Shown here piece after piece: positions 1-64,000 of a stretch of 64,000 bases of DNA. Position 1 is the stretch's first letter. Each line of letters starts with the position of its first letter. The stretch spans positions 1,302,001 through 1,366,000 of the forward strand of contig NC_081396.1 of the NCBI RefSeq assembly GCF_030684315.1. Reading direction: 5' to 3'. Source of the stretch: Stegostoma tigrinum (lineage: Eukaryota). The notes below the pieces were generated by a model. The model had not been told where the DNA came from and did not search any database. It saw only the letters and a list, made by a program, of their open reading frames with translations. A program made the translations under genes and the position numbers.

Positions 1-1048
1 TTTTGAATGAAGAATGGAGCAGGATCGAAAGATGTACCTGTTTCCTCCCGCTGCTAGTTATAGTGTTACCGATTTTGATTTGTTTCACAGTCGTAAGCGT
101 CAACATTAACAATAATCCAGTTCTGTCTGGAACTCTTCAACTGTCTGAAGTATGCAATCTCGAGTGGACTTTAGGCTGTGAATGTGTTGAAAACAGAAAC
201 ATGATGAAGAGAAATGTGCTGCAGGTTCCATCATGCTGAATGTGCAATTCAATGTGATTATGGGTGAGGATAAGCTTCAACATTAGATTCCTGTGTATTT
301 TCCCCGTTCCTTGATTCCCTAAGATTTTGGATTTTTACACTTATTTGTCTTGTTTGTTTTCCATGGAATCTTCAAATTTATAAGACTCACAACTCTTTGA
401 TTTTTAATCTATCTCTAACAAAATAAATCTGGTTCTCAAAATTTCAGCTAACTTTTTTAACTGACTGACTCCTTTGGAACTCATGATGGAATCATTGGAA
501 ACATGAAGGGTTTTTTTGGAATTCTTTTCTCAGAAACTAAATTGTCTGTTAGAAATTGAAATGAAATTATGGCCTTTGTTAGTGGTAATCCAGAGTGGAT
601 AATTGTTGTTTTTTTTTCATTATACTAGGTTTATCAATGCTGAGATTTTCATGGACCTTGATGTTAATTGCACTGCTCCCAGTCTCCTTTGTTTGGAAGT
701 AGTTGTTTTTTGACATGTCAACACTTCATTTGGTTCAGATTGTTACTTTGCATGCATTATCTTGATTATCTCCTCAAGTTCTCTATGATTTGTCATTCCT
801 AAATATCATCCTGATTTTTGTTCTGATCCTTGCTTTAGCAAAATGATGTTTCCATTCTAATCAGCCAGATCCTAATTCTGTTTCTCCTTGTCCGTTAAAT
901 TAAACGAATATCTGCCCAAATGATTGCTGCACAGGATCCGAGTGATGCATGTATATCAGTTGAACAACTCTTATGGCACTAACGCCTGACTTTGTTTGTA
1001 CGATGCATGATATATTAGCAGTAAGTCACTCAATGCGATATTTTTTAC

Positions 1049-1113
1049 ATTTCACTGGGTGCTGTGACAGTTCAATGAGCCAGTTTTATATTTCACTGGG
1101 TGCTGTGACAGTT
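1049..1113 (+). repeat. 24-bp direct repeat ATTTCACTGGGTGCTGTGACAGTT x2
   Basis: Exact copies at 1049..1072 and 1090..1113; also exact at 17330..17353 and 17371..17394 in copy B. Confidence 0.9.
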
Positions 1114-1145
1114 TGTATGAAAGTAGACGAGGCAATTGGTTATAA

Positions 1146-1260
1146 GAGATAACAACGTGAGGAGCTCGATGATCTAAGATGCTGCATCTTCTGCTGTGTT
1201 CATCCAGCTCTATACTTTGTTATCTTGAATTCTCCAGCATCTACAGTTCCCATTATCTCG
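1146..1260 (+). mobile_element. Short Penelope-like element terminus with inverted end (also ~17426..17541)
   Basis: gctgtgttcatccagc...ttctccagcatctacagttcccattatctc matches the 3' tail of the PLE at 53730..53797; begins with inverted gagataacaa; flanked by ggcaattgg on both sides. Confidence 0.75.
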
Positions 1261-2353
1261 GGCAATTGGGTATGCTGCTCATACCTTTTATACAGTACAT
1301 ACAGCATTAGGTCATGTGCTTCCCAGTATTACAGCTACCCTCTATACAGTTCATTTTAAACCTCCAGCATTATTATTTGTATTGATTTTGGGACTTGCGC
1401 AGTTAATGCAATGCTGTAACTCGTTAGGATGATCCTGCTTCTACACTGTTCTGAATGGGGATCATTGAGTATATTATGTGACCGTGCCATTTTTCTATTC
1501 TACAGTAGGCCCTGTCCCAATAAGCACTGTGCCAGGTCACTATTTTACAGGCTAATCACATGATGTTCCACGCTCATTCAAGAGGTCGACATGATTGTCC
1601 TTATCCTGTGCTAAACCTTGTCTTAATTGTTGAGGATGGAGAACCAGTTCCGTTATAAATGATATCCTGCACGTCTCCAGCTTATCAGTTATTGCAGGAG
1701 AGCATTTACCTCTCCACGTTGCAATTTCAGTTTCACGTTAGCCAGGAGCCTTGATGCTAAATTTCCAAACCAGTTTTCAGCTGATATTACAGAAGATGAT
1801 TTCCTTTTTCTTGTTAATTCATCAAAAGCTATTGTAACAAGAACTCAGAAGCTGGACATGAGAATTTGAGATTTTTACTCCTTTTTCTGCAGAGAAACAA
1901 ATTAATCACTGTCCACGTTCTGCACCTTTTCCACGTGCTGGAAGTTCACACATGATTTTCCCTCCCATCTGTGAAAACGTATTTTCAAATATTTCAGATC
2001 GAAACCGTTTGAATAGTTAACATTATATCTTTGAACATGAAATCGCTGAGACATGAATTCCAAAAATGAACTTAACTTAGACCTGAAAGCAAGACATATT
2101 TTTTTAAGATGACAACGGTGGGAAAGATGGATTGAAAGTGAGGACGAGACTTCAACTTGGAATCTCCCATAAACTGGTCCAGTGATGTAACCGTAAAATT
2201 ATGGTTTCTGCCATCAGTGTATGGGGAGAAGGCTGTGTCAAAACGCAGAATTTGCATCCCTCTGTTGTCCCATGAATACAATCACTCCATAAATGTTTTT
2301 TATAGAAAATAAGTTGGACTTTCTATTCACTGAGCTGTAAGGTAAGTGTTGTG

Positions 2354-2421
2354 AAATTAACGGCTTCTCTGGAGACTCTCGTTTGGAATAAATGTAGGAT
2401 GATTTCAAAGTGCCACAAAGC
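2354..2421 (+). promoter_or_regulatory. Putative proximal promoter of GPCR gene A (AAATTAA; TCTCTGGAGA; GGAATAAATG TATA-like; GTGCCACAAAG)
   Basis: Same motifs in the same order and spacing upstream of the diverged gene C (36970..37036, minus strand); AATAAA lies 78-79 nt before the ATG in both. Function is inference. Confidence 0.5.
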
Positions 2422-2464
2422 AACTGTCTGCAGCTTTGGGAACATCTATATCTTCTGAAGAACG

Positions 2465-2534
2465 ATGCATGCGCCAGCAAATGGACCTTTCTTTGCCATT
2501 TGCTATCCTATTCTCGCTGCTATTGGTGCACCTG
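2465..2534 (+). CDS. GPR139/GPR142-like class A GPCR gene A, coding exon 1 (MHAPANGPFFAICYPILAAIGAP + G, phase-1 donor gtaaaa at 2535)
   Basis: 70-nt exon encoding the N-terminus and first half of TM1; homologous exons at 18747 and 36924; splices in frame to 5773 to give GAP-A-NLL. Confidence 0.9.
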
Positions 2535-3711
2535 GTAAAACAACGAATCCGCTGAAGTGTTTGTGTTTGGCAAATTTCTAACATTTTGTATTTTCTCGTT
2601 CTTTATCAGGATATTTTTACGTGTTCAGTTCATTTTCATGTTCAGCACTGTCTGGGCATAAGGAATTCAATCAGAACAACAGTGTAAATGAGAGTGATAG
2701 ACAATAGAATAGCATGCTATGATAAATTATGGCCTGTTTCTTGGAATAGATTTATTAGTGACTACAATGAATTATTTCTTTTATCTTGTCACATATTTAT
2801 GGTTTAGATAGTTGAAATATATTCTTATTCGTAAAATGATTGATGCCAAGGATATAGAAAATAGACAAACAAAAGAAAAAAAAAACAGCTTCTCTAAAGC
2901 CGTAAAATTGATATGGTAAAGGTAGTGTTCATTCAGCGAGTTGGTGAGATTGAGTTTTAATACTTGACAGCATGACACCGGCACGTTCAGTCAATGGTTC
3001 AAAAGAGAACTGAATGTTCACTTCAAAATTAACAATATAAAGCATGACGTGCAGATGATATATAGTTGCATTTAGTGAGATGATCATTTAAAGAGGCAGT
3101 CTTGATGTTATTGTCCGAATGCCCTCATTAATTGCTGCAGCCAGTCAGCATACAAAAACAACTTATTATACTGTTCACCACTCGGATTTCATAAAGCACA
3201 CGAAATTGTATTCCAGTACATTCAGCATAATGTCGTATTATTGCAGTATAAAATGCAATTTCGTGCCGTAATGTCAGTGCAAGATAAAAATATTACACAA
3301 CACAATCCTGATTTTTTTTTTGTTTTTCTCTGTGTCACAATGCGATTTAAGGAAGGATTCATCTGTTTTAGTCTTCTTTGCTAATATAATATTGAACATT
3401 AAGTATGGAAATGCTTGAAAGTGGCAAGTTCAGATGTATGATTTATTTCGTAAATTCTTGTATCTTTTATCCTGTCCTGTTACGACATGCACTTTGAGTT
3501 GTTCTTTTGGAAATTAGTGTTTGGGATCATCAGCAGGTTGTCATGTGATCTGACAAGGTCAATATTCGTTGGTTGCAGCCAGCTTCTACTTGAGAAATTC
3601 GAATTGCTCTCTTTGCTCAGCCACTGCAAGTAATTTACTGGAGATGGTTCACAAAGCATTCTTTTTTAGATCAAGCCTAAATGACACATAATGAGTGAGC
3701 GAGTGATAGAG

Positions 3712-3715
3712 ATAG

Positions 3716-3797
<82 letters not shown>
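3712..3797 (+). repeat. (GA)n microsatellite in the gene A intron
   Basis: Direct sequence; the homologous position in copy B is the N gap 19998..20136. Confidence 0.98.
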
Positions 3798-3800
<3 letters not shown>

Positions 3801-4414
3801 TCAACAGCTTCACAATCAAAAAGATAGCAGTTCAACAACTTTATCTAGAGAAGAGACGACTTGCGTGGAAACGTTAGTGATAACTGGAGATAAAGGGAAA
3901 AAAATCAGCAGCAGAAATCAATTACAGCTTGTTACTTCATTAAAGAGCCAACATATGACATCACTGGAAAATTGATAGGTGTTTGTCAGATTTTTCTTCG
4001 TAGTGTTACCATTAGCTGACTGGCTAAAAAATAAAGGACACCTTACTATAACTGGAGAATATAGTTAAGACAATCACTTTTTATTTGTTGAAAGTGGACG
4101 GCAATAAAATGAACAGCGATGCTTCAGCTGGAGACATACTGTCGTTTCACCATTTGAAAGATGTTGGATACCAGGGTACCAAGCGTTATTTTTCGAACAG
4201 CGTTGGGGAGTTAGAGGCTGAGCTGCCGGCACTGCAACTCATCAGGGAGGGGAATGCTTCAAACACTGTGTCAGCAGTCAATCGTCCTCAGATACTGAAG
4301 CAAGTGCCTGTGAGTAGGAAGACATGAGGATACAGAATTTAGATTTGCAGGAGCATCACTAGTATCATTATACTGTAAGCTGAGAATTTTGTTCTCAGAA
4401 TGGACAATGTCACT

Positions 4415-4500
4415 TCACCTGATGAAGTGGCAGTGTACGAAAGCTTATGATGTCATGTAAAACTGTTGGACAATGACCTGGTGTCGAGTAAATTGTGATT
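4415..4500 (+). mobile_element. Degenerate PLE-derived tail with hammerhead-like core (also ~20740..20830)
   Basis: cacCTGATGAagtggcagtgtacGAAAgctta...ctgttggacaatgacctggtgtc; same family as 11760..11885. Confidence 0.6.
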
Positions 4501-5772
4501 TTGGCGAGTTGTTACTTTAAATTAGCCTAAACTGAACGTATGTATTTCTTGCAAAAGACGAGGGTTAACTTCCACTCCGCCTCAATAACCCATTCGTGGA
4601 AAAGTTTAGAGACGTTTAATTAAACATTTCAGACAAGCTCTTGCACACTGCTGGATTAGTTCGCATTAAGTCCATGCTTTATGTTCGACAGAAATAGGAA
4701 CACTATCATGCTGCCCTAACATAAAGCATTAAGGACAATTCATAATTTGGTATGAGAATAATTTTCTGACAAATGACTGAAATCTTTGGAGACCAGTCAG
4801 AAGATAACAAGAAGTAATAGGAGTGAAATGATTATGTTAAGGAAAATTGAACATTCATGCAATGTCGACTGTCTGAGAGTGATCATGCATTTTCATGTGT
4901 TGTCCAAACAATTGAACCTCGAAGATAAGAATGCTTATAATGCGACGCATAGCCACACAACAGAACATTTACTGAACAATGATACACAAAATCACGCACA
5001 GAACAAGTAGACCAGACAAAAGAACTGCATTCAAATGAACAGAATAAGTCATATTCGGCCTCTCAGCTGAAAAATTTTGAGCCAATGTGTGAAGCGTTGG
5101 ATCTGTTGGTGTTTCAGCTGTTTTAAGTGTCTCCTAATTGTGATGAACATAAAAAAAGATGAAAAATGTTCCGATGCGCAGTGTATTCCAATAACTAGTC
5201 AATTCCGATTTAAAAAGTCCTGACAACTTTTCTCCCCAATATATCCCAGATAAATCCACCAGGAGATACAAAAAAAAGTGCTCATTTGTTTGCTCCAGTA
5301 TGTACCAGTGGACAATGATACTTTACTTCAGTGTTCGGGAAAATGTGAAATTGAGAATTCCCGCGCTCATAAGTGAGCATGAGATGGTCAGAAGAAAAAA
5401 AAATTACCGATGATTCCCTGGAAAGTCAATGGGCTTCAATGGGCGGATATTTGAAGTATAAATGGAATGTTTTATGGTAATGGGTATGGATAACCATGGC
5501 TTCCATTATTTTAAATTTGATAACTAGCCACATTAATTATCTTTCTGAATAGAGAACTAGGTGTGTGGTGATGATTTATTGGATTGTGTCTTGTACTGGC
5601 AAGTGATCAACCGAATGTGAGTTTTGAGATAATTAACCATGGCACAGTTGGTGTCTCAAGGAGGAAAACGTATGGAAGAGGAAGATTACAGCTAAGGATT
5701 GTTTGAGGACGACTGCTAAAGCTGCATGGAAGAATTATATTGTTTTGTCACAGTTCTTTTCATTTAATGCAG

Positions 5773-6674
5773 CAAATTTGCTGGCGATTATAATCCTATC
5801 ACGAGGTCGGTGTGGACTGTCTTGTTGCATCACCTACTACCTGGTGGCCATAGCGGTGGCTGATTTCAATGTCGTCATCATTGGGTGCATCCTCAACAGG
5901 ATTGGCCGGATTTATTTTCGAGACAGTGTACTTTCCACCACCCTTGCATGTAGGCTCAGCACCATGCTGATTTTTACAATACGGGATAGCTCAGTCTGGT
6001 TGACAGTGGCCTTCACTTTCGACCGTTTTGTGGCCATCTGTCACCAGAGGCTGAACATTAGGTACTGCACTCATAGAACTGCATCAGTGGTCATCGGAAT
6101 CATATGTACCCTGAGCTGTATCAAGAACACCCCTTTTTACTTCATCTTTAGCCCATTGTACACACTGGATGGTGTGCCCTGGTTCTGCATTATCAAGTCA
6201 ATCTATTATATTTTACCAATTTGGAAGGCCTACGATTGGCTGGACCATATCTTAGTTCCCTTTCTCCCATTCCTCCTTATTCTGTTATTCAATTCCCTAA
6301 CTGTAAGTAGCATATTAGCAGCCAGCAGAGCTCGCAAAAGGATCAGGGGCGCTCAGAATCGAGGAGACCAGGAGACGTCCAATCGCAAGAAGTCCATTGT
6401 TCTGCTGTTCACCATCTCTCTAAGTTTTCTCCTCCTATGGGCCATCCAAGTTGTACATTTCCTTTACGTGCGTATTCCAGGAAAGGCTTACTTGTCTGGT
6501 TTGGATTTTAATGACCCTGATTACCTTCTTCAAGAGGCGACCGACATGCTCCAGATTATGAATTCCTGCAACAATGTCTTCCTCTACGCAGTGACTCAGA
6601 AAAGGTTTAGAGCGGAATTGAAGAGGCTGCTGATGTGCCCCATTGACACTGTCACCAGTCGCTATAAGGAATGA
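5773..6674 (+). CDS. GPR139/GPR142-like class A GPCR gene A, coding exon 2 (spliced protein 323 aa, intact)
   Basis: Acceptor tttaatgcag at 5772; open frame with 7TM motifs: ANLLAIIIL (N1.50), YLVAIAVAD, TM3 Cys, WLTVAFTFDRFVAIC, ECL2 WFC, PFLLILLFN, LLFTISLSFLLLW, NNVFLY, helix 8 KRFRAEL; stop TGA at 6672..6674. Confidence 0.93.
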
Positions 6675-6920
6675 AAACTGACCAAACCTCATCATGTTGT
6701 TTTTCTTCCATGAAGAAAGCTCGGTTTGGGAAGTTTCTCTGAAATCACTAGGAAGTTTTTAAATCATGTGTTCACTATTCATGCTGCCAGCCCCAGCATT
6801 GCCATGTTGCAAATACTAAACAGATTCTGAAAGAATTGAGTCACTGCATGACTAAATAAGATCCCCAGTGTCAATAATAAAACATTTGATTTTCACCATT
6901 TCAGAAGAAAACAAGATTTC

Positions 6921-6926
6921 AATAAA
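6921..6926 (+). terminator. Candidate polyadenylation signal AATAAA for gene A
   Basis: ~250 nt after the stop; conserved in copy B at 23239..23244; a second AATAAA at 6876..6881. Confidence 0.4.
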
Positions 6927-7607
6927 TGTTCTGAGTCATTACCCATTACTCATCCAACACCACTGAAGGTGAAAGATTTTCTGCTTACTTGTATGATTAA
7001 CTGTTGAGTTATTAATGTTCTTGGCATGTTATATGTCACGTTTACTGCTTCCAACAGAAATTGCTTTCATTGGATTCAATGACTTGCTGATACAACAACA
7101 CTTTAAAACAGAGAGTTAAAGTGTTCGTTGCTATGAGTTCTCCAATTGTAGTTATCCTTTAACAAGTATTATTGCTCAGCCTTTACCGAGGTGTGTTAAG
7201 ATCTTACACATTGTTGTGCATCTTGTAAGTCTTGTGCATGTCTTTTCTGAAGGTGCATTGGAAAATAACTTGGTGATTGCGCTGTCAACGTTTCAGGGAA
7301 TATATCCCAATTCAACGCTTTTTGACTCAAAATCAATTCTGCAGCTTCGATGTTGATGTGCAATCTCAAAAGCCTCAAATAGGCGGTATCATCACTGCAC
7401 CAAATTGTACCCTAATACACACTTACTTCACTGAAAATAATTCCAGTGTTTCGAACGGTTCCTCAGCACACTTTGATATGAATAGATTCCTGGAGGTGTT
7501 CTGGAATATTGTCCCCTGTTTCTATGTACCAGGTCATTCTGTTGAAGTTTTTTTTCTCAAGTTGTCCTGCTGTCGGTAGTCCAGCCGTAAACGTGTATTC
7601 CCATACT

Positions 7608-8000
7608 ATGGCTCTATGCATTTTCATTCTTCTGGGAACGTGAATCAAAACTGACATTTTCAACAACGAAACAAAAACGAAAATAAAAACAACATTAAAC
7701 ATATTCAGCGAAAGCAAGTGCCTCTCACTCTTGCAGTTAAGCAAGGTTATTTTAACTCCACGCACACTAACTTTGACAATAACAAGAGCGGTGTGGGCAC
7801 GGCGACACTTCCAGAGAAGTGAATATCGAGGCCTCACCCAAGAAATGAGCGAAGTGTAAGAACAAGAGTATCCAATATGAGGTTAAATCCATTGAACATG
7901 AGATTATGAATCTCAACGATGAAGGATGGAGTGAACCAATCTGACTAAAGCCACAAACCTGATCACAGACAGATAAATCTTTGAATGCAGTATGAGATAA
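7608..8000 (+). pseudogene. Weak V-segment relic with leader (copy B ~23925..24310)
   Basis: ATG-led hydrophobic leader MALCIFILLG, gt at 7640, ctcttgcag acceptor at 7736, VILT.., 3' LTKATNLITDR*IFECSMR resembling LTI..L...D.A.YYC. Manual, many gaps. Confidence 0.3.
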
Positions 8001-8493
8001 ATAATTCGAATCCCAAAAAGCCAGGGTACCAATACTTTTTGTTCAATCATGAACATTATTCACAGCTTCTGCTCCTAAAAGCTGGAAGTCCTGAAAAAAA
8101 CAACTTTGATATACATTTTCTTTTGTCTTTTTCCCCCCCGGATTTCATATTAGTCTGATAATAGTCTAATATTTAAAGCAGACGACCTTAAAAATACATA
8201 TCAATTATAATTACTAACCTGATGAAGAAAGAAATTATTCACTAATAGAGATACCATATTGGTTAATTTCATATTTGCAAATCTGCTTCTCATCCAATGA
8301 ACTAATTATGTTAGGAATAGATTGAGAACCTGCCTTTTATTCATCAGTGTCGTGTGGGCATTAGATAAGTTCTGCTCTGATGTGCATGCTAGATATAGAT
8401 ACTGTGATGCCTTGTAATCTGAAATGAATGTACAATGCTGCATGGAAACTCAATTGTTTTGAAAACATTAGAACATGTCTGAAGAAGATTAAT

Positions 8494-8836
8494 ATTGGAG
8501 TCACAACATTAGTTCTGTTCATCTCTCCACAGATAATGAAATAAATTATGAGTTTTTCGAGCACCCTTTGCTTTATTTTATATTTCAGGCATCCACAGGA
8601 TTGTTTTGAATAAATCAATATTCACATTGAATCTTACCGTCGCGTTTGGTACGTTCTTGAAAATGTGTGTCATTGACCTGCAGTATTGTCGCACAAAAGT
8701 CCGATTTCTGTTCACTTTATATTTAAGCAAAGCTTACTTTTCGACCAAAGCTATTTTAAAGAAAACAGTGAATCCCACAAATGTTCTGTTGACTTCATGT
8801 TCATGTCATATACACTCCCTTAATTGCGGATCAAGG
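8494..8836 (+). pseudogene. Decayed Ig/TCR V segment with leader (copy B 24802..25144)
   Basis: Leader MGATTLVLFISP (copy B), degenerate donor ataatg, tttcag acceptor at 8588 then (G)IHRIVLNKS...LKMC; copy B end tcatatacactaccttactgtcggatgaagg is SDTATYYC-x-MK with one substitution and two small deletions. Confidence 0.45.
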
Positions 8837-8865
8837 TGCCAAAGGATCGCAGACGTTTTCAGCAA

Positions 8866-9005
8866 GAGTCAATAAATGTGGAGCTAGAAAAAGAACGTCG
8901 GCCAGACAGCACCCGAGGAGAAGCAATTCAATATTCCGTGCAGAAACACTTCTTGGTTGCTGTCTGGCCTGCTGTATTTTCCCAGTTCCAGATTTATTGA
9001 CTTTG
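8866..9005. mobile_element. Fold-back PLE-terminus element, ~45-bp imperfect inverted arms (copy B ~25173..25315)
   Basis: agtcaataaatgtggagctagaaaa..ggccagacagca versus tgctgtctggcc..ttttcccagttccagatttattgact. Confidence 0.7.
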
Positions 9006-9442
9006 AATAAAACTCGCGGCGATGTAGGTTTTCAAATTTGTCACCTGAGTTTGACCATCACTCTGATATATGCTTTTCTTCTTGCTTTGTGAACTATCAC
9101 AATAGGTGGATCCTGGAGTCTCCAGCTACTGAATGTTGCCAAAACTGTTGTTTAAAACAGAAAAAAAAACTGACCGGCAGGGTTAATGAGAAATGTTGGA
9201 ACATGATGCATCTTGGCTACAAATCACGCCATAATGCATCGGAAAGTATGTCAGAATTCCCTGCTTTTGTTTCTGGAATCATTGTATCATTTTAATCTAT
9301 CAATATTGATGCACATCTTAGCGTTTAAATTGTGACGAAGGTGCGAAGGTAATGGTTTTACTCCACACAAATTTGAATACTGCCTAATGGTTTTATGCCC
9401 ACACCATACATTAAAAACGCAGTCACAGCACCATTTGCATGG

Positions 9443-9725
9443 NNNNNNNNNNNNNNNNNNNNNNNNNNNNNNNNNNNNNNNNNNNNNNNNNNNNNNNNNN
9501 NNNNNNNNNNNNNNNNNNNNNNNNNNNNNNNNNNNNNNNNNNNNNNNNNNNNNNNNNNNNNNNNNNNNNNNNNNNNNNNNNNNNNNNNNNNNNNNNNNNN
9601 NNNNNNNNNNNNNNNNNNNNNNNNNNNNNNNNNNNNNNNNNNNNNNNNNNNNNNNNNNNNNNNNNNNNNNNNNNNNNNNNNNNNNNNNNNNNNNNNNNNN
9701 NNNNNNNNNNNNNNNNNNNNNNNNN
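9443..9725. other. Assembly gap (N) next to a (CA)n tract
   Basis: Run of N followed by (CA)n at ~9735..9790. Confidence 0.99.
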
Positions 9726-9742
9726 GCATGCGTGCGCACACA

Positions 9743-9782
<40 letters not shown>

Positions 9783-9800
9783 CACACAGACAGACAAACA
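9726..9800 (+). repeat. (CA)n microsatellite
   Basis: Direct sequence. Confidence 0.95.
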
Positions 9801-10049
9801 CAAACCTTTTATTATCATTGCCTATTCATGACCCCACCAGACACTGATGGGAAATTATGCAAAATTTGACCCAGCTGAGCTACGTGATTCCTTGTCCATG
9901 TATAACCTGCTTTGGATTCATGGTGGTGAAGACAATCTCTCCATCGCAAACCATTGCTGTAAGTTGATGTAAGATGAAACTCCCTCCAAAAAGGGTGGAA
10001 ACATCTCTTTGGTTGTACTGTTGCATTGTAAGTTGAGGAATTGATGGAA

Positions 10050-11600
10050 AATGATATGTTGGATGTGGCGGTTGGGAGGGTGAGATGTAACGACTTTATT
10101 TTCGTTTTGGGGAGGGAATGTGAGGGCAGAAGTGGAGGAAACACAAGAGATAAGTTTGTGGACATTTTTGATATCCAGAGAAGGAAGTTACAGTCTGTGA
10201 AATGTGAGGATATCTGGGGCATGTGGGAGAGACCCATGTAGAAATTCAACACTACAGAGGGGGAAGAATTGGGAGTATGGCATATCGTTATTGCAGGAAG
10301 GTGGGTGATCCGGAGATCGAGCCTGGATAACAGTGGGATTAGGTGATTTTGAAACAGATGCCAGGTTCGAGGCAGACACTAGAGATGGAGACAGAGAGGT
10401 TCAAGAAGGAGATGGAGATATTGGAGTTGGTCTCGGTGATTGTGAGGATGGTGCAAAAGCTGTTAGTAAAGTTGAAGAACTGTGCGAGCTCCTCCTGGAA
10501 GCACGAGGCAACACCGATGCTGTCATCAACATAACATAGGAAGTGGTGATCGAAAATGCCAGTGTAGCAACGGAAGAGGGACTGCTACACTTATTCTACA
10601 AAATGACAGGCATAGTCTGGGCCCATGTACGTGCTCTCGTCCACTGCCATAGTCTGTCGAAAGTGGGAGGATTTAAAGGAGAAGTTGTTAAGTGTAAGGA
10701 TGAGGTTGTTGAAGTGGATGAGGGTGTTTGTGCTGGGGACAAGGGTAGAGGGAATGATTATGCATCGTCAACATGAGGTCTGCGGGAATCAGGAATTTGG
10801 AAGAGGTGGAGAGCACAGGTGGTGTTCGAGAAATGGATGGGTTTTCTTGGACCGGGCGAGAAATCCAGAATCTGCGGAAGCAGATACAAGTTTCATTGGA
10901 GCAGAAGGAGGCAGAGACAATGGGTCGGTTGGGGAAGTTAGGTTCACAGATTCTGGGAAGCAGATGGAAACGGGGGGCGTGGCGTTGTGGAATGGTCAGT
11001 GTGGAGTTTGTGTGCGTGAGGTCACCTCGTGTGATGAGGTTGTGATTGATTTGAGAGATGTTAGTTTGTTGGCCTGGCGTGAGGACATGATTGAGGTGCT
11101 TCTGGGAGCAGGTCTCAGTGAGTTGGCACTGGGAGCGCAAATTTAAATTTCACTGCACCATACTACAACTGTGCCTTCATTAACTGTGGGTTTGAATGTG
11201 AGTCGAGCGTTAGATTGAAGGGAACGGAGGGTGGCACGTTCCGATGGAGAGAGGTTGAAGTGAATGACCCAGGTGGAGAGGTTTATGTGATCGATTTTGT
11301 GACGACAGTTGGAAATGAGGAGGTCAAGGGAGGGTAGGAGGCCATGGGGTGGTGTGCTGGAGGAATTCCTACACCTCCATTGCATTTGTTCCTCACATGC
11401 GGCGTTCCACTCACGCACCTCCCAGATGCCCACTGGTTTGTATGTATATCCTTCTGGAGGAGTACCTTGCAGTGAAGGTAAGCATTATAACTTAGGATCA
11501 AACATGGATCAAGTTCTCGGTTATTCAGGCGAACTCCTGCATAAGTGGAAGGATTGTTGTGTGCCTTAAAATGGAGGTGTGGGTAGAGCAGTAACATTAA
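10050..11600 (-). mobile_element. Decayed, internally rearranged Penelope-like retroelement (RT and GIY-YIG fragments)
   Basis: Minus-strand HPPSCNNDMPYSQF matches HPPSCKNSIPYSQFL of the young PLE at 52.5 kb; LSPSERATLRSLQSNARLTFKP and IPQRHAPRFHLLPRI..PNRPIVS are PLE RT motifs; a small + strand piece (ICSSHAAFHSRTSQM, ~11380..11430) indicates an inversion. Confidence 0.85.
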
Positions 11601-11671
11601 GTGACTGGAAGGTAATGACATTTTCCAATTAGAAAACTGAAAGTATATTGTCTTTCACCATTTCGAGCATT

Positions 11672-11885
11672 AGTACTCAGAGTTCATACAAGACCAGATT
11701 AAAATCCAAGTGATTTTAGAAATCACAAGCTTTCTAGCGTTGCTGCTTCATCAGGAGCCTTCAACCGCTGAAGAAGCAGCCATTTGAAAGCATATGACTT
11801 CAAATGAACCAGTTGGATTGTAATCTGTTGTGTTGTGACTTCTGACTTTGCCGACACCAGCCAAACACTGGCACCTCCAAATCAT
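11672..11885. mobile_element. Head-to-head pair of PLE tails, each with a degenerate hammerhead core (copy B ~27755..27970)
   Basis: Minus CTGATGA at 11748..11754 and plus CTGAAGA at 11768..11774, each followed by GAAAGC and a shared downstream tail. Confidence 0.65.
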
Positions 11886-11969
11886 GTAAAATTAATTCTG
11901 AACGAATGCAGAACTCAATGTGCTTATGTTGGCTTGTACATTCCTTGTGTTGAATTTAACTTGATCACC

Positions 11970-12310
11970 GTTCCCTTTTCAATCCACGGGAAACGTTTTA
12001 TTGGATAATGAAGTTTTATCACAAGCCATTGTTCCAGAATATGGTGAAATACATTTACGATGGAATTTCTTCTCCCAGACAGCCGTGCATATCTGGAATT
12101 GTCCACACGACACTTATGGGGTTTCTTCACTGAAAACATTTAAATGGGAGGTAACTGCTTTCTTTGACATATTGGGAAGTTGACAGCTTGGGAGACATGT
12201 ACGAAAGGAGCCAAGTCTGGTGCAACTGTGCTGTGATCTTATTAATTTGAAGGTTCTGGCATGATAGTTTGAATGGTCTATGTTGCTTCGTATTAATTAT
12301 GTTTTCACTA
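11970..12310 (+). mobile_element. Old CR1-type LINE 3' end (copy B ~28050..28320)
   Basis: ttcttctcccagacagccgtgcatatctggaattgt (FFSQ.AV.IWN) and gaatggtct..tattaattatg tail are typical of CR1 ORF2 ends. Confidence 0.6.
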
Positions 12311-12456
12311 CATATCTAATGACTTAAAGCCAGGAAATCAGTAATTATGCAAAATATATGGAAATTTGATTTGCACCGTCTCTCAAACTTAGTGCTGGTT
12401 ATCTTCCCTTTTTCACAATTAATGAGTCGCACGTCTTGAAATCTTACAACTATCAG

Positions 12457-12792
12457 TCAATGTCGAAACACTAATATGAATGCAACCAGCTTCAAGAAAC
12501 ATGTAGTAACATGGAGACATAATCATAATGTGTCAGCTGAATTTAATGTTGTTGTGGTTGAAGACAGAAGGAAAAGAATGAAGGAAAGGAAGAAATTGTA
12601 TAAGAGATTGCGAATTTTATCAGCTCTGTGTAGCAGTGGAAAATGACCAGCAGTGGCTAGACACTGTTTTCTGATGGAGCTCAGGAGTACAAAACCATCT
12701 TAAGTCATGATCTCGTGTTCGAGGACGCCAGCATGTATCACTGTGTGATGAAGGCACATTGTGACAATGTGCAATCGGCCTGTACATTATTA
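12457..12792 (+). pseudogene. Decayed Ig/TCR V segment plus RSS relic
   Basis: Phase-1 acceptor ctatcag; LI*MQPAS..GDIIIMC..W; LFS..TILSHDLVFEDASMYHCVMK; Cys-Cys distance 211 nt; exon 298 nt; heptamer-like CACATTG at 12755, 22-nt spacer ending ctgt, ACATTATTA. Confidence 0.55.
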
Positions 12793-13203
12793 TGTTTACT
12801 GTTGTATCTCTGCTGTCATGTGAGACATTTCCCACTGCAGGAGCTTTTGTTATATTAACTATTTTCAGAGAAAACGAAACTACTAATAAGTATTTAAACA
12901 TGTATCCTGCTGAGCTTCATAATGTTATAACCACTACTCGAGATGAACGGCATAGAAACACATGAAATGTGTTTTTCTTTGTTCAGTTCAGCAGCAGACG
13001 ACTTGGGTAACACAGAAGAAAAGTAAGTCTGAGAAAGGAAATCTGGAATTAAGATGCCCCCTCCAGTAGTTCAGCAGAATGAGCCGTATATCTGGCAACT
13101 GCAGTGCTTAAATTCAGAACTTCCCAATTCTGTTTCCTGACAAAGAGATCACTGCACACAGAATAATTCTAATTTAAGAAACACCGAGAAGATTTTATTC
13201 ACT

Positions 13204-13806
13204 TTACCGTTCAAAGAAACCATTTAAAACGGAGAAGGTATGCATTATCATCTTCTTCAGCTGCTCTCTGAACTTTGACTGAGAAACAGCGTATATGAAG
13301 ATCTTGCTACAAGTGCCAAGTAAATGGAGAACTTTCATGGTCAATTGTAGACCTGCCAGGCTGTCATGGAACAGTAAATGGCCTTGATATCACAGAGTGA
13401 GGGGACCTCATTCGCAAAGTATAAAGGCTGCTGTATGAAGTCTTAAGAAATGTTCTTTATGAGGATCATTGCACAGATGAGTCCCATGATTAGCAACACA
13501 GTTAACACAGTGCTGCATCTAGCCTTTAGGATCTCGGAGAAGATGGCCCCAAAACGGTCAATAGTAAAAGCCAATGTCAACCAAAGTGACGCATCCCGTG
13601 TAACAGAGAGGAGCACATCAATAACGCTGCATGCTTGCGTAACAGACAGAATACTGTGCCTGAAGTCGATTCTGGGGATCCGGTTGAGTAAACAAGTCCT
13701 GGTGATAACCAGTCAGTCAGCCACCTCTACGGCTACCAAGCAGAAAACGATACCCATGAGACTTCACACTGCCTTTGGGACAGAATTATAACTGGTATGA
13801 GGGTGG
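13204..13806 (-). pseudogene. GPR139-like pseudogene D (exon 2 only, ~300-nt internal deletion of TM5-TM6)
   Basis: Acceptor ttcttgcag; TLIPVIILSQRQC, VAVEVAD*, LLNRIPRIDFRHSILSVTQAC, TRDASLWLTLAFTIDRFGAIF, LIKNI, then jumps from AWQVYN* to KIFIYAVSQSKFREQLKKMI..FFER*; stops and frameshifts. Confidence 0.9.
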
Positions 13807-14878
13807 CTGCAAGAAATAAAGAGAGATGTTACCCAACGAGCTGTAACACACGAGCTACAGCTTTTTTCAAATCTTTGACTGAAACTCTCTTCCTCCACCA
13901 GGAGTCACAAACGCTCATTCATACCAGTTTCCATACAACCATCACCTTTGTGCTTGGTGAATAACTTCTCAAGCTCCAACACTTTTTCGATGCTAATACG
14001 TCTGGCCTGCAAATCTGAAAATACCTCCTGTTTCTCAGAATTCATGAACAAACAATACCATCAGAAATCGTAAAGTGCCTCAAATTCTGTCCTTTTGTGA
14101 ATGCATGTTATTGATGCTGGATTACCTTATTAATTATCAGTACTCAAACAGATTCATCACTCAATTCCACGCAGTGCTTTTTATCTTTCAGCGATCTGAT
14201 AAGCTGATGACCCATAACTAGGATAGATAATGCATTACTCACAGTCTGGCAATACTTCATCATTCAGGTTTGAATATATGCAGTACAATTTTTCACGTTG
14301 TCATATCGTATGACATAAATCATAGAAATGTCGGAATATGCTGAAGTGACTAATGTTCAGACGGAGCTGAATAGCTCATGAAGTAAAATCTTGCAGAGTG
14401 TTTTTTGCTCTCCAAATATATACAAAATATTTTTTTGAAAATCTCATAGAACAATTATCTACACAACATACCAATTGTAGCGAGAATTATGTAGCTAATA
14501 GCACAGAAAGAACCATTTGCTGGAACGTGCATCATCTGTTGGAAATAAATAGAGTTCTCCACTTTGGCCAGTTTGTTTCTGGGTCACTTTCGAAAGGAGT
14601 TGCATGAGCATCTCCCGAGAGGAAAATTGTACAGAATTCTTTTACTTGCATTCAGTAAACAAAATACCTCACGAAACAGAGGATTTAATTTTTTTATGAG
14701 TGAAGAACTGGCCTTATCTTCAGGTGCCACATTCTCGTTCGCTTTCGACAATCAGTTGAGGTCCTACCTCAAAAAAGAAATCTTTTTTTCCCATCTCTGA
14801 AGTGCTTGAAATTATTTCATGTCTTTTAGATTCCATTTTACTTGTGTCATTGTTCTTGGTGGCATAACCATAATCCCA

Positions 14879-15038
14879 NNNNNNNNNNNNNNNNNNNNNN
14901 NNNNNNNNNNNNNNNNNNNNNNNNNNNNNNNNNNNNNNNNNNNNNNNNNNNNNNNNNNNNNNNNNNNNNNNNNNNNNNNNNNNNNNNNNNNNNNNNNNNN
15001 NNNNNNNNNNNNNNNNNNNNNNNNNNNNNNNNNNNNNN
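14879..15038. other. Assembly gap (N)
   Basis: Run of N. Confidence 0.99.
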
Positions 15039-15404
15039 GCCAGAGAGCAGTGTTTAAATGCTTTTGACGTTACTTGAGACAGAATCTGGACAACATGCGA
15101 GACAAATTGCATTTGGCTAGCCAAGAAGAAGACTTGGGAAGACACGGCATCAACACAACTTGAGCAAATTGTTGAGCATGATTGAAAGTGCGCAGTCGCA
15201 TTTATTGCTCTTAATTTGCATGCTCATACTTTTTTTCAGAAGAGAGAATGGGACTTTGGAAATTGTGCAAGATTGACAGATCTACACTCAGAACCGAGGA
15301 CAAATTGTACACATCAAGTGAAGGAACGATTTCTGCAGTCTGTGAAGTCTATTCTCGCACAGAGTTTGCCAGTGAGGGATGAAGACTTCAGTGACGGGGA
15401 GCAA

Positions 15405-15800
15405 CAGATTCATAGAGCTGTACAGAATAGAAACAGACCCTTCAGCCCAAAATGACCTTGTTGACAAGATGTCCTAAATGAATCTCATCACATTTGTTAG
15501 CATTTGGCCCATATCCCTCTGAAACATTCCTATTCATATACCCGTCGAAATACCTTTTTAAATGGCAAAATTATACCAGCCTCCACCACTTCCTTTGTTA
15601 CCTCATCCCATACATGCACCACTATCTGCATGAAATAATTATGCCCCTTCTGTTCTTCAGAAATCTTTCTGCTCTCCCTTTAAAACAATGCCCTCTAGAT
15701 TTTTTTTTCTTTTGACCATCCACCCGAGGGAAAAGGGAACGTCCAATGACCTGAGGAACTTATCAACCTCTACATTCTCTGTCTCCAACGTTCCAGTGAA
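15405..15800 (-). mobile_element. CR1/HER1-type LINE 3' fragment
   Basis: catagagctgtacagaatagaaacagacccttcagccc tail, ttggcccatatccctct and accagcctccaccacttcct, same type as the end of the 62.9-kb LINE. Confidence 0.7.
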
Positions 15801-18746
15801 AATACTTTGATGTACTCTGAATTCGAATGGTTTTTGCACGATTTTTGTCTTCTTACTTTCAGTAATATTTGTCAGTTTATGGGAGAAAACAGTATATGTT
15901 TTTGAACTGATTCCAAGTCGAACTTTGTAGCCCAAATGTAGAGAGATTTGCTACGTTTCTTACTGTGATGGCCGAGTCTGTTTCATTAAAAGATACAGAG
16001 GATATGAGGGGCTGCACGATATTGGTATTGTGGCGATGATTCCCAATCTGTTAAATCTAAAACACTCCGTTTACACTGAGATAGATGTTTTTTTCATTTC
16101 AGAAAGTAGTACACTGAGTTTTCTTTTGTAAATCACTGAGAATTTGAGGAAGTCTACATGCAAGACTATTGTCAGTGATGGATGCTTAAATTTACTTCAC
16201 ATAAATATGTTCAAATTTTCAATAATAAAGGAATGAAGCACATGAATACAATGCACGAAGCTTAAGTTGAGACTGTCCAAACTTTTTTTGTAATGAACAA
16301 TGGAGCAGGATCGAAAGATGGACCTGTTTACTCCCGCTGCTAGTTATAATGTTATCGATTTTGATTTGTTTCACAGTCATGAGCGGCAACATTAACAATA
16401 ATCCAGTTCTGTCTGGAACTCTTTAACTGTTTGAATGCAATCTCGAGAGGACTGCAGACATGTGAATGTGTTGAAAACACAAACATGATGAAGAGAAATG
16501 TGCTGCAGGTTCCATCATGCTGATTATGCAATTCAATGTGTGAGGATAAGCTTCAACATTAGATTCCTGTGTATTTTCCCCATTCCTTGATTCCTTAAGA
16601 TTTTGGATTTTAACACTTATTTGTCTTGTTTGTTTTCCATGGAATCTTCAAATTTATAAGACTCACAACTCTTTGATTTTTAATCTATCTCTAACAAAAT
16701 AAATCTGGTTCTCAAAATTTCAGCTAACTTTTTTAACTGACTGAATCCTTTGGAACTCATCATGGAATCATTGGAAACATTAAGGGTTTCTTTGGAATTC
16801 TTTTCTCAGAAACTTAATTGTCTTTTAGAAATTGCAATGAAATGATGGCCTTTGTTAGTGGTAATCCAGAGTGGATAATTGCTGTTTTCTTTTTTTATTA
16901 TACTAGGATTATCAGTGCTGAGATTTTCATGGACCTTGATGTTAATTGCACTGCTCCCAGTCTCCTTTGTTTGGAAGTTTTTTTTTACATGTCAACACTT
17001 CACTTGGTTCAGATTGTTACTTTGCATGCATTACCTTGATTATCTCCTCAAGTTCTCCCTGATTTGTTATTCTTACATATCATCCTTAATTTTGTTCATG
17101 CGTTGTGATCCTTGCTTTTGCAAAATGGTCTTTCCATTCTAATCAATCAGATCCTAATTCTGTTTCTCTTTATCCGTTAAATTAAATGAATATCTGCCCA
17201 AATGGTTGCTGCACAGGATCCCAGCGCTGCATGTACAACAATTGAACAACTCTTATGGCACTAACTCCTGGCTTTGTTTGTACGATGCAAGATATATTAG
17301 CAGTAAGTCACTCAATGAGGTATTTTTACATTTCACTGGGTGCTGTGACAGTTCAATGAGCCATTTATATATTTCACTGGGTGCTGTGACAGTTTGTATG
17401 AAAGTAGACCGGGCAACTGGTTATAAGAGATAACAACGTGAGGAGCTGAATGACCTAAGATGCTGCTTGGTCTGCTGTGTTCATCCAACTCTACGCTTTG
17501 TTATCTTGGATTCTCCAGCATCTGCAGTTCCCATTATCTCGGGCAATTGGGTATGGTGCTCATACCTTTTATACAGCGCATATAGCATTAGATCATGTGC
17601 TTCCCAGTAGTACAGCTAGCCTCTGGTTCAGTTCATTTTAACCCCCAGCATTATTATTTATATTGATTTTGGGACTTGCTCAGTTATGGAAATGCTGTAT
17701 CTCGTTAGGATGATCCTGCTTCTACACTGTTCTGAATGGGGATCATTGAGTATATTATGTGACCGTGCCATTTTTCTATTCTACAGTAGACCCTGTCCCA
17801 ATAATCACTGTACCAGGTCACTATTTTACAGATTAATCACATTAAATTCTGCGCTGATTCAAGAGTTCCATATGATTGTCCCTATGCTGTGCTAAACCTT
17901 GTCTTAATTGTTGAAGGTGGAGAACCAGTTCTCTTATAAATGATATTCTGCACGTCTCCAACTTATCAGTTCTTGCAGTAGATCATTTGCCTCTCCACGT
18001 TGCAATTTCAGTTTCACGTTAGCCAGGATCCTTGATGCTAATTTTCCAAGCCAGGTTTCAGCTGATATTACACAAGATGATCTCCTTTTTTTTGTTTCTT
18101 TTGTCAAAAGCTATTGTACCAAGAACTCAGAAGCTGGGCATGAGAATTTGAGATTTTTACTCCTTTTTCTGCAGCAGAACAAATTAGTCACTGTCCACGT
18201 GGTTCACGTTTTCCACGTGCTGGGAGTTCACACATGATTTTCCCTCCCATCTATGAAAACGTATTTTCAAATATTTCAGATCGAAACCGTTTGAATAGTT
18301 AACATTACACCTTTGAACACGAAATCACTGAGACATGATTCCAAAAATGGACTGATCTGAGACCTTAAAGCAAGACATTTTATTTTAAAGATGACAACGA
18401 TGGGAACGATAGATTAAAAGTGAGGACGAGACTTCAACTCGGAATCTCCCACAAACTGGTCCAGTGATGTAACCGTAAATTTATGGTTTCTGTCATAAGG
18501 TTATGGGGGGAAAGGTTGTGTAAAAACGCAGAATTTGCATCCCTCTGTTGTCCCATGAATACAATCACGCAGCAAATGTTTTATTCAACAATAAGTTGGA
18601 CTGGTTCTTCACTGAGATGTAAGCTAAGTGTTGTAAAATTAATGGCTTCTCTGGAGACTCTTGTTTGGTATGAATGTGGGATGATTTTAATGTGTCACAA
18701 AGCAACTGTCTACAGCTTTGAAAACATCTATATCTTCTTAGGAACG

Positions 18747-18816
18747 TTGCATGCACCAGCAAATGGACCTGTCTTTGCCATTTGCTATTCTATTCTCGCT
18801 GCTATTGGTGCACCTG
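18747..18816 (+). pseudogene. GPCR pseudogene B, exon 1 (start ATG changed to TTG)
   Basis: TTG-HAPANGPVFAICYSILAAIGAP+G with donor gtaaaa at 18817; homologous to 2465..2534. Confidence 0.88.
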
Positions 18817-19997
18817 GTAAAACAACGGATCCTCTGAAGTGTTTGTGTTTGGCAAATTTCTCACATTTTGTATTTTCTCGTTCTTTATCAGGAATTATTT
18901 TCCTCTTGTTCTGCACTGTCTGGGCATAAGGAAATTCAATCAGAATAACAGTGTAAATGAGCGTGATAGACAATACAATACCATGCCATGATCAATTATG
19001 GACTGTTGCTTTGAATGGATTTATTACGGAATACAAGGACTATCTTCTTTTATCATGTTACATATTTATGGATTGATCGCTTATTAAACCGTTGAAGTCT
19101 ATTCTTATTCGTAAAATGATTGATGCCAAGGCAACAGAAAATAGACAAAAAAAGAAAAAAAAAAACCTCTCCAAAGCCCTAAAATTGATATGGTAAAGGT
19201 AGTGTTCATTCAGCGAGTTTTTGAGATTGAATTGTAATACATGACAGCATGATACTGGCACGTTCAGTCAATGGTTCAAAAGAGAACTGAACGCTCACTT
19301 CAAAATTAACAATATAAAGCCTGACGTGGAGATGATATTTAGTTGCATTTAGTGAGATGATCATTTGAAGAGGCAGCCTTGATGTAATTGTCCGAATGCC
19401 CTCCTTAATTGCTGCAGCAGGCATGCAATATAATGTACATCAGTGTACAAAATCAATTTATTATACTGTTCACCACTCGGATTTCTTAAAGCACAGGAAA
19501 TAGTACTCCAGTACATTCAGCAGAATGGCGTATTGTTGCAGTATAAAATGCATTTTCGTGCCGTAATGTCAGTGGAAGATAAAAATATTATAAAACATCA
19601 TCCTGATATTTGTATTGTTTTTCTCTGAGTCACAATGCGATTTAAAGACGGATGCATCTGTTTTACTCTTGTTTGCTAATATAATATTTAACATTAAGTA
19701 TGGAAATGCTTGAAATCGGCAAGTTCAGATGTAAGATTTTTATCGTAAATTCTTGTATCTTTTATGCTGTGCTGTTACGAAATGCACTTTGAGTTGTTCT
19801 TTGGAAATTCGTGTTTGGGATCATCAGCAGGTTGTCATGTGATCTGACAAGGTCAATATTTGTTGGTTGTACCCAGCTTCTACTTGAGAAATTCGAATTG
19901 CTCTCTTTGCTCAGCCACTGCAAGTAATTTACTGGAGAGGTTTCACAAAGCATTCTTTTTTAGATCAAGCCTAAATGACACAATGGTATTGGAGAAG

Positions 19998-20136
19998 NNN
20001 NNNNNNNNNNNNNNNNNNNNNNNNNNNNNNNNNNNNNNNNNNNNNNNNNNNNNNNNNNNNNNNNNNNNNNNNNNNNNNNNNNNNNNNNNNNNNNNNNNNN
20101 NNNNNNNNNNNNNNNNNNNNNNNNNNNNNNNNNNNN
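19998..20136. other. Assembly gap (N), probably a (GA)n tract
   Basis: Run of N at the position homologous to 3712..3797. Confidence 0.95.
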
Positions 20137-22091
20137 ACAATCGAACAGATAGCAGTTCAGCAACTTTATCTAGAGTAGAGATTACTTGCATGGAAACGTT
20201 GGTGATAACGGGAGATAAAGGGAAAAAACATCAGAAGCAGCAATCAATTATAGATTGTTACTACATGAAAGAGCCAAAATATGATATCACTGCACAATTG
20301 ACAGGCGTTTGTTCGATTTTTCTTCGTAATGTTACCATTAGCTGACAGGTTTAAAAAAAGGAGACCTTAATATAAGTGGAGAATATAGTTAAGACAATCA
20401 CTTTTGATTTGTTGGAAATGCACGTCAATAAAATGAACAGAGATGCTTCAGCAGAAGTTATGCCTTCGTTATACCATTTGAAAGATGTTGGATAACAGGG
20501 GAGCAAGCGTTAGTTTTTGAACAACGTTGATGTTTTAGAGGCTGAGCTGCAGGCATTGCAACACATCAGGGAGGGGAATGCTTCAACCACTATGTCAGCA
20601 GTCAATCGTCCTCAGATACAGAAGCATATGCCTGTGAATCAGGGAGACATGAGGATACAGAATTTAGTTTTGCAGGAGGATCACTGGTATCATTATGCTG
20701 TAAGTAGAGAATTTTATTCTCAGAATGGACCAAGTCACTTCACCGGATGAAGTGGCAGTGTACGAAAGCTTATGATGTCATGGTAAACTGTTGGACAATG
20801 ACCTGGTGTCGAGTAAATTGTGATTTTGGCGAGTTGTTACTTTAACTTAGCCTTAACTGAACGTATGAATGTTTTGCAAAAGATGGGGTTTAAGTTGCAC
20901 TCTGCCTCAATAACACATGCGTGGAAAATTTTAGATTCGTTTCATGAAACATTTCAAGAGAAGCTCCTGCACACTGCTGGATTAGTTCGGATTAAGTCCA
21001 TGTTTTATGTTCTGCAGAAATAAGAACACTATCATGCCGCCCTAATATAAAGTATAAAGGACAAATCGTTATTTGGTATGCCAATAATGTTCTGACAAAT
21101 GACTGAAATCTTTGGAGACCAGTCAGAAGATAACAAGAAGTAATAGGAGTGAAACGATTATGTCAAGGAAAATTGAACATTCATACCATCTCGACTATCT
21201 GAGAGTGATCATGCATTTTCATGTGGTGGCAATACAATTGAACCTCGAAGATAAGATAATGCGACCAGTAGCTACACAACAGAGCATTTACTAAACAATG
21301 ATACACAAAATCACGCACAGAACAAGTAGACCAGACAAAAGAACTGCATTAAAAAGAACAGAATAAGTCATATTCGGCCTCTCAGGCGAAAAATTGTGAG
21401 CCAATGTGTGAAGCGTTGGATCAGTTGGTGTTTCAGCTGTTTTAAGTGTCTCCTAATTGTCATAAACATAAAAAAGATGAAAAATATTCTGATGCGCAGT
21501 GTGTTCCAGTAACTAGTCAATGCTGATTTTAAAAATCCTTACAACTTTTCTCCCCAATATATCCCAGATAAATCCGTCAGGAGCTAAAATAATGTGCTCA
21601 TGTATTCACACGAGTATGTACCAGTGGACAATGATACTTTACTTCAGTGTAAGGGCAAATGTGAAATTGAGAATTCCCGCGCTCATATTTGAGCATGAGA
21701 TTGTTAAAAGTATAAAAACATATTTATTGATGATTCCCTGGAAAGTCAATGGACTTCAATGGGCGTATATTTGAAGTATAAATGGAGTGTTTTATGGTAA
21801 GGGTAATGACAGCCATGGTTTCCATTATTTTAAGTTTGATAAACAGCCACATTAATTATCATCATGAATAGAGAACTGGGTATGTGCTGATGAATTAGTG
21901 GATTGTGTCTTGTACTGGCAAGTGATCAACCCACTGTGAGTTTTGAGATAATTACCCATGGCATAGTCAGTGTCTTAAGTAGGAAAAAGTATGGAAGAGC
22001 AAGATTACAGCTAAGGATTGTTCGAGGATTACTGCTAAAGCTGCATGGAACAATTATATTGTTTTGTCACAGTTCTATTCATTTATTGCAG

Positions 22092-22991
22092 CAAATTTGC
22101 TGGCGATTATAATCCTATCACGAGGTCGGTGTGGACTGTCTCGTTGCATCACCTACGACCTGGTGGCCATAGCGGTGGCTGATTTCAATGTCATCATCAT
22201 TGGGTGCATCCTCAACAGGATTGGCCGGATTTATTTTCGAGACAGTGTACTTTCCACCACCCTTGCATGTAGGCTCAGCACCATGCTGATTTTTACAATA
22301 CGGGATAGCTCAGTCTGGTTGACAGTGGCCTTCACTTTCGACCGTTTTGTGGCCATCTGTCACAGGAGGCTGAATATCAGGTATTGCACTCATAGAACTG
22401 CATCAGTGGCCATCGGAATCATATGTACCCTGAGCTGTATCAAGAACACCCCTTTTGACTTCATCTTTAGCCCATTGTGCACACTGGATGGTGTGCCCTG
22501 GTTCTGCATTGTCAAGTCAATCTATTATATTTCACCCATTTGGCAGGCCTACGATTGGCTGGACCATATCTTAGTTCCTTTATCACATTCCTCCTTATTC
22601 TGCTACTCAATGCCCTGACTGTAAGTAGCATACCAGCAGCCAGCAGAGCTCGCAAAAGGATCCGGGCGCTCAGAATCGAGGAGACCAGGAGACGTCCAAT
22701 CGCAAGAAGTCCATTGTTCTGCTGTTCACCATCTCTCTCAGCTTCCTCCTCCTATGGATCATCCAAGTTGTACATTTCCTTCATGTGCGTATTCCAGGAA
22801 AGGCTTACTTCTCCAGTTTGGATTTTAATGACCCTGATTATGTTCTTCAAGTTGCAACCGACATGCTCCTGATAATCAATTCCTGCAACAATGTCTTCAT
22901 CTACGCAGTGACACAGAAAAGGTTCAGAGGGGAATTGAAGAGGCTGCTGATGTGCCCCATTGACACTGTCACCAGTTGCAAAAACGAATGA
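22092..22991 (+). pseudogene. GPCR pseudogene B, exon 2 (two 1-nt deletions)
   Basis: Homologous to 5773..6674; 1-nt deletions at ~22580 (gttcctttatcacattc vs gttccctttctcccattc) and ~22665 (atccgggcgct vs atcaggggcgct) split the protein over three ORFs. Confidence 0.9.
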
Positions 22992-25747
22992 ATGCTTACC
23001 AAACCTCATCATGTTGTTTTTCTTCCATGAGGGAGACTCGGTTTGGAGAAGTTTCTCTGAAATGACCAGAAAGTTTTTAAATCAGGAGTTCACTATTCAG
23101 GCTGCCAGCCCCAGCACTGCCATGTTGCAAATACTGAACAGATTCTGAAATAATGGAGGCACTGCATGACTAAATGAGATCCCCAGTGTCTCATATAAAA
23201 TATTAGATTTGCACTATTTCAGAAGAAAACGAGATTTCAATAAAAGTTCTGAATCAGTACCCATTACTCATCCAACACCACTGAATGTGATAGATTTTCT
23301 GCTTTCTTTTACGATTAATCTTTGTGTTATTAATGTTCTTGGCATGTTATATGTCACGTTTCCTGCTTCCAACAGAAAAGGCTTTAATTGGATGTAAACA
23401 CTTGGCGATACCACACACACTTAAAACAGAGAGTTAAAGTGTTCCTTGCTATGTGTTCTCCATTTGTAATTGTCCTTTAACAAGTATTATTGCTCAGCCT
23501 TTACCGAGTTGTGTTAAGATCCTATCACATTGTTGCGCACCTGGTTAGTCTTGAGCATGTCTTTTCTGAAGGTGCATTAGAAAATAAGTTGTTGATTCCA
23601 CTGTCAACGTTTGAGGGAATATATCACAATTCAACGTTTTCTGATGAAAAGCAATGCTGCAGCTTCCACGTTGATGAATAATCTCATGTGCCCCAAATAA
23701 GCGGTATCATCACTGCACCAAATTGTACGCTAAAACCCACTTACTTCACTGAAAATAATTCCAGTGTATCGAACGGTTCCTCAGCACACTTTGATATGAA
23801 TACGTTCTGGGAGGTGTTCTGGAATATTGTCCACTGTTTCTATGTAACAGTTCATTCTGTTCAAGTTTTTGTCTCAAGTTGACCTGCTGTTTGCAGTCCA
23901 GCCATAAATATCTATTCCCATACTATGGCTCCATGTATTTTCTTTCTTCTGGGAACGTGAATCCAAACTTACATTTTAAACAACAAAAACAAAAATAAAA
24001 AATACACTAATCACATTCAGCGAAAGCAACTGCCTCTCACTCTTGCAGTTAAGCAAGTTTATTTTCACTCCAAGCACAATAACTTTGACAATAACAAGAG
24101 CGGTGCAGTCACAGCGACACTTCCAGAGAAGTGAATATTGAGGCTTCACCCAAGAAATGACGGAAGTGTAAGAACAAGAGTATCCAATATGAGGTTAAGT
24201 CCATTGAACATGAGATTATGAATCTCAACGATGAAGGATGGAGTGAACCAGTCTGACTAAAGCCACAAAGTTGATCACGGACAAATAAATCTTTGAATGC
24301 AGTATGAGATAAATAAATCGAATCTCAAGAAGCCAGGGCATCAATACTTTTTGTTCAAGCATTAACATTATTCACAGCTTCTACTTCTTACGCTGCAAGT
24401 CCTGAAAAAACCACTTTGCTGTACATTTTATTTTGTCTTTTTCCCTCCGGTTTTCATATTAGCCTGATAATAGTCTAATATTTTAAGCAGACGACCTTAA
24501 TATACAAATCAATTATAATTACTAACCTGATGAAGAAACAAATTATTCACAAATAGAGATACCATATTGGTTAATTTCATATTTACAAATCTGCTTCTCA
24601 TCCAATGAACTAATTATGTTAGGAACAGATTGAGAATCTGCCTTTTATTCATCACTGTCGTGTGGGCATTATATAAGTTGTGCTCTGATGTGTATGCTAG
24701 ATATAGATACTGTGATTACTTGTAATCTGAAATGAATGTAAAATGCGGCATGGAAACTCAATTGTTATGAAAGCATCAGAACATGGCTGAAGAAGAGTCA
24801 TATGGGAGCCACAACATTAGTTCTGTTCATCTCTCCACAGATAATGAAATAAATTATGAGTTTTTCGAGCACCCTTTGCTTTATTTTGTATTTCTGGCAT
24901 CCACAGGATTGTTTTGAATAAATCAGTATTCGCATTGAATCTTACCGTCGCGGTTGGTATGTTCATGAAAATGTATGTGATTGTCCTGCAGTATTGTCGC
25001 ACAAAAGTCCGATTTCTATTCACTTCATATTCAATCTAAGCTGACTTTGCGACCAAAGCTATTTTAAAGAAAACAGTGATTTCCATAAATGTTCTGTTGA
25101 CTTCATGTTCATGTCATATACACTACCTTACTGTCGGATGAAGGTGCCAAAGGATAGCAAACATCTTTTGCAAGAGCCAATAAGTATGGAGCTAGAAAAA
25201 CAAAGTAGGTCAGACAGCACCCGAGGAGAAGCAAGTCAATTTTCTTTGAAGATACACTTCGTGGGTGCTGTCTGACCTGCTGTGCTTTCCCAGTTCCAGA
25301 TTTATTGACTTTGAATGAAACTCGCTGTGATGTGGGTTTTCAATTTCGTCACCTGGGTTTCACCATCACTCTGAAATATGCTTTTCTTCCTGCTTTGTGA
25401 GCTATCACAATATGTGCATCCTGGAGTCTCTAGCTCCTGAATGTTGCCAAAACTGTTGTTGAAAACAGAAAAAAAAGTGACCGGCAGGGTTAATGGAAAT
25501 GTTGGAACATGATGCAACTTGGCTACAAATCAAGCCATAATGCATCGGGAAGAATGGCAGAATTCCCCGGTTTTGTTTCTCGAATCATTGTATCATGTAA
25601 ATCCATCAATATTGATGCACATCTTAGCGTTTAAATTGTGACGAAGTTGTGAAGGTAGTGGTATTACCCCACATAAATTTGAATCCTGCCTAATGTTTTT
25701 ATGCACACACCATACTTTGAAAAAGCAGTCACAGCATCATTTGCATG

Positions 25748-25898
25748 NNNNNNNNNNNNNNNNNNNNNNNNNNNNNNNNNNNNNNNNNNNNNNNNNNNNN
25801 NNNNNNNNNNNNNNNNNNNNNNNNNNNNNNNNNNNNNNNNNNNNNNNNNNNNNNNNNNNNNNNNNNNNNNNNNNNNNNNNNNNNNNNNNNNNNNNNNN
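25748..25898. other. Assembly gap (N), homologous to the 9.4-9.8 kb gap/(CA)n
   Basis: Run of N. Confidence 0.97.
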
Positions 25899-26129
25899 TG
25901 CCTATTCATGAACCCACCAGACACTGATGTGCATTTATGCAAAATTTGACCAACATGAGCTACCTGATTCCTTGACCATGGATAACTTGCTTTGTATTCA
26001 TGGGGGTGAAGACAATCTCTCCATCGCAAACCATTGCTGTAAGTTGATGTAAGATGAAACTCCCTCAAAAAAGGATGGAAACGTCTCTTTGGTTGTACTT
26101 TTGCATTGTAAGTGGAGGAATTGATGGAG

Positions 26130-27680
26130 AACGATATGTTGGATGTGACGGTTGGGGGGGGGGGCGGTGAGATGTGACGGCTATATTTTCGTTTTGGGAA
26201 GGGAATGTGTGGGCAGAAGTGTTGGAAACACAAGAGATGTGTTGAGGACATTTTTGTTAGCCAGAGGGGGAAGTTACAGTCTTGAAATGTCAGGATATCT
26301 AGGGCATGTGGGAGAGCACCATGTAGAAATTCAACACTGCAGAGGGTGAGGAATTGGGAGTATGGCATATCGTTATTTCAGGAAGGTGTGTGAGCTGAAA
26401 GGTCTCGAAAGGATAACAGTGGGAGTAGGTGATCTTGAAACAGATGCCATGTTCGAGGCAGACAGCAGAGATGGAGACAGAGAGGTCCAGGAAGGAGATG
26501 GAAATATTGGAGATGGTCTCCGTGATTGTGAGGACGGTGCAAAAGCTGTTAGTAAAGTTGAAGAAATGTGAAGCTCCTCTTGGAATCACGAGGCAGCACA
26601 GAAGCTGTCATCAATATAATATGGGAAGAGGTGAGAGAATATGCCAGTGTAGCAACGGAAGAGGGACTGTTACACTTATTCTACAAAAAAGACAGGCATT
26701 GTCTGAGCCCATGTGCGTGCTCACTTCCACTGCCATAGTCTGTCGAAAGTGGGAGGATTTATAGGAGAAGTTGTTAAGTGTAAGGATGAGGTTGTTGAAG
26801 TGGATGAGGGTGTCTGTGCTGGGGACAAGGGTAGAAGGACTGATTATCCATCGTCAGCATGAGGTGTGGGGAACCTGGAATTTGGAGGAGGTGGAGAGCA
26901 CAGGTGGTGTGCGAGAAATGGATGGGCGTTCTTGCTCCGGGCGAGATAATCAGAATCTGGGAATGCAGATACAAGTCCATTGGAGCAGAAGCAGGCAGAG
27001 ACAATGGGTCGGATGGAGAAGTCAGGTTTACAGATTCTGGGAAGCGGATTGAAACGGGTGATGTGGGGTTGTGGAATGGCCAGTGTGGAGTTTGTGTGTG
27101 GGAGGTCACTGAGGGTGATGGGGTTGTGTTTGATTTGAGACATGTTAGTGTGGTGGCCAGGCATGAGGAAATGATTGAGGGGATTCTGGGAGGAGGTCTC
27201 AGTGAGTTGGCACTGGGCACGCAAATATAAGTTTCACTGCAGCATACTACTGCTGTGTTTCATTAACTGTGGGTTTGAATGTGCGTCGAGGGTTAGATTG
27301 AAGGGAACGGAAGGCTGCACATTTCTTCGGAGAGAGGTTGAAGTGAATGACCCGGGTGGAGAGCTTGATGCCGTCGATTTAGTGACGACAGGTGGAAATG
27401 AGGAGGTCAAGACAGAGTAGGAGGCCATGGGGTGGTGTGCTGGAGGAATTCCTCCACCTCCATTACATTTGTTCCTCATATGCAGCGTTCCACTTACGCA
27501 CCTCCCAAATGCCCACTGGTCTGTATGTATATCCTTCTGGAGGAGTACCTTGCAATGAAGGTCAGCATTATAACTTAGGATCAAGCATGGACCAAGTTCA
27601 CGGTTATTCCGGCAAACACTTGCAGAAGTGGAAGGATTGTTTTGTGCCTTAAAATGGAGGTGTGGGTAGAGCTGTAACAT
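26130..27680 (-). mobile_element. Decayed Penelope-like element (duplicate of 10050..11600)
   Basis: MPYSQFL and IPQPHITRFNPLPRICKPDFSIRPIVSA motifs; colinear with copy A. Confidence 0.85.
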
Positions 27681-28462
27681 TAAGTGACTGGAAGGTAATG
27701 ATATTTTATCATTTTCAAAACTGAAAGCATGTTGTCTTTCACCATTTCGTGCATAACTACTCAGAGTTCATACAAGACCAGATTAAGGTCAACCTGATTA
27801 ATAGAAATCACAAACTTTCTGGGGTTGTCCTTCATCAGGTGCCTTCAACCGCTGAAGAAGCAGCCATTCGAAAGCATGTGACTTCAAATGAGCGAGTTGG
27901 ATTGTAATCTAGTGTGTTGTGACTTCTGACTTTGCCGACACCAGCCCAACACTGGCACCTCCAAATCATGTAAAGTTAATTCTGAATGAATGCAGGACTC
28001 AATGTACTTATGTTGGCTTGTACATTCCTTGTGTTGAATTTAACTTGATCACCATTCCGTTTTCCTCTACGGCGAAACGTTTTATTGAATAATAAAGTTT
28101 TGTCACGAGACATTGTTGCAGAAAATGTTGAAATTAATTTACTATGGAACTTCTTCTCCCAGACAGCCTTTGACATATTGGGAAGTTGACTGCTTGTGTG
28201 ACATGTACGAAAGGAGTCAGGGGTGGTCCAAATGTGCTGTGAACTTATTAATTGAAAGGTTCTGGCTTGATAGTCTGAATGGTCTGTGTTGCTTCGTATT
28301 TATTATGTTTTCACTACATATCTAATGACTTAAAGCCAGGAAGTCAGTAATTATGCAAAGAAAATTGAAATTTGATTTGCACACTCACTCAAACGCAGTG
28401 CTGGTTACCTTCCCTTCTTCACAATTAATGAGTCGCACATCTTGAAATCTTACGACTATCAG

Positions 28463-28799
28463 TCAAAGTCGAAACACTAATATGAATGCAACCAGCTTCA
28501 CGAAACATGTAGTAACATGGAGACATTGTCATAACGTGTCACCTGAATTTAATGTTGTCCTGGTTGAAGACAGAAGGAAAAGAACAAAGGAAAGGAAGAA
28601 ATTGATTAAGAGATTGCGAATTTTATCAGCTCTGTTTAGCAGGGGAAAATGACCAGCAGAATCTGGACACTGTTTTCTCTTGGATCTCAGGAGTCCAAAA
28701 CCATCTTTAGTCATGATCTCGAGGTCGAGGACGCCAGCATGTATCACAGTGTGATGAAGGCAGATTGTGACAAAGTGAAAATTGGCCTGTATATTATTA
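28463..28799 (+). pseudogene. Decayed Ig/TCR V segment plus RSS relic (duplicate of 12457)
   Basis: QPAS..GDIVITC..SWLK; TLFS..TIFSHDLEVEDASMYHSVMK; CAGATTG + 23-nt spacer + ATATTATTA. Confidence 0.55.
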
Positions 28800-29209
28800 T
28801 GCTTACTGTTGTATCTCTGCTGTCATGTGAGACATTTCCCACTTCAGGAGCTTTTGGAATATCAACTATTTTCAGAGAAAACAAACCTACTAATATACAT
28901 TTAAACATGTATCCTGCTGAGCTTCATAATGTTATAACGGCTATCGTAGATGAACGGCATAGACACACAAGAAATGTATATTTCTTTTTTCAGTTCAGCA
29001 GCACATGACTTGGGTAACACAGAAGAAAAGAAAGTCAGAGAAAGAAAAGCTGGAATTAAGATGTCACCTCCAGTAGTTCAGCAGAATGAGCCTTATATCT
29101 GGCAACTGCAGTGCTGAAATTTAGAACTTTCCAATTCTGTTTTCTGACAAAGAGAGAACTGCGTACAGAATAATTCTAATTTAGAAACATCGAGAAGATT
29201 TTATTCATT

Positions 29210-29327
29210 TTACCGAAAAAAGAAACCATTTAAAACGGAGAAGGTATGCGTTATCATCTTCTTCAGCTGCTCTCTGAACTTGGTCTGAGAAAAAGCGTAT
29301 ATGAAGATCTTGCTACAAGCACCAAGT
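29210..29327 (-). pseudogene. TM7/helix-8 fragment of the GPCR pseudogene D duplicate, truncated at the duplication breakpoint
   Basis: LGACSKIFIYAFSQTKFREQLKKMITHTF; homologous to 13204..13320. Confidence 0.85.
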
Positions 29328-29439
29328 CTGTTGAGAGTCAATTAAAATTCCAGCTGTTAAAGTCGGCATCGACTTTAATTCACGCGTAGAGAACATATAT
29401 GACATAAGTAACCCAAAGAAGAAGGAAGCTGAGAGAGAT

Positions 29440-29575
29440 TAGACAGAAGTAATGCTCACCAAGAACTTTCTCAATTCTGAGGACGGGTCACTGGGCCCAA
29501 AATGTCAATTTTGATTTCTGTCCACAGATGTTGACAGACTTTTTGACAATTTACAGCAAATTGTGTTTTTGTTGA
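29440..29575 (+). mobile_element. Degenerate PLE tail with hammerhead-like core
   Basis: tCTGAGGAcgggtcactgggcccAAAATGTC..tccacagatgttgacagac..cagcaaattgtgtttttgtt. Confidence 0.6.
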
Positions 29576-30209
29576 AATATTGTCATACAGAGAAAGTGTT
29601 ACGAATAATAGATCACCAGGCCGTGTATTATCTGCAGATCACTCGACAGTTGTCCTACTTTGTAATACAAAACAAATTAGTTTTGTGTATATTGTGGTAG
29701 ACAATGTCTCTTTCTGCTTGCAACACACTACCTAATTTCTCTGCAAATTTGTCTTGATCTTGTTTCTGTTCTTTTGTTCTCTCTAACATGATATCACTCT
29801 CTGCTAGCCGAGGGTATATTTCAGCATGTTGTGACACAAAAACCGGTGTTAAACGACATTTATCTCTGTTACAATTGACGTTGTCGATATTACTCAAGAC
29901 ATACATGACATTGCCATATTTCAATTTACACTACACCATAGGCCTTGACTCCGTGACAATTTATTCACACATGTCTTTGATTCTATTGAACTAAAACTCA
30001 GTCAACTGTACCTGAGCTAGTGTTGCAGTAGGCCTGGACATAATTGCTGCTGAGATGCAATATAGATATTAAAAATACATATATATATATATTCTATTAA
30101 TTCACTGTTGCTGCTTTAATCAAACTTGGTTCTCTCTCACTTATTTTTACATTAGAACGAGATAAATTCATATTAAAGAAGAAATCGAAAGAAGTGTGAA
30201 TGCTGTCAT

Positions 30210-30690
30210 TCAGAAACAAAAACACAAGTTGCTGGAAGAGCTCAGCAGGTCTGGTAGCATCTTTGAAGAGAACCAGTTTTGGGTTCAGGTCGCAGTAAGG
30301 GTCTTGGGCTCGAAATGTTCGATCTGCTTTGTCTTATGGGATGGCATGGAGACACAGTGGCTGTGTTGCCTCACAGCACCAGGGACCTGGGTTTGATTCC
30401 AGGCTTTGGCGACTGTCCGTGTGGCGTTTGCACATTCTCCCCGTGTCCGAGTGTGTTTCCTGCAGGTGCTCCGTTTTACTCCCAAAGTCCAAAGATATGC
30501 AGGTGAGGTGGATTGGCCATGCTAAATCGCCCATAGTCGTCAGGGAGGTAAAGGGTTTATGTTAGGCGGGTCTGGGGGAATGTTCTGACGTTCAGTGTGG
30601 ACATGTTGATCTGAAGAGCCTGTTTCCACACTGTAGTGGTTCTATGATATGTGGCCGGACCTGCTGAGCTTTTACAGCAACTTCTATTTA
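30210..30690. mobile_element. Fold-back PLE tail interrupted by an HE1 SINE
   Basis: aagttgctggaagagctcagcaggtctgg (left) versus ccggacctgctgagcttttacagcaactt (right); SINE inserted at ~30335..30650. Confidence 0.65.
30337..30650 (+). mobile_element. HE1-type V-SINE
   Basis: tRNA-like head gcctcacagcaccagggacctgggtttgattcc; V-domain gtgtggcgtttgcacattctccccgtgtc..cccaaagtccaaagatatgcaggt..gattggccatgctaaat; LINE-derived tail gcctgtttccacactgta. Confidence 0.85.
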
Positions 30691-30849
30691 TATAATCAGT
30701 TTGTATGTTATTGAATGTGTCACTTTTTTGCAGTACTCGCGGAGCAATCTATTTCTGAGGTTTTTCTAAATGATAACTCTTCATGTCCTGCTCGGTTTTC
30801 CATTCAATTTTTCCTGGTATCAATTGTTCACGCACTGCATAGAGATGAA

Positions 30850-31420
30850 TAATGTTTTGGAAAAAGAAATGAGTTTGTTCACTTTTGAAGGAGAAACACA
30901 TGAGCAGAGTATGTCTTAAGTGAAAACTGCTTGGATTGCGAAGATGTATAAAGTGACGTCAGCGCCTTTTTCCCACAAATCATTGAGGGTGATCATGTAG
31001 TTGCAACAAGGTATTACGAATGGCAATATAATGTTAGCCTTTATCGTAATAGAGTTTGAGTACAAGAGCAGTGACGACTTGATTCATGTATTTGGACAGA
31101 TACATGAACTGGAAAAGTTTATTATTCAATGGGCCAAATGCAAACAAATGGAACTAGTGTACATTGGGAAACTTGTTAGACATGGAAGACTTCGACCAAA
31201 AGTTCTATTTTCGTGTCTCTGTGATTGTAATGTTGACGTTAATTGGACAACACCTGGAATGCTATGTGCATGTTTGGCCGCCTCATCTCACTGAAAATTT
31301 TCTTCCTACAGGAACGTACAACGACGATACTCCAGACTTGTTCCCAAAACAATGAGAACATTGTATGAAGAGGGGCAAATTGGACGTGTGTCCTCGAGAA
31401 TTTTAAAATAATGAACATGG
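30850..31420 (+). mobile_element. Old CR1 LINE ORF2 fragments
   Basis: ANGNIMLAFI..FEYKS-like and GQHLECYVHVWPPHL (cf. RPHLEYCVQFWSPH) motifs. Confidence 0.65.
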
Positions 31421-31691
31421 ACAGCAAACAATATAACTGTGCACATGGTTGTTGAGAATCACATTAGCATCGAAACTGGTTCTTATCACCGCAGCCTGGG
31501 GGAAAATAATAAGGAACAAATCGTGAATGTGGCCTCAGATGTCACCCAGCTAGTCACTATTTCACCGGATAGAAGAAGCATGTTAGATAGACTTGATAAC
31601 ACAAAACCAGGGCACAGCAGTCAAACATGTAGATTGTGAATACTTTTTTCTTTCACTGTATTGACATCGCAGAAAGTATTTTGGAGTAGGT

Positions 31692-32032
31692 TCATCACAG
31701 ATTCCCACAATGTGGAAATTGGCCATTCATCCCATCGAGTCCACACCCACACGCTGAACAGCATCCCAAACAGCCCAACCCTTTTCTACCATCCCTCTAA
31801 CCCTGCATTTCCCATGGCTAATCCACCTATCCTGCAAAACCTCGGCACACTGGACAATTTGTTATGGCCAATCCACATATCATTCCCATGTTTGCACTGT
31901 GGGAGAAAACCAGAGAACCCAAAAGAAACCCAGGGAGGCATGGGGAGAATGGGAAAACTCCATACAATTAGTTGCTGGAGATTGGAATCGAACCTGGGTT
32001 CCTGGCACTGTGAGGCAACACTGCCAACTACG
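31692..32032 (-). mobile_element. HE1-type V-SINE
   Basis: Reverse complement of the head (ggaatcgaacctgggttcctggcactgtgaggca), V-domain (tgtgggagaaaaccagagaaccc..atggggagaatg..aaactcca) and tail. Confidence 0.85.
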
Positions 32033-32421
32033 GAAAGATTACGAAAAATGAGTCAGTTCAATAATGTGTCGAGAAAGGGAGAGTAAAGAGGTAGGGAAAA
32101 CGTCAAAAATTGCAGAAAGATGGGAGTCAACAGGACATAAATGCTGAAACTATTGAAAATAACTACCACAAATGAGCGTTGAAATAGCTTTCAAAGACAG
32201 TGAGCATGACTTCACATCACATCCAAAAGCGCAGCAGTATTGGTAGTACATCAGTCCTTTTGTGTTGGCAACAGAGAACTGTCGAAAGTGAAGAATGAGA
32301 CTCCTTCATCGAGCGGAACAAATTGAATGCAAAATTTTCTGATCCAAGTTTGCCAAATAGTATTACCAACCAAAGTACAGTGATGGAGGGAAAAGAAAAA
32401 TAGGGTTTTTTTTTGTTCTTT

Positions 32422-33323
32422 TCACTGTTTGATGCAAATTCTGAAGGTGTTGAAGGGGTAAATTAGCATTGCTTTTAGCTCCCCACGAAATCTTTTTTGG
32501 GCGATTGTGTAGATGATTACATTATTGCAGGAACTGAGCATTTGGAGCATGAAAATTGACTCTTGAAGGATGTACTGCGGGTCATTAAAGTTCATTCCAC
32601 CAAAATAGGCTTCACCTGAAATCTGCACATAGATGAAACGTCCAACATACGTGGCCCACAGGATGAGGAAACTTAGGGAGATCGCAAAGAGGAGGACAAT
32701 GGACTTCTTGCGATTGGACATCTCCTGGTCTCCACCGTTCTCTGTGCCCCGGATCCTTTTGCGTGCTCTGCTGGCTGCTAATATGCTACTGACAGTCAGG
32801 GCATTGAGCAGCAGAATGAGGAAAAACGGAGAAAAGGGGACAATGATATGGTGCAGCCAGTCGTAGGCCTGCCAAAATGGTGAAATATAATATATTGGCT
32901 TGATAATGCAGAACCAGTGCACCCCATTCAGGGAGTACAATGGGTTAAAGATGAAGTAAAAAGGGATGTTCTTGATAAAGCTCAGGATGCACACGATACC
33001 GACCACCAATGATGCAACTTTCTGGGTGCAATATTTGATCCTTAGGCTCTGGTGGCAGATAGCAACAAAACGGTCGAAAGTGAAGGCCACTGTCAACCAG
33101 ACCGAGCCATCACGTATAGTATAAATCAGCACGGTGCTAAGCCTGCATGAAAGGGTTGTGGAAAGAGCACTGTTTCGGAAATAGATCCGGACAATCCGGT
33201 TGAGGATGCACCCATTGACGATGACAAGGAAATCAGCCACTGCTATGGCGACCAGGTAGCAAGTGATGAAACAGGACAGTCCACACCGACCTCGTGATAG
33301 GATTATAATCGCCATCAAATTTG
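32422..33323 (-). CDS. GPR139/GPR142-like class A GPCR gene C, coding exon 2 (spliced protein 323 aa, intact)
   Basis: Acceptor cttccctcacag at 33324; 902-nt exon, same length as in gene A; all 7TM motifs present (AVAD, FDRFVAIC, WFC, LLFAISLSFLILW, NNVIIY, KRFRGEL); ~73% aa identity to gene A by manual count. Confidence 0.93.
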
Positions 33324-36300
33324 CTGTGAGGGAAGAAAAGCACCTTTAACAACAGTTTTGTTTTTCAGTGAATCTTTAGCAGTAATGTTCCTTTTCCATA
33401 CGTTCACCACCTCCAGACGTCGTCTATCCCAAAGCCCTAGCTAATTATCCATCATTTAATGTTGGATTAATTACATGCTAATAAAAAAACGTTGCAATTA
33501 GTGCTCAGCACAGACTCTGCTCTGTCTTCATAACGCTAATCATTGTGGGCACTTATCAAAATTAAACTTATCCCATTCAGCTTCTGCCCATGCCCCAATT
33601 CATGAAACACACCATTCATTTGTCGAACACAAACTCACTGAAGTATATTGATTGACCATTGATCTTAAATGAGGTCTTTATTTTTAACACTTTAAGTTTA
33701 ACACCTGCTATAATACTGAAGGTAACTACTGTTACACGTTTGGTAAAAATTTGATGTCACACTATAGCACATTCTTTACCTCCTCATTGATTTTATTTTT
33801 ATTTCTCAGCTATTCTGCGGAGAGACATTGCAAAGTTTTTTTCTTCAGCTTTGATGCTGAGTATGAGAATATGTTCTGCCACTTTTGTAAAACAAATGTT
33901 TTCATCCCAGTAGAGACACAGAAATTACTTAAACAAGCAATTGATTTGACGGTCTGCACATCAGCTCGCAATTTCTGGCTGACAGGCCATATATCTCGTG
34001 CTGTGTTGTTTTTTTCTGGATTGCAATCCTTCTGTCTGCTCTTTTTATCATTTACTAGACTTCTTTGAACAATTATTTAGAAACTTACTTGGATTTGTAT
34101 CTACTGGATGAGTTGGTCACCGTTATCCCCGAGATCCGATGGGTTGGCAAATGCATTGAAAATGCATGATCACTTTCAGATCATTGAAAGAGTGTGAATG
34201 CTCAATTTTACTAAGAGCACTCATGTCACTGATATTACTTCCTGTTATCTTCTCCCTGGTCTCTGAAAATCTCAGGAAGATCCTCCTGGTTGCAAGTTAT
34301 TATTTCATGTTTGCTGAGTTCTCACATCTTCATATAATGGCACAGTAGAGGTGTCCAAACTTCGGAGGAAGGTAATACTGATGTTAAAATCCCAACTAAC
34401 CCAGCTCTCCCCTGGCTCTCATACAAAGTAAACACGATTCAATCAGCACTGACTTTACTTCACTCTGATTTTAAAATTTGCCAAAGCACAAGTCGCTGTA
34501 TGGTTCAGTTGAAATCTGTCACAATAGAAAAGCTCTCTCTTTCCACAGTATTCATGCCAATGCCGAGAATGGAAACAGGTTCATCTCACGACAATATTTA
34601 CAAAAGGATTTTCACAATTGAATCCGATTTAACCAGTCTCAGTTTGCACGTGTTTCAGGCCACAATACTGATATAATGACCTTTCTGGTTCTGCAGTTTA
34701 TTTTAGCCACAAACGGCTCACAACCCCTCAATGCAACATCTTTCCTTTTCTTACCAATATTTTCGGTCCCTTCATGGTTCACAAAAACTGGATAATGCCC
34801 CTCCCTCTCAATGTTCTTCTCCATCACAGAAGAAATTACTTTATTTTTGGCACCACGCAGGCAATGGAGGTTTTGAATTTTTCAGCCATTGCTGGTATAG
34901 ACAGTATTTATTTCCTTTACAATGTCGTCCCCAGTTATTTCAATGTCTTTCTTTTCACCTTCACATGACTGGCGCTCTTAGCCATGGTACCTTGGGCAGT
35001 TTGCTAATCGTCCCTGAAATCTCCACCTTTGTCCACTTTGAGAATAGAATCCTCTACCTACAGGATGATGATACTAACGATGCATCCACAAAGCTGAATT
35101 AGACATCTTCATATTTACCTCATTGGCTGTCACACCGTTCTGACTTGGAAAGTGGTTAACTACTGAAACTGCTCAGAAGTAGGTATGTCTCTCCTTGATG
35201 TGTTGCAATGCCAGTAACTCATCAGCTATGATTCATTTTTTTTTCATTTCGCTAACAATGGCTGCACTGTCGTCCCAGAGCCCTCATATGATATAGCTGC
35301 AACATGTCACCTACTTAGCGATCTATCTTCATGCTATTAACTAGGATTTTAAATAACTTAAAGGTGAAAATCTGAAACGTGTCTTTCAGTTATGTTAATA
35401 TATCCTAATTTAAACCAAATTGCCAATCACAAGACATCAAAGAAAAATCCAACAATCACCCAAACATTACCGTGTGATGTCACATTTTGGCTCTTTCAGG
35501 AAGTATCTAGGTGGAATGATTTTCTGCCGCTTTTAATTTTTAATACTACCTCACCCGTTGTAACTGTTCTAACCATGCAAGTGAACTCTTCTCCTTACAA
35601 AAGTTTCTGACCTGTTTTCAAGTTCATTGATCAGCTATTCACGTCATTTTCCTACTATTTATTATGAATCTTCTGTCTCAGATGCTCCATTAAAGTTTAG
35701 ACGTGATCTAAGAATAAAGGTTTTGTGAACAATATCGAGTAAAGGTCTTGCAGTACCTGAAGAAAGAGAGCAACTCCAAATTCTCAATTAGAAGCTCGGC
35801 ACTACTGGGAAATAGTGACCTCATCCGCAGCAAACACATTCTGCTAATAACAACCGCATGTGCAAAACGAAACATTACAGGATAATAGGACCGATAACCA
35901 ACAATCTCACAACTAAAAGTAACATTTCTGAGCAATTCTATAATTAATTATCAAGACCGTATTATCAATGGAGATTATCTGGTGACAGCTCATGCTACTG
36001 TAAATGATGCATCTTACCAGGAATCATATTTTAGCTTACTGAAATCTGGCTATACATTTTATAGTAAAACACAGCTGATATACCGAATGCAACATGTATT
36101 GTATCTTACGATGTCAATACAATTCTATAACGTATTTTATATCGCAATGATATGCTATTGTGTTAAATGCACCAGATTATAATTTAGTATAGCATAACCA
36201 AACTGAGTGCTAACCAGCATAGTGAATTAATTTGCCTGCACTGCCATGAATTGCATCACATAACTGCTGCAACAACGAAGAAGGACCTCAGCTCTATTGT

Positions 36301-36854
36301 GTCCAGACACACCCTGAAAACGATCACTTCACTTCGTGCAGTGATCCTACTTTCTCCCCATGTCGAAGGATATTGTTACTTTCAAAATTAACACCATTTC
36401 TCTGTTGAAACTCTACCTTAAGCCTATCTCTAACATCCAGTCAGGTGTTACCATTCCACCTCGCCCACTCGATGCATGAGTATCATTTTGCCTTATGCGA
36501 AGTTTACTGTTTTTACTCAATTTGAACTGTTTATTTTCCATCGCGTATGCTGCAATCGTTTTATAAGTCGAGTCGTATTTCAGCAATGTCCGACACGGTA
36601 ATTACATGAATGTATAGTGTTACTACTTCAACAGCAATTTGTAGTCCACCATGAACTAAGGCCAAGTAATGAGCCACAGTTAGTCAGATCTTGGTAAATC
36701 ATTGTCTAACACATTTATTTACAACGCTATCTGGTTGAATTTCCTTACATTCAAATAGTGATGAATGTGAAAAAAAAAACCTGATCAGGAACTGGAAGAT
36801 ATAAAACATTTAAAATTCGGCAAACACAAGCACTTTATAAGATTTCTTTCCTAC

Positions 36855-36924
36855 CAGGGGCACCGATAGCAGCGAGAATGGGATAGCAAATGGCAGCTAC
36901 AGGTCCGTTCGCTGGTGCATGCAT
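36855..36924 (-). CDS. GPCR gene C, coding exon 1 (MHAPANGPVAAICYPILAAIGAP + G, donor gtagga)
   Basis: 70-nt exon homologous to 2465..2534; phase-1 GT at 36854..36853. Confidence 0.9.
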
Positions 36925-36969
36925 TGTTTGGCAGAAAATATAAAGTGTTCCTGAAGCAGTAGACCTTTA

Positions 36970-37036
36970 CTTTGTGGCACGTTGATGTCACCGATCATTT
37001 ATTCCAAGTGAGAGTCTCAAGAGGACGGATTAATTT
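36970..37036 (-). promoter_or_regulatory. Putative proximal promoter of gene C
   Basis: Minus strand AAATTAA..CCTCTTGAGACTCTC..GGAATAAATG..GTGCCACAAAG, colinear with 2354..2421. Confidence 0.5.
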
Positions 37037-39143
37037 GCAATGTGTATCTCATTTACAACACAGTGAGGTCATAGACTCGTATTTTTTTCATTAGAATTCT
37101 GGCAGCGCAATCGTACTTTGAGGAGAAAAGACGGAGACAATCGCCATATTTCTCTCCATTTCAGAAGCCACACTATTATGTTAGCATCATCGCAAACATT
37201 GATGGGAGATTCTGAGCTACAGCCTCATTTCAAACCTCAAACTATATCTCCTTTCTCTGCCATCGTCTCAAACATATTTGCTTTAAGTTGTCAAATCCGA
37301 TCATGCATTGGATTAATTTTTCAGTGATGTAGTGTTCAATGAGTTAACATTACCTAAATCTTAAAAGGATTAAACTTCAAATATTTGAAATCATGTTTCA
37401 GTGAACGGAAGGGAAAATACCGTGGAAAACATGTATCGCATCGAAATAGTGGACGATGCCTAATTTGTTCTGTTAAGCCACAAATGCAGAAGAAACATTA
37501 CATTCTCGTGTCCACATTCGAGTTTCTGTTGAAATAACTGTTTACAAATATCCTGATCCAAGAAAAACAGAGATCATCTTGTGAGGGAGTAGCTGAAACT
37601 TTTTTTTAGCACTAACAGCACTGGAAGCATCAAAATTGGTATTACAACTGAAGCATTAATCAGTATCTGGTAAACTGGTGAAATGAATTTATCTACTTAT
37701 CAATAAAGGAGACTGGGAAAATACAATAAAAATCAGGGTCTGTTAAAACATCAGCGCTGGTAAACCTCGTGTTAATCATCAACGAAAACAATAATTATCA
37801 CACTCTGTATTGTCACTAACAGAGATACATATTTTCATTTTAAATTCTACTATACGATTAGATTTTTGAGTAAATGGATGCTCAACCATCTGTAACGTTT
37901 ACATGCTTATCTGAAAACAGTCGATGGAAAATTATGCATCATTTGAAATCGGAAGACATTTTGTTCAGAGATCGAACAATAACTGTCTGGCAATGAATCA
38001 CAAGAAATTTTACGACTCCTTCAAAAACAATCTGTGAATAAAAAACAAATAACGAAGGACTCAGAGGAAGAGGGGACAATGAACAGGAATCTAATGTTGA
38101 AAGTCATGATCATCTGTGATCACATTAGATTGCTGAAAAAACATGATGGATAATACGGTATATTCTTCTTTCTATTCCTTTTGCTCCTCTCGTGACACTT
38201 TGCTTTTTATAGAAAGGAGCACAGACGTTTGAAGATTTCCAGATAGTCTTGGATTATTGGTGATGTCTCCGCCAATGACTGTGCAAATTCAAAGTCACTG
38301 GCATTACTAGGGAACCGAGGTAACCCGTTCATTATTCGAGCTTCCTTTCACTCATTCAGATCACATTCGATTCATCTCAACATCAGATTTCTGCATTTTG
38401 TTCCTGTTTGTTATTTCTTCAGTTTCCAAAATACATTCATATCTACTTTAAATAGATTTAAGCATCGATCACTCAGCACTGTCAAACACATGCTTTTCCT
38501 CTGATTGTCACGTATTTAGTAAAGAAAAACCTCTGTGCACTACATTTCTAACTGGCAACATGAATTCTGCATGTAAATACCATGTTCTTGATTTCCAGAT
38601 TTAGGATCACCATGACAACAGCAAAATTGTCGTGCCCCTGAAGTGTCTTAGGTAGTTTAAGTAAATAAACTCAATTATCACAGGGAAAGCCTTAGGAAAA
38701 CACCCTGTACAGCACTGCCAAGTTATCATGGAACCAGCCCCAAAAACATATGCTGCTTTATTTACCAAATTGGCAAATACTTCTTGAAGTAAGAAGAAAA
38801 AGACTAGTGCACACCATTCGAAACTGGAGTACATCAAAGCTCTTGAATCTTCATCACTTACCTGTAACTTCCATGTAGGCGTACAATTTGCACAGCCTGC
38901 AAATCAGTCCCTCACTATCTGCATATGGTTTATCCTCATTTCAAAACGTCAGTCCTTCGAGGTTACACTACTTCAACAACTGTTACATGAAAGGGAACGT
39001 TGAAAAAACTAATTAGCAAGAAGAGGAGGCCATTTTGCCTTTTCAAAAATGCAGCACAGTTTGATAAAATCATGGCTGTTATGGAGTCGCTTCAACTCTC
39101 CTTTCTGGCAAATACAATATAATAAAATAATTTGGCACACTTG

Positions 39144-39191
39144 TTGTGTGTGTGTGTGTGTGTCAGAGATAGAGAGAGAGAGAGAGAGAGG
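39144..39191 (+). repeat. Compound (TG)n(AG)n microsatellite
   Basis: Direct sequence. Confidence 0.95.
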
Positions 39192-39849
39192 GACCCTGTC
39201 TCAATTCTATCGAAAATAGGACGCCTTTATTTTTCATTGTGTCTAATAATTTTACGTTATCCTTTGCAAATTCTAACGGTGCAAACACATTCAACGTTGC
39301 CAAAAAAGATTATGAGTTTCAGTTCTGAAGACAATTTGATTAAGTTAGATCTGTTTTGCTCAGAGAAAACATACACTCAGCCAAAGTGGGTCATTGTAAT
39401 GCTTCATATGGTAGAAACCTCAGCTCAACTCTTCAACAGATTTGTCAATTGCATTCCCTCTATCATAAGAGCAGGAAGAAAAATCTACTGATCATTGTGC
39501 AACATTTGCCTATCACGGTTCTTCACATGCTGAAGCAAATAGAGCCAAAAGCAGCAACATTAAACAGCAAGCAGGTTCACGTGGAGCCGTGACTGCACAT
39601 GACAGAAGCACTTGGAAGCGTATATCTCCAATACAGGATCATCAGACGACTTGTCCATGACATTGATAGTCAGTTTTTGGATTGCAGTGTGACTGCCAGT
39701 GTACATTCATGGCACTTCTGCAGTTCCTGAAGCATATTAACCTACATCGTGGTGTAAAGGAGCAATTTTTAATATTGTAGATGTAATTAGTTTGGTGGCG
39801 TTTTAAATTGGGAGTGTAACATTGCAAAGAACCAAAGAAAAGGCAGGAT

Positions 39850-40650
39850 GGTTGAAAAGTCAGACGGATGACAGAAAAATGTCAATGCTGAGAAGTGGGA
39901 GGTGATGCATTTTCAAACACCGCATATGAAGACACGGAAGAATGTTATTATTCCATCCTAAAGTAGCAGAGAAACCTGGTTGTTTATGTGCATATGTCAG
40001 GGAAGATGGTAGGATCGGCAGAGCAATAAATTATGAAAGGAAAGAATATTTGAACATTTATGCATTCTAAAAAAGTGTATTGATTCATGGACGGTTCGTT
40101 AAAGGCATTAAAGAAACTGTTGATATTTCAGCTGGAAAATTAGGCACAGTTTTGGGTGCCAAATATTAGGCAGCATGTGAACGCATTACAGACTGCAAAG
40201 GAGGTTTATGAGTATGCTTTCAGTAATGACAAGCATTATTACAGAAGACTGCTTGAAAAAAAATGTGCATTGCATCTTAGAGAGTAGACGACTTGGCTGA
40301 TGTTTGATCATTTTCAAAATCATAAGCAGGTTTGGACATTGTAACCAGAGAAAATCTATTCTCACATTTAATAGTATCAAGAATGGAATTCTTCAGCTTC
40401 CAGCAATTTACAAAAGCACACAAATGAGTTATGGGAATAAAATTTCCTTTCTTTGCAGAAAGTAGCTCAGATCTGGAATTAATTTCCCAGATGTGTGGTG
40501 AAGGGAGGTTAAACCGACGCTTGCAAGAATGCATCCGATGATTGTCTCAACAGAAACAATAGTAAAGGTTTTCGAGATAAAGAAAACAGCAAATCAACAA
40601 TATGTCATAATGCTCATTTAGACAGTCAGAAGACGGCACAATCAGAATGT
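39850..40650 (+). mobile_element. Old CR1 LINE ORF2 3' fragment
   Basis: aatgctgagaagtgggaggtgatgcatttt (NAEKWEVMHF), cagctggaaaattaggcacagttttggg, caaaggaggttta. Confidence 0.7.
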
Positions 40651-41049
40651 TGGTTTCCTTCTGCACCATGACTATTTTTTTGCGTATCTTTATCAATAAC
40701 AATGCAATTAACGAAGATCTAACTGTCAATCTCCTATCGCTTAAAGCAGAAGAGAACGGGGCAAGCCTTGCTCATAATGTAGCTGGAAGCGCAGGAATGA
40801 GACCAGAAACTTTGTTGTCTGAAACTCAACTATTCCCTCCACAAGTGTCGTTTAATTATCATAAAGTCAGTAACTACAGTGTTAAGGAGTGCATACAATC
40901 TGCCTGGACGTGTACAGTTCCACTATTATTCAAGTGGGTTAATTTAATGTGATAAAAAGCAATTCAGTTGATTGGACCCCATTGAAAACATCTAACATTA
41001 TTCAGCAATGAAACAGAATGACAGCAGTATGCGACGTCTGTTTCTTTTA

Positions 41050-41720
41050 AAATTTATTCACTCTTACAAATTGGGAGTTACTGGCTGACTGATTTATTTT
41101 TCATCCCTAGCTGCTCTTGAGAAGGTGGAACTGCCACAGTTCACTTGCTGTAAATCGTGTGGCATTGCACTGGATATTGACAAGTGTATTGAGTGTTGCT
41201 GGCGTTACATCCTTTCAACCAATTGAAGAGCAATCCATTTCACTGCTGACGTTTGCCTTGTAAATGGCAGGCGGACTTTAAGTAATCAGGAAGTGAGTTA
41301 CTCACCGTATTATTGCTATAATCTGACCTGCTCCTGCAACCGCTTGATATGTGACAGATACAGTTGAGTTTCTGATCAAATGCCACGACAATGTTGGTGA
41401 TAGTTGGGTATTCACTGATGACAATTTCAACATCAAGGCTCTGTGATTAGATTGTGTTATATTGGAAATGGTCATTGTCTGCATTTGTGTGCTGCGAATG
41501 TTACTTCCCACTTGTGAGTCCAAGCTTGCCTGCATATTGCTGCATTTCCACATGCAATATTTCAGTATCAGAAAAGTCATGAATTGCGCTGAATATTGTG
41601 CAATTATCGCCTGACATCCTCACTTCTGATTTTATCGTTGATTGAAGATCATTGATACAACAGCCAAAGACCAATCCAATAATAATTAGCAACTGCAATG
41701 AGACTAGCTTTAGTCTGAAT
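41050..41720 (-). mobile_element. Old CR1-type LINE 3' fragment
   Basis: Minus-strand TIKSEVRMSGDNCTIFSAIHDFSDTEILHVEMQQ (RT domain, FADDCT region) and the 3' tail at 41050..41130. Confidence 0.7.
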
Positions 41721-42081
41721 TTTTTCCTTGTTGTGACATGATGAAAGGTTTCTATGCAGATCATTGACAAATTATTTAACTTCTCTGATGCGTTTCAGAC
41801 TTGCTGGTGACAAACCAAAAATTACAAATATGTGAGAAGTGCATCTTTACTTTGATTCGAGCTGACAATTTCACAACTGGTTTTGAAAATGACCGACATT
41901 AATATTGAGCAACATTACGAGGAGCTAATTTTAAAACTACATCCTCCTACATATGCAGGTACTACTGACATCACTCGAAATGCACCTTCTTTCTATTTCA
42001 AATGTATCCAGTCACCAGATGAGATACATTATCATGACATAATGATAACATAATGACATTCTGTAATTTGAAATTTCTGCA

Positions 42082-42387
42082 GTCTCCCAAGAGCCGGTTT
42101 CAGTGATGAGGTTTGATGAAGTTACAGTGAACATTAATTACAGCCATTCAACCACAACTAATCTTTGCAACAATATCGACAGAACTAGCACAATCCTGAT
42201 TATATTCCGACTGATGTATATTATTAGAGCACAGGGAATAGACCCTCCACTTTCTGCTCATATTGAACGTCTGAAAAAGTAAGGGTAATTCCTCCATCCG
42301 TGAGCTCCACCGATCTAAAAGTACAGTATATTATAAAGGACTATGAGAAAGAGTGACAGGAATTGGAGAAAGTTTCATTCAAAGCAA
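42082..42387 (+). pseudogene. Decayed TCR alpha/delta-like V segment plus RSS relic
   Basis: Across three frameshifts: VSQEPVSVMRFDEVTVNINYSHSTTTN / LQQYRQN*HNPDYI / AQGIDPPLSAHIERLKK / SIRELHRSKSTVYYKGL, then AAGAGTG-acaggaa.. 23 nt. The positions of the two canonical Cys are 196 nt apart; possible leader donor gcag|gtact at ~41959. Confidence 0.7.
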
Positions 42388-42464
42388 AACACTCCCATGG
42401 GTCAAGGTGAATGGCATAAAGTCTGTGATATATTGAGTATCAGCAATTTTTGACTTTAACTTCC

Positions 42465-42775
42465 AGACGATATCTCTCCATTACTGATACTATCAGCTTA
42501 AATACAAGAGTGAGTTTCAGGTTTCTTTCACTTTATAGTGAGGACGTAGCAAGAGAAGCACCTTGCAGTTGTTAAAGCTTCCTCTTGAACATGCAAAACG
42601 TTCGGTTTCTCCATTTCACTGGCATACTTTTCCATCTCCGTTTAACTGTTGCCAACACAGAATGACAAGTGAAAACATTTTTCTTGTGTGTCTTGCGAAG
42701 AGGGTTATCAGAATTCAACATTCAGCACACTCAAACTGATTCGTCACAGTGAGTGGGAACAAAGAAAACACAACT
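42465..42775 (+). pseudogene. Decayed VH-like V segment with leader relic and perfect RSS heptamer
   Basis: Leader relic TISL..LILSA, gtgagt at 42510, collapsed intron, tttcag|GT; IVRT*QE (cf. IVLTQPE)..TCKTFGFSIS; R..TE*QV (cf. LEWLV); FNIQHTQTDS; CACAGTG at 42745..42751 followed by agtgggaac. Confidence 0.6.
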
Positions 42776-43089
42776 TCATACTCTAATTTCCACACCTGTG
42801 TTTCTTTTGCTGAATCGATGTATTTCAGGTCACTAAATGATCAAACGCGCTGTCTGGCTAAGTTAGCCATCTAGCTATCTGTAAAGTCCGTTCACCATCA
42901 AGCTGTCTGTTCAGTTATTTATGAGTTAAGATGCCTGCCATATCATTTCAACATCAAAATATCTGTCAGGTCATTTAGAATATAGCCCCCTTTTAAAGCA
43001 GTTCGTGATCACGCTCTTTCTACACTTAGTGAGAGTTCGTACTGCTTCTCAGGTGAGTTTATGACTACCTGTCTGCGCTAATTTAAGTA

Positions 43090-43885
43090 ACATGCAACAA
43101 TGTGCAGCAACATGGAACTGCACCAAGAGAAAGAGGAATGCCTCTTCCACGTATTCAAGGGTAATGGATACCCAAAGAACTTGGTCAGGAGATGACTGCA
43201 GGAACAGCATCAGAAAGATTCGACACGACCTGACACACTCATCACACTACCCTACATCACAAACACGTCAGAACTCACCACAAAACTTTTATGACCTCTG
43301 GGCATCAGAGTGACACACAAACCTACATCAACCCTCCGACAAGTGTTCATCCGAACTAAGGACCCACTCCCCGCCATGGACAGAAATAGTGTCATCTACA
43401 AGACCCCCTGTAGAAACTGTGAGAAACGCTCTATCTGATAAACAGGAAGGAAACTAACAACAAGAGCACATGAGCACCAAGTGCCTACAAAAAGACACGA
43501 CCAATACTCACTCATCTCAGTCCACATGGACAAGGAGAACCACGGCTCCAACTTGGACAATACCAAGATCCTGGGACAGGTTAGGCCGAGACAAACGCGC
43601 GGATTCCTGGAAGCATGGCACTCCACGAAGCAGGCTATTAATAAACACATTGAACTCGACCGCACAAACATTCCACTATGGAGGAAACCCGGAAGTGGGG
43701 AAATCCGTCGCAATTAACCACAGACTTTAAAAACCTGCTGGGAATACACACCGATGCTTCATTAGAGGCTGCACTGAGGATGTTACCAAACAACGTACCG
43801 AAGTGTCTGCAGAACAAAAAACCAGGTTGGGGCGGCCAACCAACCTCAACACGCACAACCCGAGCTACAGATCTATTCCAAAACA
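43090..43885 (+). mobile_element. Penelope-like element 3' part (GIY-YIG endonuclease), second PLE family
   Basis: VFKGNGYPKNL, TLPYI, KDPLPAMDRNSVIYKTPCRNCEKRSI*, RAHEHQ, FLEAWHS motifs; hammerhead-like gcaCTGAGGA..GAAGTGTCtgc at 43771..43810. Confidence 0.85.
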
Positions 43886-44294
43886 TTGGAGAGATTAGTT
43901 CAGCATGCAAATGTACTACCAAGGAGTGTGTGCATGACACGTTCATTTGAGACATTAAGGGGGACAGCTAAAAACTTCAACGGAAGCAATGTCTGCATAT
44001 TACGAGGGAAAGGCAGCCCTTCAGCTCTAAGTAAAAAGCTCAGAGAGTCAGTGGAGATCAAATGATGGGAGAGACAGAATTCACCGTGACTGTTCTGAGA
44101 ACTCTATGATCATACAACACAGTAAAAAGAAACTTTAAAGTTATATTCCCAGCACTAGGCGACATGTATAACTACTTTTTGTCATTTCAATAAATCTAAT
44201 TGTTGTTTCAAGGTGGTGGATTTTCAACCAATACGACGTGATTATCTCCATGAAATTATTTCAAATCTGTCCGAAACTTCTGCTCTTTTCTCAG

Positions 44295-44495
44295 TATTCT
44301 TCAAACGGCTTATAAAGTTAGGGCAATATCTCTTTAAAAATTGATCATGACAAAGGAAAGCATCACTACAATCTGCATGTCGTGAGTAGCATATTGCCAG
44401 TACTGCTCTCATAAATCTTCCCTTTCGCCACTCCAAGTGACAGATATCTGTACTAATGTGTGGAACACAGAGTTGAGCACAATTATTCATTTGCT
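44295..44495 (+). pseudogene. Internally deleted V segment relic plus RSS heptamer
   Basis: Acceptor ctcttttctcag; IKLGQ..ACRE*HIASTALI; 3' SDRYLY*CVE (cf. SDSALYYC) directly followed by CACAGAG at 44466..44472. Confidence 0.5.
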
Positions 44496-44749
44496 GCTTC
44501 ACAAGTGATTTCTCATTATTCAGTATTAATTTCTTAAATTGCAGATCATGTCCTCATTAATGTTGCAAAGAATCTCATCAATATGATTTTTGTTTGAACA
44601 CAAGACTTTGGTCAATTTGTATTATAGCATTCCAAGATGTGTTTATTTCACATTTCAGGTTCCCATCGCTCTTTCAAATTATGCCAATTAGTTTCTTCTG
44701 TCTTCTTTCTTCTTACTTTGCAAAGTTGTTCATTGACTGCCAGTCATTA

Positions 44750-45350
44750 CAGGATGATCTAATTCCGTGATTTAAAAAAAAAATCTAGTTTGTGCTACAT
44801 TACCTTCATTAAACTCCATTTGTCATTGGTCGGCTCACTTCCCCAGCTCATCAAAAATGTGCAGTGATTTCTGATAATCTTCGTCACTGTTCATGGTATC
44901 ACCAATTTTACTGTCATCCACAAGCTTACTATTTCTGCTGCGTACACATTGAGCTAAATATTTGCAATATATAAGAGACAGCAATAGGCCCAACATTGAC
45001 TACTGTTGCACACCACTACTCACAGATCACCAGCCTGGCTAGCATCCATTCACTATTACTCTATCCTCCAAGCCAATTTTGTAAACAATTCTTCCCCTGC
45101 ATTCTTTCCATCTCGCCTTCTAGGCAGCCTACCATGTGCAAACTTATCAGAGGCCTTTGTGAAACCCATTACATCTACTGCGTTGCCAGCATCAACATTC
45201 TTGAAGACTCCATCAAAGAAATTTGTCAGGTGTAACATCCCCCACACGAAGCTATGCTGTCTGCTCATAGTCAAGCCCTATGTTTCCAGATGCATATATA
45301 CTTTATCCGACAGAATCTTCTCAAGTAACTTATCAACCATAGTCAGTCGG
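44750..45350 (-). mobile_element. Old CR1 LINE RT fragment
   Basis: Minus-strand QHSFVWGMLHLTNFFDGVFKNVDAGNAVDVMGFTKASDKFAHGRL (cf. QHGF..CLTN..VD.G..VDV..DF.KAFDKV.H.RL). Confidence 0.8.
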
Positions 45351-45673
45351 ATTTTTGCAACAATGTCACACAGTTTTCTGTCGAGTGATGGTCATTCCGT
45401 AATTCGGTGGTTGATCCAGTGGATCAAGTTCGTTGCTTATTTGTATTTGTTACTGTATACGTTTAAGGTTTTCCATTTTGTCTTTCGCCAAGAAAGACAA
45501 GATGGAAAACAAAGAGTGAAAAACAAAGAGTGAAAATGAAAGAAGACTTTTTTTCTGGGTGCTCTAGATGAACTTTCTCCTCCGATGCTTGTGGAATATG
45601 TAGCTTTTAAACATATGCATCAAAAGCAATGAGATTCCTGATTTCAGGCATATTTGTTTTTTTTTCATTTAAG

Positions 45674-45990
45674 GCCTCCCAGTGCTGCCCAAGCAGCAGT
45701 AGAGACATCCCCGCAAATTTCTGAAATAGAATGTCAGTAAAGGTAATTAGTTTGACAAACGAATTTCGAGGGAGAATTTGTATGCATGATGGACTCCATC
45801 AATGCATATAATTAAATTCTCTGCAGCTGTGGATACAAATTGACTAAACACATCGCCAAGAAATCGAAAATATGTAGAAGTGTATGGGTCAGTTCAACGA
45901 AGACATCCTTTTCAAAAAAGTCACTGAGAAGCCTTGTAAGAGCTTGTTTAGCATGGATCCCACAGGGAAAAAAAATGGTTAGCCATACAC
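45674..45990 (+). pseudogene. Decayed VL/TCRgamma-like V segment relic
   Basis: Phase-1 acceptor tttcatttaag; PVLPKQ (cf. PVLTQ), IECQ, W-LHQ, KKVTEK, CLAWI then CACAGGG at 45961..45967; exon length ~287 nt. Confidence 0.45.
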
Positions 45991-48619
45991 GGAGGTCTTG
46001 AACAGGAATCCGTGTGCAAGTTGCTAAGTTCATCACATCAATAAATATTGATTCACACAATGGAGTTTACAATGATATCGTCCATCAGTGCAACCATCTT
46101 TGCCTTTGTTAGAATGCTGCATTGATGAATAAGCTAGCTATATCACATAAGCACATGGACACTGCATTATGACTGATTGACATTTTTGTATGATCTTCAG
46201 AACTAAGACAACATTATTCACTACATTTAAATGAAACTAACTCAAAACCACAATATGTTCAATCATTGCTTTTCAGAGATAAGATGATGTGCAAATGAAT
46301 GTCATGTGCCTTTGGCGGCTTATGCATATTTTATATGATCCCAATGAGCCTTTTCTTTCAACTGTGTTACATTTTGGGAAAATAGCAAGTTCTGTCCATG
46401 TGGGTGTTATTTCTTACACAAGTGAAGAAAGTTTTTATTTATTAAAATTTACTTTTGAATCACGTGCAATGACTCAGTTTTAGTGATGAACATTGAACAC
46501 ATCCACGAACAACTCCACCATTCTGTGTACATTTTATGCCTCAACCACAAAAAGTAACCTTTATAACTGTGCTCAGCATGGAAGTACCAAGATTCATCAG
46601 CTGAGGTAATGTGGTAATAAATAAGGGTTTCCCTTTTTTTGCCAATGATTAAACTGAGAATGTAAGAATTCTTCGTGTTTCATGTACTTCCAAATGACTT
46701 CAAATTTCACCACTCGCCACCTGTGCGAGTTCTATGGAATTAGCTACAATGCACAGTTCTGTTGGTGTTTTGCCATCTCAAGGATAAATCTCACAATCTT
46801 TTGCACATTTTTGCATCACAATAAGGAGCACGTTTCAAGATCGACAGGACAGATTATGTTTTGCCAATGTTCAATGACTAGAATGATGCAAAATGGTCTC
46901 ATGTGCTTTCGTAAAAGAACTCCGTAAGAGTTTGCTGCAGCTGAGTGAGCAGCTAGGAAGTTTCAGAAATTTAGGGGCAATCACATTACGGTGAGGCTGG
47001 GAGAATTGTACAGCTGACCATGTAAGTGCAAACATTGAAGAAATCAGATGGCTTTTTACCAGTACCTGTATCCATAATTTCTTTGTCAGCATTGCTGAAA
47101 GTTCAGATAATTGATTTTAATTCATTTCACCCGATCTGATAACCTGTTAAATAATATCTCTGGGATCTTAGCCCGCAACACTATATCACTGAAGCTCTAA
47201 CACGACGATGATGTAAATGTTCCTTCGGCATGGATATTGTTGGAGTTAATTACTCAAAATGAATCAAACATGGGATTCTTCCACTTTGTACATGAATTTC
47301 AAGCTACTTCGTGAATGGTTAAAAGAAACAAATCAATTTTCTACAAGGACCTTTGTCAGCATCATTTCACAAATTCTGGGCATGCTCATACAAATCAACA
47401 TAAAGTACCTCCATGTGACAAGAACGAATTACTTGAATTTGGAATGAATTTGGACTGCCTCGATTTGTTTGATGAAGCATAATTAATGTTAATGCAACAT
47501 AATTCTGCCGCCAGAATTAACTGCAGTTAGAAATACGAGATTGCTTGAAATTGTCCAAGATGGCATGCTTGTTTCATTGTTCCACCTATTATTTTCAGAA
47601 ATGCATGCTCCACTAACTGGCCTTGTATTTGCCATTTACTATCCAATCTTTTCGCTGTTCCAGTTATGACATGATCGATTGCTATGCAAGACAAAGGCTA
47701 AACTTATTACATTGATGATTTATGGAAAGCACCACAGATTTATATTTATTGCAAAGTGTTCTTAACTTATAGTTGTTCATTGCTGAACTTTTTTCTGAGT
47801 TTCTTCCTTAGGGACTGCATTTTTGCATTTTTGTGGAGCCTTTGTTTAAAGGAGCAATGTTCTGTATAAGATGTTACGGTATCATATTTGTTGTATGAAT
47901 GTTTAATTCATTTATTGATGTTCTTGTGCCAGATTTTCGCAATATTTTCAATCATAGACTATTCATTTCTGGCAGATTTTGCATTTGCTGCTCAAATTCC
48001 GATTCCCGAGACAAGGAACCTGGCTATGGTCTCCAGTTTTGGGAGCCAAGGTCCGTGTGTGGCAACCCAATGATTTAGACGGTGGAGACAGTGTGTTGGG
48101 TGTCGGTTTCAGGTCAGCCTGGCGGCAGATAATGTGTGCCAGCGGTTCAAAAATTCCGAGCAATAAGATAGAAACAATTCATCAACAAGTACTAAAAGTG
48201 TCTGAATTACGATCTTGTGCTGACTCCTTTTGCTGGGGAGGGTTTGCTGGATTCTTTCTAAAAATGGTATGGATTTGCACATTAGCACAGAAATAGCTCC
48301 AGTATGCTCTCCGAGACAGTGGAATGAGATTTGTTGCATAGTGACCGATGTACTCAAGAGGAGGAGATTGGTATCAGTGACCATTGGGCTGGTTGATATC
48401 AGGTATGAGGCAATTTATGTTACTGAATCTCGGCGAGTTTAGATCAGGTAAAACGAGAGTTGTGTAGTGACTGTTGGCGAGATTATATTGGACAGGAGAA
48501 GACTGATGTCAGTGACTTTGTGATAGGTTCATATCAGACAGGACAAACAGGTTGAATTTCAAGAGACACAGCCAAAACTGTGGACGCTGCAGTCAGAAAG
48601 AGCCAGTGTGAAGCAGGCG

Positions 48620-48958
48620 AGGTCGTGGCCGAGTGATATTAGCGCTGGACTGTTCATCCAAGACTGAGATAATGTCCTTCAGCCCCAGGTTCGAATCCCC
48701 CCATGGCAATGCCATAATCTGGAACCGAGAATCTAATGATGGTTATGAATCCATTGTCGATTGCTTGAAAAAATCATCTGGTTCACTAATATCCTTTAGG
48801 AAAGGAAATCTGACATCCTTACATGGTCCGGCCTACATATGACTCCAGACCCACAGCAATTTGATTGACTCTTAACTTCGCACTGGGCAGTTAGGAATGT
48901 AAAATAAATGCTGCTGGTTGCAGACGCCCTCAACCTCTGATTGACAATTAAAAAAAAA
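48620..48958 (+). mobile_element. tRNA-derived SINE with poly(A) end, inserted in a PLE tail
   Basis: A box TGGCCGAGTGA, B box GGTTCGAATCC, body ggttcactaatatcctttaggaaaggaaatctg..gactccagacccacagcaat; related decayed copy at 51880..52163/53798..53880. Confidence 0.8.
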
Positions 48959-48959
48959 C

Positions 48960-49590
48960 ATGAAAAGGAGCAGCGCATCAGAGGAACAGGACAGTTAATG
49001 TTTCCCTGCGGAACCCTGGTCTTCAGAAATGGTGGGGTTGGGGTGGGGTGAACGGACCGGGGGAAAAAGTACAGAGAGGATGGTTGGGGTTGGAGAAGGT
49101 ATGTGAGTGCAGGTAGGGAGTTGTGGGGTTAGGTCGGTGGGATGTTTGGGGTGGATAGTTGGGAGTGAAGATGTAGAGATAGTGTAAATCGCACCCATGC
49201 TTCTGAAGAACTATATTATTGAAGAAAAAGTGGCATAAATGCTGAAAGTTTGGAGCAGAGAGATAAAGGGTGAGGGGATAGACAGAGGTAGCAACCAGTT
49301 TAGAAAAAAAAATGATAGGAGGTGAAACATGACAGTAAACCAGGGTAAAAAGAACACTCATAATGTGAACCATATGTAAGTGAAAAATTGTTGGTTGTGC
49401 CTGAAGGAGACCATGTCATTACGGAACCTTGGTGTAGTGGTGACAAAAGAGTGGACAATATGGAGTTGCATTTCTGAAATAATTGAAATCGATATTGAAT
49501 TCTGAAGGTTGCAGACTTCTCAGGCCGAAAATGGAACGCAGATTTCCAGCCTGATCTGAATCTTGTTGCACCACTACAGCAGGCACGAGA
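48960..49590 (-). mobile_element. Decayed PLE 3' end (GIY-YIG C-terminus, purine/pyrimidine-biased pLTR, hammerhead-like core at ~48995..49026)
   Basis: Minus-strand IFGLRSLQPSEFNIDFNYF (cf. RLGTLQPNGIKVDF at 53.3 kb); CTGAAGA..GAAACATTA. Confidence 0.65.
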
Positions 49591-49602
49591 TACAAACTGT
49601 TT

Positions 49603-49735
49603 CAGAGATAGTAGGAACTGCAAATGCTGGAGAATCTGAGATAATAAGGTGTAGAGGTATATGAACACAGCAGGCCATGCAGCTTCGGAGGAGCAGGACA
49701 GCTGAAGCTTCGGGCCCAGACCCTTCTTCAGAAAT
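49603..49735 (-). mobile_element. PLE terminal fragment with hammerhead core
   Basis: Reverse complement of the 53670..53797 tail: CTGAAGAagggtctgggcccGAAGCTTC..gattctccagcatttgcagttcctactatctct. Confidence 0.8.
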
Positions 49736-49739
49736 TTCT

Positions 49740-50510
49740 TTAAGAGATTTTGTTCATTGTTAAACTTACGTCTGACTTTTCCGAGTCACTGCTTAAATGG
49801 ATCGGTTCGTGTAACAGCTCAGGAGCTGAATCTTTAACATTAACTTGGAGAACGAATCTTGGATCATTAAAAGTGGAAACTGAGAAGTAAGTTTAGTTTG
49901 TAAATTGAAAAGAGGAATATTTAAAACCTATTTCATACATAACAAGATGAGGCTTCCAGGTATGGGAAAGAGTAAAGCAATGGAATTTATCTGGTTCTGC
50001 ATCTCTGGGTCGCTCTGATTCTCTCCACTGCTGCTTCTGGTCCAACTTCTGCGATGGGCCTTACTAGTAACTGCCAAATGCCTGATAGTAATATTACTGA
50101 GCAGTTAAATCAGGGTAAAAGGTGGATCGGATCTAAAACACATGCAAACCATTCAGAGGCTGTCCATACAAGGGAGGTGTATAAACTTGACATCGCATTA
50201 CAAAACTACAGGATCTTGTTACTTAGGTATAGTGACTCGTTTATCAAGTACAGGACAATATTCTTTGAACTGTTCAACAAACCAACCGACCCGATGACCA
50301 CGGCTGCTCTTTTCTCTGGACAGTGTTTTGTTTTCAGCTTCTGGCAACAAATAGCTATAAATTGATCAAACGTGAAAGCAACAGTTAATCTGACAAAACT
50401 CTCCATGGCTTCATACGTTGTCAAGGAAATGAATATACACTGGAGTAACTGGACATAAAGCTAACAGGAAAACCAACGCCGGTAAATTGCATTAACTGGA
50501 TCAGTTATTC
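49740..50510 (-). pseudogene. Old GPR139-like pseudogene E (different subfamily)
   Basis: FPVSFM..TPV; RLTVAFTFDQFIAICCQKLKTKHCPEKRAAVVIG; LYTSLVWTASEW; NITIRHLAVTSKAHRR..GENQSDPEMQNQINSIALLF..GSLILL; IQLLSCYTNRSI*AVT; many stops and frameshifts. Confidence 0.88.
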
Positions 50511-51229
50511 AGCCATGTATTTTCTCGATTTGAAGCCGTGGTGTCTGCTGCTGATGTAGAGGCTGTAGAGATTGGCAATAAAAAGCTCAGAGATTTGTCC
50601 AGTTATAAGAGTACCAAATCTACGGAGAGCCAGTTTGGTTCCCCAGATATTTAGAATTTTTGAACAAATAGATGCTGCTGCCACTTTCTAGTTGGCAGGC
50701 ATTAGAATGTTGGGAATATCTTGTGAGATGACTGTCGAGTCTTCTCATCCCTTGCTGACCTGACCAGTTTTGTTTTACTGTGGTTTGATAGCACTTCGAC
50801 AAATCAAAATAAAGCTTTCTCACGTAGGTTATTATTTTCTGTAACACAATCTCACTGGGCTTAGTCTTCAGGATTTTATTTTCTGCGCCACAGTGAAGGG
50901 ATTTTGTTAGCTGTGCGGTTCGATGCTCAACAGCGTGGCTGTAGGACAGTATCTGAGAAAGACCATGGTGGTGATACTAAATTCGAAGTGAATGTACTTA
51001 CACAGCAGACGTTTCACTAATGCAATAGATAGTGTTTCCAATGCAAGGTGTAGACATGGAAATTAATAGGTACATATAGAAGCGTTAATGACACAAAATA
51101 ATTGAGGGAACCATGTATAAACAGAGAAGGGACGAGTATAACGGAATCAGAGGCCGTTCATAAAGTAACAAAAAGATTTAGGAAGCAAAACAACGTGGGT
51201 TATAAATCACGGAGTTCTTTCCAATATTA

Positions 51230-51860
51230 GATCCTGGCATGTTACTGCTGAGGGCAACATTTAATGTCATGGAACAGGTGGTGATGTGATCTGCATACTT
51301 GTACTGACAAAGTATATAGATCACTCAAAGAAATGTTAAAAGTGGAGTATGAGGACTTCTGTCCGGCAAGGTTGTTATAAGTCAGGGCGATCTGTGACTT
51401 GGACAGGAGTTTGAATATTTTCTTATGACGAGTTACCCTAGTCCTTCCAGATGGTGGCGTTGGCAAGTGTGGGAGGTACTGACCAAAAAACATTCGTGAG
51501 TTGTTGCAATGCATAACGAAGATGGCACTCACTGTCGCTAATTTGCATTGTTGATGACGAGAATAGAGATTGAAGATAATGTATGTGGTATTAATCACAT
51601 CGATTACATGACTTGCATGGTGCCGACATTTTTAATCTGGAGTTGAACACATCAGCCTGGAGAAATGGTTTCCATCAAATTGTTCAACTCTGCCTTGTCG
51701 ATGGTGGATAGTGGGCAGGTATTTGAGGAAAAGAAATGAGTAACTCACCACAAAATCCCAATCCTCTGGCCTGCTCCTGTAGGCATGGCATTTATACTAA
51801 GGATTATTAAAATTTAGAGTAAATGTAAAGTCAGATGGTGATAGTCATGGATTGAGTTAT
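51230..51860 (-). mobile_element. Old CR1-type LINE fragments
   Basis: tgagtaactcacc..ctctggcctgctcctgtag and related segments shared with 41290..41350. Confidence 0.5.
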
Positions 51861-52225
51861 GACAATGCAATTTAAGGAAGGCTATGACCTTGCAGTGTTA
51901 CTGCTGGACTGCTAATACTGAGACAGAAGTTGTGTTCTGAGGACCAGACGTCACATTTCGCATTGGCAAATGGTACAATTAAGATTTTGTAAAATAAAAT
52001 CAGGAATGAAAAGTCGAGCAATGACCATGAATCCACGTCTATTTATCAGAAACAACCGATCTGAATCACTAATATCCTTTAAAGTGAGGAGACTGCCAAC
52101 TTTACCTGGTTTGGTCTACATGTGCCTCCCAACCCGCAGCAACGTGGTTAATTCTAAGCTGCCAAGATAACAAAATGTGAGGCTGGATGAACACAGCAGG
52201 CCAAGCAGCATCTCAGGAGCACAAA

Positions 52226-52261
52226 AGCTGACGTTTCGGGCCTAGACCCTTCATCAGAGAG
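52226..52261 (-). ncRNA. Identical hammerhead motif in the inverted pLTR copy
   Basis: Reverse complement of gacgtttcgggcctagacccttcatcag. Confidence 0.75.
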
Positions 52262-53666
52262 GGGGATGGGGTGAGGGTTCTGGAATAAATAGGGAGAGAG
52301 GGGGAGGCGGACCGAAGATGGAGGGAAAAGAAGATAGGTGGAGAGAGTATAGGTGGGGAGGTAGGGAGGGGATAGGTCAGTCCAGGGAAGACGGACAGAT
52401 CAAGGAGGTGGGATGAGGTTAGTAGGTAGATGGGGGTGCGGCTTTGACTCCCACAGCTACCTAGAGTACACCTCCTCCCACCCACCCTCCTGCAAAAATT
52501 CCATCCCCTATTCCCAGTTCCTCCGCCTCCGCCGCACCTGCTCACACGACAAGACATTCCACTCCCGCACATCCCAGATGTCCAAGTACTTCAAGGACCG
52601 CAACTTTCCCCTTACAGTGATCGAGAACGCCCTCGACCGCGTATCCCGTATTTCCCGAAACACGTCCCTCACACCCCAGCCCCACCACAACCGCCCTAAG
52701 AGGATCCCCCTCGTTCTCACACACGACCCCACCAACCTCCGGATACAACGCATCATCCTCCGACACTTCCGCCATCTACAATCCAACCCCACCACCCAAG
52801 ACATTTTTCCATCCCCACCCCTGTCGGCTTTCGGGAGAGACCACTCTCTCCGTGACTCCCTTGTTCGCTCCACACTGCCCTCCAACCCCACCACACCCGG
52901 CATCTTCCCCTGCAACCGCAGGAAATGCTAAACTTGCCCCCACACCCCCCCCTCACCCCTATCCCAGGCCCCAAGATGACATTCCACATTAAGCAGAGGT
53001 TCACCTGCACATCTGCCAATGTGGTATACTGCATCCACTGTACCCGGTGTGGCTTCCTCTACATTGGGGAAACCAAGCGGAGGCTTGGAGGCCGCTTTGC
53101 AGAACACCTCCGCTCAGTTCGCAACAAACTACTGCACCTCCCAGTCGCAAACCATTTCCACTCCCCCTCCCATTCTTTAGATGACATGTCCATCATGGGC
53201 CTCCTGCAGTGCCACAATGATGCCACCCGAAGGTTGCAGGAACAGCAACTCAAAGTCCGCCTGGGAACCCTGCAGCCTAATGGTATCAAAGTGGACTTCA
53301 TCAGTTTCAAAATCGCCCCTTCCCCAACTGCATCCCTAAACCAGCCCAGTTCGTCCCCTCCCCCTACTGCAACACACAACCAGCCCAGCTCTTCCCCTCC
53401 ACCCACTGCATCCCAAAACCAGTCCAACCCGTCTCCGCCTCCCTATCCTGTTCTTCCTCTCACCCATCCCTTCCTCCCACCCCAAGCCGCACCCCCATCT
53501 ACCTACTAACCTCATCCCACCTCCTTGACCTGTCCGTCTTCCCTGGACTGACCTACCCCCTCCCTACCTCCCCACCTACACTCTCTCCACCTGTCTTCTT
53601 TTCTCTCCATCTTCGGTCCGCCTCCCCCTCCCTACCTATTTATTCCAGAACCCTCACCCCATCCCC

Positions 53667-53702
53667 CTCTCTGATGAAGGGTCTAGGCCCGAAACGTCAG
53701 CT
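53667..53702 (+). ncRNA. Minimal type I hammerhead ribozyme motif in the PLE pLTR
   Basis: CUGAUGA-A-GGGU(CUAG)GCCC-GAAAC-GUC; palindromic ACGU stem III typical of dimer-forming PLE hammerheads; stem I is only ~2 bp. Confidence 0.75.
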
Positions 53703-54494
53703 TTTGTGCTCCTGAGATGCTGCTTGGCTTGCTGTGTTCATCCAGCCTCACATTTTGTTGTCTTGGATTCTCCAGCATCTGCAGTTCCCATTATCTCTAA
53801 CTCTAAGCTGCCGCCTGGTTAATATGGAATGGGCGAAAAATTCTGGACTGGCCACCAAAACCATCATTCTCTGAATGAATTATCTTTTTACCTTTTAAAA
53901 TGAAAACAACAACAGGTAATGGTCAAAACCCTTCTGCTCAGATGCCCTTGCCTGCAAATTATGTGGCAAGAATCTTACTTCCATTGAACAGTCCAAACAT
54001 CTTTTTTATTCCTTATCTGTCTGCATGCAGAATTGACTGCTTCAGTGACTGAAGAAACAATAATGGAGCTGTACATTGTGCAGCCATCAGGTGCATCCAT
54101 ACTGATAAACAGTGTTAATTAAAGAAGTAGCTGAATATAATTCTACACAATGGGCTGATCTGATGATTTCATGCTGTAACACCATGTGACTGAAATGAAT
54201 GGCTTTGAACATCCACAGCCATCTTTGCTCGAGTTATATATCCCTGATAATATGAGATTTCTGTGTGGTTTAATTGCTCAGTAAAATGTTACCTTGATGT
54301 CACGAGCAGTCACTCTTGATTCACCTCTGGAGACTATCTCCTTCAATAATGCTTACATCATGGTGAAATGAGGTCAGGAACTGCGTGAATCTGTCAGAAC
54401 ATAAACTTTTCAATGGTTAGCAGCTGATTCTTTTTACCAGGTGCTTTTTGAGTTAACTGTTATGGAAACGAAGAATTTGCCAAGTATAAGAATG

Positions 54495-54950
54495 TTTGAA
54501 TGGTTAACAAGGTTAAACTTCATGGAATACAGGGAGAGCTAGCCTATTTGAAACATAACTGGCTCGAAGGTAGGAGACAGAGGGCGGTGTTGGACAGTTG
54601 TTTATCAGACTGCAGATCTGTGAATAGAGTGGGTATGGTTAAGAAGTTTTCAGATGACACCCAAATTGGTGACAAACAAGAAGGTTATCTCAGAGTACAA
54701 CAGGGGCCTTAAACAATCGCGGCTGATAGGCCAAGCAGTGTCAGATAGAGTTTCATTTAGATAAAGGTGATGTGCTGCATTTTTCTCAGAAAAATGAGGG
54801 CAGGACAAGTGCACTTAATGGTAAGATTTTAAGGAATGTTTCCAAACCAAGTGATCTTGGACTGTTGGCTGATAGTTCCTTGAAAATATAATCTCAGTAG
54901 ACAAGATGGTCAAGATGGCTTTTGGTACCGATGAATTTATTGTTCAGTAA
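54495..54950 (+). mobile_element. CR1 LINE RT fragment
   Basis: KVKLHGIQGELA..NWLEGRRQRAVLD..VKKFSDDTQIG. Confidence 0.8.
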
Positions 54951-55582
54951 TTTGCGTATGACTCATTGAAACCTAACTTTGCAAATCATCAAAGAAGCAC
55001 GATAGTATAATAGTTGGTTAGATTGGGAATGCCCTTATTCTACAGAAGACAATGCTGGGAATATTTTCACTTCATCCGGTAACATGCCAATTCTGTAGCT
55101 GTACTGAATAGCAAATATCCGTGATGTCACTCAAATGCAAGATAATGATCAACTGCAAAAGTAGAGAATATGAACATCTTTTAAATTGCATCATCATTGG
55201 CATCGCTTAACCCCTCACAATCAAAATCCTGGGGGATTCAACATTGGCCGAACCTGAACTGGGCTAGAAATGCAAATATTGTGGCAACATTAGAACGTTA
55301 ACAGACAAGGGAATCTTAATCGAAAACAGACGTTAGGAACACGGTAGCAAATAACTTACCTTAGGGCCCCATAAGATATGTTCTTAATAACAAGACTTAT
55401 CACAAGATTGTGATGAAATATGTTCATCTCTCCTGAGTGAACATAGCTCCAAGAAAACTCAAGCAGATCGGCATCATCAAGGACACAACATAACATATGG
55501 TAGGATTCATGTGCAGAAGCAGATCCCCCCCCCCCCCCCCACAAACACACACACAAAGATACAAGAGAATTTGTTGCTGACT

Positions 55583-56075
55583 ATAAACACTGCATTATTT
55601 TGGGAATTATTATATTTCCTTGCTTGGGTCCTAAAGGTGGTGACTCGACCAGCCGGTCAGCAAGACTGAGCACTGCTGTGTTGCAGCTTGCCTAGTTAAA
55701 TTTCATTGCCAGTTTTCATTAACTTTAGTCATTCCCGAAACGTTTTGAACAGAAAACCTAGTAATTTTACAAGTAAGATCATCGATTGAAGTTTTAAATT
55801 TGAATAAAGCGAGATAAACATGCATTGTGTACAGGCAGGGTAGACATGACACTCTCCAAAACAGTTGCTTTGAGTCATTAATTCAACTGAAGCATCATTG
55901 GCCTTGGATCCAATGGATACTTTCTTTGAATTTCTGTCTCGCTGCCTCTGTCTATGTCGCTTTCTATCTCCCTCTCTTTGTCTCTCATTGTTTGAAAGGC
56001 ATTCAATCGTCAAGGGGTCTGACGAAGTCCAGAAAATCAACGCTCATTAATGTTGCCATGTTTTGTCGAACAATT
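55583..56075 (+). pseudogene. Decayed V segment with leader
   Basis: Leader INTALFWELLYFLAWVL with gt at 55637; acceptor aactttag at 55728; NVLNRKP; atgcattgtgtacaggcag = MH-W-YRQ with one extra base, ..TLQ; GLGSNGYF; NVAMFC at 56049..56066; a (TC)-rich insert in the middle. Confidence 0.45.
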
Positions 56076-58451
56076 GAATCAATGCTTGTTTGGAATACAT
56101 CAGGATGGTAGCTTGAAGGCATCTCATCATTCATCATTACATGAATGTATGAACAAAGGTGCAAAGGTACAACATAAGAGCTTTGGATGTCTTTTTATTG
56201 GTAAAGATGCAACCAGGAAGTATGGACATGGAAATTTAAAGGGGCAATTAAATAGATTTGGAACCATATCCTTTTGTAGATCAGCTCAGGGCCAACAGCA
56301 ACCATCAAAGCACTGTAGAAAAGAATACATGAGGGAGATTATGTGTGTACAGAAACACATGAGAACATGAAGCTTATTAACAAGTAGAAAGAGTGGAGAA
56401 GTAAAATTACAGGAGGCAGAAAGGACAGGAGAAGCAAACTTTCTGACAACTGCACTTCAGTTTAGGTGGATCAGGGATTCACTCAAATGGACTGGAAACA
56501 TAGGAATTGCCCCCTTGCCAATTATATAGCCTGCCACTTAAACAAAAATTAGGAATATGCAAAATTCAGAGAAACTAATAGCAGAAAGCACAAAAGAAAA
56601 TTAACCATTCTCTTGTAGACATTGAATTTGATAGAGACGTCTAAGAATCTTTGAGTAACAGTAAAACTACTGTGGAAATTGCAGCAGCTAAAAACAACCG
56701 ACATCTGAGAGACTCTTGGGCAGATTTCGAAGAGGGAAATCTTTAAGCTGCGCAAAGGAATGTCAAAAAGAACATGAAATTTAGCATAGAAATTAAACTG
56801 AATGTAAATCGATAAGAAAAGACAACCTTCGCAAATGAAAAATGCAAATGGACTGAGACAAGTGTAAGTCTTCATGATGTATTAAACTAAAACACATGCC
56901 TTCAATGAGCAATGTCTATTTTCACTGAAATTGTGCTTTCTGTTAGATTTTCCTGTGGTGATAATATAGCTGTGTCACTCTCTCAATTACCCCTTCAGAA
57001 AGTGGTTATCTCCGTGGTGTTAGAACGCTGCTTTGTGTTTATCTTTCCACAAGAAAGAATGGAATTTTACATTTCAAAACATGGACACGTGTAACTCACT
57101 TTACATTTTCCCACTCTGAGAAGGCGTGATCGAATTAGCTGTCGTTCCTTTGTTGCTTCCCATGAAGTTACATATTTGACTTGCTCCAATGTGTATTTAA
57201 TTAAAGTTTGAAAGCTATTTTTGAACATATGTATACCTGCGTAAAATATAACAGGCTATCTTCCTCACTGAACCATGTTAAAATGTTGATGCAATAAGTT
57301 TCAAGTTAATACGATTGCCAGGAATATGGAATTCGTTCTCGGATTAATATTCTTCCTGCATAAAATGTGAACCAGCAACTGAACAAAAGTGACTCAGATT
57401 TCGTTTGCTGGTGTGCCAGAGTCCGTCCATGCAAAGAGTATTAGCCAGGAGTAATATATTCAGGAGTTCAAAGCGTTATATATAATTCTCTGCATGCTCT
57501 TTTTAATCCTATCATGCTCATCATTTTTAAACTCTCCTCTTGCTCTGTATTGTTGTATTTTGGAAATCATCCCCACGATGTTTAGGCTTTTCTATATCTG
57601 TCTCCGTGTCCTGAATCGTGTGTATCCTGAGCGCTGATTCGATGGACACAGATACATATCCGAGCAGCTAAGTTCCATCTGAAACATTTTTTGACTGATG
57701 AGTTTCACTACATGGTCCGTCAGCAACATTTTAGTTTTTCTATCCTTCTGATGTGTGTCTCTGAAACAGGTATTTCTGACACTCAAATGCAGACTGACAA
57801 TAAAGGTAAACAATGTACTACCAGAAATCTGAATATTCACAAGTATGAAGTTCATAAATGTAAAAGTGTAGCTGGCAGCGAATGTTTGAAGAGATGGACT
57901 CCGGCACACTGTAGAACTGCATAAAAATCTTTTGTGACCATTTATCGAGAATACTTGTCAATGATGTGAACATCTCTGTGATTAAAGCATTTGAGGGAGC
58001 AGCTTCGAAATGCATTCACTATAATAAACCAATAACAACACGGCAGTGTTAAGGCCAATTTTAGAAATGGAAACATATTACTCTGATGTGGATCGTATGT
58101 GAATGAGGAAGATCCGAGAATTACTTTCCATCAGAAATTGTTAAAAAGAAACGACTAAAACAGTAAATGATTCCAGAAGATGGGGAAAATGTAAAGGCAT
58201 GAAGCAATTTAATTAGCATTGAAAGAAGTGGCTCGTACATAATGATGTGAAGGATATTATTCTGCCCTATCAAACATTATGATTTCTCTTGAAGTCTGTT
58301 CAAGTAATGGTTTGAATAAGATATAATCCAGAAAATATTTTATCAAATTATTTTCACCTTTTTACTGAGAGAATCACTTTGCGGAATTATTTGACTGGAC
58401 GCAACTCTTTTGCATGTGTGCACATCCTTTCACATTTCTTCATGCATCTAG

Positions 58452-58790
58452 ATGCCACTTTCTGACCCAGGCGACGTTGTTCCGATGATGCACTTCAGAA
58501 CATAGTGGTGAGATCATTTCTTTAACTGATTCGCTCCATTGTACACAAGACACCCACAACACTGGTACAGAAGGATTTTGTAGATTTGAAGGTGACATCA
58601 TAACAGTTTATCTCAGTCAGATGCAGAGTGTGTGGTGAAAACAAGACAGGTGGAAGCTGTTGTTGTACAATGGACTACAGAACGATTCCATTGATTGCAA
58701 TAAAGTTCAAGAGCCCCACCTGACTGGACTCAATTCAAACACCATTGAATAAAAATATAGAGTGATTAAATGACAGAAGGAAGTAAATTG
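58452..58790 (+). pseudogene. Decayed V segment plus RSS relic
   Basis: LTQ at 58462, GEIISLT, HWYRR at 58560..58574, DS..KHH* (YYC-like), TAGAGTG at 58758..58764, ~296 nt after LTQ. Confidence 0.5.
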
Positions 58791-58994
58791 ACATGTCGTG
58801 TACGTGTTGATTTTCTTAATTACCAGTTCAAACAGCAACACGTACAATTGCAATCAGCATCCCAGGTACATTACCATTCAATTCAATTTTAAATGTCCAA
58901 ATTGAACATCTCCTCACCCTGTTACGGCGTTCCAAAAAATCCCCCACTCCATTTTTCATTCTAAGCAAAACAGCACAATGTTAAACAACTGAAT

Positions 58995-59255
58995 GAAACG
59001 GTGGCACAGTGGTTGTTACTTTTACCTCACAGGGCCAGGGACCCGGTTTCATTTGCACTCTCAGGAAACTCTCTGCGAGGAATTTGTATATTCCCCTGTG
59101 CCTGCAGGCGTAATCTCACAGTTCAAAAATGCCAGGTTAATTGGGCTATCCATGGAACATGTCGGGTTATCGTGATGGCATGGGTGTGCGCTGGATGCTG
59201 TTCAGAATGTCGATGAGATTAATGGCGTCCTTCGCGTTGCTGGGATTCCATGCTT
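58995..59255 (+). mobile_element. Old HE1-type V-SINE
   Basis: cggtggcacagtggtt..cctcacagggccagggacccggtttcatt..ggaatttgtatattcccctgtgcctgc. Confidence 0.75.
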
Positions 59256-59269
59256 ATCCTATATGTCTA

Positions 59270-61130
59270 ATTAAGCTCTCTTCCAAGCTAAGAAGCTTCA
59301 ATCCAAGCAACACTCTTGTGTATCTCCTCTTCACACCCTCAATTGCAATCGTACCCTTCTACAGTATGATCAAAGAACAATACTGCTCAAGAATAGTCTT
59401 TCGGCCCTCCATGTCTGCGCCACCACATTTCACCCTTCCATAAGAAAATTACCTTCCCTTACAGCATTCGTTTCCCTCTACACCCCACCTATTGAGGTAT
59501 TGGTCCAACTTCTTGTCGAAGGCAGCTGTTGTGTCTGCTTCAACCAGGGCTCTTGCAAAGTCTTCCAAACATACATTTCCACTTGTGTGAAAAACTTGCC
59601 TTGCATATCTCTCTTTAGTTCCCCCCTTTGCACCTTGAACCTGCATCCCTGAGTAATTGATCATTCCTCCCTGGGAATAATTTGCATCCCTTCCACTCCA
59701 TCTACTGCCATTCACATTCATACAAACATCAGTTCGATCACCCACAACCTCCTGTGTTCCAGTGAAACTAAACTCAGTCTACCCACACTTCCCTCAGAGC
59801 TAAATACCTGATGCCAGGCAACAGCTGAGTAAACAAAAACAAAGTTGCTGTAAAATGTCAATAAGTCTCTCAGCATTTGTGAAGAAAAAGAAAACCAAGT
59901 TAAAGTTTCGGGTCCGGTGACCATTCCTCAGAACTCAAAAATCTGTTTTATTTTTTCCTGATTTACAGCATCCACAGTTCTTCCTGTTTTTATTTAACTC
60001 CGAGAAAGCCTTTTCTATTCCCTCCCTAAAGCATCAACAACCTGCTGGTAGTGTGCTGACGAGAACTGTTTGCAATATTCCAAGTATGACCGAACTATAA
60101 AGTCGCAGCATAACTTAGCTATCCTTATACTCAACGCCCCTTGCAATGAAGGCGAGCATACGTTAAGTCCGTGGTGAACAGAACTGCACTCAATGGCCGA
60201 AATAAGTCTTGTAAAGCACTAACGTCATACTCCCTTGCCATATTAATTGTCCAACCTGCACCAACTTGCAATTGTTTAAATACATATTTAATGACTGAAA
60301 GGGAGCGTTGATCCAGTCCAATATTTTCTACCCAATCTGTATTGAACAGCGATCACTTAAAATTCAACACAATACTGGAGGTCTGGAGTGACACGTAGTC
60401 CAGACCATGTGAGGATACCAGATTTCCTATCTGAAAGCACACTATTAGAGTTAAATTCCTCAGTCGTTCATCTGCCCATTCGATCAATGTGTCCAAATAT
60501 TCTTGCAAATTAAGATCTTCTTCATCACCATAAACTACATTGCCCCTTTTGCCACACCGTAGATGTATTTAAATCTGCCCCAACCGGTCATCTATATCGT
60601 TTATGTATATGGTATGAATAATAAACGTCTCATTATCGACCTTTGTGTTAGACCACTGCACACTGTGATCCAGTCAGACAACAGACTTCGACCACTACGC
60701 CCAGGCATGTTCCACCAAGCCGATTCTGAATCTAAATTGTCACATTATCGTGGATGCCATCTGTTTTCCATTCTTCATCAATCTCCCATGTGGAATTTGA
60801 CGAAATCCGTACAAATTACAGCAACTGTATATACATAATGAACGTCATCTACGTAAATGATTGCTTTCCCAATAAATTAAATCAATTTGTCAGGCATGAC
60901 ATTCCTCTGACAAAGTCATGCTGACTATATCTGATTGAACCTTGCCTATTTACGTGGACACAAACTCTGTATTTAAGACTAATCTCCAATGGTTTCCACA
61001 GCGGTGGTGTGAGAACCACAGTGAGATAAATTCCTGGGTCATCCCAATTATCCTTCTTGAGAAGTGGAACGACGTTCGTTTTTCTCCAGTCCGCTGCCAT
61101 CTCCCATGCGGCCAGACATAAATTAAAATA
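59270..61130 (-). mobile_element. Several decayed CR1 LINE fragments with a PLE tail inserted at ~59825..59998 (hammerhead-like CTGAGGA..GAAAC at 59901..59931, minus strand)
   Basis: DWRKTNVVPLLKK..PG.Y..V.LT..QHDFVRGMSCLTN; RLSLVSLEHRRLW.DRT.V. Confidence 0.75.
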
Positions 61131-61269
61131 TTACTCAGATCACTGGGATGCCTTACCTCTTGTCTACCACAGCTGTCCTTTAATTCATGTTAACCTCAAA
61201 ACATTCACCTGACCTCCCATATTAAATCCTAAGTGATACAGATTAGAAAAATAAAATGACAGTGATCGG

Positions 61270-61405
61270 TCACTGAGGCAATTCGTAACAAGGTGAATTA
61301 GGAGTCACTTATCAGCTATGACAGTCACTATGGTCCATGTCCTTTCACAATATATCACGCTTTCAGCACAGTGACATTACTTTCAGTCACTCTGGTGCAA
61401 AAGTC
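61270..61405 (+). pseudogene. V-segment 3' relic with a well-preserved 23-RSS
   Basis: SAMTVTMVHV..TIYH-AF-AG, then CACAGTG (61367..61373), exactly 23 nt, GCAAAAGTC (6/9 nonamer match). Confidence 0.45.
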
Positions 61406-62934
61406 ATTGAATGTTTAAGCTAACGACCACATGTTGCAAGATGCCAGGCACTGAAAAAGTTTCCAAGGATTGATATTAATTAGCAATGTTCAACAATTGC
61501 AAGACCCCTTGTTTTCAAACTGTTGTTTATGAGACTCTGAGGTCTTAGACAGGGGCCCAGGAACACAGATTGAACATAAATGCTTCATGAAAATGAAGGT
61601 AATATTCATCAAAAGATGATAGGAAGTTGCACCACGTTTCAGGAAATTAACAGATGCTTTTCACAATCTGGAAAGACAAGCAATATATCAACAATTACTG
61701 TGGAATTTTATTAGGTATTACCCATTCTGGAACACCAATTTTAAACGCAATGTTTCAAAACACGATTAAAAACTTAGGCATCGATCTATGTGGAGATAAT
61801 GATGCAAATGTTGAGATTGCACTTCAAATTCCAGCTGCCAGATTCGACTAAATTGGCGTTTGGTCCTCCTAATTGGAATAATCTTTCCCAACATTTATGT
61901 TCCGATTTGATATCGAAAAAAGAAAACAAAAAAGTGTACATGCGGGTTTAAAATTTTAAATATTCTATACATTCACGACAATGTCAAATTACTTTAGAAA
62001 CAAAACTGTGGGGCATAAAGTGCCAGGAATCAGTACATGTTTGTTTCTTTGGATCCGAAGATTAACGTTTTTTTGTTTTTTCGTTTGCTGCTGTGAAAAT
62101 CTGAAGAGAATTTTTTTTAACATGTAATTCATGAACACCATGAGCTACTGCCATATGCTTCTTCAATTCTTATGTCTCGAATTTCAAGTGAAAGGGTGCT
62201 AACTACTTCATTCACCTGAACAACAATTCACGATGTGATGGAGATCTGCTCCCACTGAGTACAAATCTGCATCTTCTGGGGGAAATGTTGGTCTTAGAAA
62301 TAATGACACCAAATGTGACTGTAATAAATTCATGCCATTCAGAAAGACTGACAAAGCTTCTAGTTCGCAGTTTAGGGAACTATGTCATTTACCAACAGAA
62401 AGAGCTTGAAAAATAGAAAGGTTATGCGGTGGAGCCAGAAATGAAAACCATTCAGAATAAAATTTGGCCCGGCAGACCGAAAGGATCCCACTTACCTACT
62501 TCTTCCCATCGCACCAGGAGGTCTTTGGTATTTTGCAGGATACACTTGAGGAATATTGGTTTATTGCCTGATCTAAAGAATGCACCTCAGTTCAGTGATA
62601 TCTTGCATCTACAGGTAAAACAAGAAAAAAACAAAACAAGCACAGAGATTTTTTTTGTCTGTTATTTTTGGGAATGTTTTGTGAATTCTTTCCCGACACA
62701 AAACATGGTTTCTATTCAGTAATGACTGATTTCCCTTCCATACCGTACGCATTTTTCAGCTGCCGTGATGGAAAATGAATTCGTACACCGACTGCTGAAG
62801 GGTATTATGATTATAATTTGGACGTGGATTTCGCTGACATCACTCCTACTTGTCCTTCATTGGATTGTGGTGAGCTGCGTTGCTCATGGCAGCAATTCAT
62901 TTGGTTTGAGGGCTGCTGCAAAATCATAGTAATT

Positions 62935-64000
62935 GTAATAGAACATTACAGCACAGTACTGGCCCTTCGGTCCTCGATGTTGTGCCGACCTGTCATATCA
63001 GTCTGAAGCCCATCTAACCTACACTATTCCATGTACTTCCATATGCTTGTCCAATGATGACTTAAATGTACTTAAAGTTGGCGAATCTACTACCGTTGCA
63101 GGCAAAGCGTTCCATTCTCTAACTACACTCTGAGTACAGGAACTACCTCCTACATCTGTCCTATGTCTTTCACCTCTCAATTTAAAGCTATGCCCCCTCA
63201 TGCTTGCCGTCACTATCCTCGGAAACAGGCTCTCCCTATCCACTCTATCGAACCCTCTGATTATCTTATATGTCTCAATTAAGTCACCTCTCAACCTTCA
63301 TCTCTCGAACGAAAACAGCCTCAAGTCCCTCAGCCTTTCCTCGTAAGACCTTCCCTCCATATCAGGCAACATCCTAGTAAATCTCCTCTGCGCCTTTTCC
63401 GAAGCTTCCACATCCTTCTTAAAATGCGATGACCAGAACTGTACGCAATACTCTAAGTGCGGCCGCACCAGAGTTTTGTACAGCTGCAGCATAACCTCTT
63501 GGTTCTGGAACTCGATCCCTCTATTAATAAAAGCTAAAACACTGTATGCCTTCTTAACAACCCTGTCAACCTGGGTGGCAACTTTCAAGGATCTGTGTAC
63601 ATGGACACCGAGATCTCTCTGCTCATCAACACTACCAAGAATATTACCATTAGCCCAGTACTTTGCCTTCTGGTTACTCCTACCAAAGTGCATCACCTCC
63701 CACTTGTCTGCATTAAACTCCATTTGCCACCTCTCGGCCCAAATTTGCAGCTTATCTATGTCTCTCTGTAACGTACAACATCCTTCGTCATTATCCACAA
63801 CTCCACCGACCTTTGGGTCGTCTGCAAATTTACTAACCCATCCTTCTACGCCCTCATCCAGGTCGTTTATAAAAATGACGAACGTGGACCCAACACCGAC
63901 CCTTGTGGTACACCACAAGTAACTGGACTCCAGGATGAACATTTCCCAATCAACTACCACCCTCTGTCTTCTTTCAGCAAGCCAATTTCATATCCAAACT
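62935..64000 (-). mobile_element. Young CR1/HER1-type LINE, ORF2 RT C-terminal half and 3' tail (runs off right edge)
   Basis: FVIFINDLDEGVEGWVSKFADDPKVGG..WQMEFNADK..RPHLEYCVQFWS..RGDLIETYKI..RGHSFKL; tail tagaacattacagcacagtactggcccttcgg. Confidence 0.95.

What the first reader, a model, noticed from the sequence alone, without database searches (positions are those of the whole stretch)
2465..50510. Birth-and-death cluster of compact GPR139/142-like receptors that may be an uncharacterised chemosensory family
Seen: six loci in 50 kb (2 intact, 1 young pseudogene, 3 old remnants from at least two other subfamilies). The proteins have an ~8-residue N-terminus with no N-x-S/T sequon, a phase-1 intron in TM1 (GAP|ANL), DRF, a TM3/ECL2 Cys pair, no proline after the TM6 Trp, and NVFLY/NVIIY in place of NPxxY. 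Established from recall: mammalian GPR139/GPR142 respond to aromatic amino acids, share the GLPAN..LAAAD..DRY..NFFLY pattern and are single-copy; sharks have few classical OR genes. Inference: tandem amplification with frequent pseudogenisation is the pattern of chemosensory families, so these may be amino-acid or peptide sensors in olfactory or gustatory tissue. Given the V-array context, immune expression is an alternative.
Basis: partly seen in the sequence, partly recalled or inferred. Interest (0 to 1): 0.75.

Follow-up and report, generated by a model that had tools for sequence, protein, structure and literature searches.

The report
Large orphan receptor family in sharks
This stretch of shark DNA holds working and broken copies of a receptor gene family that has multiplied widely in sharks, rays and chimaeras; it may be an overlooked set of chemical sensors, but its tissue and ligands are unknown.

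Summary
The cluster is real: two intact 323-aa class A GPCR genes (dN/dS 0.29), one young pseudogene, three remnants and two further fragments. One ~16-kb duplication made two of the six loci. All motif claims check out.

The genes are not GPR139/GPR142 orthologues. Gene A scores 49 bits to human GPR139, 126 to a conserved salamander gene and 108 to a single-copy 'GPR210-like' gene. None of 164 aligned relatives carries all four GPR139 Trp/Phe-pocket residues. They belong to a large chondrichthyan expansion, auto-named 'probable GPR139': 115 of the top 120 hits are elasmobranch and about 99 clusters at 50% identity have E≤1e-30. Pocket positions differ strongly between subfamilies and are conserved within the local one. 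No paper describing the expansion turned up in my searches. The scan noted this family before in a ray genome.

Best reading: a ligand-diversified sensor family, most likely chemosensory (~45%); immune sensing ~22%. No expression data were available, and the 'V-array' context was not confirmed.

The parts
2465..2534 (+). Gene A exon 1 (70 nt, Met to mid-TM1, phase-1 GT donor)
5773..6674 (+). Gene A exon 2 (TM1-TM7, helix 8, stop); intact 323-aa receptor; AATAAA about 200 and 245 nt downstream
14467..14532 (-). Remnant D exon 1
13198..13807 (-). Remnant D exon 2: stops, frameshift, internal deletion from ECL2 to TM7; P0018-type subfamily
18747..18816 (+). Pseudogene B exon 1, start codon lost
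22092..22991 (+). Pseudogene B exon 2 with two 1-nt deletions; dS to A 0.084
29237..29439 (-). Remnant E (TM6-TM7), duplicate copy of the D gene
31463..31642 (-). Weak extra fragment (ECL2-TM5), best E 1.3e-4, 5 HSPs from the 120 query proteins
32422..33323 (-). Gene C exon 2; intact 323-aa receptor
36855..36924 (-). Gene C exon 1
47601..47654 (+). Orphan exon-1 remnant with no exon 2 found downstream
49778..50496 (-). Remnant F (TM2-TM7, stops and frameshifts); P0091-type subfamily
1..13321 (+). First copy of a tandem segmental duplication
16286..29327 (+). Second copy, about 89-90% identical including non-coding DNA

Best explanation
These are members of an old orphan class A GPCR lineage in the wider GPR139/142/'GPR210' group, kept as a conserved gene in salamanders but amplified into a large tandem-cluster repertoire across cartilaginous fishes (shown; about 85% sure of the placement). 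New copies arise by segmental duplication and many decay (shown here). Survivors stay under purifying selection on the fold and the G-protein face (shown). Subfamilies carry different binding pockets, and the local subfamily has a conserved polar, charged pocket (R3.36, D3.37, D5.42, Y6.51, E7.36, N7.39) under a predicted ECL2 beta-hairpin (shown in sequence and model). Inferred: they work as a combinatorial set of sensors for external water-soluble charged molecules (amino-acid derivatives, amines or short peptides) in chemosensory cells of nose, mouth, skin or gut, probably not Trp/Phe in the GPR139 manner. The confidence given is for the chemosensory function.
For: Size and spread: 1134 clusters at 90% identity with E<=0.001 among 4179 candidates (only the top 120 listed, so not all are shown to be family); 115 of those 120 carry elasmobranch names from 19 species, 5 are unnamed, and most of the last 40 rows are still 54-59% identical (counted by eye). 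99 clusters at 50% identity reach E<=1e-30; 18 of 19 family-like representatives looked up are chondrichthyan, including Callorhinchus, and 1 is unnamed. Clustering elsewhere: 10 of 11 whale-shark hits lie on one 11.7-Mb record. Selection: dN/dS A-C 0.29; A-B 0.57. Pockets: 24 pocket positions average 2.78 bits against 2.00 for 41 other outer-TM positions and 1.12 for the inner half across 63 divergent members (p=5e-5). The single-copy GPR210-like gene averages 0.54 bits at the same positions. A and C differ at 3.33, 5.42, 6.51 and 7.39, four of the five GPR139 contact positions, against 86 of 323 overall (noticed after the fact). Compact build: 73 of 86 close relatives have N1.50 at residue 25, and 1 of 86 has an N-terminal sequon. 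Context: cartilaginous fishes have only 20-62 known olfactory receptor genes but many sensory neurons (PMC10869828, passages). GPR139/142 share an origin with protostome MIP/FMRFa receptors (PMC8514136, passages), a group expanded to about 450 genes in a snail (PMC11589774, passages).
Against: No tissue or ligand evidence at all. Within the local subfamily (101 proteins, 63% mean identity) the pocket is not more variable than other outer positions (1.00 vs 1.21 bits), so diversification is between subfamilies only. Lipid-facing positions have a lower entropy ceiling, which inflates the pocket contrast. Tandem birth-and-death with varied pockets also describes immune GPCR families (FPR, MRGPR; recalled). 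The catshark top-50 list for brain plus olfactory epithelium held no GPCR (PMC11979771, passage), although that list also lacked the known olfactory receptors. GPR139/142 themselves could not be put in the tree.
Confidence: 0.45

Rival explanations
1. Innate-immune or tissue-damage sensors on leukocytes, mast-like cells or nociceptors, filling the niche of FPR/MRGPR-type families: same structure, but microbial or damage-derived peptides as ligands.
For: Peptide-receptor-like fold with an ECL2 hairpin; top fold matches are ghrelin, galanin and chemokine receptors (generic class A matches, TM 0.66-0.76). Sharks lack MAS1 and relatives (10.1101/685743, passage). Birth-and-death fits. Two V-like decayed motifs lie in the window.
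Against: The V-like motifs gave no Pfam V-set or PDB match, and no intact V gene or clean RSS was seen. The family lies on many records of different lengths. No sequence kinship to FPR, MRGPR or chemokine receptors beyond class A (GPR139 86 bits, next 66).
Confidence: 0.22
2. Receptors for endogenous neuropeptides or metabolites (brain, gut, gonad, osmoregulatory tissue), diversified together with a shark-specific ligand set.
For: The nearest characterised relatives are endogenous-ligand receptors (PMC5430874 abstract and passages). The local subfamily and the GPR210-like clade both have conserved pockets.
Against: Frequent pseudogenisation (4 of the 6 main loci here) and about 100 deep clusters are unusual for endocrine receptors (recalled).
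Confidence: 0.15
3. Mostly passive amplification: a few functional genes carried along in duplication-prone, repeat-rich chromosome regions, with most copies redundant.
For: One 16-kb duplication made B and E, both now dead. dS between A and C is uneven (0.37 for codons 1-200, 0.96 for 201-323), which suggests gene conversion or recombination.
Against: dN/dS 0.29 between A and C; near-invariant motifs across sharks, rays and a chimaera; distinct pockets per subfamily.
Confidence: 0.12
4. True GPR139 or GPR142 co-orthologues acting as Trp/Phe sensors, as the database names imply.
For: GPR139 is the best PDB match for A and for the family profile; NCBI names most members 'probable GPR139'.
Against: GPR139 scores 101 bits to an amphioxus gene, 70 to the coelacanth GPR210-like gene, 53 to the salamander gene and 49 to A. 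0 of 101 and 0 of 63 members carry F3.33+H5.42+W6.48+N7.39 together; R6.51 occurs in 0 of 101 and 2 of 63.
Confidence: 0.06

Closest known systems
GPR139 / GPR142 (Trp/Phe-activated class A orphans)
   Same: Nearest human relative; GxPAN in TM1, SxWxTV in TM3, W6.48, N-x-x-x-Y without P7.50. An intron at the same TM1 position is recalled, not tested.
   Different: Only 49 bits to A; longer ECL2 and ICL3; P6.50 and R6.51 lost; H5.42 mostly D; LSRGxCGLS signature in ICL1; many copies rather than one.
Single-copy 'GPR210-like' orphan (coelacanth P0229 and orthologues in sharks, bichir, sturgeon, teleosts, frogs)
   Same: Sister or near-sister clade; short N-terminus; shares the ICL1 and ICL2 cysteines and the RKSIVLL stretch.
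   Different: Conserved, few copies (26 hits), near-invariant pocket with E2.61, R3.28, R6.51, D7.36; lacks W6.48. Equating it with GPR210 of PMC6504862 (passage) is my inference from taxon spread; the Ensembl ids could not be matched.
Salamander gene P0217 (Pleurodeles, Ambystoma, Lissotriton)
   Same: Closest non-chondrichthyan relative (126 bits); forms one clade with the expansion in both trees (SH-aLRT 99).
   Different: One 90% cluster of 5 sequences; long branch; keeps P6.50 and has S at 1.50 and N at 2.50. Sister versus nested placement is unresolved.
Vertebrate chemoreceptor families (OR, TAAR, V1R/ORA, V2R, T1R, T2R)
   Same: Tandem clusters, pseudogenes, compact coding region, short N-terminus, variable pockets. 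TAARs are a precedent for a family recruited from brain receptors (search listing).
   Different: Different ancestry; Pfam 7tm_4 score 18.8, below the cut-off of 27; expression unknown.
Invertebrate expansions of FMRFamide/MIP-type receptors (snail FMRFaR-like; nematode srw, recalled)
   Same: Same broad receptor group amplified independently; some shark members carry Srw or Srx Pfam hits.
   Different: Separate clades in the tree; convergence, not orthology.

Membership tests
Class A (rhodopsin) GPCR | 7tm_1 above cut-off, seven helices, N1.50/D2.50/R3.50/C3.25-ECL2 Cys/P5.50/Y7.53 | tested here: met
   72.6 and 75 bits vs cut-off 30.5; AF2 pLDDT 86.6, pTM 0.84; residues
GPR139/GPR142 proper | Nearest human relative is GPR139 | tested here: met
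GPR139/GPR142 proper | Closer to GPR139 than to other vertebrate genes | tested here: not met
   49 bits to GPR139 vs 126 (salamander) and 108 (GPR210-like); GPR139 scores higher to amphioxus (101) and GPR210-like (70)
GPR139/GPR142 proper | Nested with GPR139/142 orthologues in a tree | not testable with these tools
   no search returned a GPR139 or GPR142 sequence as a usable protein
GPR139/GPR142 proper | Trp/Phe pocket F3.33, H5.42, W6.48, N7.39 with R6.51 | tested here: not met
   all four in 0 of 101 and 0 of 63; R6.51 in 0 of 101 and 2 of 63 (positions from PMC5430874)
GPR139/GPR142 proper | P6.50 present | tested here: not met
   7 of 101 and 7 of 63; absent in A and C
GPR139/GPR142 proper | Activation by L-Trp/L-Phe | not testable with these tools
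   needs an assay
Odorant receptors (OR) | 7tm_4 above cut-off | tested here: not met
   18.8 and 11.5 bits vs 27
Chemoreceptor family (functional class) | Large tandem repertoire with birth and death | tested here: met
Chemoreceptor family (functional class) | Diversified ligand pocket on a conserved scaffold | tested here: inconclusive
   yes between subfamilies (p=5e-5), no within the local subfamily
Chemoreceptor family (functional class) | Sparse expression in sensory cells; response to external ligands | not testable with these tools
   no usable expression data
TCR/Ig V-gene array (context) | V-set domain exons with RSS | tested here: inconclusive
   one V-like motif plus its duplicate; no Pfam or PDB match for those segments; whole-window profile scan not completed

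The most novel reading that the evidence does not exclude
An undescribed seventh family of vertebrate chemoreceptor GPCRs, recruited from the GPR139/MIP-receptor lineage, expressed sparsely in shark olfactory or other chemosensory cells, and as large as or larger than the known 20-62-gene repertoire. It would overturn the view that cartilaginous fishes smell with very few receptors and would repeat, in a vertebrate, the recruitment of this receptor group seen in invertebrates.
Probability: 0.3. Interest if true: 0.9.

Novelty: new variant of a known kind. Interest (0 to 1): 0.66.

Why it matters
Published surveys describe cartilaginous fishes as poor in GPCRs and olfactory receptors (10.1101/685743, PMC10869828, PMC6368271). 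A family with about 100 deep clusters sits in public annotations under the misleading name 'probable GPR139'. It makes an open question, how sharks detect diverse chemicals with so few known receptors, testable with existing catshark and bamboo-shark tissue RNA-seq. If the family proves immune instead, it would be a shark-specific innate sensor repertoire.

Tried and rejected
No whole genome is held, so there is no genome-wide count. RNA search with gene C exon 2: no RNA holder listed; this says nothing about expression. Four contig runs (at most 2 samples, 1 study, possibly the source) laid on 20200-25700 listed no indel against B; the pieces over the two deletions were not displayed, so I do not count this as proof, and depth was not used as copy number. 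Two searches meant to recover true GPR139/142 sequences failed: amphioxus query, 10 hits; coelacanth region query, 26 hits, all 58-100% identical to the query. The careful tree did not finish; both trees are quick IQ-TREE runs with SH-aLRT only, on 86 and 47 hand-picked rows out of 330-340 stored proteins. The alignment kept 101 of 120 near hits (290-345 aa) and 63 of 77 representatives (290-600 aa). Foldseek gave generic class A matches, with GPR139 at rank 7, so it is not discriminating. The ESM Atlas returned family clusters only. V-like motifs: no Pfam or PDB support; no further copies in the window. Literature: ten searches found no description of the expansion. Subscription papers are missing, including Yun et al. 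2015, which may bear on the 'Orphan 139-like' and 'NMOGPR' rows seen in the table of PMC5207463. The catshark expression supplement could not be read and may hold tissue data. Linkage to bamboo-shark immune chromosome 44 could not be checked.
Full report
Observation. The window is cartilaginous-fish DNA; the nearest named relatives are carpet sharks (Chiloscyllium, 78% identity). tblastn with the two long ORFs and with 120 homologues finds the six loci reported. Genes A (+, 2465-2534 and 5773-6674) and C (-, 36924-36855 and 33323-32422) splice at canonical GT-AG sites into 972-nt frames for 323-aa proteins with no N-x-S/T. B has lost its start codon and carries two 1-nt deletions. D, E and F are decayed; D and F group with two other subfamilies. 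Three corrections follow. Bases 1-13321 recur at 16286-29327 at about 90% identity, so A/B and D/E are one duplication (dS A-B 0.084). Two more fragments exist. The V-array context was not confirmed: one V-like motif and its duplicate, with no profile support.

What the genes are. Both proteins are class A GPCRs (Pfam 7tm_1; confident seven-helix model with an ECL2 beta-hairpin). The homologue search gave 1134 clusters at 90% identity among 4179 candidates. Of the 120 shown, 115 carry names from 19 shark and ray species and 5 are unnamed; most are auto-named 'probable GPR139', some 'FMRFamide', 'galanin', 'GPR15' or 'sex peptide receptor-like' (counted by eye). How many of the other 1014 are family members I cannot say. 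The unindexed search found 99 clusters at 50% identity with E<=1e-30. Of 19 family-like representatives looked up, 18 are chondrichthyan, including the chimaera Callorhinchus, and one is unnamed. The expansion therefore most likely began before the split of chimaeras and elasmobranchs. It lies on many records, often several genes to a record (10 of 11 whale-shark hits on one 11.7-Mb record).

Relation to GPR139/142. Human GPR139 is the best solved-structure match, for A (49 bits) and for the family profile (86 bits, next 66). Closer relatives exist: a conserved salamander gene (126 bits) and a coelacanth gene (108 bits) whose orthologues occur in sharks, bichir, sturgeon, teleosts and frogs. 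In two quick trees the expansion plus the salamander gene form one clade (SH-aLRT 99). That clade sits with the coelacanth-type clade and amphioxus genes (98), apart from the other invertebrate orphans. GPR139 scores 101 bits to the amphioxus gene, 70 to the coelacanth gene, 53 to the salamander gene and 49 to A. So the family belongs to the wider chordate group but is not GPR139 or GPR142. This rests on scores and motifs, because no GPR139/142 sequence could be put in the tree. Rinne et al. (PMC6504862; I saw passages and one supplement row) name a three-subtype orphan GPR210 beside GPR139/142 in coelacanth, gar and fishes, with no mention of sharks. Matching it to the coelacanth-type clade is my inference.

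Pocket. GPR139 binds Trp/Phe through F3.33, H5.42, W6.48, N7.39 and R6.51 (PMC5430874, abstract and passages). No family member examined has the first four together (0 of 101, 0 of 63), and R6.51 is nearly absent (0 of 101, 2 of 63). The coelacanth-type clade keeps R6.51 and has a near-invariant pocket. Across 63 divergent members, 24 pocket positions (chosen by generic numbering from established class A knowledge) are more variable than 41 other outer-TM positions (2.78 vs 2.00 bits, p=5e-5), while the inner half is conserved (1.12). Within the local subfamily the pocket is conserved (1.00 vs 1.21) and polar: R3.36, D3.37, D5.42, Y6.51, E7.36, N7.39. Part of the contrast may come from the lower entropy ceiling of lipid-facing sites. 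A and C evolve under purifying selection (dN/dS 0.29) yet differ at 3.33, 5.42, 6.51 and 7.39. Uneven dS along the gene suggests exchange between paralogues.

How it most likely works. Shown: duplication, decay, purifying selection, subfamily-specific pockets on a conserved G-protein face. Inferred: a repertoire of sensors for varied charged, water-soluble ligands. I put chemosensation at 0.45, immune or damage sensing at 0.22, endogenous-ligand receptors at 0.15, mostly passive amplification at 0.12 and true GPR139-type Trp/Phe sensing at 0.06. Nothing here shows tissue or ligand.

Known or new. Ten literature searches found no account of this expansion; the library lacks most subscription papers, and Yun et al. 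2015 and the catshark supplement could not be read. Papers I saw describe the opposite: 20-62 olfactory receptor genes in cartilaginous fishes (PMC10869828, passages), a V2R-dominated repertoire (PMC6368271, abstract), a paucity of GPCRs (10.1101/685743, passages), and no 'gpr' string in the catshark sensory paper's main text (PMC11979771, passages). This report adds the salamander and GPR210-like relatives and the pocket test.

Verdict. Interest 0.66, new variant of a known kind.

Noticed in passing
window 12400-12760 and 28400-28790 (+): Decayed segment ending in a D-A-S-M-Y-H-C-V-like motif with a heptamer-like word behind it, present in both copies of the duplication; resembles the end of a TCR/Ig V exon but had no Pfam or PDB match.
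   Followed up: partly
gene A/C exon 2: dS between A and C is 0.37 over codons 1-200 and 0.96 over 201-323, and A's TM6-TM7 best matches a different homologue (P0010) than its front half; possible recombination shuffling the pocket-bearing half.
   Followed up: partly
gene A residues 37 and 122: Near-invariant intracellular cysteines in ICL1 (LSRGxCGLS) and ICL2 (YCT), shared with the GPR210-like clade; role unknown.
   Followed up: no
protein P0217 (salamanders): Closest non-shark relative has S at 1.50 and N at 2.50, unusual for class A, yet is highly conserved across three salamander genera.
   Followed up: partly
proteins P0229, P0308-P0332: A conserved vertebrate orphan, also auto-named GPR139, with a near-invariant charged pocket; a good target for deorphanisation.
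   Followed up: partly
window 52162-53766, 43400-44060, 63022-63987, 9800-11650 and 25900-27770: Retroelement-like fragments: a segment with 283-bp inverted ends at 97% identity, and LINE-like reading frames; family names are recalled, not tested.
   Followed up: no
window about 25268-25310: About 40 bases with very high contig depth in all four runs, probably a high-copy repeat piece.
   Followed up: no

Follow-up and report, generated by a model that had tools for sequence, protein, structure and literature searches.

V pseudogenes and orphan GPCR genes in a pocket of the TCR alpha/delta V array of Stegostoma tigrinum

Comparison with described antigen-receptor loci

In elasmobranchs, TCR alpha/delta is linked to IgM, IgW, IgNAR and NAR-TCR in the AgRC (Flajnik et al. 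2025, PMC12227049). An epaulette shark table in that paper places TCR alpha on the minus strand and the first V genes mostly on the plus strand, followed by a 336-kb gap in the listed V. NAR-TCR is a doubly rearranging TCR delta, with the features given in PMC1845163. In human, mouse and sheep, OR genes occur among TRAV1 and TRAV2, with two OR genes at the TRAV1 end in human and three in mouse, as described in PMC4574546. In the teleost TRA/TRD locus the V genes are inverted relative to D-J-C, as described in PMC8559430.

We analysed 64,000 nucleotides of Stegostoma tigrinum (positions 1,302,001 to 1,366,000 of NC_081396.1, contig C55 below), which we call the window, and show that they belong to a live TCR alpha/delta V array. 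An intact D-J-C block is located 341 kb from the window: TRDD (C55:961,080), nine TRDJ, TRDC, 62 TRAJ and TRAC lie 0.34-0.46 Mb away, the sequence is gap-free from TRDD up to the first V, and C1-set exons were found at 844.5 kb (E 2e-5) and, below the Pfam cut-off, at 947.5 kb (E 0.002). The block is linked in cis to the V pseudogenes of the window, and V-set matches occur on both sides of the window. An initial sequence-only reading had taken this DNA for a shark antigen-receptor V array, which the V-set matches and the D-J-C block bear out, and had called for a search of the flanking sequence for intact V, D, J and C genes, all of which are present. Its description of the array as dying, distal or orphan has to be rejected, since intact V genes lie on both sides and the D-J-C block is 0.34-0.46 Mb away.

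The nearest intact V genes on either side, at C55:1,284,980 and C55:1,574,929, bound a gap of about 290 kb that lacks an intact V and holds the window. With five V-like elements in 64 kb, compared with 18 in the preceding 90 kb, the window is a GPCR-rich, V-poor pocket; V counts from the genome search are lower bounds, as the best 150 of 986 V-set candidates were scored. An IgM-cluster block is also present on the locus, and two V blocks can be distinguished.

The locus resembles the AgRC as described in having a TCR alpha/delta D-J-C, V genes across megabases in both orientations, pseudogenes, NAR-TCR cassettes and IgH clusters in between, and its layout is the same as that in the epaulette shark table. 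It differs in that PMC12227049 provides gene models only and does not give decayed elements or a receptor pocket; neither GPR139 nor GPCRs are mentioned in its main text or in two of its supplement files. As in the teleost loci described, most V oppose the D-J-C strand (63 of 80 stop-free V hits, where stop-free does not mean functional), and thus the first joins would be inversions that keep the intervening DNA. In teleosts, however, the V genes are found past the C end, whereas in the shark they are past the D end, in a head-to-head arrangement. Like the OR/TRAV arrangement, the shark locus has GPCR genes between V segments of TCR alpha/delta, but whereas the mammalian genes number two or three and are confined to the far end, it has at least 30 non-OR receptors throughout the array. 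The suggestion that it is a shark counterpart of that arrangement holds as an analogy of layout with a non-OR class of GPCR, and does not extend beyond layout. Strong OR matches number three in the genome, on C6 and C3 with none on C55, so the shark arrangement is analogous and not inherited from the same genes. Our literature search found no paper on the GPCR interleaving of the shark locus or on expansion of this receptor family.

V pseudogenes on the plus strand

The sequence-only reading proposed 20 V fossils on the plus strand. Three of these, at 12457, 28463 and 42082, hold up (E 1e-15 to 4e-27) in nhmmer searches with a library of 105 V sequences in 26 families from the same contig as the window, for which the best match in control DNA had an E value of 0.11. 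The TCR alpha/delta V pseudogene at 12461..12792 (+; E 1.3e-17) belongs to the family of the intact V at C55:2,279,205, with which it shares 58% identity (184/319 nt), and has a 23-RSS with heptamer CACATTG (12755-12761), a 22-nt spacer and a decayed nonamer. Its duplicate at 28467..28799 (+; E 1.3e-15; four-copy alignment) has the heptamer CAGATTG in a decayed RSS. The two had rightly been read as a duplicated pair: they represent a single V pseudogene that belongs to a duplication unit of 16 kb, with seven to nine stops per copy. The third TCR alpha/delta V pseudogene (42074..42387, +; E 4e-27) matches the intact V at C55:2,300,246 at 220 of 329 nt (67%) and comes from a family in which intact genes have neither the first Cys nor the conserved Trp. 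Its acceptor AG falls exactly at 42081-42082, the site that had been listed. It carries frameshifts and a 21-nt deletion, its heptamer is AAGAGTG (42349-42355), and together with its flanks it is colinear with a pseudogene at C55:5,623,137. In all three, the position of the 3' 23-RSS is recognisable in decayed form with a spacer of 22-23 nt; none has both an open frame and a usable RSS, and we therefore class them as pseudogenes.

Detection of such elements depends on the library, since 42082 was borderline with a first library of 56 sequences in 13 families and was resolved when its own family was added; Pfam V-set by itself misses all three. Two further sites, 57650 and 61367, mark real features that had been misread, being a supporting Vdelta and a NAR-TCR J heptamer on the minus strand. 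At the remaining 15 sites, homology to intact V exons did not rise above that of control DNA, although a fossil of a V family missing from the library, including extinct families, may still hide among them. With the three confirmed pieces set aside, the 17 others on the plus strand scored at a median p of 0.39 relative to 460 real-DNA control pieces, and one of them, 42521, reached p<0.05. The match at 42521 is to the 3' flank of the 42082 paralogue, and the colinear intact unit has no V there. Site 43900 is the end of a Penelope-like retroelement fragment (43150..43950; repeat matches in both orientations, family named by eye from the translation), and no V appears once the element is excised, while 56620 lies in an old dispersed repeat (56500..57000; copies in both orientations, at least eight other loci compared) whose best-kept copy has no raised V score. 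That the segments might match a known TE had been foreseen, and for these two sites they are repeats.

Several supporting details also fail. The V framework motifs said to recur in order are lacking, as D-x-[AG]-x-Y-[YF]-C is absent from the three plus-strand frames and W-[YF]-[RKQ]-Q occurs in them once, outside all listed sites. The spacing of 0.45-0.5 kb is wrong, as is the placement of everything on the plus strand, and the supporting Vdelta is not missing from the ORF track but lies inside a 121-aa stop-to-stop frame. A dense dying or orphan array of some 20 tandem plus-strand V fossils, 0.5 kb apart and too old for profiles, could draw on the three real sites, on the late recovery of one of them as a sign that detection is library-dependent, and on the peak V density elsewhere in the locus of 13 distinct V elements per 48 kb. 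Such an array is nevertheless very improbable. The 15 other sites score like control DNA even with 26 families in the library, and pseudogenes in the window at 58-67% identity are still matched at E 1e-15 or better; moreover, two sites are repeats and two are minus-strand features, the intact unit that is colinear with this part of the window has no V at the position of 42521, and a distance of 341 kb separates the window from the live D-J-C block.

A decayed NAR-TCR cassette on the minus strand

We show that the five V-type elements of the window are three TCR alpha/delta V, a NAR V and a supporting Vdelta, all of them pseudogenes with lesions. On one strand the order is NAR V, D, J and then the supporting Vdelta, which is that of a NAR-TCR cassette. 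A NAR-TCR V pseudogene at 62,413-62,110 (-) had been overlooked in the sequence-only reading. This element (nhmmer E 1.5e-24; E 3e-8 in a genome-wide search) has six stops in the matched part and a decayed V-RSS, and contigs from two DNA runs confirm its sequence. Its a-b loop Cys codon, TGT, is kept and aligns to the Cys of intact members; its intact relatives are VNAR-like (PDB match E 6e-18), and upstream of it there is a weak alignment over the leader region of an intact cassette. The D remnant (61715..61760, -), aligned to the intact cassette at C55:2.037 Mb, has two decayed 12-RSS. The J pseudogene (61312..61405, -) is colinear with the J of intact cassettes and has a 23-RSS consisting of nonamer GACTTTTGC, a 23-nt spacer and heptamer CACTGTG (61373-61367); the heptamer is canonical, the nonamer near-canonical and the coding part J-like, and the splice donor has become AT. 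The frameshifted supporting Vdelta (57585..57926, -; E 1.4e-37), with a decayed 23-RSS, is identical at 209 of 314 nt to the one at C55:5,681,457. Its CDR1 Cys is absent, the codon being TGG, whereas a paralogous dead supporting Vdelta at C55:1.408 Mb keeps the Cys codon; judged by these codons, the loss is consistent with decay. For 44-62 kb of the window there is an older inverted copy (59-68%) with a second dead J and supporting Vdelta.

In element order, spacing and sequence the cassette is colinear with intact NAR-TCR cassettes (62%), but it differs from them in that all its parts are broken and in its strand, which is opposite to that of the intact ones (C55:2.04 and 5.39-5.78 Mb). Its lesions predict that it would undergo neither double rearrangement nor expression. 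A role for the cassette and the remaining dead V segments as donors in gene conversion, or as cryptic RSS targets, is extremely improbable. The well-kept J heptamer and nonamer and the many V pseudogenes retained in the locus would suit such a role, but the RSS of both V and D have decayed, J no longer has its splice donor, and the coding parts are about as diverged as the flanks (62% for the whole cassette). Moreover, identity to the nearest intact V is only 58-67%, which is insufficient for gene conversion.

Orphan receptor genes and the probable spread of V segments as passengers

The window holds two intact two-exon genes for orphan class A GPCRs of 323 aa each, with 7tm_1 matches over the cut-off, a DR[YF] motif and an intact two-exon frame. 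The first (exon 1 2465-2534, exon 2 5773-6674, +; tblastn, GT donor; length by arithmetic) has a stop-free exon 2 and a Pfam 7tm_1 E value of 7e-20. The second (exon 1 36924-36855, exon 2 33323-32422, -) has a spliced frame open to the stop (7tm_1 E 9e-21) and 1412 database relatives at E<=1e-10, the best 120 of which are from elasmobranchs where named. Further receptor sequences, found by tblastn or blastn, are a pseudogene at 13344..14532 (-; exon 1 14532-14467, exon 2 a remnant with stops), a duplicate of the first gene at 18747..22991 (+; start codon TTG, exon 2 frameshifted), a fragment at 29341..29439 (-; E 4e-15), a lone exon 1 at 47601-47654 (+) and an exon-2 remnant at 50496-50128 (-). 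Most relatives carry the NCBI name 'probable G-protein coupled receptor 139', and the Atlas neighbours of one relative (P0002) are GPR139-named and FMRFamide/peptide-receptor-like clusters. The top PDB match of the first receptor is GPR139 (E 6.5e-12; 48.7 bits, compared with 32.1 for the next), a distant match over residues 45-327, and the family differs from GPR139/GPR142 in being multi-copy. The GPR139 pocket for Trp/Phe consists of F109, H187, W241, R244 and N271 (PMC5430874); by eye, the equivalents of F109 and W241 are kept in the first receptor (2/5), and H187, R244 and N271 align to D, Q and D. With this pocket, low conservation and at least 129 family hits in the genome, a GPR139 orthologue was rejected. 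An olfactory receptor was rejected as well, as the window ORFs have no PF13853 (7tm_4) match and none of 18 genome matches lies on C55.

The earlier proposal of a GPR139-like family interleaved and co-duplicating with the V array is confirmed, and applies locus-wide. The best 129 of 4238 receptor candidates were scored, so that counts are lower bounds; the two V blocks hold 30 of these hits (22 and 8), ten of them in the gap of about 290 kb, with none in the IgM-cluster block or in 200 kb around J-C. All eight locus receptors tested form a clade (SH-aLRT 100) apart from 12 copies on C14, C58 and C61, in a tree whose database rows are the query's own best matches and so favour a clade around it. 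The family is, however, also found across large parts of C55 (56 of 129 hits) and on many other contigs, so that interleaving may reflect colonisation of a whole small chromosome and not be specific to V. Two copies of a unit of about 16 kb (GPCR gene, dead V, GPCR fragment) form direct repeats at 260..29439 (87-96% identity, spacing about 16.0-16.3 kb), with more copies just upstream (+) and at C55:1.376-1.393 Mb (-) and blastn blocks of 87-92% to flanking loci. The V piece is present in four copies genome-wide, and seven stops are common to all four; thus, we show that the V was dead before it was copied. Another unit of about 39 kb (2.06-2.24 Mb; 78-98% identity) has one GPCR, an intact V and several V pseudogenes. 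Among four intact receptors in or next to the window dN/dS is 0.20-0.38, showing that the receptors are under purifying selection. It appears that the dead V segments were passengers, duplicated together with the receptor genes.

The best explanation is probably birth-and-death segmental duplication with passenger V pseudogenes, in a pocket of a functional TCR alpha/delta array. A subfamily of orphan GPCRs, two-exon genes related to GPR139, would have come to occupy the pocket as units of 16-40 kb carrying V and receptor genes were duplicated and inverted in the evolution of the array, with selection presumably retaining whichever gene still works and its neighbour copied as a passenger. In the window the receptors would be the living genes, and the five dead V-type elements should add nothing to the repertoire. 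We infer that receptor dosage, and not drift, retains the units, that a mostly inverted V array may tolerate passengers because the first, inversional join would keep the intervening DNA, and that the receptors may sense small molecules or peptides other than the Trp/Phe of GPR139.

An alternative is that the receptors are kept at this locus for lymphocyte expression under TCR alpha/delta control, or are moved or deleted clonally in V(D)J joining. The purifying selection and the relatives in many galeomorph sharks are compatible with this alternative, as is the distribution of the family: the IgM clusters and J-C have no hits, 26 of the 29 hits that are at least 60% identical to the window receptor (by a count made by eye) fall within the V blocks, and two copies on C54 are about 30 kb from Ig-type exons. 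Clustering of near relatives is, however, expected from local tandem duplication alone. Family clusters also occur on C14, C58 and C61, where the 120 kb sampled contain no V. Moreover, the receptor genes of the window point in both directions, and in the 39-kb unit that bears V some receptors have a shared stop and are pseudogenes. We consider lymphocyte coupling unlikely. It is decidedly unlikely that galeomorph sharks keep a previously undescribed group of about 30 orphan GPCRs in the V array because they are part of T-cell biology; if they do, the receptors would be switched on by locus enhancers, or would change position or be lost through V(D)J joins of the inversional and secondary kinds. 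Each T-cell clone would then have a different set of sensory receptors, and a second family, itself without RSS, would be somatically diversified by RAG.

The shark locus itself has been described, and it is not unusual for a TCR locus to contain V pseudogenes. Our analysis adds that dozens of orphan GPCRs, under selection and not olfactory, are housed in the array, which parallels, independently and on a larger scale, the two or three OR genes found next to TRAV in mammals. The shared stops show that duplication of a neighbouring family can carry V pseudogenes with it and raise their number, which has to be considered wherever V counts serve as repertoire history. Dead NAR-TCR cassettes near D-J-C show that the doubly rearranging receptor was seeded more widely over the locus and then lost. 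Finally, sharks have very few olfactory receptors, as reported in PMC11979771, and a large family of orphan GPCRs is therefore a direct target for expression and deorphanisation work.

The antigen receptor complex surrounding the window

The window (G000:C55:1,302,001-1,366,000, within a 3.2-Gb genome) is part of a contig, C55, on which V-set exons span 0.39-9.2 Mb (from scoring the best 150 of 986 candidates). The V genes extracted from C55 are of the TCR alpha/delta, Ig-like and IgH V types and carry a 23-RSS at the end. A scan of C55 770-970 kb recovered J segments with 12-RSS, 62 of them at 850-916 kb and another nine at 951-961 kb; every one of them is minus-strand (76 rows, from which five duplicates were taken out). 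C1-set exons are located at 844.5 and 947.5 kb, a D segment with 12- and 23-RSS at C55:961,080 (minus), IgH constant clusters at 2.79-4.87 Mb, and NAR-TCR cassettes at 2.04 and 5.39-5.78 Mb. This is the locus that Flajnik et al. 2025 (PMC12227049) describe as the elasmobranch antigen receptor complex; the locus itself, its scattered V pseudogenes and NAR-TCR are already known. A sequence-only reading of the window had taken it for a distal part or orphan copy of a V array and had suggested looking for D, J and C genes in the flanking sequence. These genes are present in cis, and since the D segment is 341 kb away, the window is neither distal nor orphan.

Several outlying features were also observed. 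TCR-type V genes at C55:9.08-9.37 Mb (stretches L007, L014 and L154) lie 8 Mb from D-J-C, several have non-canonical heptamers (CACCATA, CACCATG), and seven GPCRs are interleaved among them. In a tandem repeat at C15:61.27-61.70 Mb, an exact 12-RSS-like motif recurs in more than 50 copies, and a big V-domain cluster at C11:96.07-97.36 Mb (L001, L002, L009, L017, L028 and L029) has a germline-joined J-like strand and is without RSS.

Decayed V elements in the window

The motif D-x-[AG]-x-Y-[YF]-C is absent from every + frame of the window, and because literal motifs were absent, profiles were built from V genes on C55 itself. Neither simple six-frame scans for motifs and RSS nor a protein HMM without frameshifts gave a usable match in the window, and Pfam V-set matched none of eight pseudogene frames (one of the eight being the wrong frame). 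With a first library of 56 V sequences in 13 families, three tests scored 12457 as positive and 42082 as borderline, and 12457 escaped a glocal test at the DNA level (p 0.11). The addition of 25 V exons made both sites decisive, and the test therefore depends heavily on family coverage. The final library, 105 intact and decayed sequences in 26 families from the same contig, gave five matches with E 1e-15 or better: 12616-12814, 28622-28820 and 42080-42382 on the plus strand, and 57919-57594 and 62420-62157 on the minus strand. Nothing in the rest of the window was better than E 0.01, except other families on the same five elements, and control DNA, 128 kb either reversed or taken from outside the locus, reached no better than E 0.11. 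Since the glocal V+RSS score has a heavy tail on real DNA (five of 318 control pieces reached the score of 42082), reversed-sequence nulls were not trusted alone; 2-mer-shuffle Z-scores were inflated and were left out.

The sequence-only reading, which had proposed 20 V fossils, all on the plus strand, was thus mostly overcalled, yet it marks a real feature. Three of its sites (12457, 28463 and 42082) hold up, and the other 17 do not, their median p being 0.39 against 460 real-DNA pieces. Two of the 17, 57650 and 61367, point to real features that lie on the opposite strand, contrary to the uniform orientation claimed. The sole site among the 17 with p < 0.05, 42521, was rejected as a V because it matches the 3' flank of the 42082 paralogue. 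The site at 56620 looked NAR-V-like (p<0.004), but it is an old dispersed repeat of which a better copy is not V-like; 43900 is the terminus of a Penelope-like fragment (family named by eye), and an RSS-like match at 61004-61044 sits within an old repeat. Excising repeats from the window exposed no additional V, including under the element at 43.2-43.9 kb. The window is V-poor, with five V-like elements in its 64 kb compared with 18 in the 90 kb before it; a 48-kb NAR-TCR block has 13 distinct V-like elements. A young Penelope-like element at 52162-53801 has a GIY-YIG match under the cut-off (E 4e-4) and flanking 283-nt inverted repeats that are 97% alike.

The sites at 12457 and 28463 are copies of a single V inside a 16-kb duplication unit, and the V piece of this unit has four genomic copies, all inside 83 kb. 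The copy at 12.4 kb shares 58% identity with the intact V at C55:2,279,205; at its end stand CACATTG, a 22-nt spacer and a nonamer that has decayed. Seven stop codons are common to all four copies, so this V was dead before the unit duplicated. For 42082, the coordinate originally proposed is the exact splice acceptor; the element shares 67% identity with the C55:2,300,246 V, and together with its flanks it is colinear with a pseudogene at C55:5,623,137. The V family of 42082 (C55:2,300,246, which is L135:187-474, with L133, L136 and L137) has open frames and good 23-RSS, and eight stop-free members were recovered; neither the canonical first Cys nor the conserved Trp is present in it, so that an intradomain disulfide is impossible.

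The minus strand from 62.4 to 57.6 kb holds a NAR V, a D remnant, a J with 23-RSS and a supporting Vdelta, colinear with intact NAR-TCR cassettes at 60-63%. A genome-wide search independently recovered the NAR V, the best structural match of intact members of its family is VNAR, and it retains the a-b loop Cys, a defining feature of NAR V (PMC1845163). The cassette is decayed: six stops interrupt the matched part of the NAR V, both V and D signals have degraded, AT stands in place of the J donor, and the Vdelta carries a frameshift and no longer has its CDR1 Cys. Contigs from two DNA runs, one of which may be the assembly's own sample, span this stretch at single-copy depth, each differing by one or two letters, so the lesions are real. 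Window 44-62 kb has an older, inverted counterpart at C55:1.405-1.424 Mb (59-68%), in which a second dead J and Vdelta are found.

More decayed NAR-TCR pieces lie at C55:1,404,900-1,408,200 (L043-L044), 1,688,064, 2,250,267 and 5,333,703; the intact cassettes found are all on the plus strand. In several of these intact cassettes (L074 8213, L076 8492 and L142 at C55:2,040,781), the RSS of the supporting Vdelta is followed 120-220 nt downstream by a second, near-perfect 23-RSS. Window 62938-64000, immediately upstream of the dead NAR V, is a high-copy LINE 3' end with a reverse-transcriptase fragment.

An expanded GPCR family among the V genes

Two class A GPCR genes in the window are intact, each with two exons, and five further copies or fragments are broken. 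Their best solved relative is GPR139, a distant one (48.7 bits); of the GPR139 pocket residues F109, H187, W241, R244 and N271 (PMC5430874), a reading of that alignment by eye shows F109 and W241 kept, and H187, R244 and N271 replaced by D, Q and D. As a guess from these substitutions, the Trp/Phe response may have been lost and a response to basic ligands gained. The nearest database relatives are from carpet sharks (77-79% identity), and the family comprises 1412 database proteins at E<=1e-10. The genome has at least 129 matches (best 129 of 4238 candidates scored). C55 holds 56 of the 129 scored, with 22 in the first V block, eight in the second and seven alongside the V genes of 9.0-9.2 Mb; of the 30 in the two blocks, 10 occupy the 290-kb interval free of intact V genes in which the window lies. 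None of the 129 falls in the IgM clusters of C55, and no receptor was found in the 200 kb around J-C. By a by-eye count, 26 of the 29 matches with at least 60% identity sit in the two V blocks. No V turned up in 120 kb sampled from receptor clusters of other contigs, and true olfactory receptors are on C6 and C3, not on C55.

In a 130-protein tree, a branch with support of 100 separates the eight locus copies from 12 copies on C14, C58 and C61, and several group pairwise with single carpet-shark genes from other species; the database rows are the query's best matches and therefore bias the tree toward a clade. The psi labels that the tree gives to the receptors at C55:1.292 and 2.070 Mb are wrong, since their only stop is intronic. 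Two GPCR copies at C54:14.17-14.21 and 15.19-15.23 Mb, one of them 65% identical to a window receptor, have Ig-type C or V exons at a distance of about 30 kb, which suggests that Ig clusters and receptors moved together.

Mammals have two or three OR genes among TRAV segments (PMC4574546), whereas the shark array has at least 30 GPCRs of a non-olfactory class throughout. NCBI already annotates individual receptor genes. In the literature searched, we found no paper on GPR139-like genes in a shark TCR locus or on their expansion. In PMC12227049, neither the text nor two supplement files mention the subfamily of at least 30 genes, and term searches alone gave no mention in PMC11979771, PMC3964593, PMC5931798, PMC12208981 or the main text of bioRxiv 2025.06.08.657570.

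Co-duplication and predicted inversional joining

At C55 2.06-2.24 Mb, a unit of ~39 kb combines a single receptor with an intact V and several V pseudogenes. Three compared copies are 78-98% identical, and the two most similar have a receptor stop in common. Hitchhiking thus goes in both directions. Units of 16-40 kb with both kinds of gene are duplicated and inverted. In the window, the receptors are under selection and the V elements are dead; dN/dS is 0.20-0.38 among four intact receptors in and adjoining the window. Functional coupling of the receptors to T cells is regarded as improbable. The units may be kept by receptor dosage, or by drift on a small, repeat-prone chromosome.

The orientation of the V genes may bear on how the array accommodates such passengers. 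In the two V blocks, 63 of 80 stop-free V matches are opposite to the D-J-C strand, and stops occur in 13 of 30 minus-strand versus 17 of 80 other-strand V matches (Fisher p 0.03; counts compiled by hand, and stop-free is not equivalent to functional). The D-J-C genes (D 961,080, minus) and most V genes (first 971,128, plus; L101/L148) are head to head, a layout that implies inversional joining across up to 4.8 Mb, spanning the IgM clusters. An assembly error is an unlikely cause, since the epaulette-shark table in PMC12227049 has the same layout, with a 336-kb gap in the listed V genes (3.586-3.922 Mb of NW_026867487.1). The sequence connecting D and the first V is free of gaps. Stingray and catshark tables in that paper place proximal V genes on the strand of C.

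Because most stop-free V matches oppose D-J-C, first joins would be inversions, which keep the intervening DNA, as has been argued for teleosts (PMC8559430). Intervening genes would then stay after the first V(D)J joins, though secondary joins could still remove them, and such gene-keeping inversional joins may help the array to tolerate passengers.
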